Part shown: positions 1 through 64,000 of the stretch, in pieces
How the letters are laid out: every line of letters begins with the position of its first letter
Numbering within the stretch: position 1 is the stretch's first letter
Assembly: GCA_003246625.1 (NCBI GenBank)
Contig: QJZR01000014.1
Location: 7,219 to 71,218, forward strand
Reading direction: 5' to 3'
DNA: 64,000 bases
DNA from: Alphaproteobacteria bacterium
Lineage (GTDB): Bacteria > Pseudomonadota > Alphaproteobacteria > Rhodospirillales > Rhodospirillaceae
Made by a program: the position numbers and the translations under genes
The notes under the pieces: generated by a model
What the model was told of the DNA's origin: nothing
The model's database searches: none
The model's input: only the letters and a program-made list of their open reading frames with translations

Positions 1-147
1 CTGCACGAGGTCTGGGGATACAACCCGGCGGTGACCACCCACACCCTGGAGACCCACGTCTATCGCCTGCGGCAGAAGATCGAGAAAGACCCCTCCAACG
101 CCAGCATCCTGGTCACCGACGCGGGCGGCTATCGGCTGGTGCCGTAA
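1..147 (+). CDS. OmpR-family response regulator, C-terminal winged-helix (partial, 5' end outside window)
   Basis: Frame 1 reads [51 protein letters not shown], a typical trans_reg_C ending. Confidence 0.85.
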
Positions 148-150
148 GCC

Positions 151-210
151 AAACCCGAAAACGGCGCGAAGGGCCTTGGGCCCTCCGCGCCTTCCGTTCC
201 TTTCGGTTTT
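151..210. repeat. Solo hairpin arm of the dispersed repeat family; probable bidirectional terminator
   Basis: AAACCCGAAA..GCGCGAAGGGCCTTGGGCCCTCCGCGC..TTTCGGTTTT between convergent genes; the GCGAAGGGCCTTGGGCC core also occurs in the copy at 47555-47737. Confidence 0.6.
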
Positions 211-891
211 TCACTTCACGGTGAACAGCAGGCGGGGCAGGCCGTCGACGCGGGCTTCCACCCGGGCGCCGGGGTCCAGGGCGCCGACGCCCGAGGGCGT
301 GCCGGTGAAAATCAGGTCCCCCGCCTTGAGTTCGACGAAGGTGGAGAGATTCGCCAGAACCTCGGCCACCGACCAGATCATTTGCGAGATCGTGCCGTTC
401 TGCCGTTCCTTGCCGTCGACGGACAGGCGGATGGCGGTGCCGGGTTCGATCATCGCGCGGTCGCGGGGCAGGATGCGGCCGATCGGCGCCGAGGCGTCGA
501 AGCCCTTTCCCATGTCCCAGGGGCGCCCGGTCTTTTTCGCCTCTTCCTGCAGGTCGCGGCGGGTCAGGTCCACCCCCACCGCATAGCCGAAGACCGCCGC
601 CTCGGCGTCTTTCGGCGAAAGGTCGCGGCCGCCGGATTTCAGCGCCACCACCAGTTCGACCTCGTGGTGCAGCTGTTTCGTCTTCGGCGGATAGGGAACG
701 GCGTGTCCCTGGATCACCGCGTCGGCGGGCTTGCCGAAAAAGAACGGCGGTTCGCGCGAGGGGTCGGACCCCATCTCGCGGGCATGATCCGCATAGTTGC
801 GGCCGACGCAATAGATGCGCCGCACCGGGAAAAGCCCGCCGCCCTCGACGGCGACGCAGGGAACCGTAAGCGCTGTCTGGAATTTACCCAT
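211..891 (-). CDS. Fumarylacetoacetate hydrolase family protein
   Basis: RIYCVGRNYADH, FFGKP, HHEVEL, GKGFD and GDLIFTGTPSGVG motifs; AGGAGG RBS before ATG at 891. Confidence 0.92.
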   Translation of the reverse strand: MGKFQTALTVPCVAVEGGGLFPVRRIYCVGRNYADHAREMGSDPSREPPFFFGKPADAVIQGHAVPYPPKTKQLHHEVELVVALKSGGRDLSPKDAEAAVFGYAVGVDLTRRDLQEEAKKTGRPWDMGKGFDASAPIGRILPRDRAMIEPGTAIRLSVDGKERQNGTISQMIWSVAEVLANLSTFVELKAGDLIFTGTPSGVGALDPGARVEARVDGLPRLLFTVK

Positions 892-933
892 TCGGAACCT
901 CCTGTGAGGTTCCGATGTAGGATCGCCCGGGGC

Positions 934-969
934 AAAATAAAAGCGCCCGGCTAGGGGGAAGCCGGGCGC
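934..969 (-). terminator. Intrinsic terminator
   Basis: Minus strand GCGCCCGGCT-TCCCCCT-AGCCGGGCGC (perfect 10-bp stem) followed by TTTTATTTT. Confidence 0.75.
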
Positions 970-1077
970 CGGGTCTCCTATCGGAGCGAAGGGGCGGCTG
1001 GGGGGGCCGCTTTTCCTTCCGAGGGACACCATTGCAGTGCCCACCCATAAACCACAGGTGGGAATGTGTCGGACAAT
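934..1077 (-). ncRNA. Candidate ~140-nt sRNA or attenuator leader
   Basis: Bounded by a sigma70-like promoter and a terminator; several hairpins, two with C-rich loops; no convincing CDS. Confidence 0.5.
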
Positions 1078-1083
1078 CCACCA

Positions 1084-1112
1084 CCTATACTATACGCATA
1101 TCAGGATTGCAA
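1084..1112 (-). promoter_or_regulatory. Putative sigma70 promoter
   Basis: Minus strand TTGCAA-N17-TATAGG in an AT-rich patch. Confidence 0.55.
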
Positions 1113-1150
1113 AATGTGCATGGCGGCTGTGCCGCGCGGAAAATTCAGCC

Positions 1151-1798
1151 TCAGGGTGGCGTCGGCCGGGCGAACAGGGACTCCGACAGACGCAGGCCGG
1201 TTTCGGGATTCTGCAAGGTGACCGTCGTCACGATTCCCTGTGCGTCGGTGACCCGCCACTGGCCGAGGGCGAAGGGAGTCTTGGTGAAGACCAGGGTCAG
1301 CATGCCGACGGTGGGATCCTTGCGCGAAACCACCGAGATTTCGACGATCCCCGGGAATTCCTTGACCGCCTTGACCCGCGCCGAGGGGCCGGACAGGTCG
1401 ACTTTCTTTTGCAGCAGCAACCCGGCGGGGGTGGCGTCGAAGTCGAGATAGCTCATCTGCTGCAGCTTGGTGTCGACGAAGGTGAAGTAATAGCCGTCGG
1501 CGACCACCAGAACCGGCACCGGCGGGTCGTATTCGACGCGCAGGCGGCCGGGGCGTGACAGGTAGACGGTCCCTTCGGAGACGTCGCCGTTCGAGGTCGC
1601 TTGCAGGAAGCGGGACTTCAGGGTGTGCAGGCGGCCGAGTTCGGCCTCGGCCTGGCGCACGAAGGCGGTCTGCCGCGGCGAAAGAACGATGTCGCGGGCC
1701 TCGGGCCCGGGTTCGTTCGCGCGGGCCGCGTCCGCCCCGCCGATCGCCAGGGAAAGCATGGCCGCCGCCAGCAGGCGCGCGCCGAAACCGAATTTCAT
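1151..1798 (-). CDS. lolA: Outer-membrane lipoprotein carrier LolA family
   Basis: Signal peptide, [22 protein letters not shown] motif; ATGA overlap with ftsK. Confidence 0.88.
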
Positions 1799-4170
1799 TC
1801 CGAACCCCCACCCAGGATTTCCCGCTTGCCGACATGGTTGGCGGGACCGACCAGACCGGCGCGCTCCATCGCCTCGATGATGCGCGCCGCGCGGTTATAG
1901 CCGATTTGCAGGTGCCGTTGAATAAAACTGGTGGAGGCCTTGCGTTCGCGCAAGACCAGGGCCACCGCCTGGTCGTAGAGGGGGTCGTTGGCCTCGGGAT
2001 CGTCGTCGGGGGCGTCGCCGAATTCGGCGTCGGGGTCCTCGGTCACCTGATCCAGATAGTCGGGGTCGCCCTGGGCGCGCAGGAAGGCGGCGACGTCCTC
2101 CACCTCCTGGTCCGAGACGAACGGCCCGTGCACGCGGGTGATCCGTCCGCCCGCCGCCATGTAGAGCATGTCGCCCTGGCCGAGAAGCTGCTCTGCCCCC
2201 TGTTCACCCAGGATGGTGCGGCTGTCGATCTTCGAAGTCACCTGGAAGCTGATGCGGGTGGGGAAGTTGGCCTTGATCGTGCCGGTGATCACGTCCACCG
2301 AGGGACGCTGCGTCGCCATGATCAGGTGGATGCCCGCGGCGCGCGCCATCTGCGCCAGACGCTGGATGGCGCCTTCCACGTCCTTGCCCGCGACCAGCAT
2401 CAGGTCGGCCATTTCGTCGACGACGACGACGATGTTGGGCAAGGGCTTCAGCGCCAGTTCCTGTTCCTCGTAGATCGGCTCGCCGGTTTCGGGGTCGAAG
2501 CCGGTCTGCACGGTGCGGGTCAGGGTTTCCCCCTTGTCGCGCGCCAGGATGAGCTTCTGGTTGTAGCCCTGGATGTTGCGCACCCCGACCTGGCTCATCG
2601 CGCGATAGCGGTCTTCCATTTCGCGCACCGCCCATTTCAGCGCCACCACCGCCTTGCCGGGGTCGGTGACCACCGGGGCGAGCAGATGGGGGATGCCGTC
2701 ATAGACGGAGAGTTCCAGCATCTTGGGGTCGATCATGATCAGGCGGCATTGCTCGGGCGTCAGGCGATAGAGCAGGGACAGGATCATGGTGTTGATCGCC
2801 ACCGACTTGCCCGACCCGGTGGTGCCCGCGATCAGAAGGTGGGGCATGCGGGCAAGGTCGACGTATTCCGCGCCGCCGCCGATGTCCTTGCCCAGGGCCA
2901 GGCACAGCGCCTGCTGCGACTTGACGAAGGCGTCGGAGGTCAGAAGTTCGCGCAGATAGACGGTTTCGCGGCGGGCGTTGGGCAGCTCGATGCCGATGAC
3001 GTTACGGCCGGGCACCGCCGCGATGCGGGCGGAGACCGCGCTCATCGAGCGGGCGATGTCGTCGGCCAGGCCGACCACCCGCGCCGTCTTGGTCCCCGGC
3101 GCCGGTTCCAGTTCGTAGAGGGTGACCACCGGGCCGGGGCGGATCTTGACGATCTCGCCGTTGACGCCGAACTCCGCCAGCACCGATTCCAGCAGCCGGG
3201 CGTTTTGGGTCAGTCCCTCGTCGGTGGTCTTGGGCCGGGCGCCCAGCTTCGGCGCGGCAAGAAGGTCCAGGGGCGGCAGTTCGAAGACGCCGGACTTGCG
3301 GCGGCCGAGCGCCAGGCGGCCCTGGCGGGCGCGCTGGGTTTCCTGGGGGTTGGCGGCGGCGGCGGGGCGATCGACGATCGGCGCTTCTTCCTCTTCCTCG
3401 TCGGGGCCGTCCGTCGTGTCGGCGGAACCCAGGTTGGGTTCGGGGCGGTCGCCGCGCGTCCGCGCGGCGGCGGTCAGCGCGGGGTCGCGGCGGCGGCGGG
3501 CGCGGGGTTCGGCCTGGGGTTCGGCGGCGGGGCGGCGGGCGAACAGCCGCAGCGGCGCGCGCAGGACGACGAAAACCAGCCAGGCGAGAATCCCCCACAA
3601 ACGCGGGTCCACCGCCGAGGCGAAGGCGATCAGGCTCAGCGCCAGGGGCACGCCGAGCCCCCAGGTGGCGACCGGGGCGGTCCAGGCGGGCAGGGGGGCC
3701 TGCATCAGGGGATCGAGATGCAGGCGCAACAGGGCTCCGGCGGCGCCGCCCCAACCGGCGGCGACCGGCGCGTGTTCGCGCCAGGGAAGATAGGTCAACG
3801 CCAGGCAAAGCGGCGGCAGCGACAGCAACAGGGCGGCCAATCGCAACAAGGGCTGCGTCGGCGGCCGCAGGATCAGCCAGCGCACCCCCCAGGCGGCGAA
3901 GACGAAGGCCAGCGCCCAGGCGGCGACGCCGATGCCCTGGAACAGCAGGTCGGCGAAGGTCGCCCCCACCCAGCCGAGAAGGTTGCGCACCGGCGCGTTG
4001 GAGGCGCTGTTCCACGAGGGGTCGCCGGCATGGTGGGTGGCGAACGCCACCGCCGCCGCGCCCGCCACGGCGACCACCAGCAGGCCGAAGGTCCGAACCC
4101 CGCTTCGCCGCAGCAGGCGGGCCAGGGATTCGGGCAGGAAGCGGCGGGGCGCGTTGGCGCGGCGGGTCAT
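1795..4170 (-). CDS. ftsK: DNA translocase FtsK
   Basis: N-terminal TM region, [13 protein letters not shown] Walker [10 protein letters not shown] Walker [13 protein letters not shown], gamma domain [20 protein letters not shown]; real start MTRRANAP at 4170. Confidence 0.96.
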
Positions 4171-5390
4171 CGGCGGGGCCCTCCGTCGAGAAGGGCGCGC
4201 AGGGTGGAAAGGCCGCGCGTCACGGTTTCCTCGTCGTGCACCAGGGCGATGCGGACGAAGGCGTGCCCCGCGTTGCCGTTGGGGGCGCGCGGGTCGTCGG
4301 CGGTGAGGTAGCGGCCGGGGACGACGCGGATGCCGCCTTCCTGCCAGAAGCGTTTCGCCGCGGCCTCGCCGTCGCCGACGTCGAGCCAAAGGAAGAACCC
4401 GCCCTGCGGCCGCAGGTAACCCGGATACCCGGCGAAGATGCGGTCGGCGGCGGCGACCAGACGGGCGTAATGGGCGCGGTTGGCGGCGGCGTGCGCGTCG
4501 TCGCCCCAAAGCGCGGCGGAGGCCGCCTGGATCGGCAGCGGCATCGCCACCGCGGCATAGGAACGCAGCTTGAGGAAGGCGCGCAGGATGCGGGCGTCCC
4601 CGGCGACGAAGCCGGAACGCAGGCCCGGCGCGCTGGACCGCTTGGACAGGGAGTGGAAGACCACCACGTTGGCGAAGGGTTCCCCCCCGTCCGCGTCCAG
4701 GGCGTGCGCGGCGTTGAGGCCCGACGGCGGGGCCTCGCCGAAGTAGAGGTCGGAATAGCACTCGTCGCAGGCCAGCACGAAATCGTGCCGCCGCGCCAGG
4801 CGCACCAGCCCGGTCAGACGGTCGAGGTCGGCGACCGCGCCCTCGGGATTGCTGGGCGAGCAGAAGATGGCGAGGGCCGCGCGCTCCAGGACGTCTTCGG
4901 GCAGGGCGGCGTAATCGGGCAGGAAGCCGCCCTCCTTCGATGCGGGCACCAACACCGGCTCCGCCCCCGACATCTCGGCGGCGGCGCGATAGACCTGATA
5001 ATAGGGGTTGGGCATCAGCACCGCCGGGCGGCGGCCGTTCTTTTCCTGCGGTACGGCGGCCAGGGCGAACAGGAACAGCGCCTCGCGCGAGCCCGCGGCG
5101 GACAGGACGTGCCGCGCCGGGTCGACGCACCCTGCGGGCAGGCCGAATCGGCGGGTCAGCCAGGCGGCGCAGGCGGCGCGCAGTTCGGGCGTGCCGTCGT
5201 TGGGCGGATAGCGGTTCCACAGGTGGGCGTTGGCGGCGACGATTTCCGCCACCCAGGGAGGGGGCGGCAACTGCGGTTCGCCGATCGACATCGCCAGGGT
5301 GTTTTCGACCGCCGGGGCCAACGGGTCGAGCAGCGCGCGCAAACGGACGAAGGCGCTGCCGGGCAGGCGGTCGAGGGCGGGGTTGGTCAT
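4167..5390 (-). CDS. PLP-dependent aminotransferase class I/II (DapC-like)
   Basis: [22 protein letters not shown] and [15 protein letters not shown] motifs; overlaps ftsK start. Confidence 0.9.
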
Positions 5391-5494
5391 CGGCGGTCCT
5401 TGCGGGCGGCGGCCCGCATCATGGGAAATTCAACCATGCATAGGGTATAGCCGAAAAATCCGACTCGGGCCACTCCCGCCGCCGAGGACCCGGA

Positions 5495-5965
5495 TCAGAA
5501 CAGGAAGTGCAGGTGGCGGAGCAGGAATTCCGGCGGCAACAGATAAAGCAGCGCCAGGACGAGCAAGGGCAGGCCGGTGCCGATGGAGCGGCTGAGCCAT
5601 TTGACGTTGCTTTCCTCCGGCGGCACCAGGAACAGGTTGCCGATCGACATTCCGGCGAGCAGCACGGCAAAGCCGGTTTCCCCCAGGCCGAACACCGGCG
5701 GCACTTCCATGCCGGTGACCGGCGCGGTGCGGAAATAGACCATGCGCATCATCAGAATGACCATCAGCGACAGCGAGCAGTACAGGAAGGTCTTGCGGCG
5801 CGAACGGGTGAGGACGACGCGCGGCGCGGTGCGCGCGGTCAGGTATTCCACCTCGTCGTCGTCCAGTTCCTTGTTGATCGGCGAGGTGCCGAACATCGCC
5901 TTCTCGTCCTCGAACGGAAGGTTGGGTTCGGCGGCTCCGGTTCCCTCGGTCTTCTTGTCGCTCAT
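5495..5965 (-). CDS. Hypothetical membrane protein (156 aa, acidic N-terminus, about 3 TM segments)
   Basis: Codon usage like neighbouring genes, GAGA-type RBS, hydrophobic C-terminal segments; family not recognised. Confidence 0.7.
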   Translation of the reverse strand: MSDKKTEGTGAAEPNLPFEDEKAMFGTSPINKELDDDEVEYLTARTAPRVVLTRSRRKTFLYCSLSLMVILMMRMVYFRTAPVTGMEVPPVFGLGETGFAVLLAGMSIGNLFLVPPEESNVKWLSRSIGTGLPLLVLALLYLLPPEFLLRHLHFLF

Positions 5966-6049
5966 CGGCAAGGTCTCCCTCTTCCCGCAGTGGCTCTTCG
6001 CTCGGCATGCCGTATACCCCGTCCGCGCGGCGGCGTCAAAACCGGCGAG

Positions 6050-6079
6050 AAAAATGGCCCGGTGGAAAACCACCGGGCC
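6050..6079 (-). terminator. Intrinsic terminator
   Basis: Minus strand GGCCCGGTGG-TTTT-CCACCGGGCC-ATTTTT, perfect 10-bp stem. Confidence 0.8.
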
Positions 6080-6209
6080 GGAGTCTCGGGAGGAACAAAC
6101 ACTGATACTCAGGAAACCAAACCATCCCCGCACTGCCGGGACGATCCGTCCGAAGGGCGAAGTCGCCTGGACGGGGTTGCCTCACTGAAAGCCTGAGGCC
6201 TCAGCACTC
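6050..6209 (-). ncRNA. Candidate suhB/alpha-r8 (MmgR/GsrN-like) small RNA, ~160 nt
   Basis: TTCCTCCC-GAGACT-CCGGCC directly before the terminator resembles the family core TTCCTCCC-NAGACT-NNGGCC (recalled, not searched); sigma54-type promoter upstream. Confidence 0.65.
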
Positions 6210-6220
6210 GCGGATAACTT

Positions 6221-6237
6221 TGCATCCCTTGTGCCAA
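6221..6237 (-). promoter_or_regulatory. Putative sigma54 (-24/-12) promoter
   Basis: Minus strand TTGGCACAAGGGATGCA versus consensus YTGGCACGRNNNTTGCW, exact GG/GC spacing. Confidence 0.65.
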
Positions 6238-6438
6238 ACGCCGAGAAACGTCAGAACCCCTGACATTTCAACGGGTTCCGCGCGAATGGCGGGAAAATCT
6301 TCATGTCGAATGCGCGGCAATGGAACAAAAGCGCGCCGCGATGGAGGGGTTCTGACCAAAAAATAAGCGCCCGCCGCATTGCCGCTTCCCTGGGCGGCGT
6401 GCGATGATCGGCGCACGGAAAAGATACGGAGACGACGG

Positions 6439-7005
6439 ATGCCCCCCTCCCTGGCGGTGACGGCGCGGCGCTTGGCGCGCTGGCCGCTGGTCCACTGGAT
6501 GGACCGGCGCCTGGGGTTCCCCGATCGCGGCGGGGAGCCCGACATCGGCTTTCTCGCCGACGATTCCCGCCATTTCGAGCTGTTCGCCAGTTGGCTACAC
6601 GCGCAATGGAGCGCGCCGCGCGGCGAATCCCTGGGTCAGCGGCGCCGGATGCTGCGCGCCCAAATGAACCTGGACCGCCTGCCGATCGCGCTGGTCGCCT
6701 ATTGGCAAGGCAGTCCCGCCGGGATCGTCAGCCTGCGTGCCGACGACCTGCACAGCCGTCCGGATCTGACTCCGTGGCTGTCCGCCCTTTACGTCGATCC
6801 CGCCTTGCGCGGACGCGGTATCGGCCGGGCGCTGGTGCGCGCCACCCTCGACCTTGCCGCCTGGATGGGATACCCCCGCGTCTTCCTGTTCACCACCGAC
6901 CGGCAAAGCCTGTACGCGGAACTCGGCTGGAACCTCCTGCCCAGGCTGCCCGGGGAGGCGAAGCTGTCGCCGCCGCCCGACGTCTTTTCCGCGGCAACCC
7001 GGTAA
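6439..7005 (+). CDS. GNAT family N-acetyltransferase
   Basis: PWLSALYVDPALRGRGIGRALV acetyl-CoA motif; GGAGA RBS before ATG 6439 (start could be later). Confidence 0.85.
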   Translation: MPPSLAVTARRLARWPLVHWMDRRLGFPDRGGEPDIGFLADDSRHFELFASWLHAQWSAPRGESLGQRRRMLRAQMNLDRLPIALVAYWQGSPAGIVSLRADDLHSRPDLTPWLSALYVDPALRGRGIGRALVRATLDLAAWMGYPRVFLFTTDRQSLYAELGWNLLPRLPGEAKLSPPPDVFSAATR

Positions 7006-7204
7006 AACCAGGCCGGGCTCTGCCCGGACCCGCAAAGGGCCTTGGGCCCTTTGATCCCGTTTGTTGGTTTTTCGCCGCGCAACGGCTATCCGCCATCAGG
7101 TTGCCACGTGACGGTTTGATCGCGCTGACGCGCAAAAACTGAAATTCATGGGATCAAAGGGGCTGGCCCCTTTGCGGGTCCGGGCGGCGCCCGGCCTGGT
7201 TTTT
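7004..7204. repeat. Dispersed palindromic repeat, copy 1 (REPIN/MITE-like)
   Basis: About 55-bp imperfect terminal inverted repeats AAAACCAGGCCGGGC..CCCGCAAAGGG..CCCTTTGATCCC around core TTTTCGCCGCG...CGCGCAAAAAC. Confidence 0.9.
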
Positions 7205-7394
7205 ACCGCCCGTGTTCCTCGGGGGAGAAGCGGCGGGCTTCCTCGGCCAGCATGATCGGCACGCCGTCGCGGATGGGATAGGCGATGCCCAGCGCGTCGT
7301 TGACCAGTTCCTGCGCCTCGCGGTCGTAGCGCAGGGGCAGTTTCGACATCGGGCAGACCAGCAGGGAGAGGAGCTTGGGATCGACTTCGGTCAT
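7203..7394 (-). CDS. Trm112/UPF0434 (YcaR) family protein
   Basis: [17 protein letters not shown]...[12 protein letters not shown]. Confidence 0.92.
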
Positions 7395-7410
7395 CGCGGG
7401 GCCTTTCGCA

Positions 7411-8091
7411 TCATTGCGGCGCGTCGCCGCCGCCGGCGACCGCCCCCATTTCCATCAGGGCGCACAGGGCGTTGAAGCGGTGTTCCAGGGTCAACGCCTC
7501 CAGCAGCGCCTGTTTTTCCGGCGTTTCGAAGGGCAGGGCCATCGACAGGGTGACCACCAGCGAGGGCACGGACAGGGCGTCCAGCGCCCTGAGGTCGAGG
7601 TCGAGGGAATGCGCCTCGACATAGCGTTTCAGGGCGGAGACGAGGCGGGCCTTCGGCGCGGAAACCGGGCCGCCCGAGGGGTTGGCGACGTCGTCGCGAT
7701 AGGGGGCGTAGTCCACCGCCAGACGGCGATAGCCCGCCACCGGTTCGGCCTCGGACCGCACGCGGAAACGGCAGATGCCCAGCAGCACCGCCAGCATTTG
7801 GTGGGCGTCGGTTTCGGAAAACTGGACGATGCGGCCGACGGTGCCCACCGAATAGAACGGCTGCGGCGCCTCGCCCACCGTGTCTTCGCCGCCCATCGGC
7901 TGGATCATGCCGAACAGGCGCCCCTGTCCCAGGGAATCTTGCACCAGGGACAGATAGCGCGGCTCGAACACGTTGAGCGGCAGACGGCCCCCCGGCAGCA
8001 GAATCACCCGCGGCAGGGGGAAGACCGGCAGAATCGCCGGAAGGTCGTCGAACCCGGTCGAGAAGGGATCCTTGGGCATCCTCGCCCCCAT
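7411..8091 (-). CDS. LON peptidase substrate-binding domain protein
   Basis: [24 protein letters not shown]; start may be ATG 8079. Confidence 0.9.
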
Positions 8092-8103
8092 GGAAAACCT
8101 TTT

Positions 8104-9021
8104 TTACACCATCAATATCATTTGCAACTGCCGCCGACCGGCCTTGCCCACCGGGTCGGCGGGGCCCAGGGCCTCGATGATCTTGAGCAGCCGCTTGCGC
8201 GCGCCGTCCTCGTTCCAGGAGCGGTCGCGGCGCACGATTTCCAGAAGCTCGTGAAGCGCCGTGGCGGCGTCGCCCCGCGCATAGGCGGACATCGCCAGGT
8301 CGAAGCGCGCCTGGTGGTCGTTCGGATCGGCGTCCAGGCGGGCCTTCGCCGCCTCGGGGTCGATGTTTCCGCCCTCGGCGGCCAGTTCCAGGGTGGCGGC
8401 GACGGCGGCGATTTCCGGGTGTTTCTTCAACTCGTCGGGAATCTGGCCGAGAATCTCGCGCGCCTTGTCCACCCGTCCGGCGGCCAGGTTGCAGCGCAGA
8501 AAACCGGCGATCGCCCCCGGGTTGCCCGGCGCCACCTGAAGAATCTGTTGATAGAGCCCGACCGCCTGGCCGATGTCGCCGTCGGCCAGGGCGGCGCGCG
8601 CGGCGTCCAGCATCGCGTCGATTTGCGCGTTCATCTGCGCGTTGCCGGTCAGGCGGTCGATGAAGGCGGCCAGTTCGCGTTCGCCCTGGGCGCCGGCGAT
8701 CATGTCGACCGGGCGGCCGCCCTTGATCGCGAAGATCGTGGGGACCGAACGCACCTGCATCTGCTGCGCCAGCTGCTGGTTTTCCTCGACGTTGACCTTG
8801 GCCAGTTTGACCCGGCCCTGCGCGCCGCGGACCAGGCGTTCGAGCAGCGGCGTCAACTGTTTGCACGGGCCGCACCAGGGCGCCCAGAAATCGACGATGA
8901 CCGGCACCTGCATCGAGGCGTCGATGACGTCCTGCATGAAGGTCTGGGTGGTGACGTCCTTGACGAGGTCCGGCGCGGCGTTGCCGCCCTGCGCGGCGCG
9001 ATCGCCGAAAATCAAATCCAT
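8104..9021 (-). CDS. ybbN: Thioredoxin-TPR co-chaperone YbbN/CnoX
   Basis: VIVDFWAPWCGPCKQL followed by TPR region ending ARKRLLKIIEALG...RRQLQMIL. Confidence 0.92.
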   Translation of the reverse strand: MDLIFGDRAAQGGNAAPDLVKDVTTQTFMQDVIDASMQVPVIVDFWAPWCGPCKQLTPLLERLVRGAQGRVKLAKVNVEENQQLAQQMQVRSVPTIFAIKGGRPVDMIAGAQGERELAAFIDRLTGNAQMNAQIDAMLDAARAALADGDIGQAVGLYQQILQVAPGNPGAIAGFLRCNLAAGRVDKAREILGQIPDELKKHPEIAAVAATLELAAEGGNIDPEAAKARLDADPNDHQARFDLAMSAYARGDAATALHELLEIVRRDRSWNEDGARKRLLKIIEALGPADPVGKAGRRQLQMILMV

Positions 9022-9079
9022 GACACGCTGATCCGCTTGAAGGTTCCTTGCCCGGTGGGGGGCTTTTTCGCTTCTCAAA

Positions 9080-9106
9080 ATGGGGCTTTCCGTCAGATCA
9101 GGCAAG
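9080..9106 (-). promoter_or_regulatory. Putative RpoH (sigma32) promoter
   Basis: Minus strand CTTGCC-N15-CCCCAT upstream of a chaperone/proteostasis operon. Confidence 0.5.
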
Positions 9107-9153
9107 CCTTAACGGGGATTTGAGCCCCTGTCGCGAGACCGCATTTTTTTTTG

Positions 9154-9181
9154 TTGCATTCCCCGTTATCCCCGATATAGT
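9154..9181 (+). promoter_or_regulatory. Putative sigma70 promoter of tRNA-Gly
   Basis: TTGCAT-N16-TATAGT. Confidence 0.55.
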
Positions 9182-9224
9182 CGCGGGCCTCGGCGGCACC
9201 CACGAGGTGCAAAGCCGGTGGAGC

Positions 9225-9299
9225 GCGGGCGTAGCTCAGGGGTAGAGCACAACCTTGCCAAGGTTGGGGTCGAGGGTTCGAATCCCTTCGCCCGCTCCA
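9225..9299 (+). tRNA. tRNA-Gly (GCC)
   Basis: GCGGGCG acceptor stem, CAACC-TT-GCC-AA-GGTTG anticodon arm, GAGGG-TTCGAAT-CCCTT T arm, encoded CCA. Confidence 0.98.
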
Positions 9300-9305
9300 A
9301 TTTCC

Positions 9306-9345
9306 AAAGGGTCGAACCGGTCTGGTTCGGCCCTTTTGCTTTTTT
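9306..9345 (+). terminator. Intrinsic terminator after tRNA-Gly
   Basis: AAAGGGTCGAACC..GGTTCGGCCCTTT hairpin followed by T-rich tract. Confidence 0.7.
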
Positions 9346-9389
9346 CCGGAAAGGCGGAGAATGCGCCCCGGATCAAGGAGGCTCCCCCG

Positions 9390-9722
9390 ATGAAGATTCC
9401 CGCCCTGCCGTTCACCCTGACCGACTGGTCGAAAGTGCCGGAAACCGTTCACCCCGGCGAAACCGGCCGGGCGCTTTGGCGCACCCTCGAGGTCGGCGAC
9501 ATCCGTATCCGTCAGGTCACCTACGAGCCGGGCTATCTGGCCGACCACTGGTGCGACCGCGGACACATTCTTTATGTGCTGGACGGCGAACTGGAAACCG
9601 AACTCAAGGACGGCCGCCGTTTCACCCTGAAGGCGGGGACGAGCTATCAGGTCTCGGACTTCGGCGACGCGGCGCATCGTTCCTCCACCCGTTGCGGCGC
9701 CACCCTGTTCATCGTCGATTGA
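9390..9722 (+). CDS. DHCW-motif cupin fold protein
   Basis: YEPGYLADHWCDRGHILYVLDGEL; AAGGAGG RBS. Confidence 0.88.
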   Translation: MKIPALPFTLTDWSKVPETVHPGETGRALWRTLEVGDIRIRQVTYEPGYLADHWCDRGHILYVLDGELETELKDGRRFTLKAGTSYQVSDFGDAAHRSSTRCGATLFIVD

Positions 9723-9753
9723 CCGGGACGGCGGATCGGGCCATTCTTTCGGC

Positions 9754-9789
9754 ATATGGATAATTGTACTTCCATATGTTTCGGAGATA
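9754..9789. promoter_or_regulatory. Putative LysR-type operator (copy A)
   Basis: ATATGGA-N10-TCCATATG-N6-AGATA, includes an inverted repeat and a T-N11-A box, directly before lysR ATG. Confidence 0.6.
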
Positions 9790-9793
9790 GCTC

Positions 9794-10711
9794 ATGGAAT
9801 TGCGCCACATCCGCTATTTTCTTGCCGTCGCCGAGGAGAAGAACTTCACCCGCGCCGCCGCCCGGGTCGGCATCGGCCAGCCGCCGCTCAGCCAGCAGAT
9901 CCGCGACCTGGAACGGGAAATCGGCGCGCCCTTGTTCCACCGCCTGCCGCATGGCGCGGAACTGACCGAGGCGGGGGAAAGTTTCCTGGAAAAGGCGCGC
10001 GGCATCGTCGTTCAGGCGGAGCAGGCGAAGGCTGCCGCGCAACGGGCGGCGCGCGGCGAAACCGGGCGGCTGCGCGTCGGGTTTTCCGGCTCCGCCGCGT
10101 TCAACCCGGCGGTCCCCGCGCCGATTCGCGATTTCCGCCGCGCCTATCCGGCGGTGGAGCTGACCCTGCTGGAGGCCAACACCCAGCAACTGGTCGGGAT
10201 GATGCGCGAGGACGAGGTGGACATCGCCTTCATCCGTCCGGCGCAGGCCGACCCCGAGGGGCTGCGGGTCTTCCGTTTTCCCGAGGAACCGATGCTGGCC
10301 GCCCTGCCCACCGGCCATCGCCTGGCGGGGGCGGTGTCGTTGGCCCTGGCCGATCTGGCGGAAGAACCCTTCATCCTTTATCCGCAGACCGTCGGCACCG
10401 GACTGTACGAGGAAGTGGTGGCGCAATGCCGCCGCGCCGGGTTCGAACCGCGCCTGGCCATCGGCTTCGAGCCCGAGCTGGTGTCGGAAACCCCGAAAAT
10501 GGCCTCGGTGATCAATCTGGTGGCGGCGGAAATGGGAATCTCGATCGTGCCACGGTCGCTGACCCAGATCACCGTGCCGGGGGTACGCTTCGTCCCCTTC
10601 GACGGCGAGGCGCCGATGGCCCGCCTGGGCTGCGCCATGCGGCGCGGGGAACGCGCCATCGCCGCCCGCAACTTCATGGCCTTGGCCAAAACCACGAAGG
10701 CGGCCGGTTAG
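9794..10711 (+). CDS. LysR family transcriptional regulator
   Basis: MELRHIRYFLAVAEEKNFTRAAARVGIGQPPLSQQIRDLE HTH plus substrate-binding domain. Confidence 0.96.
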   Translation: MELRHIRYFLAVAEEKNFTRAAARVGIGQPPLSQQIRDLEREIGAPLFHRLPHGAELTEAGESFLEKARGIVVQAEQAKAAAQRAARGETGRLRVGFSGSAAFNPAVPAPIRDFRRAYPAVELTLLEANTQQLVGMMREDEVDIAFIRPAQADPEGLRVFRFPEEPMLAALPTGHRLAGAVSLALADLAEEPFILYPQTVGTGLYEEVVAQCRRAGFEPRLAIGFEPELVSETPKMASVINLVAAEMGISIVPRSLTQITVPGVRFVPFDGEAPMARLGCAMRRGERAIAARNFMALAKTTKAAG

Positions 10712-10754
10712 GCCGCCTTCGGTACGGATTTGGGAGGGATAGGGGGGGGAACCT

Positions 10755-10806
10755 GCCGCGCCGTGGGGGAGAAGATCTTTCTCCCCTTGCGGGAGAACGG
10801 CGCGGC
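10755..10806. repeat. Nested inverted repeat containing TTCTCCCCTTGCGGGAGAA
   Basis: GCCGCGCCGT...ACGGCGCGGC outer stem with two alternative inner hairpins; inner motif resembles common alphaproteobacterial REP-like repeats. Confidence 0.5.
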
Positions 10807-10853
10807 GCGGGAGGTGTTGGGGTCTTGATAGGCCATTTCGACGCGTGCCGTCC

Positions 10854-10943
10854 TCAGTCCAGGTTGGTGCGGGCGCGGTGGGCGGTGGCGGACGCCAGAT
10901 AACCGGTGGCCTGCTGCGGATTGCTCTGCTTCTTGTCGCTCAT
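10854..10943 (-). CDS. Candidate 29-aa small protein MSDKKQSNPQQATGYLASATAHRARTNLD
   Basis: AAGGAG RBS 7 nt before ATG; promoter-like and operator-like sequences upstream; no family recognised. Confidence 0.45.
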   Translation of the reverse strand: MSDKKQSNPQQATGYLASATAHRARTNLD

Positions 10944-11019
10944 CACGATACTCCTTCTATTTGGTGACCCCGCCCGGGGGGGAGGCGGGGGAGCCTGTGC
11001 GGCTCTGTTCTGTGATGGA

Positions 11020-11085
11020 ATATCGGCGCCTTTCCGCGATGTGTCCAATATATGGAAATCGCTTTCTCGATATGAAAAACAGATA
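11020..11085 (-). promoter_or_regulatory. Putative promoter plus LysR-type operator (copy B)
   Basis: Minus strand TTGGAC-N17-CGATAT (11048-11020); plus strand ATATGGA-N10-TCGATATG-N6-AGATA at 11050-11085 matches copy A. Confidence 0.5.
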
Positions 11086-11089
11086 ACGG

Positions 11090-11277
11090 AAAGGCGGGCT
11101 CCGCCCGGACCCGCAAAGGGGCTTGGCCCCTTTGATCCCAGAACCTGTTTTCGCCGCGACAGCGGCAATCGACCGTTTCGTGGAAGCGATGGTTTTATAG
11201 CCCTGCGCGCAAAAACCCGGGAAAGGGGTCCAGGGGACCGAGTCCCCTGGTGGGTGTGGGCGAAGCCCACGGGTTTT
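11090..11277. repeat. Dispersed palindromic repeat, copy 2
   Basis: GGGCTCCGCCCGGACCCGCAAAGGGGCTTGGCCCCTTTGATCCC left arm, shared core, CCAGGGGAC-CGA-GTCCCCTGG..GGGCGAAGCCCACGGGTTTT right arm. Confidence 0.9.
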
Positions 11278-12126
11278 TCATCCCGTCAGCCGCGCCCAGT
11301 CGGCGCGCAGCCGGTCGGCGTCGGCGGGGGCGAGGCCGCAGGCGGCAAGGGCGTCGCGCACCGCGGCGACGAGGGCCTCGTTACCGGGCGCGGGGGAGCC
11401 GTCGGGCAGGTGAAGGTTGTTTTCGAAACCGATGCGCGCGTGCCCGCCAAGCAGGGCGGCGGCGCAGGCGCAGGCGGTTTCGAAGCGGCCGAAGGCGCAG
11501 GTCATCCAGTGTTCCGGCCTTGGCAGGCCGGGGGCGAGGAAGGGCAGCAGGTCGGCGGGCGCCGAGGTCTGGCCGACGGTATAGCGGCCGAGGACGAACA
11601 ACACCGGCGGGTCTTCCCACGGGATCAGGCCGCGGCCGCGCAGGCCGTCGAGGCGGGCGAGCTCCTCCGGCGAATAGAGGATGATCTGCGGCAGGATCGC
11701 CTCGCCCTTCATCCAGGTCAGGAATTCGGCGAAGGCGGGTTCGTCGGCGTCGGTGGGGGCGAATTCCCGCAGGGCGAGGGAAATCGCCTCGGGCCGGACC
11801 GCCTTGACCACCGCCATCTGCTCGGCCGGTGCGTAGAGTCCCAGGGACTCGGTGGTCATCTGGATCACCAGGCGGCTGCCCACCGTGCCCTTGACCGCGG
11901 CGATCGCGTCGGCGAAGGCGGCGGCGTCGAGAAGGTGGCCGCCCTGGGCGTTGCGCACGTGCAGGTGGATCATCGCCGCCCCGGCGGCCAGGCAGGCGGC
12001 GGCGGTTTCCGCCATTTCGCGCGGAGACAGAGGGATCGCCGGGTGGTCGGCCTTGGTGCGGCGGCCGCCGTTGGGGGCGACGCCGAGCGCGACGCGATGC
12101 GAAGCGGGAGTGGAAGAATCGCTCAT
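11278..12126 (-). CDS. Beta-keto acid cleavage enzyme (BKACE/DUF849, Kce family)
   Basis: VAPNGG, AGAAMIHLHVRN metal-binding HxH, HARIGFENN. Confidence 0.92.
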   Translation of the reverse strand: MSDSSTPASHRVALGVAPNGGRRTKADHPAIPLSPREMAETAAACLAAGAAMIHLHVRNAQGGHLLDAAAFADAIAAVKGTVGSRLVIQMTTESLGLYAPAEQMAVVKAVRPEAISLALREFAPTDADEPAFAEFLTWMKGEAILPQIILYSPEELARLDGLRGRGLIPWEDPPVLFVLGRYTVGQTSAPADLLPFLAPGLPRPEHWMTCAFGRFETACACAAALLGGHARIGFENNLHLPDGSPAPGNEALVAAVRDALAACGLAPADADRLRADWARLTG

Positions 12127-12250
12127 CGGGCACCTCGAACGGGTGGGAAAACCGTGACAAACCGGATCGGCCATTGCCTGGGGCGGGGCCCCGGGCTATT
12201 CCTGACAGGTTCGCGCATTTTCGGGGATTCCTCAAACCCCATCGGAGACG

Positions 12251-13591
12251 ATGATGACCACCCATATTCTGCATCGCCAGATCGCGGGCTCCCTGCCCAT
12301 GGCGGTGGGCGGCAAGGGCGTCGAGCTGTTCGACGCCGAAGGCCGCGCCTATATCGACGCCTCGGGCGGCGCCGCGGTGTCCTGCCTGGGGCATGGCCAC
12401 CCGGCGGTGATCGCGGCGATTCACGCCCAGGCCGACAAGCTGGCCTTCGCCCATAGCGGATTCTTCACCTCGGAACCGGCGGAAAAGCTGGCCGACCGTC
12501 TGGCCGCCACCGCGCCCGCGGGCATCGACCACGTCTATTTCGTCAGCGGCGGCTCGGAAGCGGTGGAAACCGCGATCAAGATGGCGCGGCAGTATTTCGT
12601 CGAAATCGGCCAGCCGCAGCGCCGCCGCGTCATCGCCCGCGAACAAAGCTATCACGGCAACACCCTGGGGGCGCTGTCCGCCGGGGGGAACCTGCTTCGG
12701 CGCGAGCTCTATCGCCCGTTGCTGCTGGAAACCGACCACATCCCGCCGTGCTATGCCTATCGTCACCAGAAGCCGGGGGAAAGCGACGCCGATTACGCCA
12801 AGCGCGCCGCCGACGCCCTGGAGGCGAAGATCCTTGCCCTCGGCCCGGAAACGGTGATGGCCTTCATCGCCGAAACCGTGGTCGGCGCCACCTCCGGGGT
12901 GGTGCCGCCGGTCGCCGACTACTTCAAGCGCATCCGCGCCATCTGCGACAAGTACGGGGTTCTGCTGATCCTCGACGAGGTGATGTGCGGCATGGGGCGT
13001 ACCGGCACCCTGCACGCCTGCGAGCAGGATGGCGTCGCCCCCGACCTGATGACCATCGCCAAGGGCCTGGGCGGCGGTTACCAGCCGATCGGCGCGGTGC
13101 TGCTGTCGGCCAGGATTTTCCGTGCCTTCGCCGAAGGCAGCGGTTTTTTCCAGCACGGTCATACCTATATGGCACATCCGATGGCCTGTGCCGCGGCGCT
13201 GGCGGTGCAGGAAACCATCGTCCGCGACGACCTGTTGGCCAATGTTCGCGCCATGGGCGCGCGGTTGAGACAAGAATTGACCGCCCGATTCGCCAATCAT
13301 CCGCATGTCGGCGACATTCGTGGCCGGGGTTTGTTCATGGGATTGGAATTGGTCCGCGACCGCGGCACCAAGGAACCCTTCGATTCCAAGGAAAAACTCC
13401 ATGCCCGCGTAAAACGCGCCGCAATGGCACGCGGTTTGATGGTATACCCGTCGGGCGGAACGATCGATGGGGCGCGGGGCGACCACGTGTTGCTGGCCCC
13501 GCCGTTCATTTCTACCGCTGCGACAATCGACGCGATTGTCGAGCGCCTGGGCGACGCCCTGGATGCCGCCGTGAGTGGGGCGGAAATCTAG
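12251..13591 (+). CDS. Class III PLP-dependent aminotransferase
   Basis: YIDASGGAAVSCLGHGHP, SGGSEAVE, SYHGNT, LILDEVMCGMGRTG, IAKGLGGGYQP. Confidence 0.95.
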   Translation: MMTTHILHRQIAGSLPMAVGGKGVELFDAEGRAYIDASGGAAVSCLGHGHPAVIAAIHAQADKLAFAHSGFFTSEPAEKLADRLAATAPAGIDHVYFVSGGSEAVETAIKMARQYFVEIGQPQRRRVIAREQSYHGNTLGALSAGGNLLRRELYRPLLLETDHIPPCYAYRHQKPGESDADYAKRAADALEAKILALGPETVMAFIAETVVGATSGVVPPVADYFKRIRAICDKYGVLLILDEVMCGMGRTGTLHACEQDGVAPDLMTIAKGLGGGYQPIGAVLLSARIFRAFAEGSGFFQHGHTYMAHPMACAAALAVQETIVRDDLLANVRAMGARLRQELTARFANHPHVGDIRGRGLFMGLELVRDRGTKEPFDSKEKLHARVKRAAMARGLMVYPSGGTIDGARGDHVLLAPPFISTAATIDAIVERLGDALDAAVSGAEI

Positions 13592-13717
13592 GACGGTTTT
13601 CCGGGTTGCAGGCTTCCCGCGAGGCCTAACGCACTGAAACGCCTGGGCGCGGTGACCAGGCCGGACCAGCCGACCCGCCGAAAACAAGACGGGCGCGCCA
13701 ACACGGGGATTATCGTC

Positions 13718-14692
13718 ATGCGTTTGCCAATGAAGTCGATTCTATCCGCCGCCGTGCTTGCCTCTTTGGCAGGCATTCCGACGGCCGATGCCGCGCAAAA
13801 GTTCATTACCATCGGCACCGGCGGCGTCACCGGCGTGTACTATGCGGTCGGCGGCGCGATTTGCCGCCTGATGAATAAGGACTACAAGACCACCGGCGTG
13901 CGCTGCTCCACCGAATCCACCGGCGGCTCGGTGTTCAACGTCAACGCCATCAAGTCGGGCGAGTTGGACTTCGGTCTTTCCCAGTCCGACGTGCAGTATA
14001 ACGCCAGCAACGGCCTGAAGCAGTTCGCCAAGGACGGCAAGGTTTCCGACCTGCGCGCCGTTTTCGCGGTGCATCCCGAGCCCTTGACCGTGCTCTCCCG
14101 CCGCGACGCCAAGGTCGAGAAGTTCGAGGACTTCGCCGGCAAGCGCTTCAACGTCGGCAACCCCGGCTCCGGCACCCTGGCCTCGATGGAAGAGCTCCTC
14201 GCCACGATGAGCTGGACCAAGGCGAAGTTCTCCCTCGCCGCCGAGCTGAAGCCCGACGAAATGGGACCGGCCCTTTGCGACAACAAGATCGACGGCTTCG
14301 TCTATGCGGTGGGCCATCCGTCGGCCGCCATCCAGGATCCGACCACGGCCTGCAACGCCAAGCTGGTGCCGCTGACCGGCCCGGCGGTGGACAAGCTGGT
14401 GAAGGAACATTCGTACTATGCCTATGCCACCATTCCGGGCGGCATGTACGCGGGCAACCCCGAGCCGGTGCAGACCTTCGGCGTGAAGGCGACGGTGGTC
14501 ACCAGCGCCAAGGTTCCGGACAAGATCGTCTATAACCTGGTCAAGACGGTGTTCGAGAACTTCAACGACTTCAAGAAGCTGCATCCGGCCTTCGCGCATC
14601 TGGATCCGGCGGACATGGTGAAGAACGGCCTGTCCGCGCCGCTGCATCCCGGCGCCGCGAAGTACTACAAGGAAAAGGGCTGGCTGAAGTAA
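13718..14692 (+). CDS. TAXI-family TRAP solute-binding protein
   Basis: Signal peptide, [33 protein letters not shown]. Confidence 0.95.
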
Positions 14693-14701
14693 GCCACTCG
14701 A

Positions 14702-14729
14702 AGAGGGGAGCGCGAACGCGCTCCCCTCT
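14702..14729 (+). other. Intercistronic hairpin (probable mRNA stabiliser)
   Basis: AGAGGGGAGCGCG-AA-CGCGCTCCCCTCT with no T tract, between binding-protein and permease genes. Confidence 0.6.
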
Positions 14730-14791
14730 GCTATAAGGTCCCGGCGCCAGGGGGCGGGCGCCGACGTACGAAAGACTTCTAGGGGAACCCG

Positions 14792-17416
14792 ATGACCACG
14801 AACGACAACAAGAAACCGGCCGAAGCCGAGCTCGACACCGAGGTGCTGCAGGATCTTGTCACCGCCGTCGACATGGGCGGGCGAAAACCGACGGGATTGA
14901 CCGCGCGCCTGATGATGCTGGTCGCCCTTTGCTGGTCCCTGTTCCAGTTGTGGTATGCCTCGCCCTTGCCGTTCATCTTGAACTTCGGCGTCGTCACCGA
15001 TGGCATCGCACGCTCCATCCACCTTGCCTTCGCTTTGTTCCTTGCCGCGCTCAGCTATCCCGCCCTGGCGCGCTCGCCGCGCGACCGGGTGCCGCTGACC
15101 GACTGGGCGATCGGCATCGCCGGTGCCGCCAGCACCCTGTATCTGGTGGTCTTCTATCGCGAGCTGTCGCTGCGTCCCGGCCTGCCCACCACCACCGACG
15201 TGGTGGTCAGCGTCATCGGCGTCCTGGTCCTGCTGGAAATGGCGCGCCGCGCCGTCGGCCCGGCGATCACCGTGATCGCCCTGGTGATGCTGGGCTACAT
15301 CTTCGCCGGACCGATGTTGCCTGGCATGATCGCGCACAAGGGCGCGTCGCTGTCGCGCGCCGCCTCGCAGATGTGGCTGACCTCGGAAGGCGTGTTCGGC
15401 GTCGCCCTGGGGGTGTCCACCAACGTCGTCTTCATGTTCGTGCTGTTCGGCACTCTTTTGGAAAAGGCGGGCGCCGGCGGCTATTTCATCCGGTTGGCGT
15501 TCTCGCTTCTCGGCGGTTTCCGCGGCGGCCCGGCCAAGGCGGCGGTGGCTGCCTCCGGCATGACCGGCGTGATCTCCGGCTCTTCCATCGCCAACGTGGT
15601 GACCACCGGCACCTTCACCATTCCGCTGATGAAGCGGGTCGGCTATCCGGCGGTGAAGGCGGGCGCGGTGGAATGCGCCGCCTCGGTCAACGGCCAGATC
15701 ATGCCGCCGGTGATGGGCGCCGCCGCCTTCCTGATCGCCGAATACGTCGGCATTTCCTATGCCGACGTGGTCAAGCACGCCTTCTTCCCGGCGCTGCTGA
15801 CCTATGGCTCGCTGTTCTACATCGTCGACATCGAGGCGATGAAGATGGGCCTGAAGGGGCTGCCGGTGAACCGCCGCGGCACCCTGGTCAGCTCCCTGCT
15901 GCGTGCCCTGATGAACATTTGCGGCATGATCGTCCTGTCCGGGCTGGTCTATTACGGCATCGGCTGGACCAAGACGGTGTTCGGCGGCGCGGCCACCATG
16001 ATGGTGGCGGTGGCGGTGACCGCCGTTTACATTGGCCTGATCGCCTATCGCGCCAAGTTCCCGGATTCGCCGCAGGACGATCCCGGCCACGCCTTCGTCG
16101 AGGTTCCCGACTTCCGCACCACGGTGCGCACCGGCCTGCATTTCATCCTGCCGGTGGTGGTGCTGATCTGGTGCCTGATGGTCGAGGAACTGTCCCCCGG
16201 CCTGTCCGCCTTCTGGGGCTGCATCGTCCTGATCCTGCTGATCGTGACGCAGCGGCCGCTGACCGCCTGGTTCCGCAAGGAAGGGCCGGAAAAGGTGCGC
16301 GCCGACGCCGTCCTCGGCTTCCGCAACCTGTTCGACGGGTTGATCGCGGGCGCGCGCAACATGACCACGGTGGGCATCGCCACCTCGACCGCGGGCGTGG
16401 TGGTCGGCACCGTGCTGTTGACCGGCGTCGGCCTGGTGATGACCGAGGTGGTGGAGATCGTCTCCGGCGGCAACCTGCTGATCATGCTGTTCCTCACCGC
16501 GATCATCTGCATCATCCTCGGCATGGGGATGCCGACCACCGCCAGCTACGTGGTGGTCGCCACCCTGATGGCGCCGGTGATCGTCGATCTGGCGGCGAAG
16601 AACGACCTGGCCCTGCCGCTGGTGGCGGTGCACCTGTTCGTCTTCTATTTCGGCCTGATGGCCGACGTGACGCCACCGGTGGGTCTGGCCGCCTATGCCG
16701 CGTCGGCGATATCCGGCGCGGACCCGGTGAAGACCGGCTTCCAGGGCTTCCGTTACGAAATCCGTACCGCGCTTTTGCCGTTCATCTTCGTCTTCAACCA
16801 TCGTCTGCTGATGATCGACATCGACGGGCCGGTCGAATTCGTCCTCATGGTGGTGGGCTCGGCGGCGGCGATGACCGCCTTCGTCGCGGCGACGCAGCAA
16901 TGGCTGATCATCCGCAACCGCCTGTACGAGACGGCGCTTTTGTTCCTGGTCTGCTTCACCCTGTTCCGTCCGGGGTTCTGGATGGACATGGTGCAGGAGC
17001 CGTTTTCCTTCGCCCCCGCCGCCGAGGTCTTCGCCGAAGCCGACCAGACCGAACCCGGGGAACCGCTGTTCATCCGCTTCGAGGCGCAGACCTCGTCGGG
17101 CGACATCGTCGAGAAGACGGTGCGCCTGCGTCTGGGCGAGGGGCCGACCGGCGACCGGCGGATGCGGGCCGAGGGTTTGGGCCTGTCCCGTCTGGGGGAC
17201 GAGGTGATGGTCAGCACGGTGCGGCTGCGCAGCCAGGCGGCGAAGTTCGGCATTCAGCCGGGCGACCGCGTCATCGCCCTGGTGCGGCCCACCGACCGGC
17301 CCTCGGCGCAGTGGTTCATGCTGCCCGCCCTGGCCTTGCTGGGTCTGATCTTCGCCGCGCAGGTGCGCCGCAAGCGCCGCCTGTTGGCGGCGGGCACGCC
17401 GCTGCACGCCTCATAA
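14792..17416 (+). CDS. TRAP transporter fused 4TM/12TM permease
   Basis: GGPAKAAV, SGSSIANVVTTG, QIMPPVMGAAAF, GMGMPTTASY, ADVTPPVGLAAY. Confidence 0.95.
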   Translation: MTTNDNKKPAEAELDTEVLQDLVTAVDMGGRKPTGLTARLMMLVALCWSLFQLWYASPLPFILNFGVVTDGIARSIHLAFALFLAALSYPALARSPRDRVPLTDWAIGIAGAASTLYLVVFYRELSLRPGLPTTTDVVVSVIGVLVLLEMARRAVGPAITVIALVMLGYIFAGPMLPGMIAHKGASLSRAASQMWLTSEGVFGVALGVSTNVVFMFVLFGTLLEKAGAGGYFIRLAFSLLGGFRGGPAKAAVAASGMTGVISGSSIANVVTTGTFTIPLMKRVGYPAVKAGAVECAASVNGQIMPPVMGAAAFLIAEYVGISYADVVKHAFFPALLTYGSLFYIVDIEAMKMGLKGLPVNRRGTLVSSLLRALMNICGMIVLSGLVYYGIGWTKTVFGGAATMMVAVAVTAVYIGLIAYRAKFPDSPQDDPGHAFVEVPDFRTTVRTGLHFILPVVVLIWCLMVEELSPGLSAFWGCIVLILLIVTQRPLTAWFRKEGPEKVRADAVLGFRNLFDGLIAGARNMTTVGIATSTAGVVVGTVLLTGVGLVMTEVVEIVSGGNLLIMLFLTAIICIILGMGMPTTASYVVVATLMAPVIVDLAAKNDLALPLVAVHLFVFYFGLMADVTPPVGLAAYAASAISGADPVKTGFQGFRYEIRTALLPFIFVFNHRLLMIDIDGPVEFVLMVVGSAAAMTAFVAATQQWLIIRNRLYETALLFLVCFTLFRPGFWMDMVQEPFSFAPAAEVFAEADQTEPGEPLFIRFEAQTSSGDIVEKTVRLRLGEGPTGDRRMRAEGLGLSRLGDEVMVSTVRLRSQAAKFGIQPGDRVIALVRPTDRPSAQWFMLPALALLGLIFAAQVRRKRRLLAAGTPLHAS

Positions 17417-18595
17417 GGGGCGGAAGAACCGCCGTTTGAGCACGATTGCCGCCGCGGATAGGGCGAGGGCGAGGACCATGGCGAAGGCCATGCCCGCCTC
17501 CGCCCCCGCGGCGTCGATCACCGCGGCGAACGCCGATGGCGCCACCGCCGCCAGCAGGAACCCCGGGGTGAGCAGGCGCCCCACCGTGGTGCCGTAACGG
17601 GTGGGGTCGAACAGCACCAGGGGCAGGGTTCCCCGGGTAATCGAAATCAATCCGTTGGCCGCGCCGTAAACGGCGCAGAAAACCACCGCCGCGGCGATGA
17701 AGCGGCCGCTGGCGAAGCCCGCGACGAACCCCAACGGCAGGGCCAGGGCCGCAGCCAGATGCAGGGAAAGCGGGTGGACGCGCGCGCCGAACAGCACCTC
17801 GCCCAGGCGGGCGGAGGACTGGCCGATGCCGCGCAGCGAGGCCACCCCGATCGCCGTCGGCAGGGCGAGGCCCAGGCCCTCCAGCAGGCCGATCATGTGC
17901 GCCGACATTCCGGCGTTGATGAAGTTGATGGCGCCGACGGTGAAGGCGAACAGCAGCGCGGCCAGACGGGAATCGGCGGGCGGCGGCGGGGTTTCGGCGG
18001 CGGGGCCGGTTTCGGTGGAGGCGGCCTGCGGCGCGGCGTTGGGCAGGGTCAGGAACAGGGGAATCGACAGCAGGGAAATCGCGGCATAGACCGTCAGCGC
18101 GGTTCGCCAGCCCCATTCCGCCGCCATCCAACCGCCGAACGGCCAGAACACGGTGGAGGCCAGGCCGCCGAGCAGGGTGATCTGCGCGATCGGGCGTTTC
18201 GCCCGGCTGCCGAAGGCCTTGGCCAGGGCGGCGAAGGCGGCGTCGTAAAGGGTCAGGCGCATCGCCGCGCCCAGCACCGCCCAGCACAGCAGATAGACGG
18301 CGTAATCGCGGCAGAGCGCCAGCCCCAGGCATCCCGTCGCGGCAAAAACCGCGCCCAGGCTCATCGGCAGGCGGCCGCCGTGGCGGTCGATGGCGCGGCC
18401 CACCGACCCCGACAAAAAGCCCATGACCAGCAACGCCAGGGAGAAGCCGGAATAGACCTTGGCATGGCTCCATCCCAGGTCGGCGGCGATGGCGTTGCCG
18501 AAGCCGCCGATCAGATAGTACGAAACCCCCCAGTGGACGAGTTGCGAAAAGCCGATGCAGAACACCGTCAGGCCGTGGCGGAAGGGCGACATCAT
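17411..18595 (-). CDS. arsK: MFS transporter, ArsK-like (arsenite efflux family)
   Basis: SQLVHWGVSYYLIGGFG, AMRLTLYDAAFAAL and QITLLGGLASTVFWP match recalled ArsK-family motifs. Confidence 0.75.
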   Translation of the reverse strand: MMSPFRHGLTVFCIGFSQLVHWGVSYYLIGGFGNAIAADLGWSHAKVYSGFSLALLVMGFLSGSVGRAIDRHGGRLPMSLGAVFAATGCLGLALCRDYAVYLLCWAVLGAAMRLTLYDAAFAALAKAFGSRAKRPIAQITLLGGLASTVFWPFGGWMAAEWGWRTALTVYAAISLLSIPLFLTLPNAAPQAASTETGPAAETPPPPADSRLAALLFAFTVGAINFINAGMSAHMIGLLEGLGLALPTAIGVASLRGIGQSSARLGEVLFGARVHPLSLHLAAALALPLGFVAGFASGRFIAAAVVFCAVYGAANGLISITRGTLPLVLFDPTRYGTTVGRLLTPGFLLAAVAPSAFAAVIDAAGAEAGMAFAMVLALALSAAAIVLKRRFFRPL

Positions 18596-18861
18596 GGGGC
18601 GAAGGCGAAGGTTGCGATGACCGCCAGGGCGGCCAGGGCGGCGATCCACAGCCAGCGGGAGGCGCCGCCGCCGTTCCAGGGGGCGCGCCGCGTCGAATAC
18701 GACAGGCCGGAACCGGGAAGACCCGCGGTGGTGCGGGCGCCGTCGCGGTTGAGGTTGACGGTCAGTCCGCGTTCGCCGAGCGACAGACTGCCGCCGCTTT
18801 TGCTGAAGTTCAGCCGTACGCCGGGAAGAATCCGGACGATTTTACGAAACCGCAACCCCAT
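18592..18861 (-). CDS. DUF4236 domain protein
   Basis: MGLRFRKIVRILPGVRLNFSKSG.S...GLPGSGLSY plus C-terminal TM helix; ATGA overlap with arsK. Confidence 0.85.
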   Translation of the reverse strand: MGLRFRKIVRILPGVRLNFSKSGGSLSLGERGLTVNLNRDGARTTAGLPGSGLSYSTRRAPWNGGGASRWLWIAALAALAVIATFAFAP

Positions 18862-18957
18862 GCCGTTGTCTCCGATGACCGTGCGATGACGGCAGGATGG
18901 GCCGGAAGCGGCGGTGAAGGCAAGAGGCACGGCAACGGGGCCGGGCATGCGGGGAAG

Positions 18958-19659
18958 CTATAGCCCCAGGCAGGCGGCGAGACGGGTTTTCTCGGCGATC
19001 AGCTCGGCCATGCCGCCCTCGCCGGTGACGCGACCGCGTTCCAGCAGCACCGCGCGGTCGGCCAGACCGGCGGCGAAGTTCCAGTTTTGCTCGGAAAGCA
19101 GGATGCCCACCCCCGCCGCCTTGATCGCCGAAAGCGCCTGCGCCATGTCCTCCACCACCTTGGGGGCGATGCCCTCGGACGGTTCGTCCAGCAGCAGCAT
19201 GCGCGGCTGGCCCATCAGGGTGCGCGCCACCGTCAGCATCTGTTGCTCGCCGCCGGAAAGCCGTCCCGCCGGACGGTCGAGCAGGGTTTTCAGGTGGGGG
19301 AATACCGCCAGCACCCCGTCCTCGGTCCAGGCGGGGGCGTCGGCGTGCGGCGGCTGACGCGCCACGTCCAGGTTTTCGCGCACCGAAAGGCTGGGAAACA
19401 CCCGCCGGTCCTCGGGCGCCCAGCCCAGTCCGGCGGGCGCCATCCGGTGCGTCGGGCGGCCGACGATTTCCTCGCCACGGAAAACGATGCTGCCGGAGAG
19501 AACGCGGGTCAGCCCCATCACCGATTTCAGCGTCGTCGACTTGCCCGCGCCGTTGCGGCCGATCAGGGCCACCGCCTCGCCCGCGCCGACCGAAAAGCCG
19601 ACGTCGAACAGAATCTGCGCCGCGCCGTAACCGGCGTTCAAGGACGAAATCCGCAGCAC
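18958..19659 (-). CDS. ABC transporter ATP-binding protein, LivF-like (orphan)
   Basis: GRNGAGKST, EDRRVFPSLSVRENL, LSGGEQQML, LLDEPSEG; GTG start. Confidence 0.92.
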   Translation of the reverse strand: MLRISSLNAGYGAAQILFDVGFSVGAGEAVALIGRNGAGKSTTLKSVMGLTRVLSGSIVFRGEEIVGRPTHRMAPAGLGWAPEDRRVFPSLSVRENLDVARQPPHADAPAWTEDGVLAVFPHLKTLLDRPAGRLSGGEQQMLTVARTLMGQPRMLLLDEPSEGIAPKVVEDMAQALSAIKAAGVGILLSEQNWNFAAGLADRAVLLERGRVTGEGGMAELIAEKTRLAACLGL

Positions 19660-19779
19660 CCTCTTCCCCTTCCCGGTGCGCCGAAAAGGCGCATTTATTC
19701 GGTATAACCCGTTGCAATTAAAAAAATAATGCCTAGCCTATTAGGCTGAGGAACAACACCAAAAGCGGGGACGCCAAAA

Positions 19780-22700
19780 ATGGGCTCTGCACTGTCCATC
19801 GGATCCGAAACCACGGTTGCCGAGATCGTCGCGCATGCGCGGCAGAAAATGCAAGCGGCACGCGCCAGCGCCGAGGAAACTCAGGCGGTGGCCGACTTCA
19901 TCGCCCTGTTCTATCGCAACGTGCCGCCGGGGGACATCCTCGGCAAGCCGGTGGAACATTTGTACGGCGCGGCGCGGTCGGCCTGGGGGCTGTTGCAACG
20001 GCGCCCGGCGAAGACCCTGGCGATTCGCGCCTTCAACCCCAGCTTCGCCGAGCAGGGCTGGTCGTGCGAACACACGGTGGTCGAGATCGTCAACGACGAC
20101 ATGCCGTTTCTGGTGGATTCGGTGAACGGCGCGTTGGCCAACCTGGACCTTGAGGTTCACGGCGTCATCCATCCGGTGGTGGTGGCGGAACGCGACGCGG
20201 CGGGCGGTTTCGTCCGCCTGCTTGCCGCCGGGACCGAGGGCGGCGTGGCGGAATCGGTGATGCATGTCGAGGTGACGCGGCAAACCGGCGCCGACCAGCT
20301 GGACCGCATCGTCGCCGACCTGACCGCGACCCTGGCCGACGTGCGCGCCGCGGTCGAGGATCGGCGGCCGATGTGCCACCGCATCGGCGAGGCGATCGAC
20401 GAACTTCCCGCGGGCGAGGAAGACTGCCACGAATGCCGCGCCTTCCTGGAATGGCTGCGCGACCACCACTTCACCATCCTGGGCTCGCGCGTCTATAGCG
20501 CGGGCAAGGGCGACGGCAAATCCCTGCGCATGGAGCCGGACTCCGGCCTGGGCGTGCTGCGCGATCCCGCCCGCCGGGTCTTCGAGGAATTGCAAACCGA
20601 CGCCGCGGGCCAGGTGGAAAGCCGCATCCTGGGCGACGCCGGCCTGCCGGTGCTGGTCACCAAAAGCAGCCGCCGCTCCACCGTGCACCGCCCGGTGGCG
20701 ATGGACGCGATCGTGGTGAAACGCCGCGACGGAAAGGGTCGGGTCACCGGCATCCGTCTGTTCATCGGCCTGTTCACCGCCGACGTCTATTCCAATTCGC
20801 CGATGGCGGTGCCGATGCTGCGCGGCAAGATCGAACGGGTCGTCGCCGCCGCCGCGATCGACCGCCACAGCCACGACGGCAAGCGGTTGCTCGGCATTCT
20901 GGAAAACCTGCCGCGCGACGAATTGTTCCAGTCCGACGACGAACACCTGGGTCAGGTGGCGGTGGGCATCCTGCAGCTTCAGGAACGCCGCCGCGTCGCC
21001 CTGTTCCTGCGCGACGATCCCTTCGAACGCTTCATGTCGTGTCTGGTCTACGTGCCGCGCGACCGCTTCGACACCGCGTTGCGCCTGGCGGTGCAGGAGA
21101 TTCTGGCGAAGGCCTTCGACGGCACGATTCTGTCCTATTACACCCAGATCGGCGAATCGCCCCTGGCCCGCCTGCACGTCATCGTCGGCACCAAGCCGGG
21201 CGACCTGCCGCCCTTCGACCTGCACGAAATCGAGGCGCGCATCGCCGCCGCCGCCCGCGCCTGGGACGACCAGTTGCGCGACGCGCTTTACCGCGGACGC
21301 GGCGAGGAAAAGGGCGCGGTGCTGCACCGCCGCTATTTCCGGGGGTTCCCGACCGTCTATACCGAACGTTTCGACGCCGAGGCGGCGGTCTTCGACATCG
21401 AGAGGATCGAGGAAGCCCTGAGCGACGGCAAACTGGGGATGAACCTCTATCGTCCGCTCGAGGCCCCGGCCGAGGAAATCCGCCTTAAGGTCTATCGCGC
21501 CGGGCGGGCGGTGCCGTTGTCCGATATCCTGCCGATGCTCGAACACATGGGTCTTAAGGTGATGGAGGAAATCCCCCACGCCATCAAGGTGGCGGGCGGG
21601 GCCGCGACGCCGGGCGGCGCCAACGTCTGGATTCACGATTTCGGCATGCGCGCCGCCCATGGCGGCACCGTCGATATCGGCGCGGTGCGGCACTCCTTCC
21701 AGGAAGCTCTCTCCCGCGTCTGGTCGGGCGAGATGGAGAGCGACGGCTTCAACCGTCTGGTTGTCGCCGCCGGGCTCTCCTGGCGCGAGGTGACCATCCT
21801 GCGCGCCTATGCCCGCTATCTGCGGCAGATCCTGTTCCCCTTCTCGCAAAGCTATCTGGCGCAGGCGCTGGTGGACAACGCGGCGGTCGCCCGCCGCATC
21901 GTCGATCTGTTCCATGCCCGCAACGATCCATTCGGCGATGTGGCGGCGCGCGAGGCGGCCACCGCCCGCGAGGAAGCGGCGATCAACGAGGCCCTGGACG
22001 CGGTGGACAACGCCGACCACGACCGTATCCTGCGGCGCTTCCTCAACCTGGTCCGCGCTACCCTGCGGACGAACTATTACCAGACCGAAACGGATGGATC
22101 GCCGAAACCGACCCTGGCCTTCAAGCTGTTGAGCCGCGAGGTCGAGGAGATGCCCAAGCCCAGGCCTTGGGTCGAGGTCTTCGTCTATTCGCCGAGGATC
22201 GAGGCGATTCACCTGCGCGGCGGCCCGGTGGCGCGCGGCGGCATCCGCTGGTCCGACCGGCCCGAGGACTTCCGTACCGAGATCCTGGGTCTGATCAAGG
22301 CGCAGATGGTGAAGAACGCGGTGATCGTGCCGGTCGGCGCGAAGGGCGGCTTCATCGTCAAGCGGCCGCCCGCCGAGGGCGGGCGCGAGGCCTTCCAGAA
22401 GGAAGGCGTCGAATGCTACAAGCTGTTCATGCGCGCCCTGCTCGGCCTGACCGACAACCTTGCGGGCGGCGCGGTGGTGCCGCCCCGGGACGTGGTGCGC
22501 CACGACGGCGACGACCCCTATCTGGTGGTCGCCGCGGACAAGGGCACCGCTTCCTTCTCGGACATCGCCAACGCCGAATCCCTGGCCGCCGGGTTCTGGC
22601 TGTCCGACGCCTTCGCCTCCGGCGGGTCGCAGGGCTATGACCACAAGGTCATGGGCATCACCGCGCGCGGCGCCTGGGAATGCGTCAAGCGCCACTTCCG

Positions 22701-24621
22701 CGAACTCGGCCGCGACGTGCAGACCGAACCCTTCACCGCGGTCGGCGTCGGCGACATGGCGGGCGACGTGTTCGGCAACGGCATGCTGCAATCGCAGCAG
22801 ACCCGTCTGATCGGCGCCTTCAACCACATGCACGTCTTCATCGACCCCGATCCCGATCCGGCGGTTTCCTTCGCCGAGCGCAAGCGTCTGTTCGACCTGC
22901 CGCGTTCCTCGTGGTCGGACTACGACACCAAGCTTCTTTCCCCGGGCGGCGGCATCTATAGCCGTCAGGCGAAGTCGATCAAGCTGTCGCCGCGGGCGCA
23001 GGCGCGCCTGGGACTGGCCAGCGATACCGTCACCCCGGCCGAGGCGATCCGCGCGATTCTTGCCCTCGACGTCGACCTTCTGTTCTTCGGCGGCATCGGC
23101 ACCTATCTTCGTTCCAGTCACGAAACGGATGCCGAGGTCGGCGACCGCGCCAACGACGCCCTGCGCATCACCGCGAAAGAGGTGCGGGCCAGGGTGATCG
23201 GCGAAGGCGCCAACCTGGGGGTGACGCAACGCGCCCGTATCGAATACGGCCTGCTGGGCGGGCGCATCAACACCGACGCCATCGATAACTCGGCGGGGGT
23301 GGATTGCTCGGACCACGAGGTCAACATCAAGATCCTGCTCAACGAGGTCGTGGCGCACGGCGACATGACCGAAAAGCAGCGGAACGTCCTGCTGGCCAAG
23401 ATGACCGACGAGGTGGGGCACCTGGTTCTGCGCGACAACTATCTGCAAGGCCAAGCGTTGTCGATGATGGAAGCCTGCGGCCCCGACCGGCTGGACGAAC
23501 AGGCCCGCCTGATCCGCCATCTGGAACGCCTGGGCCGCCTGGACCGCGCCATCGAGTTCCTGCCGGACGAGGAAGAGATCGCCGAACGCATCGCCAAGCG
23601 CGGCATCCTCACCCGCAGCGAATCCTCGGTGCTGATGCCGTACTGCAAGATGTGGCTGTTCGACGAGGTGATCGAAAGCGACCTTCCCGACGAACCGCTG
23701 CTGGACAAGGAACTGGTCCGCTATTTCCCCTCCGCCCTGCACAAGGGCTTCACCGAGGCGATTCACGGCCATCGGCTGCGGCGCGAGATCGTCGCCACCA
23801 TCGTCAGCAACGCCCTGGTCAACCGCGTCGGCGGCACCTTCCTTACCGAGATGATGGAAGATACCGGCCGCTCGGTGGCGGACGTGGCGCGGGCCTTCAT
23901 CGTCGCCCGCGATGCCTACCACCTGCCCGACCTCTGGCGGGAGATTGAGGCCCTCGACAACCGGGTCCCGGCGAAGGTCCAGCTGGACATGCTGATCGCG
24001 GTCAACCGCGCGGTGCGCGCCGTGGTTTCGTGGGTGCTGCGCAACGCCGGAACGCGCATCGACATCGGCGGGCTGGCGTCGCGGCTGCGCGGCGGCGTCG
24101 ACGCCCTGATTACCGAGAACGACGCCCTGGGCATCGCGCCGGAAACCCTGGGCGAGGAAGTGAAGTCCTGGATCGCCGAGGGCGTGCCCGAGGACGTCGC
24201 CTATCGCGTCGCGGCGCTGGACCCCCTGGTGGCGGTGCCCGACATCGTTGCCTTGTCGGAAATCCGGCAGGTGCCGGTGCCGGCGGCGGCGCGGGTCTAT
24301 CACCTGGTGGGCGAACGCTTCGGCTTCCGTTGGGCGCGCGCGGCGGCGGCGCAGTTGCCGGTGCGGTCGCATTGGCAGAAGCTGGCGATCGCTGCCCTGG
24401 TCGAGGACTTCTTCGGCCGCCAGCGCGACGTGGCGGGCGGCGTTCTGGCGGAAACGGGGAACAACCCCGCCGAAGCCCTGGCCGCCTTCGTCGCCGCCAA
24501 CGCCTTCGCGGTGGGGCAGGCCGACCGCCTGCTTGCCGAATACCGCGAATCGACGGGGGCGCCCGATCTGGCGATGCTGACCGTCGCGGCGCGCCAATTG
24601 CGCGCCCTGGCGCAGGAATAG
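19780..24621 (+). CDS. gdhB: Large NAD-specific glutamate dehydrogenase
   Basis: 1613 aa; ARGGIRWSDR, KNAVIVPVGAKGGF, VVAADKGTASFSD, GEGANLG, NTDAIDNSAGVDCSDHEVNIK. Confidence 0.97.
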   Translation: MGSALSIGSETTVAEIVAHARQKMQAARASAEETQAVADFIALFYRNVPPGDILGKPVEHLYGAARSAWGLLQRRPAKTLAIRAFNPSFAEQGWSCEHTVVEIVNDDMPFLVDSVNGALANLDLEVHGVIHPVVVAERDAAGGFVRLLAAGTEGGVAESVMHVEVTRQTGADQLDRIVADLTATLADVRAAVEDRRPMCHRIGEAIDELPAGEEDCHECRAFLEWLRDHHFTILGSRVYSAGKGDGKSLRMEPDSGLGVLRDPARRVFEELQTDAAGQVESRILGDAGLPVLVTKSSRRSTVHRPVAMDAIVVKRRDGKGRVTGIRLFIGLFTADVYSNSPMAVPMLRGKIERVVAAAAIDRHSHDGKRLLGILENLPRDELFQSDDEHLGQVAVGILQLQERRRVALFLRDDPFERFMSCLVYVPRDRFDTALRLAVQEILAKAFDGTILSYYTQIGESPLARLHVIVGTKPGDLPPFDLHEIEARIAAAARAWDDQLRDALYRGRGEEKGAVLHRRYFRGFPTVYTERFDAEAAVFDIERIEEALSDGKLGMNLYRPLEAPAEEIRLKVYRAGRAVPLSDILPMLEHMGLKVMEEIPHAIKVAGGAATPGGANVWIHDFGMRAAHGGTVDIGAVRHSFQEALSRVWSGEMESDGFNRLVVAAGLSWREVTILRAYARYLRQILFPFSQSYLAQALVDNAAVARRIVDLFHARNDPFGDVAAREAATAREEAAINEALDAVDNADHDRILRRFLNLVRATLRTNYYQTETDGSPKPTLAFKLLSREVEEMPKPRPWVEVFVYSPRIEAIHLRGGPVARGGIRWSDRPEDFRTEILGLIKAQMVKNAVIVPVGAKGGFIVKRPPAEGGREAFQKEGVECYKLFMRALLGLTDNLAGGAVVPPRDVVRHDGDDPYLVVAADKGTASFSDIANAESLAAGFWLSDAFASGGSQGYDHKVMGITARGAWECVKRHFRELGRDVQTEPFTAVGVGDMAGDVFGNGMLQSQQTRLIGAFNHMHVFIDPDPDPAVSFAERKRLFDLPRSSWSDYDTKLLSPGGGIYSRQAKSIKLSPRAQARLGLASDTVTPAEAIRAILALDVDLLFFGGIGTYLRSSHETDAEVGDRANDALRITAKEVRARVIGEGANLGVTQRARIEYGLLGGRINTDAIDNSAGVDCSDHEVNIKILLNEVVAHGDMTEKQRNVLLAKMTDEVGHLVLRDNYLQGQALSMMEACGPDRLDEQARLIRHLERLGRLDRAIEFLPDEEEIAERIAKRGILTRSESSVLMPYCKMWLFDEVIESDLPDEPLLDKELVRYFPSALHKGFTEAIHGHRLRREIVATIVSNALVNRVGGTFLTEMMEDTGRSVADVARAFIVARDAYHLPDLWREIEALDNRVPAKVQLDMLIAVNRAVRAVVSWVLRNAGTRIDIGGLASRLRGGVDALITENDALGIAPETLGEEVKSWIAEGVPEDVAYRVAALDPLVAVPDIVALSEIRQVPVPAAARVYHLVGERFGFRWARAAAAQLPVRSHWQKLAIAALVEDFFGRQRDVAGGVLAETGNNPAEALAAFVAANAFAVGQADRLLAEYRESTGAPDLAMLTVAARQLRALAQE

Positions 24622-24624
24622 GGG

Positions 24625-24798
24625 AAAAACGAAGCGAGGGGTCTTGGACCCCTCGCGCACCCCATTCCTTTTTCGCCGCGAAGCGGCAATCATTCATCAC
24701 GCGGCGTGATCGGCTGATCGCGCTTCGCGCAAAAACCAAAAGGATGGGATCAAAGGGGCCAAGCCCCTTTGCGGGTGTGGGCGGAGCCCACGGGTTTT
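24625..24798. repeat. Dispersed palindromic repeat, copy 3
   Basis: AAAAACGAAGCGAGGGGTCTTGGACCCCTCGCGC left arm, core with ATCACGC-G-GCGTGAT hairpin, GGGATCAAAGGGG..GGGCGGAGCCCACGGGTTTT right arm. Confidence 0.92.
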
Positions 24799-24813
24799 CG
24801 GGGGGAAACGCCG

Positions 24814-26067
24814 ATGCGGGGCAAGGCGGTTTGGGGGTGGTGTCTATACGACTGGGCCAACTCCGCCTTTCCGACGGTGGTGCAGACCTTCGTGTTTTCC
24901 ACCTATTTCGCCAAGGCGGTGGCGGAAACCCCCGAATCGGGGACCGCGCAGTGGGGCTGGGCGATGGCGGCGGCGGGGGTGGTGATCGCCGTCTTCAGCC
25001 CCTTTCTCGGCGCCATGGCCGATCGATCCGGCCGCCGCACGATTTGGGTGGGCGGGTTTACCGCGTTGATGTGCGTGGCGACCGCCGCCTTGTGGACGGT
25101 GACGCCAGAGCCCGCATCCGCCCTGCCGTGTCTGCTGCTGGTGGCGGCCGCGACAATTTGTTTCGAAATCGCAACCGTATTCTACAATGCCCTGTTGCCC
25201 GTCGTCGCGCCGCCCGAGAAAATCGGCCGCGTCTCCGGCTGGGCGTGGGGGCTGGGCTATGCCGGGGGGCTGGTCTGCCTGGTGGTGGTCTTGTTCGGAC
25301 TGGTCAAGGCGTCGCCCCCGCCCTTCGGCCTCGATCCCGCGCGGGCCGAGCCGGTGCGCGCCGCCGCGCCCTTCCTGGCCGTCTGGATGGCGGTGTTCAC
25401 CTTGCCCCTGCTGCTTTGGGTGCGCGACCCGGCGCCGCCGGGCGCGGGGGGGCTGGTCCACGCCGCGCGGCGGGCGGCGGGCGATTTGGCCGCCGCCATA
25501 CGGGCCTGGCCGCGCGAAGCCCGTATCGGACGCTTCCTGCTGGCCCGCATGCTCTATACCGACGGTCTCAACACCCTGTTCGCCTTCGGCGGCATCTATG
25601 CGGCGGGAACCTTCGGCATGCCGCTTTCCGAGGTCATCGCCTTCGGCATCGCGCTTAACGTCACCGCCGGTCTGGGGGCGACGATTTTCGGTTGGCTGGA
25701 TGACGTTATGGGTCCGAAACGAGTCATTCTGATCTCGCTTGCGGTAATCTCGGTGCTGGGCGCGGTGCTGATCCGGGCTTCCGATCCGCGCCTGTTCTGG
25801 GCGTTGGGGCTGGGTTTGGGAATTTTCGTCGGACCGGCGCAAGCCGCCAGCCGGACCTTCCTTGCGCGGATCGCCCCGCGCGAGGAAATCGGCGCCTGCT
25901 TCGGCCTTTACGCCCTGTCGGGGAAGGTCACCGCCTTTCTCGGCCCGGCGGCGCTGGCCGCCGCGACGACGGCCTGGCAGTCCCAGCGCGCGGGCATGGC
26001 GACCATCTTGGTCTTCCTGCTGGCGGGGGGGCTGCTGCTGGCGGCGGTGCCGAAAACCAGGCCGTAA
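24814..26067 (+). CDS. MFS transporter (UMF1/Atg22-like)
   Basis: WGWCLYDWANSAF, FYNALLP, SGWAWGLGYAGG, YTDGLNT, QAASRTFLAR; ATG 24814 lies just after the repeat. Confidence 0.92.
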   Translation: MRGKAVWGWCLYDWANSAFPTVVQTFVFSTYFAKAVAETPESGTAQWGWAMAAAGVVIAVFSPFLGAMADRSGRRTIWVGGFTALMCVATAALWTVTPEPASALPCLLLVAAATICFEIATVFYNALLPVVAPPEKIGRVSGWAWGLGYAGGLVCLVVVLFGLVKASPPPFGLDPARAEPVRAAAPFLAVWMAVFTLPLLLWVRDPAPPGAGGLVHAARRAAGDLAAAIRAWPREARIGRFLLARMLYTDGLNTLFAFGGIYAAGTFGMPLSEVIAFGIALNVTAGLGATIFGWLDDVMGPKRVILISLAVISVLGAVLIRASDPRLFWALGLGLGIFVGPAQAASRTFLARIAPREEIGACFGLYALSGKVTAFLGPAALAAATTAWQSQRAGMATILVFLLAGGLLLAAVPKTRP

Positions 26068-26236
26068 AAACGAAGCGAGGGGTCTTGGACCCCTCGCGCA
26101 CCCCATTCCTTGGTTTTTCGCCGCGTCAGCGTTTACGCGGCGTGACGGTTTATCGCGCTTCGCGCAAAAAACCAGAACTCGTGGGATCAAAGGGCCCAAG
26201 GCCCTTTGCGGGTGTGGGCGGAGCCCACGGGGTTTT
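26066..26236. repeat. Dispersed palindromic repeat, copy 4
   Basis: First 46 bp and a 30-bp stretch of the right arm are identical to copy 3. Confidence 0.92.
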
Positions 26237-26246
26237 CCTTCGAAGG

Positions 26247-26594
26247 TCAGCCGAAACGGACGGCGGTGCCGTTGGCGGAGACCATCAGCATGGTTTTGTC
26301 GTCGCCGCCGATCACCTCGTAATCGAGGTCGACCGCGATCACCGCGTGCGCGCCGAGGGCGTGGGCCTCTTCCTTCATCTGTTGCAGGGCGAGTTCCTTC
26401 GCCTCGCGCAACGATTTTTCATAGGCCCCGGCGCGACCGCCGACGACGTCGCGGATCGAGGCGAAGAAATCCTTGAACAGGTTGGTGCCCATGATCGCCT
26501 CGCCGGAAACGATGCCGAGGTACGCGGTCACCTTGTGGTCCTGGACGCCGTCCGTGGTGGTAACCAGGACCGCGTCGCTGGGGGAATGCGCCAT
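26247..26594 (-). CDS. YbjQ/UPF0145 family protein
   Basis: [38 protein letters not shown]...[11 protein letters not shown]. Confidence 0.92.
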
Positions 26595-26648
26595 TGTAAT
26601 GCTCCGAAATGCGATGTTCCGAGTGAACTTTCCGTCGGAAATGACGGG

Positions 26649-28235
26649 TCAATGGCGGAAGTGTCGCATCCCGGTGAACACCATGGCAAGGTTTGCCGCG
26701 TCGGCGGCGGCGATAACCTCTGCGTCGCGGATCGACCCGCCGGGCTGGATCACCGCCGTGGCACCCGCTTCCGCCGCGGCCAGCAAGCCGTCGGCGAAGG
26801 GGAAGAAGGCGTCGGAGGCGACCACGCTGCCCTTCGCCAGGCTTTCCGGCAGGCCCGCTTCCCGCGACGCGTCCTCGGCCTTGCGGGCGGCGATGCGCGA
26901 CGAATCGACGCGGCTCATCTGTCCGGCGCCGATGCCCACCGTCACCCCGTCCTTGACGTAGACGATGGCGTTGGACTTGACGTGCTTGCCGACGGTGAAG
27001 GCGAACAACAGGTCCCGCATTTCCCGCTCGGTGGGGGCGCGCTTGGTCACCACCTTGACGTCGGCGGGGGAAATCCGGCCGTTGTCGCGCGACTGCATCA
27101 GGATGCCGCCGGACAGGGTCTTGGCGAACCAGCCGGCCGCCGCCGGGTCGGGCATGCCGCCGGTGAGCAAGAGGCGCAGGTTCTTCTTCGCGGCGAAGAC
27201 GGACAGCGCCGCCTCGTCGGCGTCGGGGGCGATCACCACCTCGGTGAAGATCTTGGCGATTTCCTCGGCCAGGGCGCCGGTCAGCGGACGGTTGAGGGCG
27301 ACGATGCCGCCGAAGGCGCTGACCGGGTCGCAGCGCAGCGCCAGACGATAGGTCTCGATCAGGTCGGCGCCGGAGGCGACGCCGCAGGGATTGGCGTGCT
27401 TGATGATCGCCACCGCCGGTTCGGCGAACTCGGCGACCAGTTCGAACGCGGCGTCGGTGTCGTTGAGGTTGTTGTAGGACAGTTCCTTGCCCTGCATCTG
27501 GCGCGCGGTGGCGACGCCCGGGCGGGCCTTGCCGTCGGTGTAGAAGGCCGCCTGCTGGTGCGGGTTTTCGCCATAGCGCAGCACCTCGGCGCGGCGGCCG
27601 ACCAGGAACAGGCTTTCGGGGAAGGTTTCGCCGCGCGCGCCCGCGAACCAGGTGGCGATGGCGGCGTCGTAGGCGCCGGTGCGGGCGAAGGCCTTGTGCG
27701 CCAGCTCGCGGCGGAATTCCGCCGTGGTGGCGCCGTCGTGCGCGGCGATTTCCGTCAGCACCCGGTCATAGTCGGCGGGGTCGACCACCACGGTGACCGC
27801 GGCGTGGTTCTTCGCCGCGGCGCGGATCATCGAGGGGCCGCCGATGTCGATATTTTCGATGCAGGTGTCGAAATCCGCGCCCTTGGCCACGGTGGCCTCG
27901 AACGGGTAGAGGTTGACCACCACCAAGTCGATCGCCGGGATGCCGTGCTCGGCCATCGCCGCTTCGTGCTCGGCGTTGCCGCGGATGCCCAGGATGCCGC
28001 CGTGGATCTTCGGGTGCAGGGTCTTCACCCGGCCGTCCAGCATCTCGGGGAAACCGGTGTGCTCGGCCACTTCGGTGACCGGCACGCCCGCGTCGCGCAG
28101 GGCCTTCGCCGAGCCCCCGGTGGAGAGAATCTGCACGCCGCGCGCGGCCAGCGCGCGGGCGAAGTCCACCAGGCCGGTCTTGTCGGAAACCGAAATCAGG
28201 GCGCGCGCGATGCGCGGGTTGGTCGTCTGGGCCAT
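26649..28235 (-). CDS. purH: Bifunctional AICAR transformylase/IMP cyclohydrolase
   Basis: [67 protein letters not shown]. Confidence 0.98.
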
Positions 28236-28272
28236 GGGCCGTCCTCTTTCAAGTCTAGGGTCGCAATAACGC

Positions 28273-30171
28273 TTACATGCCTTCCGGGGCATGGTATTCG
28301 GGAACCACGGTGTGCATCACCGCAAGGGCCTCGTCCGCCGAACCGGCGCGGCAGGCGGTTTCCAGCCGGTCGAGCAGGGCGCGGATTTCCGCCAGTTCGA
28401 CCGGGCGGGGGGCGGCCAGCAGCACCCCCTTGGCCGAGGTCGGCAGCGGCTGTTCCTCGCCGTGGAAGATTTCCTCGAACAGTTTCTCGCCGGGGCGCAG
28501 CCCGGTAAAGACGATCGGCACGTCGATTTCCGGGCGTCGGCCGACCAGGCGGATCATCTGCCGTGCCAGATCGACGATTTTCACCGGACGGCCCATTTCC
28601 AGCACGTAGATCTTGCCCTGGTGGTCGGAGCGGGATGCCGTGCCGACCCCCATCGACCCGGCGGCGATGACCAGTTCCACCGCCTCGCGGATGGTCATGA
28701 AATAGCGCTGCATCTCGGGATGGGTGACGGTCAGCGGCCCGCCCTCGCGCAGCTGCTTTTCGAACAGCGGCACCACCGATCCGGTGGAGCCCAAGACGTT
28801 GCCGAAACGCACGGTGACGAAGCGGGTACCGCTGGTTGCCGGGTCCAGATCCATCGCCTGGCAGAAGCATTCCGCCATCCGCTTGCTGGCCCCCATCACG
28901 TTGGTGGGGTTGACCGCCTTGTCGGTGGAGATCATCACCATCGCCGCCACCCCCGCCGTGACGCAGGCCTCGGCGATGTTGCGCGAGCCCACCGCGTTGG
29001 TGAGAAGGCCTTGCAGCGGGTTGGCCTCGACCAGCGGCACGTGCTTGAGGGCCGCGGCGTGGAACACCAGCTCGGGCCGCCGCTCGGCGAAGATTTCACG
29101 GATGCGGGCGCGGTCGCGCACGTCGCCGATCATCGCCGCGCGCGGCAGGTCGGGGTGGCGGCGGGCCATTTCCATGTCGATGGTGTAAAGCGCGAATTCC
29201 GACGCCTCGACCAGGGTCAGTTCGGCGGGGGCGAAGCCCGCGATCTGTCGCACCAGTTCGCTGCCGATGCTGCCCCCCGCGCCGGTGATCAGAACCCGGC
29301 GTCCGCGGATGAATGCGGCCATGCCGTCGCGGTCGAGAACCGTCTGCGGGCGTTGCAGCAGGTCTTCGATTTCCACCGGCTTCAGGTCGATGCCCCGGTC
29401 CGGCCCGGCGGCGCGCAGGTCGTCCAGGCGCGGCAGGCGGGACAAGGTCAGCCCCAGGGCCTGGGTTTCCTCCAGCAGGCGGGCGACCAACTCGCCGTCG
29501 ATGGCGTCGCGGGTCAGGATCACCCTTTGCGGCCGTTCGTCGCGTTCGGCCAAGCGGGCGATGGCGGCGGGCAAGTCCTCGGCGGTGCCCAGGACCTCGA
29601 CCGCGCGGATGCGCCGTCCGACGCGGGAACCGGTTTCCCCCAGGATGCCGACGACGCGGTAGTTGGAGTCCGGGTTGGCCTCCATGGCGCGGATGAACAG
29701 GTCGGCGGCGTCGCCCGCGCCGATCAGCAGCACCGGCACGCGTTTGCCGCCGTTCGCCGCGAAGTGCAGGGAAAGCTGCCGGTCCTTGAGGAAGCGATAG
29801 GCGAAACGCGGCCCGCCCAGCAGCAGCAGCAGAACGCACCAGGCGATGAACGGCGTGGAGCGGGGAACGTTTTCCAGGCGGTTGTAGAGGAACAGGGCAA
29901 GGGTGGCGGCGACGATCAGAAGGGTGACCCCGCGCACGATCGCGATCAGGTCGTTGATCGAGGCATAACGCCAGACCCCGTGGTACATGTTTTGAAGGCG
30001 GAACGACACCGCGGCGATGACGACGAATCCTGCGGTCAAAAGCAGCATTTCGTGCGGCGGAAAGCGGTCGAAGGCCTGCATGTCGAGGCGCAAGTAAAGC
30101 GCAAGCGGCAGGGTCAGCGCCGCCATCGCCAGGTCGTGAATGAAAACGATATGCTTGCGCGTCAGCCGCAT
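28273..30171 (-). CDS. Nucleoside-diphosphate sugar epimerase/dehydratase (CapD/WbpM/PglF-like)
   Basis: 4 TM N-terminus, [55 protein letters not shown]. Confidence 0.95.
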
Positions 30172-30257
30172 GAAAGTCCGTCAGGTTGTGCCGTGCCGGA
30201 AAGCGGGTGGAAGGTACACCCTTTGCCCGTCTATCGGAAGCAAAAGCAGCAGCTGAA

Positions 30258-31247
30258 TCAGGCTTCGTCCCGGTCGCGGTATTTTGCCTGAAACAGGGCC
30301 AGGATCAAGGCGGTGGCCAGTATTGCCCCGGCTAGGCCGAGAAGCGGGCGGCCCTGCGTCGCCAGGCGCGCCATGCCGATCAGGCCCAGGTTCCCGCCCA
30401 GCAGCAGCAGGCTGACCCGGGCGTGCGACCACCCGCCCTGGGTGGCGCGTTGATAGAAATGTTCGCGGTGCGCCTGCCACACCGGCTTTCCGGCGAGGGC
30501 CCGGCGCAGCAGGGTGATCGTCGCGTCGGCCCAATAGAGGGCGGGCAGGATCAGGGCCGCGGCCCAGCCGAGCGGGTGAAGAGAAACGCCCTTCAGCAAC
30601 AGATAGCCGAGCACGAAGCCAAGCGGAATGCTGCCGACGTCGCCCATGAAAATCTTCGCCGGATGCCAGTTCCAGATCAGGAAGCCCATGGCCGCCCCGG
30701 CCAGAATCGCCAGCGGCCCGGCGGCGGCGACGCCGGGCAGAACGATCAGCAGACCGGCCGACAGGCTGACGGTTTCCGCTCCGGTGATGCCGTCGATGCC
30801 GTCCATGAAGTTGTAGAGGTTGACGAACCAGACCCAGGCGAGGCCGAGCAGAAGTTTTTCCATGGCGGAGGGCAGCAGGCCGCCGGTGACCGTGCTGGCC
30901 GGCATCAGGGCAAGAACCAAGGCGGCGGCGGCGATCTGCGCGGCGAAGCGCGGCCACGGCGGCAGCGAACGGCGGTCGTCGATCCAGGACAGGGCGGCCA
31001 GCAGGGCCATCCCGGCCAGCATTGCCCAGTCGGCGGCGTTTCCCCCCCGCAGCGCGAAATACAGGCCGATTCCGGCGGTGACCACCGGGGTTACCGCTAG
31101 GCCACCGCCGCGCGGCGTCGGCACCGCGTGGCTGCTGCGGTGGTTGGGGACGTCGAAAATTTGTTTGGCCCGCAGCCAGCGCAGGACCAAGCCGGTCGCC
31201 GCCGCGGTCAGGACAAGGCTCGCCGCGAAGAGGAAGACCGGCGTCAT
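30258..31247 (-). CDS. MraY/WecA-family undecaprenyl-phosphate sugar-phosphate transferase (WbpL-like)
   Basis: PNHRSSHAVPTPRGGG, WIDDRR, NLYNFMDGIDG, KIFMGDVGS, HREHFYQR. Confidence 0.93.
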   Translation of the reverse strand: MTPVFLFAASLVLTAAATGLVLRWLRAKQIFDVPNHRSSHAVPTPRGGGLAVTPVVTAGIGLYFALRGGNAADWAMLAGMALLAALSWIDDRRSLPPWPRFAAQIAAAALVLALMPASTVTGGLLPSAMEKLLLGLAWVWFVNLYNFMDGIDGITGAETVSLSAGLLIVLPGVAAAGPLAILAGAAMGFLIWNWHPAKIFMGDVGSIPLGFVLGYLLLKGVSLHPLGWAAALILPALYWADATITLLRRALAGKPVWQAHREHFYQRATQGGWSHARVSLLLLGGNLGLIGMARLATQGRPLLGLAGAILATALILALFQAKYRDRDEA

Positions 31248-33652
31248 GCCGCGCCGTCCGGGGTTTGCAGCGAACGATAGAGGTCGGCGACCTGGCGTTC
31301 GATCATCGGATCGGCGTAGGTTTCCTCGATCTTTCGCCGCGCCGCCTCGCCCAGTCGGCGACGCAGACCGGGGTCGGCGGCCAGCCGCGCGATGGCGTCG
31401 GCGATCGCCTCGGCGCTCTTCACCGGCACCAACAGGCCGTTTTCGCCATCGGTCACCAAGTTGCGGCAACCGGGCGCGTCGGCGGCGATCAGCGGCCGGG
31501 CGCAGGCGGCGGCCTCCAACAGGGCCTTCGGCATGCCCTCACGGTACGAGGCGAGGAGGGCGATGTGGCTTTCCGCCCAGACCACCGCGATGTCGGCGCG
31601 CGGCCCCTTCCAATCGATCACGCCCTCGGCGTTCCACAGCGACAAGGTGGCGGGGTGGATGCTTTGCGGATTGGCCGGATCGGCGTCGCCGACCAGGCGG
31701 ATGCGGACCGGCAGGCCGCGTTCGCGCAGGATGCGCGCCGCCTCGACGGTTTCGCCGATGCCCTTGTCCCACAGCATGCGGGAGACGACGGAAACGACGA
31801 TGGTTTCGTCCGGCGGTTCGGGCAGCGGGTGGAAGCGTTCGGCATCGACGCCGGAGCCGGGAATGGTCGTCACCCGTTCGCGGGCGATCACCCCGGCGGC
31901 GACGAAGGTCTCGGCGTCGTCGGGATTCTGCACCAGAAGGCGGGCTCCCGGTCGGTCCAGGCCGAGGCGCAGGGCGGCGATGACGATCCGCCGCAGAAGT
32001 CCGGTCTTGCGGGTGTCGTTGATGAACAGGAATCCCAGCCCGATCAGCGCGTTGACCGCCAGCGGAATGCCCGCCAGCTCGGCGGCGATGGAGCCGTAGA
32101 CCACCGGCTTCACCGCGACGTGGTGGACCAGGGCGGGGGACGTCCTTTCATAGATGCGGCGCAGCTCGTTGAGCGCCAGATATTCGCGCAGCGGGTTGGT
32201 CGAGGCGCGGTCCACCCCCCAGGGATGCACCGCGACCCCCTGTTCCTCGATGCGGGGGCGATGGTGGCGCACCGCGCAGGCGACGCCCACTGCGTAGCCC
32301 GCCGCCTTCGCCGCGCGCGCCATCGGCAGGCGGTGGGACAGGAAGGCGGTGTCCTCGGTGACCGCGAACAGCATGCGCGGCTCGCCCTCGGCGGCAATCG
32401 CCGGGCGGGCGGAAACGATGACGGTGAGGAACAGGAAGCTGATCCCCCACCACGGCGCCCAGATCGAGAAGTTGAAGCAGGCCGATCCCCAGAACGCGCA
32501 CAACAGCGCCAGTCGCGCCGCATGGCGCGGGGAGCCGGTGCGCAGGATTTCCAGCGCGTCGCGGGCCAGCATGCCGGCGACGATCAGGGCGGCGGGAGCG
32601 AAGCCGACGACGCCGGTTTCGGCCAGTATCTCCAGAATCCAGTTGTGCGGGTGCGACGGCACGAAGGCGACGCTGAGGCCGGGAACCAGATGGTCGGCGC
32701 CGGGGATGTGGGCGATGCCGTTCAAACCGTGGCCGAACCACGGATGATCGGAAATGCGGTCGATGATGAACGACCAGATGTGCTGGCGGTGGTAGTCCAC
32801 CAACCACAACGGCAGGCCGAGAGCGCCGGTGGCGTTGGCGTCGGTACAGAAGTGGGTGCCGACGTGTCCCGTCGTGCAGCCGTAGAACGAAAAGAGAAAG
32901 GCCACGACCGCGGCGGCCAGGGCGCCGCAGGAAACCAGAATCGGCAGGCGCAGGCGCGGATGGCGGGCGGCCAGAAAGACCAGGGAAACCAGGATCGCGG
33001 CAAACGATCCGGCGATGGCGGCGCGGCTGCCGGTGCCGAGAATCGTCGTCAACGCGGCGGCGATGGCCAGAAGCGACGCAACGCGCCGCCAGCCCGCCAT
33101 GGTCCAGGCCAGCCAGGCCAGCAACGGAACCAGGCAGGCAAGGGCCGAGGCCAACGCCTTGTAACGGGCCCAGGGGGTGGAATTCTGGCTGTGGCGGAAG
33201 GCGTTGACCACCTCGGGAAACAGCAGGATCGCCAGGACCGACAGGCACAGGATGACGGCGGAGCCCAGGATCAGGGAATCCCGGGCGACACGGGTGAGGA
33301 TCGGGTTGCGGTCGAGGATCGACCACAGATAGGCCGATCCGGCAATCGCCCCGCCGATGCGCAGCCAGGTCAGCGCGCTTTCGCCCCGTTCCGGCGAAGC
33401 CAGAAGGTTCGGCAGCCAGAGCAGCAGCATCAGGCAACACAGCAGTCCCAGCGGGTGGAACAGCGCGGCAAGCAGCAGTCGGCGGGCGTGGCGGGCGCGG
33501 TCGGGGACGCTTAATCCGGCGAGCAGGGCGGCGGCGGCGACCGCGAGGACGGCGGCGGCGCCGAAGGCCCCGGCGGGAATGACGAGACCGATCAGACCGG
33601 CGGTGAGACAGTGCCGCCAAGTGGCGGGAGCGGCGGGCAGGGCAACGGTCAT
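31244..33652 (-). CDS. Fused O-antigen ligase-like (Wzy_C) membrane domain and family 4 (CapM-like) glycosyltransferase
   Basis: N-half multi-TM with RQHIW..HPWFGHG..HPHNWILEILAETG; C-half from M at 32374 with RMLWDKG and SYREGMPKALLEAAA; no stop codon between them. Confidence 0.85.
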   Translation of the reverse strand: MTVALPAAPATWRHCLTAGLIGLVIPAGAFGAAAVLAVAAAALLAGLSVPDRARHARRLLLAALFHPLGLLCCLMLLLWLPNLLASPERGESALTWLRIGGAIAGSAYLWSILDRNPILTRVARDSLILGSAVILCLSVLAILLFPEVVNAFRHSQNSTPWARYKALASALACLVPLLAWLAWTMAGWRRVASLLAIAAALTTILGTGSRAAIAGSFAAILVSLVFLAARHPRLRLPILVSCGALAAAVVAFLFSFYGCTTGHVGTHFCTDANATGALGLPLWLVDYHRQHIWSFIIDRISDHPWFGHGLNGIAHIPGADHLVPGLSVAFVPSHPHNWILEILAETGVVGFAPAALIVAGMLARDALEILRTGSPRHAARLALLCAFWGSACFNFSIWAPWWGISFLFLTVIVSARPAIAAEGEPRMLFAVTEDTAFLSHRLPMARAAKAAGYAVGVACAVRHHRPRIEEQGVAVHPWGVDRASTNPLREYLALNELRRIYERTSPALVHHVAVKPVVYGSIAAELAGIPLAVNALIGLGFLFINDTRKTGLLRRIVIAALRLGLDRPGARLLVQNPDDAETFVAAGVIARERVTTIPGSGVDAERFHPLPEPPDETIVVSVVSRMLWDKGIGETVEAARILRERGLPVRIRLVGDADPANPQSIHPATLSLWNAEGVIDWKGPRADIAVVWAESHIALLASYREGMPKALLEAAACARPLIAADAPGCRNLVTDGENGLLVPVKSAEAIADAIARLAADPGLRRRLGEAARRKIEETYADPMIERQVADLYRSLQTPDGAA

Positions 33653-33746
33653 CAAAAAATCCGATCGCACCATAGACTATAGAAGCGGGAGGCTACGGTG
33701 CGCGCGGGATGCCGTCAAGCGCAGGCGGATTCGGTCCGCCTTGACT

Positions 33747-35015
33747 TCACCCTCGGCGGAAGCGGGCGGCGAAGAAACCGTCCAGGCCGCCCTGTTCCGG
33801 GAGGTGGCAGGGCAGGGTGCGCAGGCAGCCGTCGGCGCGGAGCGCGAACTCCCAGCCGGGCAGTTCGTCGGGGCGCACCGGGTCGGCGGCGAAGCCCGGC
33901 GGCGGCGCGGCGGCTTCCTCGGCGGCTTGCAGCGAACAGACGCAATAGACCAGCACGCCTCCCGGAGCGAGCAGGCGGGCGGCGCTTTCCAGGATCGTTC
34001 GCTGCGCGGCGTGCAGGGCGGCGACGTCGGCGGGGGTCTTGATCCAGGCGGCGTCGGGGTGGCGGCGCAAGGTGCCGGTGGCGGAACACGGCGCGTCCAG
34101 CAGCACCGCGTCGAACGGGGCTTCTGGGGTCCAGACGGCGGCGTCGGCGGCGACGATTTCGGCGGTCAGGCCGGTACGGGCCAGGTTGTCGCGCAGGCGG
34201 GAAAGGCGCGGCGCGGAACGGTCCAGCGCGGTCACCCGCGCCCCCGCCGCGGCCAGCTGCAGGGTCTTGCCGCCGGGCGCGGCGCAGAGGTCGGCGACGC
34301 GTTTTCCCGCGACATCCCCCAGCAGGCGGGCGGGCAGGGCGGCGGCGGCGTCCTGCACCCACCAGGCGCCTTCGGCGAATCCGGGCAGGTCCTCCACCGC
34401 GCCCGCCGGGCGGCAGCGCAGGGTGCCGCCGGGCAGAAGGGTCGCGTCCAGACGCTCCGCCCAGAGCGGCGCCTCGGCGGGATTGCGTAGGCTGAGGTCG
34501 AGGGGCGGTTCATCGAGAAGGGCGTCGGCGATGGCGGCGGCGGTGTCCGCGCCATGGGCGGCGGACCAGTCGGCGAACAGCCAGTCCGGCAGGTTGCGTG
34601 CCGTGGCGGTCCGTTGGCGGAAGGCTTCCGCCTCGCGCAGCACCCGGCGCAGTACCGCGTTGACCAGGCCGCTCTGCCGTTCGAAGCCGCGCGCGCGGGC
34701 CAAATCGACGCTGCTGGAAACCGCCGCGTGGTCGGCGGTGCCCATGAACAGAACCTGGGTCAGGCCGAGCGCCAGCACATGGCGCGCGGCGGCGGCGGAA
34801 GCGGGCAGGGGATGCGTCAGGCAGGCGTCGATCGTCGCGTCCAGTTGCCCCTTGCGGCGCAGGGACAGGGCGACCAGGGCGCGCACGAAGGCGCGGTCGC
34901 GCGGCGAAAGCTCGCGGGTGAAACGGGCGAAGGCCTCGTCCAGCGGCTGCTTGCGGTCGAGAACGGCGCGGCGGATGTCGAAGGCGGCGATGCGCATGGT
35001 CATGGGGGGAGGCAT
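33747..35015 (-). CDS. rsmB: RsmB/NOP family rRNA m5C methyltransferase
   Basis: NusB-like N-terminus, WWVQDAAA, DLCAAPGGKT, LDAPCSATGTLRRHPD; start among 35015/35003/34997. Confidence 0.9.
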   Translation of the reverse strand: MPPPMTMRIAAFDIRRAVLDRKQPLDEAFARFTRELSPRDRAFVRALVALSLRRKGQLDATIDACLTHPLPASAAAARHVLALGLTQVLFMGTADHAAVSSSVDLARARGFERQSGLVNAVLRRVLREAEAFRQRTATARNLPDWLFADWSAAHGADTAAAIADALLDEPPLDLSLRNPAEAPLWAERLDATLLPGGTLRCRPAGAVEDLPGFAEGAWWVQDAAAALPARLLGDVAGKRVADLCAAPGGKTLQLAAAGARVTALDRSAPRLSRLRDNLARTGLTAEIVAADAAVWTPEAPFDAVLLDAPCSATGTLRRHPDAAWIKTPADVAALHAAQRTILESAARLLAPGGVLVYCVCSLQAAEEAAAPPPGFAADPVRPDELPGWEFALRADGCLRTLPCHLPEQGGLDGFFAARFRRG

Positions 35016-35040
35016 AAAGAAAAGAGGACGGGAAGGCAAG

Positions 35041-35223
35041 AAGGCGGGCTTGTTGAAGGAAAGGTCGCGGACCCTCCGCACCTCCCATTCGTTTGATTTT
35101 TGTGCGCAACGCGATAAAGCCATCACGCGGCGTGATGGTTGATAGCCGCTGACGCGGCGAAAAAGGGAATGGGGTCCAGGGGGCCGAGCCCCCTGGCGGG
35201 TGCGGGCGGAGCCCGCGGGTTTT
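35041..35223. repeat. Dispersed palindromic repeat, copy 5 (reverse orientation, one arm degenerate)
   Basis: CCATCACGCGGCGTGATGG core hairpin, CGCGGCGAAAAA, CCAGGGGGC-CGA-GCCCCCTGG, GGGCGGAGCCCGCGGGTTTT. Confidence 0.88.
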
Positions 35224-35225
35224 CT

Positions 35226-36623
35226 TCAGAATATCGTCGAGAAGGTGGTGACGGGGCCGCCGCGCAGCATCTCGGCGAGGCGGGAGAGCCCTTCCTCGAC
35301 CTTGGCGCGGGTCTTGCCGCCGCCGAGGCCGAGGCGCACCGCGGGCGGCGCGGCGCGACGGCCGAGGACGAAGTGGTCGGCGGCGGAGACGATCAGGCCG
35401 CGCTGCCGGGCGGCGCGGGTGAATTCGTCGGAACGCCAGGGTTCGGGCAGGTTGAGCCACAGGTGATAGGAGCCGGTGTCCCCCATCACCAGGAAGCCGT
35501 CGAGGGCCTTGAGCGCCAGGTTGCGGCGGGCGCGGGCCTCGGCGCGGTGCCAGCGGCAGCAGTCGCGCGCGGTGCCGTCCTCGATCCAGCGGGTGGTGAT
35601 TTCCAGGGTGATCGGCGCCGGGGTCATGGTCGACAGGCGCACCCCGGCGGCGAGCGCGGGCAAAAGTTCGGTCGGCCCCAGCATGTAGCCGACGCGCAGG
35701 CCCGGCGCCATGCATTTTGCCGCGCTGTTGAGATAGATGGTGCGTTCCGGGGCCAGGGCGGCCAGCGGCGACAGGCGTTCGGTATCCTCGGCGAGGAAGC
35801 CGTAGACGTCGTCCTCGATGATCCATACGCCGTGGCGGTTGGCCAGCCGGGCCAGGGCCTCGCGCCGGTCGCGCGGCCAGACGGTGCCGGTGGGGTTCTG
35901 GAAGTTGGGCACGCAATAGACGGCGCGCGGCGCGTGGTGGACGATGGCGTGTTCCAGCGCCTCGGTCGTCATGCCGTGGTCGTCCATGGTCAGGCCGAGC
36001 AGGCGCACCCCCAGCAGGCGGGCGAGGTTCTTCATGCCGGGATAGGTGAACTCGTCGCAGAGAACGGTGTCGCCGGCGCGGCAGATGGTCAAGAGCGCCG
36101 CCAGCATGCCGTTCTGCGCGCCGTTGTTGAGGATCAGCCGGTCGGGGGCGAAGGGGGTGCCCTGGCTTTCCGCCCAGGAGGCGAGGATGCGGCGCGAACG
36201 CTCTAGTTCCGTGTCGCTGGGATAGCCGAGCAGCGCATCCAGGCGCGGGTCGGCGGTCAGGCGGGGCAGGGTGTCGCGCAGGCGTTCCGCGGCGATGCCC
36301 TCGGCGGGCAGGTTGACCGCGAAGTCGAAGACGTTGGGTTCGGAGTCGTGGCGGGTGGTGAGCGGGGTGAAGGTCATCAGCCCCGGTTTGACGAAGGTGC
36401 CGCGCCCGACCTCGCCGCTCAGCAGATCGCGGCGGATCGCCTCGGCATAGGCGCGGGTGACCGTGCCCACCGTCACCCCCAGGTTCTGCGCCAGATCGCG
36501 ATGGGTGGGCAAACGTTCGCCCGGCGCCAGTTCGCCGGTGGCGATGGCGTCGGCGATGGCTTCGGCAATGGCGATATAGCGCGGCCCGCTCCGCGCCGAG
36601 AGGTCGGGAACCCAGCTTGTCAT
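35226..36623 (-). CDS. MocR/GntR-family PLP-dependent transcriptional regulator
   Basis: RYIAIAEAI..GERLPTHRDLA..VGTVTRAY HTH plus aminotransferase-like domain (IIEDDVY, SAAKCMAPGLRVGY). Confidence 0.95.
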   Translation of the reverse strand: MTSWVPDLSARSGPRYIAIAEAIADAIATGELAPGERLPTHRDLAQNLGVTVGTVTRAYAEAIRRDLLSGEVGRGTFVKPGLMTFTPLTTRHDSEPNVFDFAVNLPAEGIAAERLRDTLPRLTADPRLDALLGYPSDTELERSRRILASWAESQGTPFAPDRLILNNGAQNGMLAALLTICRAGDTVLCDEFTYPGMKNLARLLGVRLLGLTMDDHGMTTEALEHAIVHHAPRAVYCVPNFQNPTGTVWPRDRREALARLANRHGVWIIEDDVYGFLAEDTERLSPLAALAPERTIYLNSAAKCMAPGLRVGYMLGPTELLPALAAGVRLSTMTPAPITLEITTRWIEDGTARDCCRWHRAEARARRNLALKALDGFLVMGDTGSYHLWLNLPEPWRSDEFTRAARQRGLIVSAADHFVLGRRAAPPAVRLGLGGGKTRAKVEEGLSRLAEMLRGGPVTTFSTIF

Positions 36624-36639
36624 GGTGACAATAAATACA

Positions 36640-36683
36640 TTGACGCCGGATTAGAGTCAAATTACGTATTGTATACGCACAAT
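36640..36683. promoter_or_regulatory. Putative MocR operator / divergent promoter region
   Basis: Inverted repeats TTGAC-N11-GTCAA (36640-36660) and ATTGT-N6-ACAAT (36668-36683) in AT-rich spacer. Confidence 0.5.
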
Positions 36684-36707
36684 GCGTACAGTCTCGGAGC
36701 GAATGTC

Positions 36708-36959
36708 ATGAATAGCGTTCAATGTATCGGTACATATCGACCTAGCCACAAATCCCGGCGTACCCCGACGGCTCCTCGCCGGGAGCTGACCGCAATCGGC
36801 GAGCGCGCCGCCGCGGTTGTCGAGGTGCTGTCGGTTTGGTGTCGGCGTATCGGCACGCGCCGGGCCTTGCGGGTGTATCCCGATTCGATGCTGGCAGCCA
36901 TGGGGCTGACCCGCGCCCAGGCGGCGAAGGAAGCCGCTAAGCCCTTCTGGGCTGCCTGA
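36708..36959 (+). CDS. DUF1127 (YjiS-like) small protein
   Basis: C-terminal W.RR..TRRAL...PDSMLAAMGLTRAQA..EA.KPFW; GGAG RBS; divergent from MocR as in yjiR/yjiS. Confidence 0.85.
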   Translation: MNSVQCIGTYRPSHKSRRTPTAPRRELTAIGERAAAVVEVLSVWCRRIGTRRALRVYPDSMLAAMGLTRAQAAKEAAKPFWAA

Positions 36960-36975
36960 TCAATCCTGTGAAAAA

Positions 36976-37833
36976 CTAGCCTCGCCGCGTCTGCGCCGCC
37001 AACCGGTGCAGACGCGCGATGCGTTCCGCCATCGGCGGATGGGTGGAAAACAGCGACGCCAAACCGCCGCCCCGGAGCGGGTTGACGATGAACAGGTGCG
37101 CGGTGGCGGGGTTGCCCTCGGCCACCGGGTTGACCTGACGGTGCGCGGCCTCTTCCAAATGGGTCAGGGCGTCGGCCAGCCACAGCGGATGGCCGCAGAT
37201 CGCCGCGCCGTGGGCGTCGGCCTCGAACTCGCGGCTGCGGGAAATCGCCATCTGCACCAGACCCGCCGCCAGGGGGGCGAGCAGGGCCATCGCGATTGTC
37301 GCGATTCCGGCGCCGGGATTGTCCCTATCGTCGCGCCGCCCGCCGAAGAAGAAGGCGAAATTCGCCAGCATCGAGATCGCCCCCGCCAGGGTGGCGGCGA
37401 TTGTCATGGTCAGGGTATCGCGATTTTTCACGTGGGCGAGTTCGTGTCCCATCACCCCGGCGATCTGCTGCGGCGAGAGCTGGCGCAACAGGCCGGTGGT
37501 GGCGGCAACCGCCGCATTCTCGGGGTTGCGGCCGGTGGCGAAGGCGTTGGGTTGTTCGGAGTCGACGATGAAGACGCGCGGCATCGGCAGCCCGGCATTG
37601 ATCGCCAGTTGTTCGACGATGCCGTAAAGCTCGGGCGCCTGGGCGCGGTCCACTTGCCGCGCGCCATAGGCGGCCAGCACCATCTTGTCGGAGTGCCAGA
37701 ACGACAGCAGGTTCATGCCGCCGGCGAAGACCAGCGCCATCATCATGCCGCCCTGTCCGCCCAGCCCGTAGCCGAGCGCCAGGAAAAGAGCGGTCAACCC
37801 CGCCAGAAGCACCGCGACTCGCGCGTAACCCAT
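36976..37833 (-). CDS. htpX: Zinc metalloprotease HtpX
   Basis: [46 protein letters not shown]. Confidence 0.97.
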
Positions 37834-37871
37834 GGTGACGATCCTTGAATGATTGCGGCATCCGCCCGTCA

Positions 37872-37901
37872 ATATCGGGGGGCCGCCGGTCGGCGCGCAA
37901 G
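37872..37901 (-). promoter_or_regulatory. Putative RpoH-type promoter of htpX
   Basis: Minus strand CTTGCG-N17-CCGATAT upstream of a heat-shock gene. Confidence 0.4.
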
Positions 37902-37906
37902 GGGGA

Positions 37907-38983
37907 TCAGGAGGAGGATTCGGCCAGCAGCACCCGGTTACGGCCGCTTTTCTTGGCGCCGTAAAGCGCGGCATCGGCGGTGCGCAGAAGGGTGTCGAGG
38001 TCGGTTCCGGGAACCAGAGCCGCCACCCCCAGGCTGACGGTGAAGGCGATGGTATCGTCGCCATAGGCAAGGCGGTGTTCGGCCACCGCGGCGCGCAGGC
38101 GGTTGAGCAAGGCCATCCCCGCGTCGATCGCCATCGGCCGCAGCAGAATGGTGAATTCCTCGCCGCCGATCCGGCAGAACATCGAGCCTTCGGGCAACTG
38201 TTCGGTCGCGACCTTGGCGAAGGCGCGCAGGGCCTCGTCCCCCGCGGCATGGCCGAAGGTGTCGTTGACCCGTTTGAAGTGGTCGATGTCGGCGACCGCC
38301 AGAAGGCCGGGGCGATTCTGGTCGCCCGGTTCGGTCAGCAGCGGCGGCGCCGCGTCGAAGAAATAGCGGCGGTTGTGAATGCCGGTGTTCTGGTCGTGGT
38401 ACATCAGCCGGGTAATCTGTTGATTTTGTTCGGCGATGCTTTGCTTTTGGCTTTCGATCTGTTCCGCCAGTTCGGCCAGCTGGGAGGCCTGGTCCTCGGT
38501 ATAGGCCAGCGAGGACTGCAGGTCCTGGGCGAAGCGTTCCAGTTCGCTTTTTTCCTCGGTCGCCTGCGACAGGCTGCGGATCAAGGTCCGCTCCGCCTTG
38601 CGGTCGTTGCTGAGGTCGATGACGACGCCGATGATGCCCGCCACTTGGTTGTCGCGGGTGACCGCCGGGATCTTGAGAATGCGGACGTCCGTCACCTCGC
38701 CGCAGGGGCAGCTGATCTGGGCGTCGTAAATCTGGCGTTGGCGGCTGTCGAGCACCGCGCGGTCGGTTTCCGCCGCCTGGACGGCGTGGCTGTCCCCCAG
38801 GATCTCGATGGTCGACTTGCCCGGAATTTCCATGCGGGAGCAGGTGCAATACCGCTCGAATTGCGCGTTGCACCAAGTATAGCGGAGCGACGAATCCTTG
38901 AGGAAAATTGCCAGCGGCAGGGAGTCGAGAACCGTTTCCAGCTCGCAGCCGGGAAGCAGGCCGGACACACCGTACGGTATCAT
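37907..38983 (-). CDS. PAS-domain diguanylate cyclase
   Basis: PAS/PAC, coiled coil, [34 protein letters not shown]. Confidence 0.93.
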
Positions 38984-39270
38984 GGTCTTTCCCCTTTTTT
39001 AGGCGAACCAGCCCGAGGCCCCGTTCTCCTCTGTGAAAATACACGGGAGCCTCGTCGAAAGGCAAGGCGCGGATGGTGCCACGGCAGTTATCGCGCGCGC
39101 TAATCATTGCGTCCCGAAGATTTCCCGCCTTGCGCGGAGTCGGCGGAGGGGCTAGTTCTCGGAACCGATGTATGGTGCCGGAAAAGCGTGGGGCGGCACC
39201 GGAGGCCGGACGGAGCTGCGGCCGCGTGGTTCATGCCTCCTGGCGGCAGAATAGGACGGAGTGAAACAGG

Positions 39271-40239
39271 ATGACGGGAACGCTGGCCAATCCCTTGAAT
39301 TTCGCTCTGATCGGCGCTGCGGGTTATATCGCGCCGCGGCACATGGCGGCGATCAAGGAAACCGGAAACCGCCTGATCGCGGCGTTGGATCCCAACGATT
39401 CGGTGGGGATCATCGACAGCTTCTTTCCCGACGCGGACTTCTTCGTCGAGTTCGAACGTTTCGACCGCCACATCGACAAGTTGCGCCGCCGGGGAGCGGG
39501 GATCGACTTCATGTCGATCTGCTCGCCGAACTATTTACACGATGCGCACATGCGGTTCGCCCTGCGTGCGGGCGCCAACGCGATTTGCGAAAAGCCTCTG
39601 GTGCTCAACCCCTGGAATATCGACGGCATTGCCGAGATCGAGGTGGAGAGCGGCCGCCGCGTCTTCAACATCCTGCAATTGCGCCTGCATCCGGCGATCC
39701 AGGAATTGCGTCGCCGCGTCGCCGCCGCTCCGGCGGGAAAGGTCTTCGACGTCGATTTGACCTATCTGACTTCGCGCGGGCATTGGTACTACACCAGCTG
39801 GAAGGGCGACATTGCCAAGTCGGGGGGCGTGGCCACCAACATCGGGGTTCATTTCTTCGATATGCTGGCCTGGGTCTTCGGCAGGCGTCTGGACAGCCGT
39901 GTCCATCTGTTGCAGGCGGACGCGGCGAGCGGTCTGCTTTCCTACGAGAGGGCGCGGGTGCGCTGGTTCCTGTCGATCAACCAGGACCATTTGCCGGAAG
40001 CGGCGAAGACGGCGGGCAAGCGTACCTATCGCTCGATTCTGATCGAGGGCGAGGAATTGGAGTTCTCGGAAGGCTTCACCAATTTGCATACCGAGTCCTA
40101 TCGCGACATCCTGTCGGGCGGTGGGTTCGGCATCGAGGAATCGCGTGCATCGATCGAGGCGGTGCACGACATCCGTACGGCCGCGCCGTTGGGGTTGGTG
40201 GGGGACTATCATCCCCTTGCCGCTGCCGCCAAGGACTGA
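39271..40239 (+). CDS. wbpB: UDP-GlcNAcA 3-dehydrogenase, Gfo/Idh/MocA family (WbpB/WlbA-like)
   Basis: [44 protein letters not shown]. Confidence 0.9.
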
Positions 40240-40264
40240 ACCGCGAGCGAGAGGCTGGGGGGCG

Positions 40265-40843
40265 ATGAGCGTTTCCGATCAGGCGGTAATCCATTCCACC
40301 GCGATTGTCGATTCCGGCGCCGAAATCGGCGCGGGCACTCATGTTTGGCACTGGGTGCATATCTGCGGTGGCGCGCGGATCGGCAGGGATGGGTCGTTCG
40401 GGCAGAACGTCTTCGTTGGCAACCGGGTGGTCATCGGCGACCGGGTGAAGGTGCAGAACAACGTTTCGATCTACGACAACGTGACCCTGGAGGACGACGT
40501 CTTCTGCGGTCCCAGCATGGTCTTCACCAACGTCTACAACCCGCGCGCCCACGTTTCGCGCAAGGACGAGTACCGTGACACCCGCATTTGCCGCGGCGCA
40601 ACGCTGGGGGCCAACTGCACCATCGTCTGCGGTGTCACCGTGGGGGCCTATGCCTTGGTCGGCGCGGGCGCGGTGGTCACCCGCGACGTGCCGCCGCATG
40701 CCTTGATGGCCGGGGTTCCGGCGCGTCGTATGGGTTGGGTCAGCCACGCCGGGGAGATCCTCGACGAAACCCTGGTCTGCCCGCGGGAAGGACGCCGCTA
40801 TCGCGTCGAAGGCGATTATTTGGAGGAACTAGCTGATGTCTGA
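40265..40843 (+). CDS. wbpD: Hexapeptide-repeat N-acetyltransferase (WbpD/WlbB-like)
   Basis: [54 protein letters not shown]. Confidence 0.9.
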
Positions 40844-41960
40844 GACGTGTCTTCCGTTTATCGACCTGCAGGCGCAACAAGCGCGCCTGGGCGACCGGAT
40901 CGAGGTGGCAATCAGTCGCGTCCTTAAGCATGGGCAATATGTCATGGGACCGGAAGTTGCGGCGATCGAGAAGGAGCTGGCGGCCTTCGCTGGCGTGCGG
41001 CACGCGATCAGTTGCGCCAGCGGCACAGACGCCCTGGTGATGGCCTTGATGGCTTGGGAGATCGGGCCTGGCGACGCGGTGTTCGTCCCTTCGTTCTCCT
41101 TCATTGCCACGGCGGAATGCGTTGCCCTGGTCGGCGCGACGCCGATGTTCCTAGACGTGTTGCCGGGTACCTTCGATCTTGATGTCGCAGGGCTCGACAG
41201 TGCGGTGGCGGCGGCCAAAAAATTGGGGCTGCGGCCTCGGGTGGTGATCCCGGTCGATCTGTTCGGCTTGCCCGCCGATCATCTTGCGGTGGCCGCGGCT
41301 GCATCGCGGCACGATCTGTTGATCCTTGACGACGCGGCGCAGGGGTTTGGCGGCAGTCTAGATAATCGGCGCGTCGGCTGCTTTGGCCATGCCACCGCGA
41401 CCAGCTTCTTTCCGGCCAAGCCGTTGGGCTGCTATGGCGACGGTGGTGCGGTTTTTACCGACGATGACGACATGGCGGAGCGTTTGGTGTCGGTTCGCGT
41501 GCATGGTCAGGGTTGCGACAAATACAATAACGTGCGGATTGGCCTCAACGCTCGGCTGGACACGATCCAGGCGGCGGTACTGCTGGAGAAGCTGACGGTT
41601 TTCCCCGAGGAACTGGAGGCGCGGCAACGTATTGCCGAGCGGTATACCGCGGCCTTGGGCCGCTGCGTCGAAACCCCGGCGGCGCGTCCAGGCGCGCGTT
41701 CGGCCTGGGCGCAGTACACCATCCAGGTGGAAGATCGCGAGGCGGTGGTGGCCGCTTGCAAGGCGGCGGGGGTGCCGACCCAGATCTATTATCCGATCCC
41801 GATGCATGCGCAGACCGGCTATGCCGGTTATCCGCAGGTGCCGGGCGGTTGCCCGGTTTCGGACCGTCTGGCGAAGCGGGTGCTCAGCTTGCCGATGCAC
41901 CCGTATCTGAGCGAGACCGATCAGGACCGGATCATCGCGGCGGTACGGCTCGCCGCCTGA
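40836..41960 (+). CDS. wbpE: DegT/DnrJ/EryC1/StrS aminotransferase (WbpE/WlbC-like)
   Basis: [51 protein letters not shown]. Confidence 0.9.
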
Positions 41961-41969
41961 TTCCGTTCC

Positions 41970-43031
41970 TTATTCCGCGTGGCGGGTCTTCGTGCGTTTC
42001 GCGGCGCGCTCCAGGTCGGCGGCGACCATTTCCTTGACCAGTTCGGGAAACGGCGTGGTGTGTTTCCAGCCGAGCACGGTGTGTGCCTTGGTCGGGTCGC
42101 CAAGCAGAAGTTCCACCTCGGTGGGGCGGAAGTAGCGCGGGTCCACCCGCACCAGCACCGCGCCGGAGGCGGCGTCGATCCCGACCTCGTCCACGCCTTC
42201 CCCTCGCCACTCGACGCGGCGGCCGGCCTCGGCGAAGGCCAGTTCGACGAATTCGCGCACCGAGTGGGTTTCGCCGGTGGCCAGAACGTAGTCGCTGGGG
42301 GCGTCCTGTTGCAGGATGCGCCACATCCCTTCCACGTAGTCGCGCGCATGGCCCCAGTCGCGCTTGGCGTCGAGGTTGCCGAGGTAGAGGCAATCCTGCT
42401 GCCCATGGGCGATGGCGGCCACCGCCATGGTGATCTTGCGGGTAACGAAGGTTTCGCCGCGGATCGGGCTTTCGTGGTTGAACAGGATGCCGTTGGAAGC
42501 ATGCATGCCATAGGCTTCGCGGTAGTTCACCGTGATCCAGTAGGCATAGATCTTCGCCGCCGCGTAGGGGCTGCGCGGATAGAAGGGCGTGGTTTCGCGC
42601 TGCGGCGTTTCCTGCACCTTGCCGTAAAGCTCGGAGGTCGAGGCCTGATAGAAGCGGGTCTTCTGTTCCAGGCCGAGAATGCGGATCGCCTCCAGCAGGC
42701 GCAGGGTGCCGAGGGCGTCGGAATTGGCGGTGTACTCGGCGGTCTCGAAGCTCACCTGCACGTGGCTCTGCGCGGCGAGGTTATAGATCTCGTCGGGCTG
42801 TACCTCCTGCACCAGGCGGATCAGGTTGGTGGCGTCGGTCATGTCGCCGTAGTGCAGGCGATATTTCACCTCGCCCGCGTGCGGATCCTGGTAGAGGTGG
42901 TCGATACGGCCGGTGTTGAACGACGAGGACCGGCGTTTTACCCCGTGGACCTCGTAGCCCTTGGCGAGCAGCAGTTCCGACAGATAGGCTCCGTCCTGGC
43001 CGGTGACCCCGGTGATCAGCGCACGTTTCAT
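41970..43031 (-). CDS. gmd: GDP-mannose 4,6-dehydratase
   Basis: [57 protein letters not shown]. Confidence 0.97.
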
Positions 43032-44020
43032 TTCGAGACTTTCGTTTCCGTGTCGGGGGAAAGGCCGCGAAGCTCCGTCCCGTGTTGCAGGAACCAGTGG
43101 TAATAGGCGCGAAGTCCCTCGCCAAGGGGGATTTTCTTTCGCCAGCCCATTTCCCGCAGGCGCGTGGAATCGAGCAGCTTGCGCGGCATGCCGTCGGGCC
43201 GGGTGGGATCGAAGCGTAGCTTTCCGGCATAGTCCACCGCCGTGGCGATCAGACGGGCGAAGTCGGCGATGCTGACCTCGTCGCCCGAGCCGACGTTGAC
43301 GATTTCCTCGCCCGAATAGTGCCGCATCAGGAAAACGCAGGCGTCGGCCATGTCGTCGACGTGCAGGAACTCGCGCAGCGGCGTGCCGGTGCCCCAGATC
43401 TCCACTTCGGGCGCGTTCGCCTGCTTCGCCTCGTGAAAACGGCGGAGCAGGGCGGCGGGGACGTGGCTGTTGAGGGGGTGGAAGTTGTCGCCCGGACCGT
43501 AGAGGTTGGTGGGCATGGCGGAGATGTAGTCGCGGCCGTATTCGCGGCGATATGCCGCCGCCAGCTTGATCCCGGCGATCTTGGCCAGGGCGTACCATTC
43601 GTTGGTGGGTTCCAGCGGTCCGGTCAGCAGGGCTTCCTCGGGGATCGGCTGCGGCGCCTCGCGCGGATAGATGCACGACGAGCCGAGGAACAGCAGGCGG
43701 CCGACGTCGTTCGCGTGCGCCGCGCGGATGACGTTGGCGGCGATCATCAGATTTTCGTACAGGAAGGCGGACGGCATCGTGGAATTGGCGTGGATGCCGC
43801 CGACCTTCGCCGCGGCGAGGAAAATGGCGTCCGGGCGCGCGTCGGCCATCCAGGCCTCCACCGCGTCCTGGCGGGTGAGGTCGAGTTCGCGGTGGGAGGC
43901 GGTGAGCACGGTACAGGATTCGCCAGCGAGCGCCCGAACGATCGCCGCCCCCACCATGCCGGTGTGTCCGGCGACCCAGACGCGTTTCCCGGCCAGGGAA
44001 TAGGAATAACCTTCGCTCAT
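43028..44020 (-). CDS. fcl: GDP-L-fucose synthase
   Basis: [59 protein letters not shown]. Confidence 0.96.
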
Positions 44021-45381
44021 CGACAGTCTCCGATCAGGGCAGAAATCGCGGTCAGATGCCGGGCGACGGCGGGTTCGTCGCCCCGGCTTTCGATATTGAG
44101 GCGCAGCAGCGGCTCGGTGTTGGAACGGCGCAGGTTGAAGCGCCAGTCCGGGAACTCCAGGGAGACGCCGTCGGTGTCGTCGCGCTTGGGCCCCAGCGGC
44201 AGGTAGTGGTCGAGGATGCGGGCGGTGGCCGCCGCCGCGTCGGTTTCGAAGTTGATCTCGCCGCTGCAGGGAAAGGCGGCCATGCGTTCGCCCACCAGGG
44301 CGGCCAGGCTGCTGCCGCTTTTTCCCATCAGTCCGGCGACCAGCAACCAGGGGATCATGCCGCTGTCGCAATAGGCGAAGTCGCGGAAATAGTGATGGCC
44401 GCTCATCTCGCCGCCATAGACCGCATCCTCGGCGCGCATGCGTTCCTTGATGAAGGCGTGGCCGGTCTTGCACCGCACCGGAACGCCGCCCATGCGGCGG
44501 ACATCGGCGACGGTGCTCCATTCCAGGCGCGGGTCGTGGACGATTTTTGCGCCGGGATGCTTTTCCAGCATCGCGCAGGCGAGCAGGCCGACCAGATAGT
44601 AGCCCTCGATGAAATGGCCTTCCGCGTCGTAGAGGAAGCAGCGGTCGGCGTCGCCGTCCCAGGCAACGCCCAGGTCGGCCTTGGCGTCGCGCACCGCCCG
44701 TGCGGTCTTTTCGCGCATCTCGGGCAGCAGCGGGTTGGGAATGCCGTCGGGGAAGTCGCCGTCGGGCTTGCAACGCACCGGCACGATGCGGCAGGGCAGG
44801 CGCTTCGCCAGTTCGGCGACGATCGGCCCGGCGCAGCCGTTGCCCGCGTCGGCGACGATGGTCAGGCGGGCCAGCGCGGACGTGTCCACATACCCCAGCA
44901 GATGGTCGAGATAGGCGGCGCGGTCGGCATCGCGGCGCACCCGTCCCGGTTTCGCCGCGGAGGGCGGCGCGGCGGCCAGGGCTTCGGCGCGGTCGCGGAT
45001 GGCGGTAAGCCCGGAATCGCCCGAGATCGGACGCGCGCCCCGGCGCACCAGCTTCATGCCGTTGTAGCCCTTGGGGTTGTGGCTGGCGGTGACCATGATG
45101 CCGCCGCCGACACCGTCCTTTTCGCGGTGGGCGGTCTGGAAATAGACCTCCTCCGTCGCGCAAAGGCCGATGTCCACCACGTCGGAACCGCCTTCGGCCA
45201 AGCCCGCGATCAGGGCGGCGGCCAGTTCCGGGCTTTCCAGGCGGGCGTCGCGGCCGACCACGGTGGTTCCGGGGGCGATTTCCTCGGCGAAGGCGCGGCC
45301 GATGCGCCGCGCGATGTCGGCGTTCAGGGTGGCGGGAACCTCGCCACGGATGTCGTAGGCCTTGAAGCAGGACAGGGTCAT
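44017..45381 (-). CDS. manB: Phosphomannomutase
   Basis: [49 protein letters not shown]. Confidence 0.95.
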
Positions 45382-45424
45382 GGCCGGGCGGTCCGATTCC
45401 GGAGGTGGAGCGGTTTCCTCGGCA

Positions 45425-46426
45425 TCAGAAAAGCAATCCGTCGAGGGGTTGACCGTCGAGGCGGGCGCGTTCCGCTAGGGCCATGCGGCGCGCCACTTCG
45501 TGCATGCGGGTGCGGGCCGTCCAGCCGAGCTTTTCCTTCGCCTTGGCGGCGGAGCCGAAGCCGTAGTGGATTTCCGAGGGCCGCAGCAGCGATGGGTCGC
45601 TGGCCACGTGTTCCCGCCAGTCGAGGCCGAAGGCGGAAAATGCCGCCGCCGCGAAATCTGACAGCGGGTTGACCTCGCCGGTGGCGATGACGAAGTCCTC
45701 GGGCTCCGGCCGTTGCAGCATCGCCCACATCGCTTCCACGTATTCCGGCGCCCAGCCCCAGTCGCGTTGCACCGACAGGTCGCCCAGGCTGACCGTGCCG
45801 CCGCCGTCGCGGGCGATGCGCGCCGCCGCCGCCGTGATCTTGCGGGTGACGAAGCGGCCGGGCCGTATCGGCGATTCGTGGTTGAACAGGATGCCCGAGC
45901 AGGCGAACAGGCCATAGCTCTCGCGGTAGTTGGCCACCTCCCAGAAGGCGGTGGACTTGGCCACCGCATAGGGGCTGCGCGGCCGGAAGGGGGAGGATTC
46001 GTCCGCCGCGACGTCGCCGGTGTTGCCGAAGCATTCCGACGATCCGGCGTTGTAGAAACGGATCGGCGCGGCCAGGAAGCGCAAGGCCTCCAGCACGTTC
46101 AAGGTAGCGGTGGCGATGCTTTCCAGGGTCTCCACCGGCTGCTGGAACGAGAGCCAGACCGAGCTTTGCCCCGACAGGTTATAGATCTCGTCCGGTTCCA
46201 CCCGCGCGATTGTCTGCAACACGCTGCGGAAATCGGTGAGAGCGGTGGAATGTACCGTCACCCGGTCGCGCAGGCCGAGGGTGGCGAGGTTGGCGAACGA
46301 ACTGGCCTCGGCATCGCGCGAGGTGCCATGCACCGCATAGCCCTTGCTCAGCAGAAGATGCGACAGATAGCCGCCATCCTGGCCGGAAATGCCGAATATC
46401 AGCGCGGTCTTGCGAGGTGACGCCAT
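45425..46426 (-). CDS. gmd: Second GDP-mannose 4,6-dehydratase-like enzyme
   Basis: [51 protein letters not shown]. Confidence 0.88.
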   Translation of the reverse strand: MASPRKTALIFGISGQDGGYLSHLLLSKGYAVHGTSRDAEASSFANLATLGLRDRVTVHSTALTDFRSVLQTIARVEPDEIYNLSGQSSVWLSFQQPVETLESIATATLNVLEALRFLAAPIRFYNAGSSECFGNTGDVAADESSPFRPRSPYAVAKSTAFWEVANYRESYGLFACSGILFNHESPIRPGRFVTRKITAAAARIARDGGGTVSLGDLSVQRDWGWAPEYVEAMWAMLQRPEPEDFVIATGEVNPLSDFAAAAFSAFGLDWREHVASDPSLLRPSEIHYGFGSAAKAKEKLGWTARTRMHEVARRMALAERARLDGQPLDGLLF

Positions 46427-46493
46427 GGAAAGGTCCGGGCCGGAGAAAGGGAAAAGCCGAAGGCGGGAATTGTCGGCGAGGCGGGGGGCAAAG

Positions 46494-47132
46494 TCAATTC
46501 GAGGGCCCGGTCGCGCCGAGGGCGTCGATCCGCGCGGCGATGCCGGAAAGATCGTCGAGCAAGTCCTCGGCATCGGGGCATCGCGCCAAGCTGCCGTCGG
46601 TGAGGCCGACGAAGGCGCAGCCCACCGCCCGGGCGCCCGCGCGGTCGTCGGCGCCGTCGCCCACCATCAGCATTTCGGCGGGCGCGCAAGCGGCGGCGGC
46701 CAGGATCGCGCGCAGGTTCGGTTCCTTGCTGGCGTGGCCACCCAACACCCCGGCGAAGCTGTCCGGCGGATAGCGCCGCGCCACCACGGCGCGCAGGGGC
46801 GCCTCGGGCGTCGCGCTGTTGATCCAGGCGGGGATGCCCCGCCGCCGCAACTCGGCCAGGCAGGCGTCTGCGCCGCGCCGTTCCGGACAGGCCAGGATGC
46901 GGGTTTCGCACCAGGCGCCATAGGCCTCCGCCAAGTCCCCGGCGTCGGCGCCGTGGCGCGCGGCGAAGGCGGCCATGATCGCGAACCGGTCGCCCGGCGG
47001 GTCGGCGAGCAGGCGTTCCATTTCCGCCGCGCCGCCGGGGAAGCCGTTGGCCACCGCGAAAAAGCCGTCCCGCTTGATCGCGTTGGACAGCACCAGGGTG
47101 CCGTCGAAATCGAACACCACGCAGCGGATCAT
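46494..47132 (-). CDS. HAD family hydrolase
   Basis: VVFDFDGTLVLS motif I, NSATP motif II, MVGDGADD motif IV; ATGA overlap with EVE gene. Confidence 0.9.
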   Translation of the reverse strand: MIRCVVFDFDGTLVLSNAIKRDGFFAVANGFPGGAAEMERLLADPPGDRFAIMAAFAARHGADAGDLAEAYGAWCETRILACPERRGADACLAELRRRGIPAWINSATPEAPLRAVVARRYPPDSFAGVLGGHASKEPNLRAILAAAACAPAEMLMVGDGADDRAGARAVGCAFVGLTDGSLARCPDAEDLLDDLSGIAARIDALGATGPSN

Positions 47133-47542
47133 GGCGCCACCCCGCCCATCGCGCAGATGCGCGCCCAGGCGTCGTCGGGTACCGGCATCACCGACAGGCG
47201 CACCTGCTTCACCAGCGCCAGCTCGGCCAGTCGTGGATCGGCCTTGATCTCCGCCAGGGTCACCGGATGGGGCAGGGGCGCCGCCGCCCGGACCATCACC
47301 TGGACGAAGCGGCCGGAGGGATCGCCGGGGTCGGGCTCCGCCTCGCCCACCACTTCGAGAATGCCGACGATCCGCTTTTCGGTCACCGAGTGATAGAAGA
47401 ACGCGGTGTCGCCGACGCGCATCGCCTTCAGGTTCTTCGCCGCCTGATGGTTGCGCACGCCGTTCCACGGCGCGGCGTCCACCGCCACCTGGTGCGCCCA
47501 CCCCCACTCGTTCGGTTCGGACTTCATCAGCCAATGCGCCAT
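47129..47542 (-). CDS. EVE domain protein
   Basis: HWLMKSEP, WNGVRNHQA, MRVGDTAFFYHS, RLSVMPV. Confidence 0.95.
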   Translation of the reverse strand: MAHWLMKSEPNEWGWAHQVAVDAAPWNGVRNHQAAKNLKAMRVGDTAFFYHSVTEKRIVGILEVVGEAEPDPGDPSGRFVQVMVRAAAPLPHPVTLAEIKADPRLAELALVKQVRLSVMPVPDDAWARICAMGGVAP

Positions 47543-47554
47543 GTCGGGGCTCCC

Positions 47555-47737
47555 AAAACCCGCGGGCTCCGCCCGCACCCGTAAAGGGCCGCTGGCCCTT
47601 TGATCCCATTCCTTAAGGCTTTTGCGCGAAGCGCGACAGGACGGTCGCTTCCGCGCGATGGTCGATTGCCGCTGACGCGGCGAAAAACCATAACGCATGG
47701 GATGCGCGAAAGGCCCAAGGCCCTTCGCAACGTTTTT
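47555..47737. repeat. Dispersed palindromic repeat, copy 6 (reverse orientation, inside the tsaD operon)
   Basis: AAAACCCGCGGGCTCCGCCC, AAAGGGCC-GCT-GGCCCTTTGATCCC, core CGCGGCGAAAAA, GCGCGAAAGGCCCAAGGCCCTTCGC. Confidence 0.9.
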
Positions 47738-48018
47738 TACCCCGCCAGCGGCAAGACCTTCTTGAAGCGGCGGACGGTGACGCTTTCGAACAGTCCGGCC
47801 TTGGCGTAGGGGTCGGCGGCGAGGATGGCGTCCAGGGTCTTCCGGTCCGGCGCCTCGACCACCAGCAGCGAGCCGATCATCCGTTCGCCGTCGTCGGCAA
47901 GCAGCGGCCCGCCGACGACGATCGGTTGGAGCTTGGCGTACTCCAGGTGGGCGGGGCGGTTGGCCAGCCGCAGATCGGCGGCGCCGGGTTTGTCGAGGCA
48001 GGTGACGGCGAACAGCAT
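47737..48018 (-). CDS. YciI family protein
   Basis: DKPGAADLRLANRPAHLEY, GGPLL, IGSLLVVEA, DPYAKAGLF. Confidence 0.93.
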   Translation of the reverse strand: MLFAVTCLDKPGAADLRLANRPAHLEYAKLQPIVVGGPLLADDGERMIGSLLVVEAPDRKTLDAILAADPYAKAGLFESVTVRRFKKVLPLAG

Positions 48019-48033
48019 GGTCTTCTCCGCTTT

Positions 48034-49029
48034 TCAGTCCCGTTCGGCGCGCAAGGGTCGGGCGAGGAGGTCGGTGATGGTTTGGCCGATGTCGGCGCCG
48101 TCGAACAGCACCGCGGCGACGGCGCTGGCGATCGGCATGTCGATGCCGGTCTTGGCGGCAAGGTCGCGGGCGGCGCGCGCGGTGGCGACGCCCTCGGTGA
48201 CGGCGCGCCGTTCGCCGAGGACCTCGGCGAGGGTGCGGCCCTGTCCCAGGGCGACGCCGAGCGAGAAGTTGCGCGACAGCATCGAGGTGGCGGTGAGGAT
48301 CAAATCGCCCAGTCCGGCCAGTCCCATCAGCGACACCGGGTTGGCCCCCTTGGCGGCGGCCAGACGGGTGATCTCGGCCAGGCCGCGGGTGATCAGGGCG
48401 GCCTGGGCGTTGTGGCCGAGGTCGCGGCCGGAAACGATGCCGCAGGCGATGGCCAGCACGTTCTTCACCGCGCCGCCGACCTCGGCGGCGATTACGTCCT
48501 GCGACCAATAGGGGCGGAAGCCGGGGGCGCCGACCGCGTGCGCCAGCTTGCGGGCCAGGGTTTCGTCGGCGCAGGCCAGGGTGATCGCGGTGGGCTGTCC
48601 CTTCGCCACCTCGGCGGCGAAGGTGGGGCCGGACAGCACCCCCCAGGGGGCACGCGGCAGTTCCTGGGTCAGGACCTCGCTCATCAGGGCGAAGGAGCCT
48701 TCCTCGATGCCCTTGGAGCACATCACCACCGGCACGCCGGGGCGGTAATGGCGGCAGAAATCGCGCAGCACCGGGCGGGCGAACTGCGCCGGGGTCACCC
48801 ACAGTACCACGTCGGCGTTGGCGGCGATGTCGCGCAAGTCGCTGGTGGCGGCGATGGCGGGGTCCAGGCGCACCCCGGGCAGGAACACCGAGTTCTCGTG
48901 TGCGGCGTTGATGCCTTCGACCACGTCGGTTTCGTGCGCCCACAGGGTGACCGGCCTGCCGGCGCTGGCCGCGGTGATGGCGAGCGCGGTGCCCCAGGCG
49001 CCGCCGCCGACGATACCGATCCGTTCCAT
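48034..49029 (-). CDS. gpsA: NAD(P)H-dependent glycerol-3-phosphate dehydrogenase
   Basis: GGGAWGTALA, CSKGIE, LSGPTFAAEV, GGAVKNVLAIACG, GLAGLGDLILT. Confidence 0.97.
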   Translation of the reverse strand: MERIGIVGGGAWGTALAITAASAGRPVTLWAHETDVVEGINAAHENSVFLPGVRLDPAIAATSDLRDIAANADVVLWVTPAQFARPVLRDFCRHYRPGVPVVMCSKGIEEGSFALMSEVLTQELPRAPWGVLSGPTFAAEVAKGQPTAITLACADETLARKLAHAVGAPGFRPYWSQDVIAAEVGGAVKNVLAIACGIVSGRDLGHNAQAALITRGLAEITRLAAAKGANPVSLMGLAGLGDLILTATSMLSRNFSLGVALGQGRTLAEVLGERRAVTEGVATARAARDLAAKTGIDMPIASAVAAVLFDGADIGQTITDLLARPLRAERD

Positions 49030-49054
49030 GCGTTCTTCCCCCAGTTGCATCGGT

Positions 49055-51155
<2,101 letters not shown>

Positions 51156-51165
51156 GGGGGCGGCG

Positions 51166-51891
51166 ATGCGGGTTCTGGTCACCCGGCCGCGCGCCGACGC
51201 GGTCAACACCGTGCAACGATTGACCTCACGCGGCGTCGAAGCGCTGGTTGAGCCGATTCTCGACATCCGTTTCCTGCCCGCGCCGCCGATCGACCTGACG
51301 GCGGCGCAGGCGTTTCTGGTGACCAGCGCCAACGGCGTGCGGGCGCTGGCGGCGGCGACGCCCGAACGCGCCCTGCCGGTGTTCACGGTGGGCGACGCCT
51401 CGGCGGCGGCGGCGCGGGACCTGGGGTTCGCCTCGGTGCGGGCGGCGGGCGGCGACGTGAACGACCTGGCCGACCTGGTGGCGGCGGTGCTTTCCCCCGC
51501 CGACGGCGCGCTGATCCAGGCGGCGCCGAATGTCGAGGCGGGGGACCTGTCCGGCCTTCTTACCGCCTCTGGATTCGAGGTGCGCAAGGTCAAGTTGTAC
51601 GAATCGCGGGCCGCCGAAAGCCTGTCGCCGGAACTGGTGGAAGGCTTGAAAACCGCGCGCATCGACGCGGCGATGTTTTTTTCGCCCCGCACCGCGCGGA
51701 CTTTCGTTACTCTGGCGGAAAAGGCGGGGGTGGACGACAGGCTGCTGCCGGTCACCGCTTATGCCCTGTCCCCGGCGGTCGCCGGGGCCTTGCGGACGGT
51801 GGAATGGCGCGCGGTGCGCGTGGCCTCCCGTCCGGAACAGAAGGTTTTGTTTGCGGTCTTCGATGCCGACCGCGCGGCGGGAGAAATCTAG
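51166..51891 (+). CDS. hemD: Uroporphyrinogen-III synthase
   Basis: [36 protein letters not shown]; follows hemC. Confidence 0.92.
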
Positions 51892-51926
51892 CGGCAGACG
51901 GCCGCGGCAAAGGTGGAGAACGGTCG

Positions 51927-53276
51927 ATGAGCACGGACGACAAGGAAGCCAAGCGCGACGAAGCCGACGAGACCGTCGCCGTGGCGGAGGCGGAACCGGC
52001 GGACGGGGAAGATCCGGCGCCCGAGGATGCCGTCGCCGACGGCGAAGAGGCGTCTTCCTCCGGCGGTGGCCGGTCCATTCTTGCCGTGGCCCTTCTTCTC
52101 GCCTTCGCCGGACTGGGCGGCTATGCCTCGCTGCCCTATTGGCGGTCCTCGGTTCCCGAGCCCTACCGCAGCTATCTGCCCGACCTGCCGCCCAGCGAGA
52201 CCCGCTCCCTGATCGGCGGCCTGGAAAACACCATCGCCGCCAACCGCGCCGAACTGGCCCGCTTGCAGGCCGAGGTGAAGACCCTGCGCGGCGAGGTCGA
52301 GGAATTCGCCGACGCGGTCTCGCCCGAGGCCGCCCCGGCGCGCGGCGAAATCGCCGCGCTGAAGGAACGGATGATCGGGCTGGAGGCGCGCATCCGGGTG
52401 CTCGGCGCCAGCGGGCCGGTGTCCGGCGCGGCGTTGCCGCCCGCGTCCGCCGCCGCCGCCGACCTGTTGCACCGCATGGATCTTCTGGCGGGCGGCATCG
52501 AACGCCAGGCCGAGGCGCTCAAGACCCTGGCGGCGAAGGAAGACACTCGCGCCCAGCAGCAGAAGGAGGCGATGGCCGAGCTCGTCCGCCGCGTCGACGC
52601 GGTGGAGTCCAGCCGCGCCGAGGCGTCGAGCGTGCTGCGCCTGTCCGACCGCATCAACGACGTGGAGAACCTGGCTCGCGCCATGGCGTCGCGGCATGAC
52701 GCCTCGCTCGCCAACCTTTTGGCGGTGGTGCAGTTGCGCGCCAAGGCCGCCGATGGCCTGCCCTTCGACGCCGAAATCCGCACCGCCCGCGCCCTGGCCG
52801 AGGACAAGGACGCCTTCGACGCCCTGGCCGGAAAGTTCGTCGCCCAGGCGGGTTCCGGCGTCGCCACCACGGTGGCGCTGCGCCGTGGCTTCGATTCGTT
52901 GTCCGCCGCCGCCGCCCGCGCCGCCGCCGCGCCGCAGGGCGATTCGATCCTCGACAAGACGATCGGCCGGGTCACCGGCCTGATCACGGTGCGCCGCATC
53001 GACGGCAAGGAGGACGGCAAGACCACCACCGCCATCCTGGCCCGGGCCGAAACCTTCATCGACGCGGGCGACCTGTCCGGCGCGGTGAAGGAACTGAAGA
53101 CGATCGACGCCCCGGCGGTGGCCGCCGCGCTGGCCTCCTGGATCGAACGGGCGGAGGCCCGCGTCGCCCTGGACGCGGCACTGTCCACCCTGACCGCCGA
53201 CGCCTTGGCTCGCGTCGCCGCCGGCGCGGCGCAGACGCCCGCCCCGGCGCAGCCGACGCAGAAGAAGGGGAGCTGA
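51927..53276 (+). CDS. COG4223/mitofilin-like coiled-coil membrane protein
   Basis: Acidic N-terminus, one TM helix, long coiled coil, C-terminal LITVRR..ILARAE..GDL.GAV.EL; conserved position after hemD. Confidence 0.85.
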   Translation: MSTDDKEAKRDEADETVAVAEAEPADGEDPAPEDAVADGEEASSSGGGRSILAVALLLAFAGLGGYASLPYWRSSVPEPYRSYLPDLPPSETRSLIGGLENTIAANRAELARLQAEVKTLRGEVEEFADAVSPEAAPARGEIAALKERMIGLEARIRVLGASGPVSGAALPPASAAAADLLHRMDLLAGGIERQAEALKTLAAKEDTRAQQQKEAMAELVRRVDAVESSRAEASSVLRLSDRINDVENLARAMASRHDASLANLLAVVQLRAKAADGLPFDAEIRTARALAEDKDAFDALAGKFVAQAGSGVATTVALRRGFDSLSAAAARAAAAPQGDSILDKTIGRVTGLITVRRIDGKEDGKTTTAILARAETFIDAGDLSGAVKELKTIDAPAVAAALASWIERAEARVALDAALSTLTADALARVAAGAAQTPAPAQPTQKKGS

Positions 53277-53280
53277 GGCG

Positions 53281-54474
53281 ATGCTGCGCATCCTGGGATA
53301 TCTGATTGCGGTCGCCGCCCTGATCGGCGGCGCGGTCTGGCTGGCCGACAACCCCGGCCTGGTGACGGTGCGCTGGCTGTCCTGGCGCCTCGACGCCTCG
53401 GTACCGGTGGTGCTGCTGGCGATGGCGGCGGCGATGGCCGCGCTGGGTTTCGTCTGGCGGGTGGTTTCCGGCTTTCTGGGGTTGCCCGGGGCGTTTGCCC
53501 GGCGTGCCCGCGAACGCCGCCAGGTGAAGGGTACCGCCGCCCTGGCCGGGGCGCTGACCGCCCTGGCCGGAGGCGACCACGTCGCGGCGCGGCGCGGTCT
53601 CAAGGATGCCGACAAGGCGTTGAAGAATCCGCAACTGGTTCACCTGTTGGCGGCGCAGATCGACCGCGACGCGGGTGATCGCGTCGCGGCGGCGGCGCAT
53701 TACCGCGCCTTGACCGAGACCCCGGACACCGAACTTGCCGGGCTGCGCGGCCTGATCGAGACCCTGCCCGCCGACGACGCCGAGCTTCGCGCCCTGGCCG
53801 AGCGGGCGTTTTCCCGCGCGCCGGGCGCGGCCTGGGCGGCACGCGCCGCCTATGCCTCCGACCTTGCCGCCGGACGGCTGGAATCGGCGGAGGCCGCGTT
53901 GTCCGCGGCGCGCAAGAAGGGGGCCTTCGACGACGGCGCGGCGGCAGCGGAACGGGCCCGTCTGGCCATTGCGCGCGCCCAGGCGGCGCGCGGCGAGGGC
54001 CGTCTGGCCGACGCGGCGAAGCTGGCGCGCGAGGCGCTGGAATTTTCCCCCGGCAACGAGGAAGCGGCGCTGATCCTGGCCCGCGTCCACGATGCCGATG
54101 GCCGCGCCAAGAAGGCCGCCGAAGTGTTGAAGGCGCAATGGGAGGCGGCGCCCTCGCCCGCGATTCTGGCCGCTTGGCTGGAACTCTGGCGGGAGGAGGA
54201 CGCCCCCGCCCAGGTGCAGCGGGTCCGCGATCTGGTCGCGGTCAATCCCGACCACGCGGAAAGCCGTCTGGCGCTGGCCGACGCGGCCCTGCGCGCCGGG
54301 TTTCTGGCCGAGGCGCGGGGTGCTCTGACGCCGCTTCTCGGCCCCGACGCGAAGCGCGGCGAGGCCGGGCGCGCCGCCCTGGCGATGGCCCGCGTGCTGG
54401 CCGCCGAGGGGGCCGACGCCGTCTCGTTGCGCGAATGGATCGAGCGGGCCGCACAGCTTCTTGCGGCGGCCTGA
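53281..54474 (+). CDS. HemY N-terminal domain / TPR membrane protein
   Basis: MLRILGYLIAV..WLADNPG.VTVRW, two TM helices, TPR-like repeats. Confidence 0.85.
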   Translation: MLRILGYLIAVAALIGGAVWLADNPGLVTVRWLSWRLDASVPVVLLAMAAAMAALGFVWRVVSGFLGLPGAFARRARERRQVKGTAALAGALTALAGGDHVAARRGLKDADKALKNPQLVHLLAAQIDRDAGDRVAAAAHYRALTETPDTELAGLRGLIETLPADDAELRALAERAFSRAPGAAWAARAAYASDLAAGRLESAEAALSAARKKGAFDDGAAAAERARLAIARAQAARGEGRLADAAKLAREALEFSPGNEEAALILARVHDADGRAKKAAEVLKAQWEAAPSPAILAAWLELWREEDAPAQVQRVRDLVAVNPDHAESRLALADAALRAGFLAEARGALTPLLGPDAKRGEAGRAALAMARVLAAEGADAVSLREWIERAAQLLAAA

Positions 54475-54484
54475 CCCGGAGGAC

Positions 54485-54513
54485 TTGCCAAGCGGGGAAA
54501 ATCTCCGTATCTT
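54485..54513 (+). promoter_or_regulatory. Putative sigma70 promoter of tRNA-Thr
   Basis: TTGCCA-N17-TATCTT. Confidence 0.55.
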
Positions 54514-54537
54514 CCCGCCCCTCGTCACAGAGGAATC

Positions 54538-54612
<75 letters not shown>

Positions 54613-54662
54613 TCTTCCGGCCGGGCCCGCGGGGCGGGGCGGCCGCGAAGCCGGGGCCCGTC

Positions 54663-55274
54663 ATGTCCGAAGCGCGAGAATCTTCCGAAGAATCCGAAAT
54701 TTCCCTGCCGCAGTCGGTGGAGCAGCTTGGCCCCGCCCTGCGCCACGCCCGCCGCATGCGCGGCCTGCGCCTGAAGGATCTGGCGCAGCTGGCGGGATGT
54801 TCGGAAAGCATGCTGTCGAAGATCGAGACCGGCGGCGTCATCCCCTCGCTCGCCCTGCTGCGCCGCATCGTCGACGGGCTGGAGGTCAGCATTCTCGGCC
54901 TGTTCGGCGCCCCCGACGCCACCGAGCACATGGTCCACCGGGCCGGGTCGCGCCCCAAGGTCAGCGTCGGCCGGGTCGGTCCGCTGCCCGGCGTGGTGCT
55001 GGAGCTTCTGATGCCGCGCGGCGAGGGCGTGATGCTGGAGGCGAACATCCACACCGTCAGCCCCGGCGGCTCCTCGGCGGGGGCGACCAGCCACGTCGGC
55101 GAGGAGTTCGGCTATGTCCTGGATGGCGAGCTGGACCTGACCGTCGACGGCCGCACCGACCGCCTGCGGCGGGGCGATTCGTTCTATTTCCGCTCGGAAA
55201 AGCCCCACTCCTACCGCAATCCGGGCCTGGTTCCCGCCCGCGTGCTGTGGGTCAACACGCCGCCCACCTACTGA
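54663..55274 (+). CDS. XRE-family HTH plus cupin transcriptional regulator
   Basis: LRHARRMRGLRLKDLAQLAGCSESMLSKIETG; cupin HVGEEFGYVLDGEL..GDSFYF..PHSYRN. Confidence 0.93.
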   Translation: MSEARESSEESEISLPQSVEQLGPALRHARRMRGLRLKDLAQLAGCSESMLSKIETGGVIPSLALLRRIVDGLEVSILGLFGAPDATEHMVHRAGSRPKVSVGRVGPLPGVVLELLMPRGEGVMLEANIHTVSPGGSSAGATSHVGEEFGYVLDGELDLTVDGRTDRLRRGDSFYFRSEKPHSYRNPGLVPARVLWVNTPPTY

Positions 55275-55513
55275 GCAGGCCGCGCTTCCGCGCCGCCGCC
55301 GCGCCGGAGTCGCCCGCGCGGCGCGCGCCTTGCCGCGCCGCATACGTCTGCACGCTTTGCAGGCGCTTATGCCTATAATTTAAGCGCGCATTATTTTTGT
55401 GCATAAATTCGTTCAAGTCACTTGAATTTGAAATTTCCTCTGGGCACTCTGGACCGGCTTAACCCTGTCGGGCGGGCGGTTCCGTCCGGCGCTGGGACAC
55501 AGAGGAGTCCAAG

Positions 55514-56686
55514 ATGCACACCATTCTCCGTTTCGGCGTCGGCGCGATGTTGTCCGCGGCGCTGGCGGCCGCGCCGATGGCCGGGGCGTCCGCGAAAGAC
55601 AAGGTGAAGGTCGCCTTCATCGGCCCGCTCTCCGGCGGCAACGCCTCGATCGGCGTCGGCGGCCGCAATTCCGCCGATCTGGCGGTGAAGATCCGCAACG
55701 CCGACCCCAAGGCGAAGTACACCTACGAATTGTTCAGCCAGGACGACGAGTGCAAGCCCAACGTCGGCGTGCAGGTGGCGACCAAGGCCGCGTCCGACCC
55801 CAAGACCGTCGCCGCCATCGCCCATTATTGCTCCGCCGTGGCGATGAGCACGGTGGACGTCTATCACAAGTTCGGCATGCCGATGATCGTCTGGGGCGCG
55901 GTGCTGCCCGACATCACCTATGGCAACGACTATAAGGAAATCCACCGCGTCAACGGCACCATGGTCAACCAGAACGAAGTCGCCGCCGACTTCATGACCA
56001 AGCAGGGCTTCAAGACCTGGGTGATCCTTCACGACACCACCGACTACGGCAAGGGCCACAACGCCTATTTCTCGAAGTTCCTGAAGGAAAAGGGCGGCAA
56101 TGTTCTGGCCACCTTCGGCGTCACCGCCGACCAGCAGGACTTTACCGCCGAACTGACCAAGGCGAAGGAACTGAAGCCCGACGTCATCTATTTCGGCGGC
56201 CTGACCCCGCTCGGCGTGCGCATCCGCCAGCAGATGGACAAGCTGGGGATCAAGGCGCAGTTCGAGGGCGTTTCCGGCATCGTCTCCGCCGCCTTCATCG
56301 AAGGTCTGGATCCCAAGCTGGCCGAGGGCATCCTTGCCTTCCGCGAGGGCGCGCCGGTCGAGAAGCTGCCTGGAGGCAAGTACTTCATGGAGCAGTACGA
56401 CAAGGCGAAGTACGACCAGGGCCCGGATGCCTATGGCGCTTTCTCCTTCGCCGCCACGACCCTGGTCCTCGACGCCATCGAGGCGGTCGGCCCCAACCGC
56501 AAGAAGGTCACCGAGTACCTGTCCAAGGTGCAGAACAAGGACAGCATCACCGGCCCGATCTCCTTCGACGACCACGGCCAGAACACCGTCGCCGCGATCA
56601 CCAAGTACGTGATCCAGGACGGCAAGTGGGTGCTGTGGGAAGACAGCGAGTACGCCGCCGGCAAGCGCAAGCTGGCCGGGAAGTAA
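55514..56686 (+). CDS. Branched-chain amino acid-type ABC transporter substrate-binding protein
   Basis: Signal peptide, IGPLSGGNA, DDECKP, HYCSAV, HDTTDYGKG. Confidence 0.95.
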   Translation: MHTILRFGVGAMLSAALAAAPMAGASAKDKVKVAFIGPLSGGNASIGVGGRNSADLAVKIRNADPKAKYTYELFSQDDECKPNVGVQVATKAASDPKTVAAIAHYCSAVAMSTVDVYHKFGMPMIVWGAVLPDITYGNDYKEIHRVNGTMVNQNEVAADFMTKQGFKTWVILHDTTDYGKGHNAYFSKFLKEKGGNVLATFGVTADQQDFTAELTKAKELKPDVIYFGGLTPLGVRIRQQMDKLGIKAQFEGVSGIVSAAFIEGLDPKLAEGILAFREGAPVEKLPGGKYFMEQYDKAKYDQGPDAYGAFSFAATTLVLDAIEAVGPNRKKVTEYLSKVQNKDSITGPISFDDHGQNTVAAITKYVIQDGKWVLWEDSEYAAGKRKLAGK

Positions 56687-56694
56687 CCTTCATC

Positions 56695-56720
56695 GGGGGC
56701 GCGAACGCGGTCGCGCCCCC
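56695..56720 (+). other. Intercistronic hairpin (probable mRNA stabiliser)
   Basis: GGGGGCGCGA-ACGCGG-TCGCGCCCCC after the binding-protein gene. Confidence 0.55.
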
Positions 56721-56753
56721 TTCGTCCTTCGTGGAAAGAAACGAGCGCAAACC

Positions 56754-57668
56754 ATGGCACTTCTGGGACAATACCTGGTCAACGGCATCATGCTGGGCAC
56801 CATCTATGCCTTGGTCGCGGTGGGCTTCACCCTGTTCTTCGGGGTGCTGGACGTGATCAAGTTTTCCCATGGCGACGTGCTGATGGTCGGCGCCTTCGCC
56901 GGGTTCACCGCCGCGATGGCGGTGGCGGCGGTGGGAATTTCCAACCCCGTTCTGCAATTGGCGGCCAGCGTCGTCTTCGCCCTGTCGGTCACCGCCGCCC
57001 TCGGCGCGGCGATCGCCAAGTGGCTGATCCTGCCCTTGAAGCACGCGCCGCGCATGAACATCCTGCTGGTCACCCTGATGCTGGGCACCGCCCTGCGCGA
57101 GGCGGTGCGCCTGTTCTATCCCGACGGTTCCAATCCCAAGGCGTTTCCCGCCCTGCTGCCGACCTCGGCCCTGACCCTGGGGGATTTCACCCTGCGCGCC
57201 GACAGCGCCATTCTGGTCGCGGCGGGGATTTCGGTGATCGTCGGCCTGCACCTTCTGATCAACCGCACCCGCCTGGGCCTGGCCATCCGCGCCGTCGCCC
57301 AGGACGAGGAAACCGCCCGCACCATGGGCATCAATTATGCCCTGGTCGTCCTCGTCACCTTCGCCCTGGGGTCCGGCATCGCCGCGGTCGCCGGGGTGAT
57401 GAACGGCCTCTACTACAACGAGGTCAACTTCGGCATGGGCCTTTTGCTCGGCCTGATCGGCTTTTCCGCCGCGATCATCGGCGGCCTGGGCAACCTTTAC
57501 GGCGCGATTCTCGGCGGCTTCCTCTTCGCCATGCTGCAGATGCTGGGCGCCGTGGCGATGCCCTTCGCCTCCGCCTACAAGGACGTCTTCGCCTTCGCCG
57601 TGGTCATCGCCCTGATGGCGTGGAAGCCCACCGGCCTGATCCCCGAACGCGCCAGCGAGCGAGTCTGA
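56754..57668 (+). CDS. LivH-like ABC permease
   Basis: LVNGIMLGTIYALVAVGFTL, RTRLGLAIRAVAQD, AAIIGGLG. Confidence 0.95.
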   Translation: MALLGQYLVNGIMLGTIYALVAVGFTLFFGVLDVIKFSHGDVLMVGAFAGFTAAMAVAAVGISNPVLQLAASVVFALSVTAALGAAIAKWLILPLKHAPRMNILLVTLMLGTALREAVRLFYPDGSNPKAFPALLPTSALTLGDFTLRADSAILVAAGISVIVGLHLLINRTRLGLAIRAVAQDEETARTMGINYALVVLVTFALGSGIAAVAGVMNGLYYNEVNFGMGLLLGLIGFSAAIIGGLGNLYGAILGGFLFAMLQMLGAVAMPFASAYKDVFAFAVVIALMAWKPTGLIPERASERV

Positions 57669-57670
57669 CC

Positions 57671-58840
57671 ATGAACCAGCTTTTCTCCCGCATGCCGCCG
57701 CTTGCCGCCGCCGCCCTGGCCGCCTTGCTGGCCTTCGTCTTCGCCGTGGTCTTCATGGAGCAGGAAAGCGACGTCGCGGTGATTTCGCTGCTTGCCCTGG
57801 GCGCCGTCGCCGCTTGGGGGGCCGGACGCGTGGGCCTGTCCCGCCGGGTGTCCGCCGCCGCCGCCACCCGTCCCGGCGCGGTCGCCGCGCTGGGCGGCGC
57901 GGTGGCGCTGGGCCTGTTGGCGGTCTTCGCCGAGGATCACTTCCCGCTGCTGATGCTGTCGACGGTGATGCTGTACGCCACCGTGGCGTTGGGGCTCAAC
58001 GTGCAGTTCGGCTATACCGGCGTGGTCAACTTCGCTGGCGCCGCCTTCTTCGGCATCGGCGCCTATACCGCCGCCGAACTGGTCGGCCGCACCGCTTTGC
58101 CGCCGATTCTGGTGTTGCCGCTGGGCGGATTGATCGCCGCCGTCGTCGGCCTGGTCCTGGTGGTGCCGGTGGTGCGCACCCGGGGCCATTACGCCGCCGT
58201 CGTCACCATCGCCTTCTCGGTGCTGTTCAAGACCTTCCTCGAGGTCAACGACACCCTGGGCGGTCCCCAGGGGCTGAGCGTCGCGCCGTTGTCCCTGTTC
58301 GGCTGGTCGTTCGGCGAAGGGCCGGAGATCCTGGGGATTTCCGCCTCGTTCTACCTCAACTACGCGCTCGCCGCCCTGGCGGTTCTGGCGCTGGCCTTCG
58401 TCATGGTGCGGCGGCTGGAACGTTCGTGGATCGGCCTGTCGCTGGACGCGGTGCGCCTGGACGAGACCGCCTCCGCCTGCTACGGCATCGGCATCCGCCG
58501 GTCGAAGATCCTGGCCTTCGTCGTCGGCAACCTGGTGATCGGCACCGCGGGCGCCCTTTACGGCAGCATGCTGGGCTATATCGCGCCGACCAGTTTCACC
58601 TTCTCCGACAGTCTGATCCTGGTGGCGATCGTGCTTTTGGGCGGCATGGGCAGCCCGTGGGGCACCGTCTTCGCCGCCGCCATCGTCGTCATCCTGCCGG
58701 AGAAGCTGCAAGCCATTCAGGAGTACCGCTTCCTGCTGTTCTCGGTGGTGGTGATGGCGATCCTGCTGTTCCGCCCCGAGGGTCTGTTGCCCCGCGCGGT
58801 CCGCCGCTACATGCCCGCCCCCAAGGAGGTTGCCCGATGA
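57671..58840 (+). CDS. LivM-like ABC permease
   Basis: ALGLNVQFGYTG, AFFGIGAY, RGHYAAVVTIAF, IVLLGGMGS, RPEGLLP. Confidence 0.93.
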   Translation: MNQLFSRMPPLAAAALAALLAFVFAVVFMEQESDVAVISLLALGAVAAWGAGRVGLSRRVSAAAATRPGAVAALGGAVALGLLAVFAEDHFPLLMLSTVMLYATVALGLNVQFGYTGVVNFAGAAFFGIGAYTAAELVGRTALPPILVLPLGGLIAAVVGLVLVVPVVRTRGHYAAVVTIAFSVLFKTFLEVNDTLGGPQGLSVAPLSLFGWSFGEGPEILGISASFYLNYALAALAVLALAFVMVRRLERSWIGLSLDAVRLDETASACYGIGIRRSKILAFVVGNLVIGTAGALYGSMLGYIAPTSFTFSDSLILVAIVLLGGMGSPWGTVFAAAIVVILPEKLQAIQEYRFLLFSVVVMAILLFRPEGLLPRAVRRYMPAPKEVAR

Positions 58841-59673
58841 TGCAAGTCGAAACCGCCCTCGCCCTGGATACTCTCGGCCTGCCGATCACCCCCGAACGTC
58901 TGCTCGACATTCAGGGGTTGGCGAAAAGCTTCGGCGGCGTGCGCGCCCTGAACGACGTGTCGTTCTCGCTCGGACGCGGCGAAATTCTCGGCCTGATCGG
59001 CCCCAACGGCTCGGGGAAGACCACCTCGTTCAACGTGCTGACCGGGCTCTACCGGCCCGACGGCGGAAAGATCCTTTTCGACGGCGCCGACATCACCGGC
59101 AATTCGCCGCAGGCGGTCTATCGCGCCGGGATCGCGCGGACCTTCCAGCGGTCGCGCCTGTGCCTGGAGCTGTCGATCTTCGACAACATCATGGTCGGCA
59201 ACCATGCCCGCCTGAATCACGGCCTGATGTTCAACCTGTTCCAGCGCAAGGCCTTCCGCCTGGAGGTGGAAAGCGCCCTGGCCGAGGCGACCGAACTTGC
59301 CGCCTCGTTCAGCCCGAACCTGGCCGCCGCGATGTTCGAGCCGGTCGGCGCCCTGCCGATGATCGAACGCCGCCGCATCGAAATCTGCCGCGCCCTGATC
59401 TCGCGGCCGAAGCTTCTGCTTCTCGACGAGCCGTCCGCCGGGATGACCCACGACGAGACGCACCAGCTGATGGACGACATTCTGGCGGTGCGCGAACGCC
59501 AGGGCGGTCTGTCCATCATCATCATCGAACACGAAATGGGCGTCATCGAACGGGTGAGCGACCATTGCGTGGTGTTGAATTACGGCGAGAAGATCGCCGA
59601 GGGCTCGTACCAGGACATCGCCTCCGACCGTCTGGTGCAGGAAGCTTATCTGGGGTCGGAGGTGGGTCGTTGA
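58837..59673 (+). CDS. LivG-like ABC ATP-binding protein
   Basis: KSFGGVRAL, GPNGSGKTT, ARTFQ, LLLDEPSAGM, IIEHEM. Confidence 0.93.
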   Translation: MMQVETALALDTLGLPITPERLLDIQGLAKSFGGVRALNDVSFSLGRGEILGLIGPNGSGKTTSFNVLTGLYRPDGGKILFDGADITGNSPQAVYRAGIARTFQRSRLCLELSIFDNIMVGNHARLNHGLMFNLFQRKAFRLEVESALAEATELAASFSPNLAAAMFEPVGALPMIERRRIEICRALISRPKLLLLDEPSAGMTHDETHQLMDDILAVRERQGGLSIIIIEHEMGVIERVSDHCVVLNYGEKIAEGSYQDIASDRLVQEAYLGSEVGR

Positions 59674-59675
59674 AC

Positions 59676-60398
59676 ATGGTTGACGCTTCGGTTCCCGCCA
59701 TCGAGATCACCGGGCTTTGCACCGCCTATGACAAGGCGGACGTGCTGCAGGACGTCTCCCTCGTCGTGCCGCAGGGACAGATCACCTGTCTTCTGGGGTC
59801 CAACGGCGCGGGCAAGACGACCCTGATCCGTTCCATCCTCGGGCTTACCCCGCCGCACGCGGGCAGCATCAAGATCTTCGGCGAGGAGGTCGGCGGCCTG
59901 CCCACCCATCGCGTGGTGGCCAAGGGGGTCGCCTGCATCCCCGAGGGACGGCGGATGTTTCCCAAGCTGACGGTGGCGGAAAACCTGCGCCTGGGCGCCT
60001 ATCAAGAGCCGGACGAGGCGGAAATCCGCCGCCGTCTGGACGAGGTCTACGCCGCCTTCCCCCGGCTGGCGGAACGGCGCGGCCAGTTGGCAGGGACGAT
60101 GTCGGGCGGCGAGCAGGCGATGGTGTCGATCGGCCGCGGCCTGATGGGCAAACCCCGCGTGCTGTTGATCGACGAGCCGTCGCTCGGCCTCTCCCCCCTC
60201 TACGTCAAGGAGAACTTCCGCATCATCGAAAGCGTCCGGGCGAAGGGGTTGACGGTGTTCCTGGTCGAGCAGAACGTGCATCAGACCCTGGCCATCTCCG
60301 ACACCGGGTACGTGGTGTCCGGCGGTCGCGTCGTCGCCAGCGGCACCGCCGAGCAACTGCGCAACGATTCGGAAGTCCATGCCGCGTATTTTGGGTAG
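59676..60398 (+). CDS. LivF-like ABC ATP-binding protein
   Basis: GSNGAGKTT, PEGRRMF, MSGGEQAM, IDEPSLGL, LVEQN; start ATG 59676 or TTG 59670. Confidence 0.93.
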   Translation: MVDASVPAIEITGLCTAYDKADVLQDVSLVVPQGQITCLLGSNGAGKTTLIRSILGLTPPHAGSIKIFGEEVGGLPTHRVVAKGVACIPEGRRMFPKLTVAENLRLGAYQEPDEAEIRRRLDEVYAAFPRLAERRGQLAGTMSGGEQAMVSIGRGLMGKPRVLLIDEPSLGLSPLYVKENFRIIESVRAKGLTVFLVEQNVHQTLAISDTGYVVSGGRVVASGTAEQLRNDSEVHAAYFG

Positions 60399-60404
60399 GT
60401 AAGG

Positions 60405-61532
60405 ATGAGCGTTTCCACGGACGGGGTGGCGCTGACGCGCGACCTCTTGGCCTTTCGTACCGTCAACCCGCCGGGCGAGGAACGCGCCTGCGCCGCCTTC
60501 CTGGGCGACCTGCTGACCCGTGCCGGGTTTTCCTGCACCTTGCAGCCGGTGGGGGACGGCCGCGCCAACCTGATCGCCCGCATCGGGCGCGGCGGTCCGG
60601 CACCCCTGGTCTTCACCGGCCACATCGACACCGTGCCCCTGGGCGCAGCGCCGTGGAGCGCCGACCCCTTCGCCGGGGATATCCGCGACGGGCGCCTCTA
60701 CGGACGGGGCAGCAGCGACATGAAAAGCGGCGTCGCCGCCTTCGTCGCCGCGGCGATTTCCCGCGCCGCCGATCTGGCCGCCGGGCCGGAGGTGGTGCTG
60801 GCGATCACCGCGGGCGAGGAAACCGGCTGCGACGGCGCCCGCGCCCTGGCCGCCGCGGGGACGATCGGTCCCGCCGCCCTGCTGCTGGTCGGCGAGCCCA
60901 CCGCCAACGCGCCGATGATCGGCCACAAGGGGGCGCTGTGGCTGAAGGCGGCGATGCATGGGGTCACCGCCCATGGTTCGATGCCCGAACACGGCGACAA
61001 CGCGGTCTATAAGGCGGCGCGCGCCATCGTCCGGCTGTCGGAGTTCGACTTCAACGTCGCCCGCCATCCGGTCCTCGGCGGCCCCACCCTCAACGTCGGC
61101 ACCGTGTCCGGCGGCTTGAACATCAATTCCGTGCCCGACCGGGCGGAAGTGGGGATCGACGTGCGCACCATTCCGGGGATGGACCATGCCCGTCTGCGCG
61201 AGGGCCTTTCCGGCCTGATCGGCGAGGAGGCGGAAATCGACACCCTGTTCGACCTGCCCGGGGTGTGGACCGACCCGGCGGCCCCCTGGGCGGCGCGCGT
61301 CATCGCCGCCGCCGCCGAGGTGACCGGCGAACCCTTCGCCGCCAAGGGGCCGGCCTATTTCACCGACGCCTCGGTGCTGACCCCGGCGCTGGGCGGCCCG
61401 CCGACCCTGATCCTGGGGCCGGGGCAGCCGGAAATGGCGCACCAGACCGACGAATACGCCGAGGTGGCGCGCATCGATCAGGCGGTGGAGATTTATCGCC
61501 GGGTTCTCGACGACTGGCGGAGGGCGGCATGA
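60405..61532 (+). CDS. M20 family metallo-amidohydrolase (ArgE/DapE-like)
   Basis: FTGHIDTVP, YGRGSSDMKSG, GEETG, VGEPT, HGVTAHGS, FTDA, AHQTDE. Confidence 0.93.
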   Translation: MSVSTDGVALTRDLLAFRTVNPPGEERACAAFLGDLLTRAGFSCTLQPVGDGRANLIARIGRGGPAPLVFTGHIDTVPLGAAPWSADPFAGDIRDGRLYGRGSSDMKSGVAAFVAAAISRAADLAAGPEVVLAITAGEETGCDGARALAAAGTIGPAALLLVGEPTANAPMIGHKGALWLKAAMHGVTAHGSMPEHGDNAVYKAARAIVRLSEFDFNVARHPVLGGPTLNVGTVSGGLNINSVPDRAEVGIDVRTIPGMDHARLREGLSGLIGEEAEIDTLFDLPGVWTDPAAPWAARVIAAAAEVTGEPFAAKGPAYFTDASVLTPALGGPPTLILGPGQPEMAHQTDEYAEVARIDQAVEIYRRVLDDWRRAA

Positions 61533-62821
61533 CCCGCGTCGAACCCTGCGACCTGTCGGCCACCGCCGCGCGCGCCGCCATCGCCACCGGTGTCCTTTCC
61601 GCCGAACGGCTGGCGCGTTCCTGCCTCGACCGCATCGCGGCGCGGGAGCCGGAAATCCATGCCTGGGCGGCGCTCGACCCCGAGCTTTGGCTGCGGGCGG
61701 CGCGCGCCGCCGACGCCGCCGGTTGCCCCGGTGCGTTGGGCGGGTTGCCGCTTGGCGTGAAGGATCTGGCGGCCAGCCGCGACTGGCCCACCGCCTGCGG
61801 CTCGCCGATCTACGACGGGGCGCGTCTGCCCTTCGACGCGGCGGCGCTCTCCCTCACCCGGCTGGCGGGCGGGGTGATCGCGGGCAAGACGGTGACCACC
61901 GAATTCGCCGGTTTTCTGCCCGGCCCGACCCGTAACCCCCGTGCGGCGGCGCATTCCCCCGGCGGCTCGTCCAGCGGTTCGGCGGCGGCGGTGGCGGCGG
62001 GAATGGTGCCGCTGGCCCTGGGCACCCAGACCGCCGGATCGATCGTCCGCCCCGCCGCCTATTGCGGCGTCGTCGGCTACAAGCCCAGCTTCGGTCTGGT
62101 CGACGCTACCGGCATCAAGGCCTATGCCCCGTCCCTCGACACCGTCGGCGTGCTGGCCCGCCGCGTCGCCGACTGCCGCCTGTGGGTCGCGGCGGTGGGG
62201 GGCGCCGACCTGACGCCGCCGGAAGACGCCGCCCTGCCGCGCGTCGGCTGGTGCCGCTCTCCGGCGTGGGGGGCGGCGACGAAGGCGATGCGCGACGCCT
62301 TCGAAACCGAATTGCCGCGTCGTCTGCGGGCGGCGGGCCTGGAGCCGGTGGAGGTTGACCTGCCGCCCCTGTTCGCCGAGGCGATGGACGCGCAACGCAC
62401 GATCATGGCCTTCGAGGCCGCCCGCGCGCTGGCCTTCGAGGCGGAGATTCATGGGGATGTGTTGAGCGCGGGGTTGCGCGCGCAAATCGCCGAGGGCCGC
62501 GCCACCCCCTGGACCGATTTCGCGGCGGCCTGCCGCCTGCGCGATCTGGCGATGGCCGGGTTCCGCGCGGTGCTGGAATCGCACGGCGTGTCCGCCCTGG
62601 TCGCGCCGTCGGCGGCGGGCGTCGCCCCCCGTTTCGAGGAAGGCACCGGCAGCCCCGACTTCAACCGCCTGTGGACCCTGTTGCGCGGTCCCTGCGTGCA
62701 GGTGCCCGGCCTCTGCTGCCGCGAAACCGGCCTGCCGCTCGGCGTGCAGGTGGTCGCCCCCCGCTGCGCCGACGCCCTGGCCCTGGCCATCGCCGAGCGC
62801 CTGGAGGCCGCGCTGGCATAG
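61529..62821 (+). CDS. Amidase signature family protein
   Basis: GVKD catalytic Lys, GKTVTTEFA, PGGSSSGSAAAVA, GTQTAGSIVRPAAYCG. Confidence 0.93.
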   Translation: MTRVEPCDLSATAARAAIATGVLSAERLARSCLDRIAAREPEIHAWAALDPELWLRAARAADAAGCPGALGGLPLGVKDLAASRDWPTACGSPIYDGARLPFDAAALSLTRLAGGVIAGKTVTTEFAGFLPGPTRNPRAAAHSPGGSSSGSAAAVAAGMVPLALGTQTAGSIVRPAAYCGVVGYKPSFGLVDATGIKAYAPSLDTVGVLARRVADCRLWVAAVGGADLTPPEDAALPRVGWCRSPAWGAATKAMRDAFETELPRRLRAAGLEPVEVDLPPLFAEAMDAQRTIMAFEAARALAFEAEIHGDVLSAGLRAQIAEGRATPWTDFAAACRLRDLAMAGFRAVLESHGVSALVAPSAAGVAPRFEEGTGSPDFNRLWTLLRGPCVQVPGLCCRETGLPLGVQVVAPRCADALALAIAERLEAALA

Positions 62822-62903
62822 TCGTTCGTGTGCCGCGCGAAGGGAAGCCTCGAAACATTCGACAGTGGTTCTTGCGGGGGAAAGGAATCTTGCTTTTCCG
62901 GGG

Positions 62904-62920
62904 TTGGCATTCAACTCGCT
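62904..62920 (+). promoter_or_regulatory. Possible sigma54 promoter
   Basis: TTGGCATTCAACTCGCT has the GG/GC spacing of -24/-12 but a weak -12 box. Confidence 0.35.
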
Positions 62921-62984
62921 TTCCGCCGGGAAGGAAAAGGGATAACCTGGAAAAGTCTGAGGAATCAACTTCGTCCAGGGTTTC

Positions 62985-64000
62985 ATGTCTGGGACTCATC
63001 GGGAAGCTGCCGGAACGAATGCGAGCGGGTTTGTCCGGCGGGGCGTGACCCGCCGCGGGTTCGTCGCTGCGGGCGTGGCGTCCTCCCTTCTGGCCTTGCC
63101 GATCGGCAGGGCCTGGGCCGCCAAGGCGGTGACCCTGAAGTTCGCGACCAATCTTCCCCTGACCCATCCCCTGAATGTCCGCGTGGCGGAAGCGGCGGCG
63201 CGAATCAAGCGCGAAACCAACGGCGAGGTCGGCGTCCGCATCTTTCCCGACAACCAGTTCGGCGGCGACAGCGAGATGTTGGAACTGCTCCGTTTGGGGG
63301 GCATCGATATCTTCACGCCTTCGGCGCTGGTGCTGTCCGCCCTGGTGCCGGAAGTCCAGATCAACGCGTTGGGGTTCGCCTTTTCCGATTACGGCAAGGT
63401 CTGGCAGGCCATGGACGGCGACCTGGGGGATTTCATCCGCTCGGCGGTCGGGAAGGCCGGTCTGCACATGATGGAGACCGTTTGCGACAACGGCTTCCGC
63501 CAATGCACCACCGCGTCGAGGCCGATCCAGGGGCCCGGGGACTTTTCCGGCTTGAGCATCCGCGTGCCGCTCAGCCACATTTCGATCAGCCTGTTTCAGG
63601 CGCTGTCGGCCAGACCGCGCGGCCTTCAGTTCGTTGACCTTTATCCCGCCTTGCGGGAGGGGGCGTTCGAGGCGCAGGAAAATCCCCTGTCGATCATCTT
63701 GAGCTCCCGCTTCTACGAGGTTCAGAAATACGTCTCGCTGACCAACCACATGTGGGACGGATTTTTCTTCGTCTTCAACGGGAAAACCTGGTCTGGCCTG
63801 CCCGGCGACATCCAGCGGATCGTTTCGTCGGCGTTCAACGACGCGGCGGCCTTGCAGCGGGCGGACGTCGCCACGGCGAACACCAGGGCCCTGGGCGATT
63901 TGAAACGAAAGGGAATGATCTTCAATGAAACGGATCCCGACCCGTTCCGGCACGCCCTGCGGAAGGCGGGGTTCTATGCCGAGTGGAAAGGAAGATTCGG
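62985..64000 (+). CDS. TRAP DctP-family solute-binding protein (partial, runs off window end; absent from the ORF track)
   Basis: ATG 62985 is in frame with twin-arginine TRRGF leader, IFPDNQFGGDSEM, NGFRQ, IRVP, EAQENPL, SLTNHMWD. Confidence 0.88.
   Translation, partial: MSGTHREAAGTNASGFVRRGVTRRGFVAAGVASSLLALPIGRAWAAKAVTLKFATNLPLTHPLNVRVAEAAARIKRETNGEVGVRIFPDNQFGGDSEMLELLRLGGIDIFTPSALVLSALVPEVQINALGFAFSDYGKVWQAMDGDLGDFIRSAVGKAGLHMMETVCDNGFRQCTTASRPIQGPGDFSGLSIRVPLSHISISLFQALSARPRGLQFVDLYPALREGAFEAQENPLSIILSSRFYEVQKYVSLTNHMWDGFFFVFNGKTWSGLPGDIQRIVSSAFNDAAALQRADVATANTRALGDLKRKGMIFNETDPDPFRHALRKAGFYAEWKGRF

Follow-up and report, generated by a model that had tools for sequence, protein, structure and literature searches.

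For Sinorhizobium meliloti, reviews describe induction of the sRNA gene mmgR under nitrogen limitation and its activation by NtrC (PMC7143759, PMC8401924), and the mmgR promoter is of the sigma-70 type with a PhaR/AniA box (PMC12542648). The Sphingopyxis suhB gene uses a LysR activator (bioRxiv 10.64898/2025.12.09.693200). In Caulobacter, GsrN (~100 nt) depends on sigma-T/EcfG and pairs a C-rich stretch, held in the loop of a 5′ hairpin, with G-rich mRNA leaders; its 5′ part is functionally important, and its homologues are defined by the GSR locus (PMC5869019).

The window analysed here, a stretch of 64,000 nt, carries on its minus strand a non-coding sRNA gene of ~160 nt whose order, orientation and neighbours are kept in 11 of 12 genomes of its genus. 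This genus of Rhodospirillaceae includes Oleispirillum naphthae (the Oleispirillum group) and consists of aquatic and sludge bacteria. The promoter motif, seed and terminator are all retained at the 11 orthologous loci. The immediate neighbours are a divergent GNAT acetyltransferase gene (6439..7005, plus strand; Pfam Acetyltransf_1, E = 2.5e-12) and an orphan gene, p156 (5495..5965, minus strand), which encodes a conserved protein of 156 aa with a hydrophobic segment. Both genes are found at 11/11 loci, p156 invariably downstream of the RNA and with 48–68% identity by tblastn; searches of p156 against Pfam and NCBIfam profiles gave no match. Every feature listed by an earlier, sequence-only reading of this DNA is located on the minus strand, and the non-coding unit that it proposed is real and conserved. 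The middle of the RNA carries indels of 4, 6, 7 and 25 nt, so no ORF is conserved across the 11 orthologous loci; a small ORF was ruled out by frame-breaking indels. A covariance model of positions 6050..6210 scores 157–182 bits in the five other same-genus genomes searched whose RNA is full-length and 52 bits in the distant orthologue G004, which has a different 5′ domain. Searches beyond the genus, by BLAST and by the covariance model across 81 genomes from the family, did not recover the extended RNA. Judged by its sequence conservation, the locus thus appears to encode a small RNA as a gene of its own and to be restricted to a single genus of Rhodospirillaceae.

The 3′ end of the RNA is conserved. 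The core CAGUGUUUGUUCCUCCCGAGACU (6082..6104, minus strand) holds the anti-Shine–Dalgarno seed UUCCUCCC at 6095-6088. Within it, UUCCUCCCGAGACU (6095-6082) consists of TTCCTCCC (6095-6088) followed by GAGACT (6087-6082). Across all 11 orthologues, including G004, the core shows at most three changes and CAGUGUUUGUUCCUCCCG is untouched; UUCCUCCCG is likewise unchanged in 11/11, and the AGACU tail varies in three. A terminator scan places an intrinsic terminator immediately downstream, GGCCCGGTGG-TTTT-CCACCGGGCC at 6079-6056 on the minus strand, followed by an A and by TTTTT at 6054-6050. Its stem of 10 bp, nine of them G-C pairs, encloses a UUUU loop; the stem is present in all orthologues, and the loop varies.

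The sequence-only reading had assigned this 3′ end to the suhB/alpha-r8 family and held that the absence of a suhB model hit would speak against it. The Rfam model (RF00519) has a gathering score of 41 bits, and at that threshold it has no match in the window; with permissive filters the locus is the genome's best match, at 30.9 bits (E = 1.5e-4), and its orthologues reach 28.5–34.4 bits. The model aligns to the seed and terminator helix only below threshold. Two family traits are present: a single-stranded UUUCCUCCCUAGACU directly 5′ of the terminator, here represented by UUCCUCCCGAGACU, and a 3′-terminal hairpin terminator carrying a U tail, here the 10-bp stem followed by UUUUU. Thirteen of the 14 single-stranded positions agree with the suhB consensus UUcCUCCCuAgACU, with identical spacing to the terminator. 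The first hairpin of the family (model positions 8–20, GCCC-UUCUU-GGGC) is deleted in the alignment, and CAGUGUUUG and a domain of 110 nt stand in its place. The assignment therefore holds for the core positions and the terminator and falters on the score, the deleted hairpin and the lack of common neighbours. On sequence grounds, membership of the suhB/alpha-r8 family is plausible.

The same RNA, acting in the same way, could instead be a convergent anti-Shine–Dalgarno sRNA, with a CCUCCC-plus-terminator end and no kinship to suhB/alpha-r8. Besides the score under the gathering threshold and the missing first hairpin, the genomic context points in this direction. None of the 30 canonical or near-canonical suhB-model loci in sister genera has a GNAT, p156 or aminotransferase gene within 1.5 kb, and a sigma-54 motif occurs at none of the 30 top-scoring suhB-like loci and at none of 20 sub-threshold ones. 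At least 24 sister-genus copies have a different type of promoter, sigma-70 with a PhaR-type box, and the PHB genes tied to MmgR function are absent from the window's genome. The region also weakly matches unrelated Burkholderia C-rich sRNA models, and several unrelated sRNA-like families in sister genera score 31–38 bits with the suhB model. Against convergence, the likeness exceeds an anti-Shine–Dalgarno sequence, extending over 13 of 14 positions of UUCCUCCCnAGACU at equal distance from the terminator. The match has E ~2e-4 per genome, whereas among 13 control genomes from outside the Alphaproteobacteria only one has a match even as good as E <= 0.01. Reciprocally, weak matches of the genus model outside the genus land on suhB-model loci, and suhB RNAs are common in the bacterial family to which the genus belongs, where 28 of 61 genomes have a match over the cut-off. 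We give convergence somewhat less than an even chance. Derivation of the 3′ module from suhB/alpha-r8 is most likely, at slightly better than even odds.

Upstream of the RNA lies a sigma-54-type promoter, TTGGCACAAGGGATGCA (TTGGCAC-AAGGG-ATGCA; 6221..6237, minus strand), with GG of the −24 element at 6235-6234 and GC of the −12 element at 6223-6222. Its core motif, TGGCAC-N5-ATGCA (6236-6221, minus strand), fits TGGCAC-N5-TTGCW at 10 of 12 specified positions. A genome-wide scan returned 34 matches against ~50 expected; because a lone match of this kind is not significant, the case for the promoter rests on conservation. All 11 orthologues have TGGCAC-N5-(A/C)(T/C)GCA with variable spacer and flanks, and the GG-N10-GC spacing is exact in each of them, G004 with its differing 5′ domain included. 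The DNA between the motif and the predicted +1 varies. Conservation resumes at +1, where the invariant RNA columns start at C6210, exactly 12 nt past the −12 C. The predicted primary transcript thus runs for ~161 nt on the minus strand (6050..6210), from this putative start through the U run of the terminator. The host genome has one rpoN gene and five activators of the bEBP type (NifA, NtrC, FlbD-like, LuxO-like and NtrX), of which all but NtrX contain GAFTGA. The same type of motif is found upstream of nifH, a nifB-like gene, flgI and flgE/F/G-type genes. Since the motif is conserved, rpoN is encoded and the same type of motif precedes nif and flagellar genes, the sigma-54 control predicted by the sequence-only reading is well supported by comparison.

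Assembled contigs from metatranscriptomes, which carry neither strand nor local depth information and may include DNA, add evidence on the transcript. In relatives, single contigs span both the 5′ domain and the core, which places the two on one molecule; an example of 179 nt at depth 11 covers +15 to +159 plus 33 nt further. The contigs of some runs are compatible with the predicted start, but the 5′ limits conflict between runs. In four biofilm metatranscriptomes, contigs of a close relative extend beyond the predicted start on its upstream side by 24–62 nt or more and cross the promoter, and one wastewater contig extends 8 nt upstream; such crossing implies either DNA carry-over or an additional upstream start. 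These contigs, reaching from 8 to >62 nt upstream, favour a reading in which TGGCAC-N5-TGCA is not a working promoter but a protein-binding site or part of an RNA that starts further upstream from a sigma-70-type promoter. In that relative's clade, a TTGGAC-N18-TTTAGC-like element adjoins a GTCAG-N5-CTGAC dyad at ~90 nt before the predicted start, and base pairing is conceivable between GGCAC of the motif and GUGCU of the 5′ block. Neither the window's clade nor G004, however, conserves the candidate upstream promoter. The conserved positions are those contacted by sigma-54, GG-N10-GC in 11/11, with variable sequence from there until +1, and the contigs lack strand information and can include DNA. 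We consider such an upstream start rather unlikely and retain the sigma-54 promoter.

Beyond the terminator, a sigma-70-type promoter for the downstream gene (6011..6039, minus strand) comprises TTGACG (6039-6034), a 17-nt spacer and TATACG (6016-6011), and ten of the 11 orthologues have TTGAC(A/G)-N17-TATA(C/T/G) or a near variant after the terminator. Because this conserved promoter sits between the terminator and p156, we take the RNA to be a separate transcription unit and reject as very improbable its being a 5′ leader or attenuator of p156 rather than a trans-acting RNA: in 11 genomes the RNA is always followed by p156, and some contigs pass the terminator by 33–35 nt, but the 10-bp terminator is G+C-rich, its arms take part in no conserved alternative pairing of the antiterminator kind, and in four metatranscriptomes no coverage connects the RNA contigs with those of p156.

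Directly upstream of the −24 element is a perfect dyad, GTCAG-GGGTT-CTGAC (6250..6264, minus strand), with a half-copy, GTCAGAACCCC, further upstream (6356-6346, minus strand). A dyad of this type precedes TGGCAC by ~120 nt at seven of the 11 orthologous loci. The window's copy lies at −28, and GTCAG-N5-CTGAC is degenerate at the usual position in the window's own clade. The dyad is nearly unique to the RNA locus in five relatives, and because it is essentially unique there, GTCAG-N5-CTGAC does not define a regulon. Its role may be that of an enhancer, or it may serve the divergent GNAT gene as an operator. An activator-binding enhancer would be expected about 80–150 bp upstream of a sigma-54 promoter; the 11 loci have no recognisable enhancer site in common. 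The NtrC box TGC-N11-GCA is absent from 11/11 loci, a result that comes with no positive control for this box. The NifA box TGT-N10-ACA, which is readily found at nif promoters, was not found at the RNA promoter, and neither a LuxO-type TTGCA-N3-TGCAA box nor a flagellar-type CGGCA-N5-TGCCG dyad is present at the RNA locus. Two genomes, G004 and G009, retain the RNA yet lack NifA. By elimination, we infer that activation comes from either NtrC or the LuxO-like response regulator that the genus conserves, an FlbD-like activator being less likely. The LuxO-like protein scores 644 bits against an NCBIfam LuxO cut-off of 800, and its gene, conserved across the genus, adjoins pst-phoB, away from the RNA. 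A further proposal makes the RNA the sole dedicated target of this regulator, with a Qrr-style phosphorelay acting through sigma-54 on the sRNA, the dyad as enhancer and the 5′ block as a seed switch; we regard this arrangement as improbable.

The RNA is predicted to fold more stably than shuffled sequences (z = −3.1). Near its 5′ end, the palindrome CTGAGGCCTCAG (6203-6192, minus strand) is perfect in the window. The site reads CTGAGGCCACAG in 8 of 10 aligned orthologues, so the palindrome is not a conserved hairpin. It overlaps an invariant 5′ block, GUGCUGAGGCC(N)CAGGCU (6190..6207, minus strand), identical in 10 orthologues bar one position. The block is predicted to pair alternatively with 6113-6104, which forms a helix P1 and leaves the seed open, or with the seed region, which closes it. 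The 3′ strand of this candidate closing helix, CCUGAGUAUC (6104..6113, minus strand), is also invariant. The minimum-energy fold includes P1 in 5 of 10 orthologues; in the other five, the window among them, forming P1 costs 3–7 kcal/mol. The helix carries one one-sided change, G-U to G-C. A seed-sequestering helix predicted by RNAalifold and P1 are mutually exclusive and close in energy. With both strands invariant, these long-range helices offer no covariation.

The middle of the RNA (6121..6189, minus strand) is variable and structured. In the centroid fold, an outer stem pairs CCGUCC (6174-6169) with GGACGG (6151-6146) around an inner hairpin, GGCG-ACTT-CGCC (6167-6156), and is followed by hairpin B at about 6145-6121, all on the minus strand. 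Two changes in the outer stem, seen within the clade of the window, are compensatory (CCGCCC:GGGCGG and CCAUCC:GGAUGG), and hairpin B shows one such change; compensatory changes in two helices indicate selection on RNA structure. The middle region is built differently in the genus's other clade. The palindrome and stems described by the sequence-only reading are thus present, but the palindrome and the inner GGCG/CGCC hairpin are specific to the window and not conserved. Its broader claim of extra 5′ structure is borne out, in that the RNA has a long 5′ domain missing from canonical suhB RNAs. We take this domain of ~110 nt to be a lineage-specific addition; more speculatively, it may tune seed availability or RNA stability.

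The window's genome contains hfq, and searches found no phasin (Phasin_2), PhaC (PhaC_N) or PhaR (PHB_acc_N). Because all three are lacking, the phasin target suggested by the sequence-only reading is impossible in this host. A simple target scan in the window's genome gave energies that do not discriminate against G-rich ribosome sites, and no theme emerged.

We propose that sigma-54 polymerase would bind the conserved −24/−12 element at 6236-6221 and, helped by an enhancer-binding activator, would start at about C6210 and stop at the terminator at about 6050, yielding an RNA of ~160 nt. Its working part would be the invariant single-stranded core CAGUGUUUGUUCCUCCCGAGACU adjoining the terminator. 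By analogy with MmgR, SuhB and other alphaproteobacterial anti-Shine–Dalgarno sRNAs, the core may pair with Shine–Dalgarno regions of target mRNAs, probably with Hfq, and block translation. In the predicted folds, the invariant first 18 nt can either close the 5′ domain, exposing the seed, or pair with the seed and hide it. The gene would have lost the first hairpin of the suhB family, the sigma-70/PhaR-box promoter and the PHB context. We place the probability of this whole explanation, a sigma-54-driven, genus-confined sRNA with an anti-Shine–Dalgarno core and an added 5′ domain, at about 0.6.

If confirmed, the locus would clearly exemplify promoter swapping during the natural evolution of small RNAs, with a seed–terminator module of the MmgR/SuhB type placed behind sigma-54 where sister genera use sigma-70 and a PhaR-type box. 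The host lineage lacks PHB metabolism, and the RNA would have gained a new 5′ domain of 110 nt. It would also add a sigma-54-dependent base-pairing sRNA to the Alphaproteobacteria, in which few are characterised. Because Oleispirillum naphthae Y-M2, which belongs to this genus, has been cultured, the prediction is directly testable.

Sigma-54- or NtrC-linked sRNAs include NrsZ and NfiS. Others are NcS25 of Burkholderia cenocepacia (PMC10117139) and GlnZ of E. coli (bioRxiv 10.1101/2022.04.01.486790). All four would share the logic of the window RNA, a nitrogen- or sigma-54-controlled promoter driving a base-pairing sRNA, but their sequences are unrelated, they belong to other bacterial classes, and nitrogen control of the window RNA is hypothetical. 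The Vibrio Qrr sRNAs, controlled by LuxO and sigma-54, are likewise small trans-acting RNAs with a sigma-54 promoter, which in the window is a predicted one. The window genome encodes a genus-conserved LuxO-like activator, and the near-unique dyad fits an activator with one target; the window RNA nevertheless has no sequence or structural similarity to Qrr, no Rfam match and no TTGCA-N3-TGCAA box. GsrN resembles the window RNA as an alphaproteobacterial sRNA with a C-rich pairing stretch. Its inclusion in the suhB/alpha-r8 family by the sequence-only reading found no link in the papers searched, where GsrN is defined by its 5′ C-rich loop and the GSR locus (PMC5869019) and where we found no paper naming both GsrN and a suhB-family RNA.

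The nearest comparison is with MmgR of S. meliloti and SuhB of Sphingopyxis granuli TFA, likewise alphaproteobacterial intergenic sRNAs. The suhB family and the window RNA share a single-stranded UUCCUCCCnAGACU directly before an intrinsic terminator, and Hfq-assisted translational repression would be expected of both. The window RNA differs in having a sigma-54 motif instead of a sigma-70 promoter with a PhaR/AniA box, a 110-nt 5′ domain in place of the missing first hairpin, other neighbours and a host without PHB genes. The claim that its regulatory wiring is distinct from that of MmgR is overstated, because mmgR is already known to be NtrC-activated (PMC7143759, PMC8401924), though from a sigma-70 promoter (PMC12542648). 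Since sigma-54-driven sRNAs and anti-Shine–Dalgarno sRNAs are both well known, no new class of mechanism is involved; as far as its sequence tells, the RNA appears to be a rewired local variant of a familiar type of regulator.

The window lies on contig C13 of a 2.69-Mb metagenome-assembled genome whose completeness is estimated at 100%, and its best DNA matches are hydrothermal-vent metagenomes. Exact-word and BLAST searches place this genome in a Rhodospirillaceae genus together with the cultured Oleispirillum naphthae Y-M2 and many wastewater and sludge MAGs. The putative sRNA element is flanked upstream by a divergent GNAT acetyltransferase gene (6439-7005, plus strand) and downstream by p156, an orphan 156-aa gene (5965-5495, minus strand), after which comes an aminotransferase gene. 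This order is common to all 11 element-carrying genomes of the genus; the twelfth, G005, is only 74% complete. The p156 protein has an acidic N-terminus and one hydrophobic segment, and no Pfam or NCBIfam match was found for it. Elsewhere in the genome, the 16-mer GGGTCCGGGC(A/G)GCGCC has many copies, intergenic by approximate ORF calls (for example C1:7905, C4:48549, C5:35269 and C19:289032), and looks from its sequence like a REP-like dispersed repeat.

The sigma-54-type motif TTGGCACAAGGGATGCA spans 6237-6221 on the minus strand, and every minus-strand feature listed in the sequence-only reading was found at its assigned position. Because TGGCAC-N5-nTGCw occurs 34 times in this genome against about 50 expected from composition, a single match carries little weight alone and the argument is comparative. 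TGGCAC and (A/C)(T/C)GCA, separated by exactly 5 bases, are present in all 11 orthologues, with the spacer bases, the stretch from motif to predicted start and most upstream DNA variable. The genus member G004 retains TTGGCACAGTCAATGCA even though its RNA has an unrelated 5′ domain, longer by 75 nt. In the orthologue alignment, invariant sequence restarts at C6210, exactly 12 nt past the C of the -12 GC, which is the expected position of a sigma-54 start. The genome carries a single rpoN gene together with five proteins of the enhancer-binding type (NifA, NtrC, a FlbD-like protein, a LuxO-like response regulator and NtrX, in whose sequence we read no GAFTGA motif), and a sigma-54 motif scan of it picks up textbook genes, namely nifH, a nifB-like gene, flgI and flgE/F/G-type rod and hook genes. 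Motif conservation, the spacing to C6210 and the encoded machinery together make a sigma-54 promoter for the element a well-supported inference. Two further sigma-54 promoters of perfect consensus, TGGCACG-N4-TTGCT, lie elsewhere in the genome, beyond the window (C13:178556, plus; C17:12349, minus), each preceded at 61 nt by a NifA-type box, TGTCGCGGAnnCGACA; approximate gene calls give no ORF downstream of either, and they may serve uncalled nif genes or non-coding RNAs.

As to which protein activates this promoter, NtrC is, by rough odds, a tentative first candidate; the generic NtrC box TGC-N11-GCA (PMC10746234), searched for with no positive control in this genome, occurs in none of the 11 upstream regions. 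The LuxO-like response regulator, kept in all 12 genus genomes with no physical linkage to the element locus, comes a close second. Some other activator, or none, is rated somewhat lower. NifA-type boxes (TGTCG-N6-CGACA) are clearly present upstream of nif promoters and absent at the element locus in every genome examined, and G004 and G009 retain the RNA with only four enhancer-binding-type genes each, none of them NifA. The FlbD-like protein is improbable; the CGGCA-N5-TGCCG dyads common to flagellar promoters are absent at the element locus. The ntrC, ntrX and hfq genes form one cluster (C11:11193-19690), and the gene for the LuxO-like activator (C4:260946-262388) comes after a pstSCAB-phoB-like cluster.

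The only conserved upstream candidate site is a GTCAG-N5-CTGAC dyad, seen in 7 of 11 genomes at a distance of about 120 nt; in five relatives it is almost unique to the element locus. In the window's clade the dyad is degenerate at that position, and in the window itself a perfect copy (6264-6250, minus strand) abuts the -24 element; the dyad is possibly a site of the divergent GNAT gene. In the window's genome, and in no other, GTCAGAACCCC (6346-6356, minus), what is left of the distal dyad, is the exact reverse complement of GGGGTTCTGAC (6250-6260, minus), which lies about 95 nt away within the perfect dyad next to the promoter.

Downstream of the promoter motif lie about 160 nt that contain no conserved reading frame. 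Their minus-strand 3′ end comprises the core UUCCUCCC-GAGACU (6095-6082), a G+C-rich 10-bp terminator hairpin identified by terminator scan (6079-6056) and, after it, five consecutive U residues (6054-6050). The RNA folds better than 200 of 200 dinucleotide shuffles (z = -3.1). Alignment of 10 orthologues divides it into four parts: an invariant 18-nt 5′ block, GUGCUGAGGCCnCAGGCU; a variable middle with many indels, whose lengths of 4, 6, 7 and 25 nt leave no room for a conserved ORF; an invariant 3′ block, UUGGUUUCCUGAGUAUCAGUGUUUGUUCCUCCCG; and the terminator. Among the hairpins proposed from the sequence, the CCGTCC/GGACGG stem holds up, with two independent compensatory changes in the window's clade, and the palindrome CTGAGGCCTCAG does not qualify as a conserved hairpin since only the window has it. 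Hairpin B has a single compensatory change. In predicted folds, the 5′ block can pair in two ways, each of which precludes the other. Paired with CCUGAGUAUC as helix P1, it closes the 5′ domain, and the anti-Shine-Dalgarno seed stays more than 90% unpaired; this is the minimum-energy fold in 5 orthologues. Alternatively, GAGG pairs with CCUC and ACAGGC with GUGUUUGU, hiding the seed; this fold is at the minimum or at most 1 kcal/mol above it in the other 5, the window included. Both partners are invariant, so covariation is powerless to choose, and the pair of competing folds is a possibility raised by modeling.

Evidence of transcription was sought in metatranscriptomes holding relatives' orthologues as short isolated contigs, the window's own sample consisting of DNA runs. 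At the G003 locus, L016, one wastewater run yielded a 179-nt contig at depth 11 that covers the RNA from +15 through its 3′ end and continues for 33 nt, which puts the 5′ domain and core on one molecule. Another wastewater contig reaches 8 nt beyond the predicted start on its upstream side, and in four biofilm runs (X27, X40, X41, X42; L016:1543-1753) contigs cover the 5′ domain and cross the promoter, extending 24-62 nt or more past that start. Since these contigs carry no strand or local depth and possibly include DNA, they neither confirm nor refute the predicted start. The biofilm contigs stop near a TTGGAC-N18-TTTAGC-like element adjoining the GTCAG-N5-CTGAC dyad and could reflect a second promoter in G003's clade or DNA carry-over. 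Although p156 lies directly 3′ of the RNA in all 11 genomes, the element is unlikely to be its leader or attenuator, because p156 has its own promoter, TTGAC(A/G)-N17-TATA(C/T/G) or a near variant, between the terminator and the gene in 10 of 11 genomes, and coverage between the RNA and p156 contigs is zero in four metatranscriptomes.

The 3′ module probably derives from the suhB/alpha-r8 family (about 55%). At the gathering threshold the Rfam suhB model has no match in the window; with permissive filters it is the top model (30.9 bits versus a threshold of 41, E = 1.5e-4), in an alignment that takes in UUCCUCCCGAGACU as well as the terminator and has the first hairpin of the model deleted. 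The element is nevertheless the best suhB match in its genome, as is the orthologous locus in G004 and G001. Across the bacterial family, suhB exceeds the cut-off in 28 of 61 genomes and in 0 of 4 from this genus. In the canonical copies there, a TGCAnCGCAGCA dyad comes after a promoter of the CTTTACA-N17-GATAT type, an arrangement shared by Sinorhizobium meliloti mmgR, whose box is bound by PhaR/AniA (PMC12542648, PMC8401924). In other genera, sigma-54 motifs were found at none of 30 top and 20 sub-threshold suhB-like loci, and the window's neighbours at none of those 30, the loci on which synteny was tested. A covariance model of the genus matches strongly within the genus only, and 3 of its 10 weak outside matches fall on loci also called by the suhB model. 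The best-match status and the three loci shared by the two models speak for a relationship, and the other results of this comparison against membership; because three defining family features fail, we do not file the element as a member. Phasin, PhaC and PhaR are absent from this genome, so the PHB role of MmgR and SuhB is inapplicable and the proposed phasin target is excluded; for placing GsrN in the family, we found no support in the literature. Overall, the original observation is confirmed and its interpretation supported in part only.

Further candidate RNA elements occur in other genera. In the sister genus g10 (L064, G079:C111:7000-7125; L066, G091:C64; L084, G020:C6), a suhB-like GUUGCGUUUCCUCCCUAAACUGGCCCGG with terminator begins about 25-40 nt past the stop codon of a gene ending ...GDGKIFVTEVTEVVRIRTGERGPEAL, by eye a GlnB/GlnK-type PII; this is possibly a 3′-UTR-derived, nitrogen-linked copy of the suhB family, and the G079 copy shares GGCCACAGGC with the window's 5′ block. 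A recurrent conserved GAGGUGCGUCCCUGAAACUUGGGGCGG with terminator (L080, L087, L090, L092, L094, L097 and L099, in g5, g6, g7, g11, g40 and g42) scores 31-38 bits with the suhB model, lacks CCUCC, follows a gene end in several genomes and looks like a separate sRNA or 3′-UTR family. AUCCUACGUCUCCnAGACGUGAAGCCUCCCUGUU with terminator, a hairpin then CCUCCC in three genera (L089, L093 and L098, in g41, g43 and g8), could be a further anti-Shine-Dalgarno sRNA family.

The difference in wiring from MmgR was overstated: reviews describe mmgR transcription as switched on when nitrogen is limiting, with NtrC as its activator, and one review table gives a predicted RpoN motif alongside RpoD (PMC7143759, PMC8401924). 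In Sphingopyxis, a LysR-type regulator activates SuhB (bioRxiv 10.64898/2025.12.09.693200). Sigma-54-dependent sRNAs are well known elsewhere (Qrr, NcS25, GlnZ). Where canonical suhB copies have the CTTTACA-N17-GATAT-type promoter and dyad, the window's element has a sigma-54-type motif instead. A direct test is feasible in the cultured O. naphthae strain, and what is new is the combination of a suhB-like seed and terminator with a putative sigma-54 promoter and a new 5′ domain, in a host free of PHB genes and in one genus only.

Follow-up and report, generated by a model that had tools for sequence, protein, structure and literature searches.

What are the six nested palindromes scattered through the window, the whole 64,000-nucleotide stretch of DNA analyzed here, and what placed them between its genes? 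The reading considered most probable, at roughly 60%, is that they belong to an old non-autonomous family of BIME/REPIN/SPRITE-like character, located at gene 3′ ends, where its members would act as bidirectional terminators, a proposal built on sequence features.

Architecture of the elements in the window

The six elements (e1-e6) had been described in the initial annotation as 170-200 bp long, intergenic, and present in both orientations, and all six were recovered in that form at the coordinates below. Gene context was taken from a GC3-based gene caller made for this analysis; these independent calls place e1-e6 outside genes, and orthologue alignments back the gene starts at e5 and e6. 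The features, including a seventh, partial member, are as follows.

148-208, no strand assigned: solo D-like hairpin without a core, the partial member
7004-7204, no strand assigned: e1, A-B-core-B-A, a near-perfect 200-bp palindrome (sequence, fold, gene calls)
7013-7027, minus strand: e1 left A hairpin, CCGGGC-AGA-GCCCGG as read on the minus strand, then CCTGGTTTTA (terminator scan)
7033-7053, no strand assigned: e1 left B hairpin, CAAAGGGCC-TTG-GGCCCTTTG
7069-7138, plus strand: e1 core, three small hairpins closed by TTTT/AAAA
7155-7174, no strand assigned: e1 right B hairpin
7180-7204, plus strand: e1 right A hairpin, CCGGGC-GGC-GCCCGG, then CCTGGTTTTT (terminator scan)
11090-11277, plus strand: e2, A-B-core-B'-A, core 11148-11215
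24625-24798, plus strand: e3, D-core-B-A, core 24670-24735
26066-26236, plus strand: e4, D-core-B-A, shortened core 26115-26170
35041-35223, minus strand: e5, degenerate D-like arm left and B-A right, core 35097-35163
47555-47737, minus strand: e6, A-B left and D right, core 47620-47686

The elements lie tightly against their neighboring genes. Element e1 occupies the entire gap between two convergent genes, its terminal A and T runs overlapping both stops (TAA at 7003-7005 and, on the minus strand, 7203-7205), and e4 also lies between convergent genes, its first bases overlapped by the TAA of an MFS gene. The right end of e2 adjoins the stop of a minus-strand gene ending at 11278, e3 starts 3 nt past the TAG of a 1613-aa gene and has the MFS gene downstream, e5 ends on its right 2 nt from the stop of a gene ending at 35226, and the D end of e6 overlaps the stop of a gene ending at 47737. 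The solo D-like hairpin (AAAACG-GCGCGAAGGGCC-TTG-GGCCCTCCGCGC...GGTTTTT) fills the gap between the convergent stops TAA 145-147 and TCA 209-211.

Aligned over ∼200 columns, e1-e6 have a mean column identity of 71% and share the core TTTTCGCCGCG...ATCGCGCT.CGCGCAAAAAC, and their hairpins match the earlier description of a common core with A, B, and D arms; the variable arm order noted then (A-B-core-B-A, A-B-core-B'-A, D-core-B-A) was seen as well. Each element is an inverted dimer that runs from end module through linker to a quasi-palindromic core and out again through linker and end module, the end module being either the A and B hairpins together or a single D hairpin. A half-element thus consists of AAAAC, an end module, the linker ATCCCATTCC, and half of the core, and its mirror image closes with GTTTT; each of the two units of the dimer measures 85-100 bp and contains 2-4 hairpins. 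The e1 core halves are diverged inverted copies of one another, with hairpin stems GCCGC/GCGGC, ACCATCACG/CGTGATGGT, and GCGC/GCGC, and e1 as a whole folds into a single hairpin (-141.8 kcal/mol over 209 nt).

Extent, distribution, and mobility of the family

The genome carrying the repeat family (2.69 Mb, 67% G+C) holds 133 loci as detected by iterated nhmmer, a copy number far above chance that bears out the expectation of many copies genome-wide. The whole-element model matches both strands at these loci, as a long imperfect palindrome would, and the median locus spans ∼166 model positions. Cores number 90, with 67/90 of full length, and a second core type also exists. Among 70 cases the end modules paired across the core were BA/D in 13, BA/BA in 12, D/BA in 8, and D/D in 5, so that all four end-type pairings occur, with the core in either orientation, as in a combinatorial mosaic. 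The D and B-A ends are non-homologous except for AAAAC/GTTTT and assort freely, nested inserts are present within A and D hairpin loops, and stop codons are embedded in the terminal TAAAAC/GTTTTA. The characterization as a dispersed modular palindromic family resembling REPINs, BIMEs, or MITEs holds, with 133 non-coding, modular loci. The family also does not appear to be a named element: an Rfam scan of the window returned only two tRNAs at gathering score, the elements themselves gave only chance-level matches far below the cut-offs, and no published description of the family was found, the only paper found to name the genus being its taxonomic description of 2024.

The family is restricted to one genus, that of Oleispirillum naphthae with its related MAGs. 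In 10 of the 12 genomes from this genus the core model detects between 42 and at least 118 copies, and 13 other genera of the same taxonomic family give no match. The two element-poor members are G004 and G005, the latter with only 2 core copies. The closest relative has elements at sites e1-e4, and the e3 site is occupied in six relatives in all. At such conserved sites the architecture differs between orthologous elements, and identity between orthologous copies is 50-71%, close to that of the median paralogue. Where the element is missing from an orthologous site (G005 and the metagenome loci L140 and L142), its place is taken by a simple hairpin or canonical terminator, and G004 and G005 have unrelated simple hairpins at the corresponding sites. 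Nearest-paralogue identity among copies has a median of 79% and a maximum of 94.7%, with no copies near-identical. Conserved sites and the lack of any near-identical pair point to an old resident family, with sites shared among species and no recent copies. The initial annotation had weighed these repeats against a few fixed terminators at identical positions in relatives; the 133 copies count against that alternative, while the conserved occupancy across species agrees with it. Its description of a non-autonomous mobile family likewise stands in part, in that ∼130 copies occupy unrelated loci, yet the family is old and gives no sign of current mobility.

Five transposase families were searched (Y1, IS110, DDE_Tnp_1, DDE_3, and rve), and none was matched in the window, in accord with the earlier remark that no transposase lies there. 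The accompanying suggestion, that an HUH/RAYT enzyme encoded elsewhere mobilizes the repeats, fared differently. In a classical REP/REPIN family, a single-copy RAYT (Y1 HUH transposase) at another locus would act in trans on the copies to move them. REPINs are inverted doublets with a spacer that fold into one hairpin, extragenic and in high copy number (PMC3116915), and every one of these properties is found in the present family, as is vertical persistence. However, the Y1/RAYT profile PF01797 has no match in the 100%-complete genome, where positive controls were detected, nor in the ten genomes of the genus that are rich in elements, and its sole match in the genus, in G005 with its 2 cores, is on a short contig with none of the family modules in the flanks. 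REPs are defined as palindromes of 20-40 bp, one end of which bears an unpaired tag, GTAG or CGTC (PMC3733652). The units here are larger and more composite, and no conserved GTAG or CGTC tag lies beside the A, B, or D stems, these letters being only variably present within the loop of core hairpin 1. A RAYT-driven REPIN was largely rejected on the missing PF01797 match and tag, and this origin is very improbable.

An ordinary MITE, an IS deletion derivative whose terminal inverted repeats are recognized by a DDE transposase in trans, fits the family in several respects. The elements are small (<400 bp), non-coding, and multi-copy, as expected of MITEs by size, have inverted ends with AAAAC/GTTTT termini, and are missing from two members of the genus; some ends read TAAAAC...GTTTTA, a possible hint of a TA target. 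Against this, in about one copy in three the two ends are non-homologous (D versus B-A) and have only AAAAC in common. The base after the terminal T run at element ends is C in ∼59%, A in ∼24%, and G in ∼18%, a predominance of C that argues against a TA duplication, and no TA or other repeat is apparent in the flanking bases. IS630 (DDE_3), IS4/5 (DDE_Tnp_1), and IS110 are absent from the source genome, O. naphthae, and G011, rve is absent from three element-rich genomes, and none of IS110, IS4/5, IS630, and rve tracks the distribution of the elements. With no copy pair exceeding 95% identity and with sites conserved between species, a MITE origin is considered quite unlikely.

Position at gene ends and terminator-like features

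Elements are concentrated between convergent genes, which flank 59/133 loci compared with 327 of all 2313 intergenic regions (odds ratio 5.7, p 2e-18). The median distance from element end to stop is 4 nt at convergent sites; at tandem sites it is 10 nt to the upstream stop and 69 nt to the next start. At each element end an outward-facing GC hairpin precedes a T tract, and these end hairpins are among the best sites in the window by terminator scan. At least 4 T in 6 nt are found at 74-76% of element ends, whether facing a stop or a start, compared with only 31% of other gene 3′ ends; these tracts are short, usually with 4-5 T, and many lie 3-5 nt past the short A stem. In e1, the A hairpins resemble outward-facing terminators, the left one for minus-strand and the right one for plus-strand transcripts. 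The elements probably serve as bidirectional terminators, judging from these features, and enrichment at 3′ ends could also reflect nothing beyond tolerance of insertion there, as argued for pneumococcal repeats.

The end hairpins retain pairing through many double-sided changes, whereas the core does not and has no significant covariation. At positions with four pair types the A and B stems are 96-99% Watson-Crick paired with few G-T pairs, and stem-wide mean pairing is 85% (A) and 96% (B), compared with 62-69% with shuffled partners. Watson-Crick pairing with almost no G-U means that pairing holds on both strands. Stable folds and compensatory changes in end hairpins could also arise if the family were one of structured non-coding RNAs (cis-regulatory leaders or small RNAs) and not of repeats at the DNA level. 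Such a family is hard to reconcile with elements that occur in both orientations relative to flanking genes, follow stop codons rather than precede starts, pair validly on both strands, and have a core devoid of significant covariation; there is also no above-chance Rfam match and no promoter-like site associated with the elements, leaving this explanation highly doubtful. No IHF-like consensus was seen by eye in the core.

Compensatory upkeep of the end hairpins, conserved occupancy with reshuffled architecture, orthologues no closer than paralogues, and a core2 subfamily with a terminator-like center would all suit host terminator modules that were never mobile, maintained by selection and passed from one gene 3′ end to another solely through ectopic gene conversion or recombination. 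Gene conversion requires prior homology at the recipient, however, and alone cannot seed ∼130 unrelated loci with a 180-bp composite; the corresponding sites in G004 and G005, moreover, have simple hairpins unrelated to the element, and the abrupt presence or absence at genus level is typical of an invading repeat. This account is judged unlikely.

For the preferred reading of an old family at gene 3′ ends, the ∼130 homologous copies at unrelated loci point to spread by some duplicative process, and in that respect the element would be non-autonomous and MITE/REPIN/BIME-like. Copies would since have been continually reshuffled, with end modules swapped, cores inverted, and loops flipped or invaded by nested inserts, most likely through inter-copy recombination or gene conversion together with template switching within the palindrome. 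Whichever side transcription comes from, the RNA would extend through the element and fold into the long hairpin and end hairpins, and synthesis would stop at the distal GC hairpin and U tract. The element would thereby form a bidirectional Rho-independent terminator, or a 3′-end stabilizer, directly after stop codons, a role that would account for four observations: elements are enriched between convergent genes, they closely adjoin stop codons, their sites are retained from species to species, and their end hairpins are kept up on both strands by compensatory change.

The nested inserts in A and D loops and the stop codons within the terminal TAAAAC/GTTTTA, along with strictly Watson-Crick end hairpins on both strands and the absence of the five searched transposase families, leave room for copying by a non-classical route that would equip gene ends with a ready-made cassette of stop codon and two-way terminator. 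The agent could be an unrecognized genus-specific enzyme acting on DNA hairpins, or the process could be driven by replication or repair, involving both template switching and insertions in hairpin loops; such a route is seen as a rather improbable one.

These repeats have practical consequences, as they break short-read assemblies of genomes from the genus and, if unmasked, could mislead annotation of small RNAs, terminators, and gene ends. Conserved occupancy, shuffled architecture, and compensatory end hairpins also make the family a convenient system for studying how REP-like repeats persist and are homogenized without a dedicated transposase, and whether such repeats are co-opted as bidirectional terminators.

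Comparison with known intergenic repeats

REPINs and REPs resemble this family in being extragenic palindromic units arranged as hairpin-folding inverted doublets, with hundreds of copies between convergent and tandem genes and long vertical persistence (PMC3116915, PMC2817692, PMC3733652), but the present family has no RAYT and no GTAG/CGTC tag, and its unit is 85-100 bp rather than 20-40 bp. The BIMEs of Escherichia coli, likewise situated at gene 3′ ends, are mosaics in which palindromic units of alternating orientation are joined to further conserved motifs (PMC2817692), but their sequences are unrelated, and the elements here are symmetric dimers around one core rather than tandem arrays. 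ERIC/IRU elements of Enterobacteriaceae are also imperfect palindromes of >100 bp in transcribed intergenic regions, with internal insertions or deletions at fixed points, no known mobilizing enzyme, and effects proposed at the RNA level; ERIC-type elements have been reported with TIRs and flanking TA (PMC3184786). The present family differs in showing no TA duplication and in having ends that can be non-homologous.

RIME and CIR are similar by description only, in their alphaproteobacterial hosts, intergenic location, and palindromic mosaic character. Both are named in PMC2573895 and PMC3184786, RIME for Sinorhizobium/Rhizobium and CIR for Caulobacter. Membership in either is unlikely because the core model finds nothing outside the genus, a separation based on core-model distribution.

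SPRITE and BOX of Streptococcus pneumoniae offer a precedent. SPRITE has AAAA/TTTT termini and a long stem with a U-rich tract resembling a Rho-independent terminator, is strongly over-represented between convergent genes, lies near CDS 3′ ends, and has no known transposase or matching IS and only slow new insertion, and BOX is built of modular, interchangeable sub-elements (PMC3049150). The present family has no sequence similarity to either, is GC-rich rather than AT-rich, resides in an alphaproteobacterial host, and consists of true inverted dimers of ∼180 bp with two alternative end modules, often with stop codons embedded in the terminal A/T run. As a class, bacterial intergenic repeats are already known, and this is not a new kind of system; what is new is a well-defined, RAYT-less modular palindromic family in a barely studied alphaproteobacterial genus with one cultured species, O. 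naphthae.

A modular palindromic repeat family

All six repeat stretches described in the initial annotation were found exactly as stated:

7004-7204, repeat element e1
11090-11277, repeat element e2
24625-24798, repeat element e3
26066-26236, repeat element e4
35041-35223, repeat element e5
47555-47737, repeat element e6

Their mutual alignment spans ~200 columns with a mean column identity of 71%, and all have in common the unvarying left core word TTTTCGCCGCG, then a central hairpin, followed by ATCGCGCT.CGCGCAAAAAC. The expectation of many genome-wide copies was borne out in the source genome (G000, an assembly of 2,685,285 bp in 20 contigs with 65-69% G+C, in which the window lies on contig C13). 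An iterated nhmmer search seeded with the six copies returned 262 matches at 133 loci, and a core-only profile search returned 90 cores, 67 of them full length. Nearly all 133 loci were matched on either strand at comparable scores, which makes the element as a whole a long imperfect palindrome. Element e1 is predicted to fold into one hairpin of 209 nt (-141.8 kcal/mol), and asymmetric copies into multi-branch structures (-84 to -106 kcal/mol). Within G000, copies are at the median 79% identical to their nearest paralogue, and at most 94.7%. This is not a known Rfam family, the elements giving only chance-level, sub-threshold Rfam matches; two tRNA genes, at 9225-9296 and 54538-54609, are the sole gathering-score matches in the window. 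A BLAST search of a plasmid collection returned no match to the family.

Each half of an element consists, from the centre outward, of a half core, a linker (GGAATGGGAT; complement ATCCCATTCC), an end module, and a terminal GTTTT, or AAAAC at the opposite end. End modules are either B-A, two GC hairpins such as CAAAGGGGCC-AAG-CCCCTTTG, GCGGGT, CCGGGC-NNN-GCCCGG, or D, a single hairpin GCGAGGGG-N5-CCCCTCGC followed by AACG. The core comprises three small hairpins closed by TTTT/AAAA, and its two halves are inverted copies that have diverged from each other. The arms are interchangeable, as originally proposed: a simple pattern test on 70 cores revealed all pairings of end types on either side of the core (BA/D 13, BA/BA 12, D/BA 8, D/D 5; the remainder partial or unclassified). 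Strictly palindromic hairpins fell within the 133 loci in 27 of 38 cases for A, 35 of 37 for B, and 66 of 75 for D; in 80 kb sampled from G004, a member of the same genus without elements, there were no A hairpins, no D hairpins, and one B-like hairpin.

A second core type, core2, is present in ten copies in G000, each flanked on both sides by an A hairpin and a B-type hairpin, the B-types differing in sequence (CTGGGGCC... vs CCGGAGGG...). These ten are the most alike copies in the genome, with identity up to 94.7%, and all span the full gap between two convergent genes. The core2 centre, AAAA-GGGCCNCC-loop-GGNGGCCC-TTTT, looks like a bidirectional intrinsic terminator by its sequence.

Gene context and pairing of the end hairpins

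Genes were called with an in-house GC3/codon-usage caller, giving 2,333 genes that cover 88% of the genome. Convergent sites are enriched for elements, with an odds ratio of 5.7 (p = 1.7e-18).

Table. Gene context of element loci and of all intergenic regions in G000
Context: element loci (n=133); all intergenic regions
Convergent: 59; 327
Tandem: 67; 1,660
Divergent: 7; 326

At convergent sites, the median distance from element end to stop codon is 4 nt, with ≤3 nt in 47%, and at tandem sites the elements lie 10 nt from the upstream stop and 69 nt from the next start. Stop codons are frequently found within the terminal run itself (TAAAACC, TAGAACC, TGAAACC, and their complements). At least four T in 6 nt occur at 74-76% of element ends, stop-facing or start-facing alike, compared with just 31% of other gene 3′ ends; the T tract is part of the element and not a by-product of stop codons. 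A TA target duplication was also considered, yet none is evident because the base following the T run is mostly C. In a consensus terminator scan, outward-facing end hairpins were among the best terminator-like sites of the window.

Structural constraint was found in the end hairpins. The three-hairpin structure of the core is 92% paired, which is not above shuffled controls, covariation is not significant, and 19 of 45 copies lack pairing at the pair of the central stem that varies most. Across 115 A hairpins, four Watson-Crick pair types occur at each of stem positions 5 and 6, which are nevertheless 96-97% paired, and among 93 B hairpins, positions 7 and 8, which lie outside the six pairs by which these hairpins were selected, each show four pair types and are 97-99% paired. 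Shuffling partners among A and B stems gave 62-69% pairing overall and reached the observed value in 0 of 500 shuffles, although these statistics are somewhat inflated by sub-family kinship. As G-T pairs are scarce at the variable stem positions and pairing persists across varied pair types, pairing is kept on both strands, which fits either transcription from both sides or recognition as DNA hairpins.

Distribution and history of occupied sites

A core covariance model was used to search 40 relatives, including 12 genomes of the same GTDB genus, Oleispirillum, the taxonomic description of which reportedly dates from 2024. With no more than 118 candidates scored in any one genome, ten of the 12 genus genomes carry from 42 to at least 118 matches each; G004 has none and G005 two. 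Beyond the genus, 13 further genera of the same family and 16 further families gave no convincing match. When public genomes were scanned for the exact pattern, Oleispirillum naphthae Y-M2 and five Rhodospirillales/Rhodospirillaceae metagenome-assembled genomes were the only ones with multiple copies, and scattered matches in other public genomes, mostly one per genome, are taken to be chance. The best DNA match to the window is a hydrothermal-vent metagenome. No earlier description of the family was found in a full-text literature search, in which the genus was named solely by its 2024 taxonomic description.

The closest relative, G011, is syntenic with window positions 1-35,000, with flanking proteins ~75-98% identical, and carries elements at all four orthologous sites, e1 to e4. 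Site e3 is also filled in O. naphthae (G007) and in the genus members G001, G006, G010, and G003, holds only a solo D hairpin in G002, and is empty in G004 and in G005, where the 93-bp gap contains a simple hairpin. Depending on the species, site e4 holds D-core-BA, D-core-D, or A-B-core2-B-A, with nothing in G005, and site e5 is filled in G001 and O. naphthae. Orthologous elements differ by inversion of the core, by replacement of an A or B variant with another family-wide variant, and by additional sequence lodged in the loops of A or D hairpins. Identity between orthologous copies is 50-71%, compared with 64-69% for the median paralogue and 78-85% for the best paralogues, and the genes that flank them retain ~70-87% nucleotide identity. 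Since sites are shared and their content is reshuffled to the level of paralogues, occupancy is old and vertically inherited, and the content of sites turns over by exchange among copies with no sign of a recent burst. The comparison of filled and empty orthologous loci suggested in the initial annotation shows sites shared across species and empty in some relatives, but no sign of current mobility; a metagenome scan for strain-level empty sites recovered just three relatives, at 75-86% identity.

Elements e3 and e4 are co-oriented and the most similar pair, with arms identical over 46 bp. They bracket an MFS gene (24877-26067), and its capture as a composite transposon was rejected: the gene was not captured or moved by the repeats, because G005 and G004, where the elements are lacking, have it at the equivalent locus with the same neighbours. 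Local gene conversion is the likelier origin of the identical arms. In the source metagenome, unitigs stop at repeat arms (window 24654 and 26095), and one contig runs directly from the e4 core (26126) into the e3 core (24715). These are typical repeat-collapse artefacts, and short-read assemblies of these genomes therefore fragment at the family.

Hairpin loops seem to be insertion points. An insert of ~53 bp with two hairpins (CCGCC..GGCGG, then GGGAACGCCCA..GGGCGTTCCC) lies inside a D-hairpin loop in two species, at different loci and in opposite orientations: G000 contig C10 ~64690-64770, and O. naphthae locus L119, between orthologues of the genes at 19780-24621 and 24877-26067. Other inserts lie within A and D loops at the G011 locus L118.

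The most economical reading of the element, based on sequence comparison, is a putative bidirectional intrinsic terminator or 3′-end stabiliser. Such a function would account for placement immediately 3′ of stop codons, a hairpin and T tract facing outward at both ends, compensatory change that keeps the end hairpins paired on either strand, persistence of sites from species to species, and simple terminators at equivalent sites in element-free relatives. An alternative is that elements lie at 3′ ends merely because insertions are tolerated there.

Mobilising enzymes and known systems

Some 130 homologous composites at unrelated loci, missing from every other genus searched and from two congeners (G004, and G005 but for two core matches), must have been multiplied by a form of duplication, and in this broad sense the proposed non-autonomous mobile family stands. 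The specific RAYT/REPIN mechanism does not. A RAYT and a GTAG or CGTC tag are the two defining tests of the REP/REPIN mechanism (PMC3733652). The RAYT suggested to lie elsewhere in the genome was not found, as PF01797 (Y1_Tnp, RAYTs included) has no match in the 100%-complete G000 in a search that was positive in six control genomes, and the elements contain no conserved GTAG or CGTC tag. With neither, the mechanism fails. Across the genus, PF01797 matches only in G005, which nearly lacks elements, on a 3-kb contig with flanks free of element modules.

The transposase census covered four further families, rve, IS110, DDE_Tnp_1, and DDE_3, and genus-wide none tracks element presence. IS110 was found in G009 alone, DDE_Tnp_1 is absent from G000, O. 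naphthae, G008, G002, and G011, DDE_3 (IS630) is absent from G000, O. naphthae, and G011, and rve, with its two G000 copies both located on foreign islands, is missing from three element-rich genomes. The 2.4-Mb G009 genome contains at least 108 DDE_Tnp_1 matches (IS5-like, in ~145-aa frames, several with in-frame stops), a massive IS expansion unseen in the other eleven genus genomes.

A Pfam scan of ORFs in uncalled low-GC regions of G000 found integrases, replication/primase proteins, defence-type genes, and an HNH_2 endonuclease, and no transposase. Two low-GC islands (54-58% G+C) outside the window, C5:73510-75654 and C12:56179-58183, are each bounded by partial elements, A..core on the left and core..B-A on the right. 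An HNH_2 endonuclease and an unknown ORF are encoded on one island and a DUF3800 protein on the other. The HNH gene was rejected as a driver of the family: it is not conserved in the genus, so the island genes are cargo inserted at repeats, which may be hot spots for foreign DNA integration. Another island gene outside the window, at C19:16960-18752, encodes an HUH-like YagK/YfjJ_C / REP_ORF2-G2P protein with an HPHYHV motif; its neighbours are genes of integrative elements (DUF3987, integrase), and it has no association with the repeats.

The family is real and well delimited, and differs from the initial proposal in having no RAYT; it is an old population in which sites are conserved and copies recombine, and nothing points to current mobility. 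A classical MITE, also among the early suggestions, is unlikely, because the ends of an element can be non-homologous and neither a duplication nor, among the transposase families covered, a matching IS is seen. The nearest counterparts are the SPRITE and BOX repeats of pneumococci. SPRITE combines AAAA/TTTT termini with a terminator-like fold, lies near CDS 3′ ends with the strongest enrichment between convergent genes, and shows slow turnover with no matching IS, and BOX is modular (PMC3049150). Further analogues are BIMEs (PMC2817692) and ERIC (PMC3184786).

What the first reader, a model, noticed from the sequence alone, without database searches (positions are those of the whole stretch)
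9754..11085. Duplicated LysR operator drives a 29-codon ORF / C-rich RNA located downstream of the regulator
Seen: ATATGGA-N10-TC(C/G)ATATG-N6-AGATA occurs with identical spacing at 9754-9789 (before lysR) and at 11050-11085. Both contain ATAT-N7-AGAT (a T-N11-A box). Copy B overlaps a minus-strand TTGGAC-N17-CGATAT promoter leading to a leader with CTCCCCCGCCTCCCCCCC, an AAGGAG RBS, ORF 10943-10854, then hairpins and another C-rich tract. Established: LTTRs normally control a divergent gene, but none is divergent from this lysR. Inference: its target is this convergent small-protein or dual-function RNA, or a remnant of a deleted target gene.
Basis: partly seen in the sequence, partly recalled or inferred. 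Interest (0 to 1): 0.62.

Follow-up and report, generated by a model that had tools for sequence, protein, structure and literature searches.

The report
ItcR-like regulator driving tiny-protein operon
A LysR regulator closely related to the itaconate sensors ItcR and RipR has a second copy of its usual promoter and operator behind its own gene, where it drives two tiny, previously undescribed proteins instead of a catabolic operon.

Summary
ATATGGA-N10-TC(C/G)ATATG-N6-AGATA occurs at 9754-9789 and 11050-11085 and nowhere else in the 2.69-Mb genome.

- **Regulator.** The lysR product (9794-10711) is 54% identical to Yersinia ItcR and 52% to Salmonella RipR.
- **Operators.** Both window sites align without gaps to the ItcR and RipR intergenic regions. 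Site B keeps the family's target promoter (TTGGAC-N18-GATATT). Site A, just before the lysR ATG, has lost the -35 element.
- **Conservation.** lysR, operator and small ORFs recur in about 12 genomes or contigs with different neighbours. ORF1 is under purifying selection (pN 0.07, pS 0.60). In one relative lysR is a pseudogene and the operator plus ORF1 are deleted.
- **Rarity.** ORF1 has four true relatives among 1.84 billion representative proteins.

The "remnant of a deleted gene" reading is rejected. Most likely a carboxylate-responsive LTTR activates the small operon and represses itself. The function of the small proteins is unknown. A role for the conserved C-rich leader RNA remains open. 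No expression data could be obtained.

The parts
9390..9722 (+). DHCW-motif cupin gene (110 aa). It lies directly upstream of lysR on the same strand and may be co-transcribed with it.
   Evidence: NCBIfam NF038084 DHCW_cupin, E=1.4e-48; Pfam Cupin_2. It is adjacent to lysR in every genome that has site A: G011, L104 and G009.
9754..9789 (.). Site A: the lysR-proximal operator copy (ATATGGA-N10-TCCATATG-N6-AGATA). It ends 4 nt before the lysR ATG, overlaps the lysR GGAG ribosome-binding site and lacks the divergent -35 element. Inferred role: autoregulatory site.
   Evidence: The blocks are conserved while the N10 spacer varies in G011, L104 and G009. It aligns gap-free with the ItcR/RipR intergenic regions.
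9794..10711 (+). lysR: an ItcR/RipR-subfamily LysR-type regulator (305 aa).
   Evidence: Pfam HTH_1 + LysR_substrate. PDB 7W06 (ItcR) E=2.8e-88 and RipR regulatory domain E=4e-50. 54% and 52% identity to the Yersinia and Salmonella proteins; the recognition-helix segment QPPLSQQI is invariant.
10695..10721 (.). Bidirectional terminator hairpin shared by lysR and the small operon. The stop codons of lysR (10709-10711) and ORF2 (10710-10708) lie in its loop.
   Evidence: Terminator scan: 11 pairs, 9 of them G-C, followed by a T run on the minus strand. Sequence.
10708..10836 (-). ORF2: a 42-aa basic, proline-rich small protein (MAYQDPNTSRAAPFSRKGRKIFSP...).
   Evidence: The frame and the M(A)YHDP...P..(K/T)GR motif are kept in 12 genomes or contigs, with pN/pS 0.27-0.85 in most pairs. 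Only 2 relatives were found among 5.8 billion proteins. No Pfam or NCBIfam hit.
10854..10943 (-). ORF1: a 29-aa small protein, MSDKKQSNPQQATGYLASATAHRARTNLD. It has a variable hydrophilic N-terminus and a conserved C-terminal motif G[YF]L[AG]SAT.HRA...LD followed by the stop.
   Evidence: For the last 17 codons, window vs G005 gives pN 0.07 and pS 0.60. Only 4 true relatives among 1.84 billion representatives. AlphaFold gives one helix over residues 13-28 of the 30-aa relative that was modelled, at low confidence, pLDDT 66.
10951..10958 (-). Shine-Dalgarno sequence AGAAGGAG, 7 nt before the ORF1 ATG.
   Evidence: An equivalent AGGAG/GGAG precedes ORF1 in all relatives read.
10944..11012 (-). 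Predicted 5' leader of about 69 nt with two hairpins. The second (10990-10968) presents a C7 loop on a G+C stem. The Shine-Dalgarno sequence is left unpaired.
   Evidence: Fold -28 kcal/mol, z = -2.1. L104 has one compensatory C-G to U-A change in the stem. C-rich looped leaders are also conserved in relatives, with 4 covarying pairs. The transcription start is predicted only.
11019..11048 (-). Sigma-70-type promoter of the small operon: -35 TTGGAC (11048-11043), 18-nt spacer, -10 GATATT (11024-11019).
   Evidence: Promoter scan. The hexamers and spacing are invariant in 10 promoters from 9 genomes. The Salmonella ripR-side target promoter reads TTGGAC-N18-CATAGT.
11050..11085 (.). Site B: the operator of the small-operon promoter, at about -38 to -73 from the predicted start and abutting the -35. 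Read in the direction of transcription it is TATCT-N6-CATATCGAGA-N11-ATATATTGGAC.
   Evidence: The position weight matrix scores 53 bits here and 14 for the next best site in the genome. It aligns gap-free with the ItcR/RipR target promoters.
11094..11278 (.). Dispersed REP-like repeat that separates operator B from the stop of the BKACE gene. It is a boundary, not part of the module.
   Evidence: About 60 partial copies across the genome. It is absent in L104, where the operator directly follows the stop of a DUF1848 gene.

Best explanation
This is a rewired ItcR/RipR-type LysR circuit. In the characterised relatives one intergenic region does two jobs: it holds the regulator's operator and the promoter of a divergent target operon. 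For Yersinia ItcR that operon is ccl-ich-ict. In this genus of uncultured Rhodospirillaceae the region exists twice. Site A stays in front of lysR but has lost the divergent -35 element (GTCCAA has become TTTCGG). Bound LysR there would block its own ribosome-binding and promoter region, giving negative autoregulation (inferred). Site B, 339 bp past the lysR stop and facing it, keeps the full target promoter (TTGGAC-N18-GATATT), with the operator at about -38 to -73. That is the normal geometry for an LTTR tetramer contacting a recognition site near -65 and an activation site next to the -35. When the regulator binds its effector it would activate a short mRNA (inferred). The effector is probably a small carboxylic acid of the itaconate or isocitrate type, because Ser100, Glu127, Arg148 and Pro226 of the RipR pocket are kept. 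The mRNA has three parts: a structured C-rich leader; ORF1, a 29-aa protein whose conserved residues lie on one face of a predicted C-terminal helix, a likely protein-binding surface; and ORF2, a 42-aa basic proline-rich protein. It ends at a hairpin terminator shared with lysR. Shown here: the duplication, the homology of both sites to ItcR/RipR regions, the conservation of the module, and coding selection on ORF1. Inferred: binding, direction of regulation, the ligand, and the biochemical role of the small proteins. My best guess is that they are stress or metabolic modulators made in response to the organic-acid signal.
For: - **Motif.** It is unique to the two sites flanking lysR.
- **Regulator.** ItcR (PDB 7W06-08, itaconate complex, PMC9636186) is the best solved relative, E=2.8e-88 over the full length; the RipR regulatory domain gives E=4e-50. 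Identity is 54% and 52%, with an invariant recognition-helix segment QPPLSQQI.
- **Operator homology.** Sites A and B align without gaps to the intergenic regions of Yersinia ItcR, Salmonella RipR and homologues from an alphaproteobacterial MAG (L111), Thalassospira, Magnetospirillum and Acinetobacter. In Yersinia that region faces ccl-ich-ict.
- **Promoter.** Ten promoters from nine genomes keep TATC.A.A-N11-TATATTGG-N17/18-ATA.T with fixed spacing.
- **Module conservation.** It recurs with different neighbours: BKACE, an MCP, DUF1848, tldD.
- **Co-decay.** In G009 lysR has lost its HTH region through a frameshifting deletion, and operator B plus ORF1 are deleted. G004 has neither an orthologue nor ORF1.
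- **Regulon size.** The position weight matrix finds only site B in the genome.
- **ORF1 is coding.** pN/pS is about 0.1-0.5 in most pairs, each copy read has a Shine-Dalgarno-like sequence upstream, the stop position is fixed, and tandem paralogues exist.
- **ORF2.** The frame is kept in 12 genomes; it is translationally coupled (TGATG) in three.
- **Ligand pocket.** RipR pocket residues from PMC9637912 were mapped on the alignment.
Against: - There is no direct evidence of binding, transcription or translation.
- I could not obtain a published footprint for ItcR or RipR, so the operator is defined by phylogenetic footprinting only.
- Site A scores below 12 bits with the site-B matrix, and it is not recognisable before lysR in G005 or in L017, where lysR follows a tandem paralogue. 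Autoregulation through site A is therefore the weakest step.
- The genome lacks an Ich homologue and has only a 33%-identical CitE-like gene, so the ligand need not be itaconate. Five of nine pocket positions differ.
- ORF2 evolves fast (pN/pS up to 1.4 in one close pair), and its region is strongly structured as RNA (z = -3.9).
Confidence: 0.7

Rival explanations
1. Dual-function or purely RNA output. The regulated product that matters is the C-rich structured leader (and/or the structured 3' part), acting as an anti-Shine-Dalgarno regulatory RNA in trans or as a cis-regulatory element. The small ORFs would be secondary.
For: C5-C7 runs displayed in hairpin loops or unpaired stretches are present in all P1 leaders read, although their sequences differ. 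The subgroup consensus has a 13-bp closing stem, an inner hairpin with loop UAUCCCCCA and 4 covarying pairs. There is one compensatory change in the window-type hairpin. The 3' region folds with z = -3.9.
Against: ORF1 shows clear protein-level selection, and it is the one element present at every intact promoter set. Synonymous changes in ORF2 break the window-type hairpin in L104 without compensation. There is no Rfam match, including to C-rich sRNA families. In the predicted fold the leader leaves the Shine-Dalgarno sequence free. A leader role would add to the protein output rather than replace it.
Confidence: 0.15
2. Evolutionary debris. Site B and ORF1 are the leftover promoter and 5' stub of a deleted target gene and no longer have a function.
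For: The promoter/operator is clearly derived from the ancestral divergent region. The ORFs are very short and have no known family.
Against: ORF1 is conserved with a fixed stop and pN much lower than pS across genomes whose synonymous sites are about 60% diverged. It is duplicated in tandem in several genomes. The operator, -35, -10 and their spacing are invariant. There is no similarity to Ccl and none apparent to the start of the MFS gene at L020 (read by eye). Where the regulator is broken, the unit has been lost.
Confidence: 0.03
3. The repeated motif is bound by a different transcription factor, or is only promoter and UP-element sequence, and the adjacent LysR regulates something else.
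For: Binding was not tested. Part of the conserved block (TATATTGGAC) is the -35 region itself. Site A matches the cross-genome site-B matrix poorly.
Against: The same box sits next to lysR homologues from Gamma- and Alphaproteobacteria whatever the target gene is: ccl, an MFS transporter, HlyD/FUSC. The module always carries lysR (all loci read). The lysR pseudogene coincides with loss of operator B.
Confidence: 0.07
4. ORF1 is a regulatory leader peptide whose translation controls expression of ORF2 or termination, rather than a functional protein.
For: ORF1 is very short and lies upstream of ORF2. The stop and start overlap (TGATG) in three genomes.
Against: ORF1 occurs without ORF2 in G007, at the P2 units of L106, G008 and G003, and in tandem copies. 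ORF2 occurs without ORF1 at P1 of G003 and G008. The conserved part is a C-terminal helix face, not a run of regulatory codons.
Confidence: 0.05

Closest known systems
ItcR (Yersinia) with its divergent ccl-ich-ict promoter region, the itaconate-inducible LTTR system
   Same: The regulator is 54% identical over its full length, with an invariant recognition-helix segment QPPLSQQI. The operator/promoter block GTCCAATATATG-N13-TTC.AT..-TTTTGGAGAT aligns gap-free with sites A and B. The target -35 is TTGGAY in both.
   Different: In Yersinia one intergenic region serves both the regulator and a divergent itaconate-catabolic operon. Here the region is duplicated, the target copy lies downstream of and convergent with lysR, and the target is two tiny proteins. 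No Ich homologue was found in the genome. The ligand is untested.
RipR (Salmonella) with the SPI-13 ripABC cluster
   Same: 52% identity. The regulatory domain matches at E=4e-50. The target promoter TTGGAC-N18-CATAGT compares with TTGGAC-N18-GATATT here. Pocket residues Ser100, Glu127, Arg148 and Pro226 are kept (PMC9637912).
   Different: The target genes and their arrangement differ. Five of nine reported pocket positions differ. The window subgroup has an 8-residue insertion in the regulatory domain.
Classical LTTR divergent architecture (for example BenM/CatM, CbnR)
   Same: HTH_1 + LysR_substrate domains. The operator extends from about -73 to the -35. Negative autoregulation by a site at the regulator's own start is expected (review PMC11495319).
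   Different: There is no divergent target. The two functions of the single bidirectional region are split between two copies 1.3 kb apart, one on each side of the regulator gene.
C-rich anti-Shine-Dalgarno sRNAs linked to small ORFs (CcsR/'cuckoo' RNAs downstream of DUF1127 genes in Rhodobacter; RsaE/RoxS). Recalled from memory as a lead only.
   Same: C-rich loops on stable stems sit in a transcript that also encodes a small protein.
   Different: There is no Rfam match. The C-rich hairpins lie in the 5' leader, not in 3' repeats. The ORFs are unrelated to DUF1127. Trans action is untested.

Membership tests
LysR-type transcriptional regulators (LTTR) | N-terminal HTH_1 domain plus C-terminal LysR_substrate domain, about 300 aa | tested here: met
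   PF00126 E=7e-23 and PF03466 E=4.5e-41.
ItcR/RipR subfamily of LTTRs | Close full-length sequence similarity to the characterised members | tested here: met
   PDB 7W06 (ItcR) E=2.8e-88, residues 1-295; RipR regulatory domain E=4e-50. 54% and 52% identity. No tree was built, so strict orthology is not shown.
ItcR/RipR subfamily of LTTRs | Family-typical operator/promoter box next to the regulator gene | tested here: met
   Gap-free alignment of sites A and B with the Yersinia, Salmonella, L111 MAG, Thalassospira, Magnetospirillum and Acinetobacter regions. The box is defined here by comparison, not by a published footprint.
ItcR/RipR subfamily of LTTRs | Divergently transcribed itaconate-degradation operon (ccl/ich/ict) as the target | tested here: not met
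   The upstream gene is a co-oriented cupin and the target is a convergent small-ORF operon. There is no Ich homologue and only a 33%-identical CitE-like gene elsewhere in the genome.
ItcR/RipR subfamily of LTTRs | Itaconate (ItcR) or isocitrate (RipR) as the effector | tested here: inconclusive
   Four of nine RipR pocket residues are identical, including the carboxylate-binding Arg148 and Ser100; five differ (PMC9637912; alignment). Binding itself cannot be tested with these tools.
Known small-protein or RNA families | A match of ORF1 or ORF2 to a Pfam or NCBIfam model, or of the transcript to an Rfam model | tested here: not met
   No family for either ORF. No Rfam hit in 6500-12000 apart from the tRNA.
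RiPP precursor peptides | Conserved adjacency to modifying or processing enzymes | tested here: not met
   The only constant neighbour is lysR. The flanking genes vary: BKACE, MCP, DUF1848, tldD.

The most novel reading that the evidence does not exclude
An organic-acid-sensing ItcR-like regulator controls a dedicated dual-function transcript. Its conserved C-loop leader would act as an anti-Shine-Dalgarno riboregulator, in cis or in trans. Its two lineage-specific microproteins would bind and modulate a metabolic or stress target; ORF1 would do so through one face of its C-terminal helix. That would be a metabolite-to-microprotein/sRNA signalling module born by duplication of an LTTR bidirectional promoter.
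Probability: 0.15. Interest if true: 0.72.

Novelty: new variant of a known kind. Interest (0 to 1): 0.5.

Why it matters
Three points make this worth following.

- **Promoter evolution.** It shows how a textbook LysR bidirectional promoter can be split by duplication into an autoregulatory copy and a relocated target copy.
- **Testable microproteins.** It links two unannotated microprotein families, almost absent from databases of billions of proteins, to a regulator subfamily with characterised members: the effector and the divergent target operon are known for ItcR and RipR, and the shared promoter box was derived here by comparison. Microproteins usually lack any functional handle. Here the likely inducing signal (itaconate-like carboxylates) and the promoter are predictable, so reporter, EMSA and pull-down experiments can be designed directly.
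- **Annotation.** The ORFs are at or below gene-caller length limits, which suggests that LTTR "orphans" without divergent targets may regulate overlooked small genes.

Tried and rejected
- **ORF1 as the 5' stub of the ancestral target Ccl.** hhalign of the ORF1 profile against Yersinia Ccl gave probability 0.25% with the match in the wrong place. Rejected.
- **Known RNA family.** An Rfam scan at E<=1 over 6500-12000 found only the tRNA.
- **Known protein family for the ORFs.** Pfam and NCBIfam gave none.
- **Wider regulon.** A position weight matrix of 10 operators scanned over the genome found only site B.
- **Wide distribution of ORF1.** It was found in this genus only: 5 of the 6 genus genomes in a 401-genome sample of the order, and about 10 of 12 genus genomes counting those read individually. 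There are 4 true hits among 1.84 billion representatives; the other hits were repeats. ORF2 had 2 hits among 5.8 billion proteins.
- **One consensus leader structure for all ten leaders.** The alignment failed and gave 0 pairs. Only the five-member subgroup gave a structure.
- **Published ItcR or RipR operator.** It is not in the RipR papers held, and the ItcR biosensor paper PMC6345495 is not held.
- **RiPP reading.** Rejected for lack of any conserved enzyme neighbour.
- **AlphaFold of the 30-aa ORF1 relative (L017).** Only a low-confidence single helix, so no fold search was attempted.
Full report
**1. Observation**

The sequence at 9754-9789 is ATATGGATAATTGTACTTCCATATGTTTCGGAGATA. At 11050-11085 it is ATATGGAAATCGCTTTCTCGATATGAAAAACAGATA. 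The two share 21 of 36 positions, in blocks with identical spacing.

In the whole assembly (2,685,285 bp, 20 contigs, 67% G+C) the full pattern, the 24-bp core and the looser TATGGA-N10-TC.ATA occur only here. By simple Hamming distance, site A is among the roughly ten best matches to site B in 5.4 million positions. The duplication is therefore real and not a chance effect of composition.

The other features were checked as follows.
- lysR is 9794-10711 (HTH_1 + LysR_substrate).
- The minus-strand promoter is TTGGAC (11048-11043), an 18-nt spacer and GATATT (11024-11019).
- Upstream of lysR lie tRNA-Gly (9225-9299) and a co-oriented DHCW-cupin gene (9390-9722). Nothing is divergent from lysR.
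- The region 11094-11278, between site B and the BKACE gene, is a dispersed REP-like repeat with about 60 partial copies. It forms the outer boundary of the unit.

**2.

The "hairpins and C-rich tract" after ORF1 are a second ORF of 42 aa at 10836-10708. It is followed by a strong hairpin terminator (10721-10695), whose loop holds the stop codons of both ORF2 and the convergent lysR.

**3. The module is conserved**

A six-frame search with ORF1, followed by reading of the loci, found the same arrangement in many places. In each, lysR is convergent with a unit made of operator, promoter, C-rich leader and small ORF(s).

| Genome or contig | Notes |
|---|---|
| G011 | LysR 88% identical |
| L104 (JGI metagenome contig) | Operator follows a DUF1848 gene |
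| G005 | Neighbours are tldD and an MCP gene |
| G002 | |
| G006 = L017 | LysR 63% identical |
| G001 / L105 | |
| G007 | The ORF1 homologue is 71 aa with the same C-terminus |
| G010 | |
| G008 | |
| G003 | |
| L106 (Logan contig) | |

The flanking genes differ between these loci (BKACE, MCP, DUF1848, tldD). The only constant partner of the small ORFs is lysR.

Some genomes carry two operator/promoter units (P1 and P2), tandem ORF1 copies and tandem lysR paralogues.

An alignment of ten promoters shows invariant TATC.A.A-N11-TATATTGG(-35)-N17/18-ATA.T.

In G009 lysR has a frameshifting deletion that removes the HTH region. Operator B and ORF1 are deleted there as well, while site A and an ORF2 remnant persist. 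G004 has neither an orthologue (best LysR match 51%) nor ORF1. This joint loss supports a functional link between lysR and the small operon.

**4. The ORFs are coding**

*ORF1.* The homologues (21-71 aa) have variable hydrophilic N-termini and a conserved C-terminus, G[YF]L[AG]SAT.HRA...LD followed by the stop.
- Over the last 17 codons, window vs G005 gives pS 0.60 and pN 0.07. pN is below pS in all 28 pairs and well below it in most.
- AlphaFold gives one helix over residues 13-28 of the 30-aa L017 relative that was modelled, at low confidence (pLDDT 66). In the window's 29-aa ORF1 the conserved residues L16, S18/A19/T20, R23/A24 and L28/D29 would fall largely on one face of the corresponding helix. 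This placement is my inference.

*ORF2.* It keeps its frame and the M(A)YHDP...P..(K/T)GR motif in 12 genomes.
- pN/pS is 0.27-0.85 in most pairs, and 1.4 in one close pair.
- In three genomes its ATG overlaps the ORF1 stop (TGATG), which indicates translational coupling.
- In L104, synonymous changes break the window-type RNA hairpin inside ORF2 without compensation. The constraint there therefore acts on the protein rather than on the RNA.

*Rarity.* Both families are extremely rare.
- ORF1 has 4 true relatives among 1.84 billion representative proteins.
- ORF2 has 2 relatives among 5.8 billion proteins.
- ORF1 was found only in this genus: in 5 of the 6 genus genomes included in a 401-genome sample of the order, and in about 10 of the genus's 12 genomes when those read individually are counted.
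- Neither has a Pfam or NCBIfam model.

**5. Identity of the regulator and the operator**

The best solved relative of the LysR is ItcR, the itaconate-binding LTTR (PDB 7W06-08; PMC9636186). It matches over the full length at E=2.8e-88. Salmonella RipR follows. Identity to the Yersinia and Salmonella proteins is 54% and 52%, and the recognition-helix segment QPPLSQQI is invariant.

I then read the regions upstream of homologues that have classical divergent targets:
- Yersinia ItcR, divergent from HpcH_HpaI lyase, MaoC hydratase and CoA-transferase, that is ccl-ich-ict;
- Salmonella RipR;
- an alphaproteobacterial MAG, L111;
- Thalassospira;
- Magnetospirillum and Acinetobacter, both divergent from MFS transporters;
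- Bradyrhizobium, divergent from HlyD/FUSC efflux genes.

All of them carry GTCCAATATATG-N13-TTC.AT..-TTTTGGAGAT just before the lysR ATG. Both window sites align to this region without a single gap.

The reverse complement of GTCCAA is TTGGAC, the -35 of the divergent target promoter. In Salmonella that promoter reads TTGGAC-N18-CATAGT, and in the window TTGGAC-N18-GATATT.

Site B is therefore a relocated copy of the family's target promoter with its operator. Site A is the copy that stayed at lysR. It kept the regulator-proximal blocks, including the GGAGAT ribosome-binding region, but lost the -35 (GTCCAA has become TTTCGG).

A position weight matrix of the ten genus operators finds only site B in the genome, at 53 bits against 14 for the next best site. 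The regulator therefore looks dedicated to this one promoter.

**6. Mechanism (inferred)**

With a predicted start near 11012, site B spans about -38 to -73. This is the usual range of an LTTR recognition site plus an activation site next to the -35 (general LTTR model, review PMC11495319).

I infer ligand-dependent activation of the small operon, and repression of lysR through site A, which overlaps its ribosome-binding site.

Site A is present wherever the cupin gene precedes lysR (the window, G011, L104, G009). It is not recognisable in G005 or L017. Autoregulation is therefore the least secure step.

On the ligand:
- Of the RipR pocket residues listed in PMC9637912, Ser100, Glu127, Arg148 and Pro226 are kept and five differ. 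A small carboxylate is likely, but itaconate itself is uncertain.
- The genome shows no Ich homologue and only a distant CitE-like gene.

**7. The RNA question**

The window leader folds into two hairpins, the second with a C7 loop. The Shine-Dalgarno sequence stays free.

Every P1 leader read contains C5+ runs. In a five-genome subgroup a 13-bp closing stem encloses a hairpin with the loop UAUCCCCCA, with 4 covarying pairs.

This is real conservation of a structured C-rich leader, and it keeps a cis- or trans-regulatory RNA role open. It does not replace the coding evidence.

**8. Comparison and novelty**

The circuit works like ItcR/RipR, and by sequence and operator it belongs to that subfamily. 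It fails the defining feature of a divergent itaconate-catabolic target.

The new elements are:
- the split, duplicated operator with a convergent target;
- two undescribed microprotein families as the apparent sole regulon;
- a conserved C-rich leader.

I rate it a new variant of a known kind, of moderate interest. Binding, transcription and translation all remain untested.

Noticed in passing
window 10695-10721: lysR (+) and ORF2 (-) overlap by 4 nt. Both stop codons sit in the loop of one palindromic terminator hairpin. Because the arms are palindromic, both proteins end with K-A-A encoded by AAGGCGGCC. The same holds in G011 and L104. Leaky termination would give antisense overlap between the regulator and its target.
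   Followed up: partly
window 11094-11278 and 7000-7208: A REP-like dispersed repeat (core CCGCAAAGGGGCTTGGCCCCTTTG) has about 60 partial copies in the genome. One copy lies between operator B and the BKACE stop. It is also present in G011 and G010 but absent from L104.
   Followed up: partly
window 10457-10480 (LysR residues 222-229): There is an 8-residue insertion, AIGFEPEL, in the regulatory domain. It looks like a tandem duplication of GFEPxL and is found only in the window, G011 and L104 subgroup. It lies next to the conserved pocket proline.
   Followed up: no
L015 (G002) 271-540; L017 3920-4110; L102 1500-1760: A second operator/promoter (P2) lies between the ORF2 terminator and the lysR end. 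In G002 it drives a 44-aa ORF3 (MRDKTSRSDFRPAAWRTYRSAVPAVDPNSLLGCETRKRARSSFD). In G001 and L017 it drives a transcript of about 130-200 nt with no clear ORF, ending in a terminator. That transcript could be an sRNA.
   Followed up: no
L108 (G009) 1589-1650 and 2300-2470: This is a decayed copy of the module. lysR is frameshifted by a deletion of about 128 nt that removes the HTH region. Operator B and ORF1 are deleted, with an unrelated coding region that I did not identify now fused upstream of ORF2. Site A and the cupin gene are intact.
   Followed up: partly
L010 (G008) 1460-1700; L107 (G003) 1280-1515; L106 2137-2559: Tandem ORF1 paralogues (27-33 aa) sit in one transcription unit, each with its own ribosome-binding site. 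L106 has a minimal 21-aa version (MTDILELLASSIAHRAETTLD).
   Followed up: partly
window 9225-9722: The order tRNA-Gly, DHCW-cupin gene, lysR is conserved in G011. The cupin-lysR pair is also conserved in L104 and G009. Site A occurs only where the cupin gene precedes lysR, so the cupin gene may belong to the same transcription unit or regulon.
   Followed up: no
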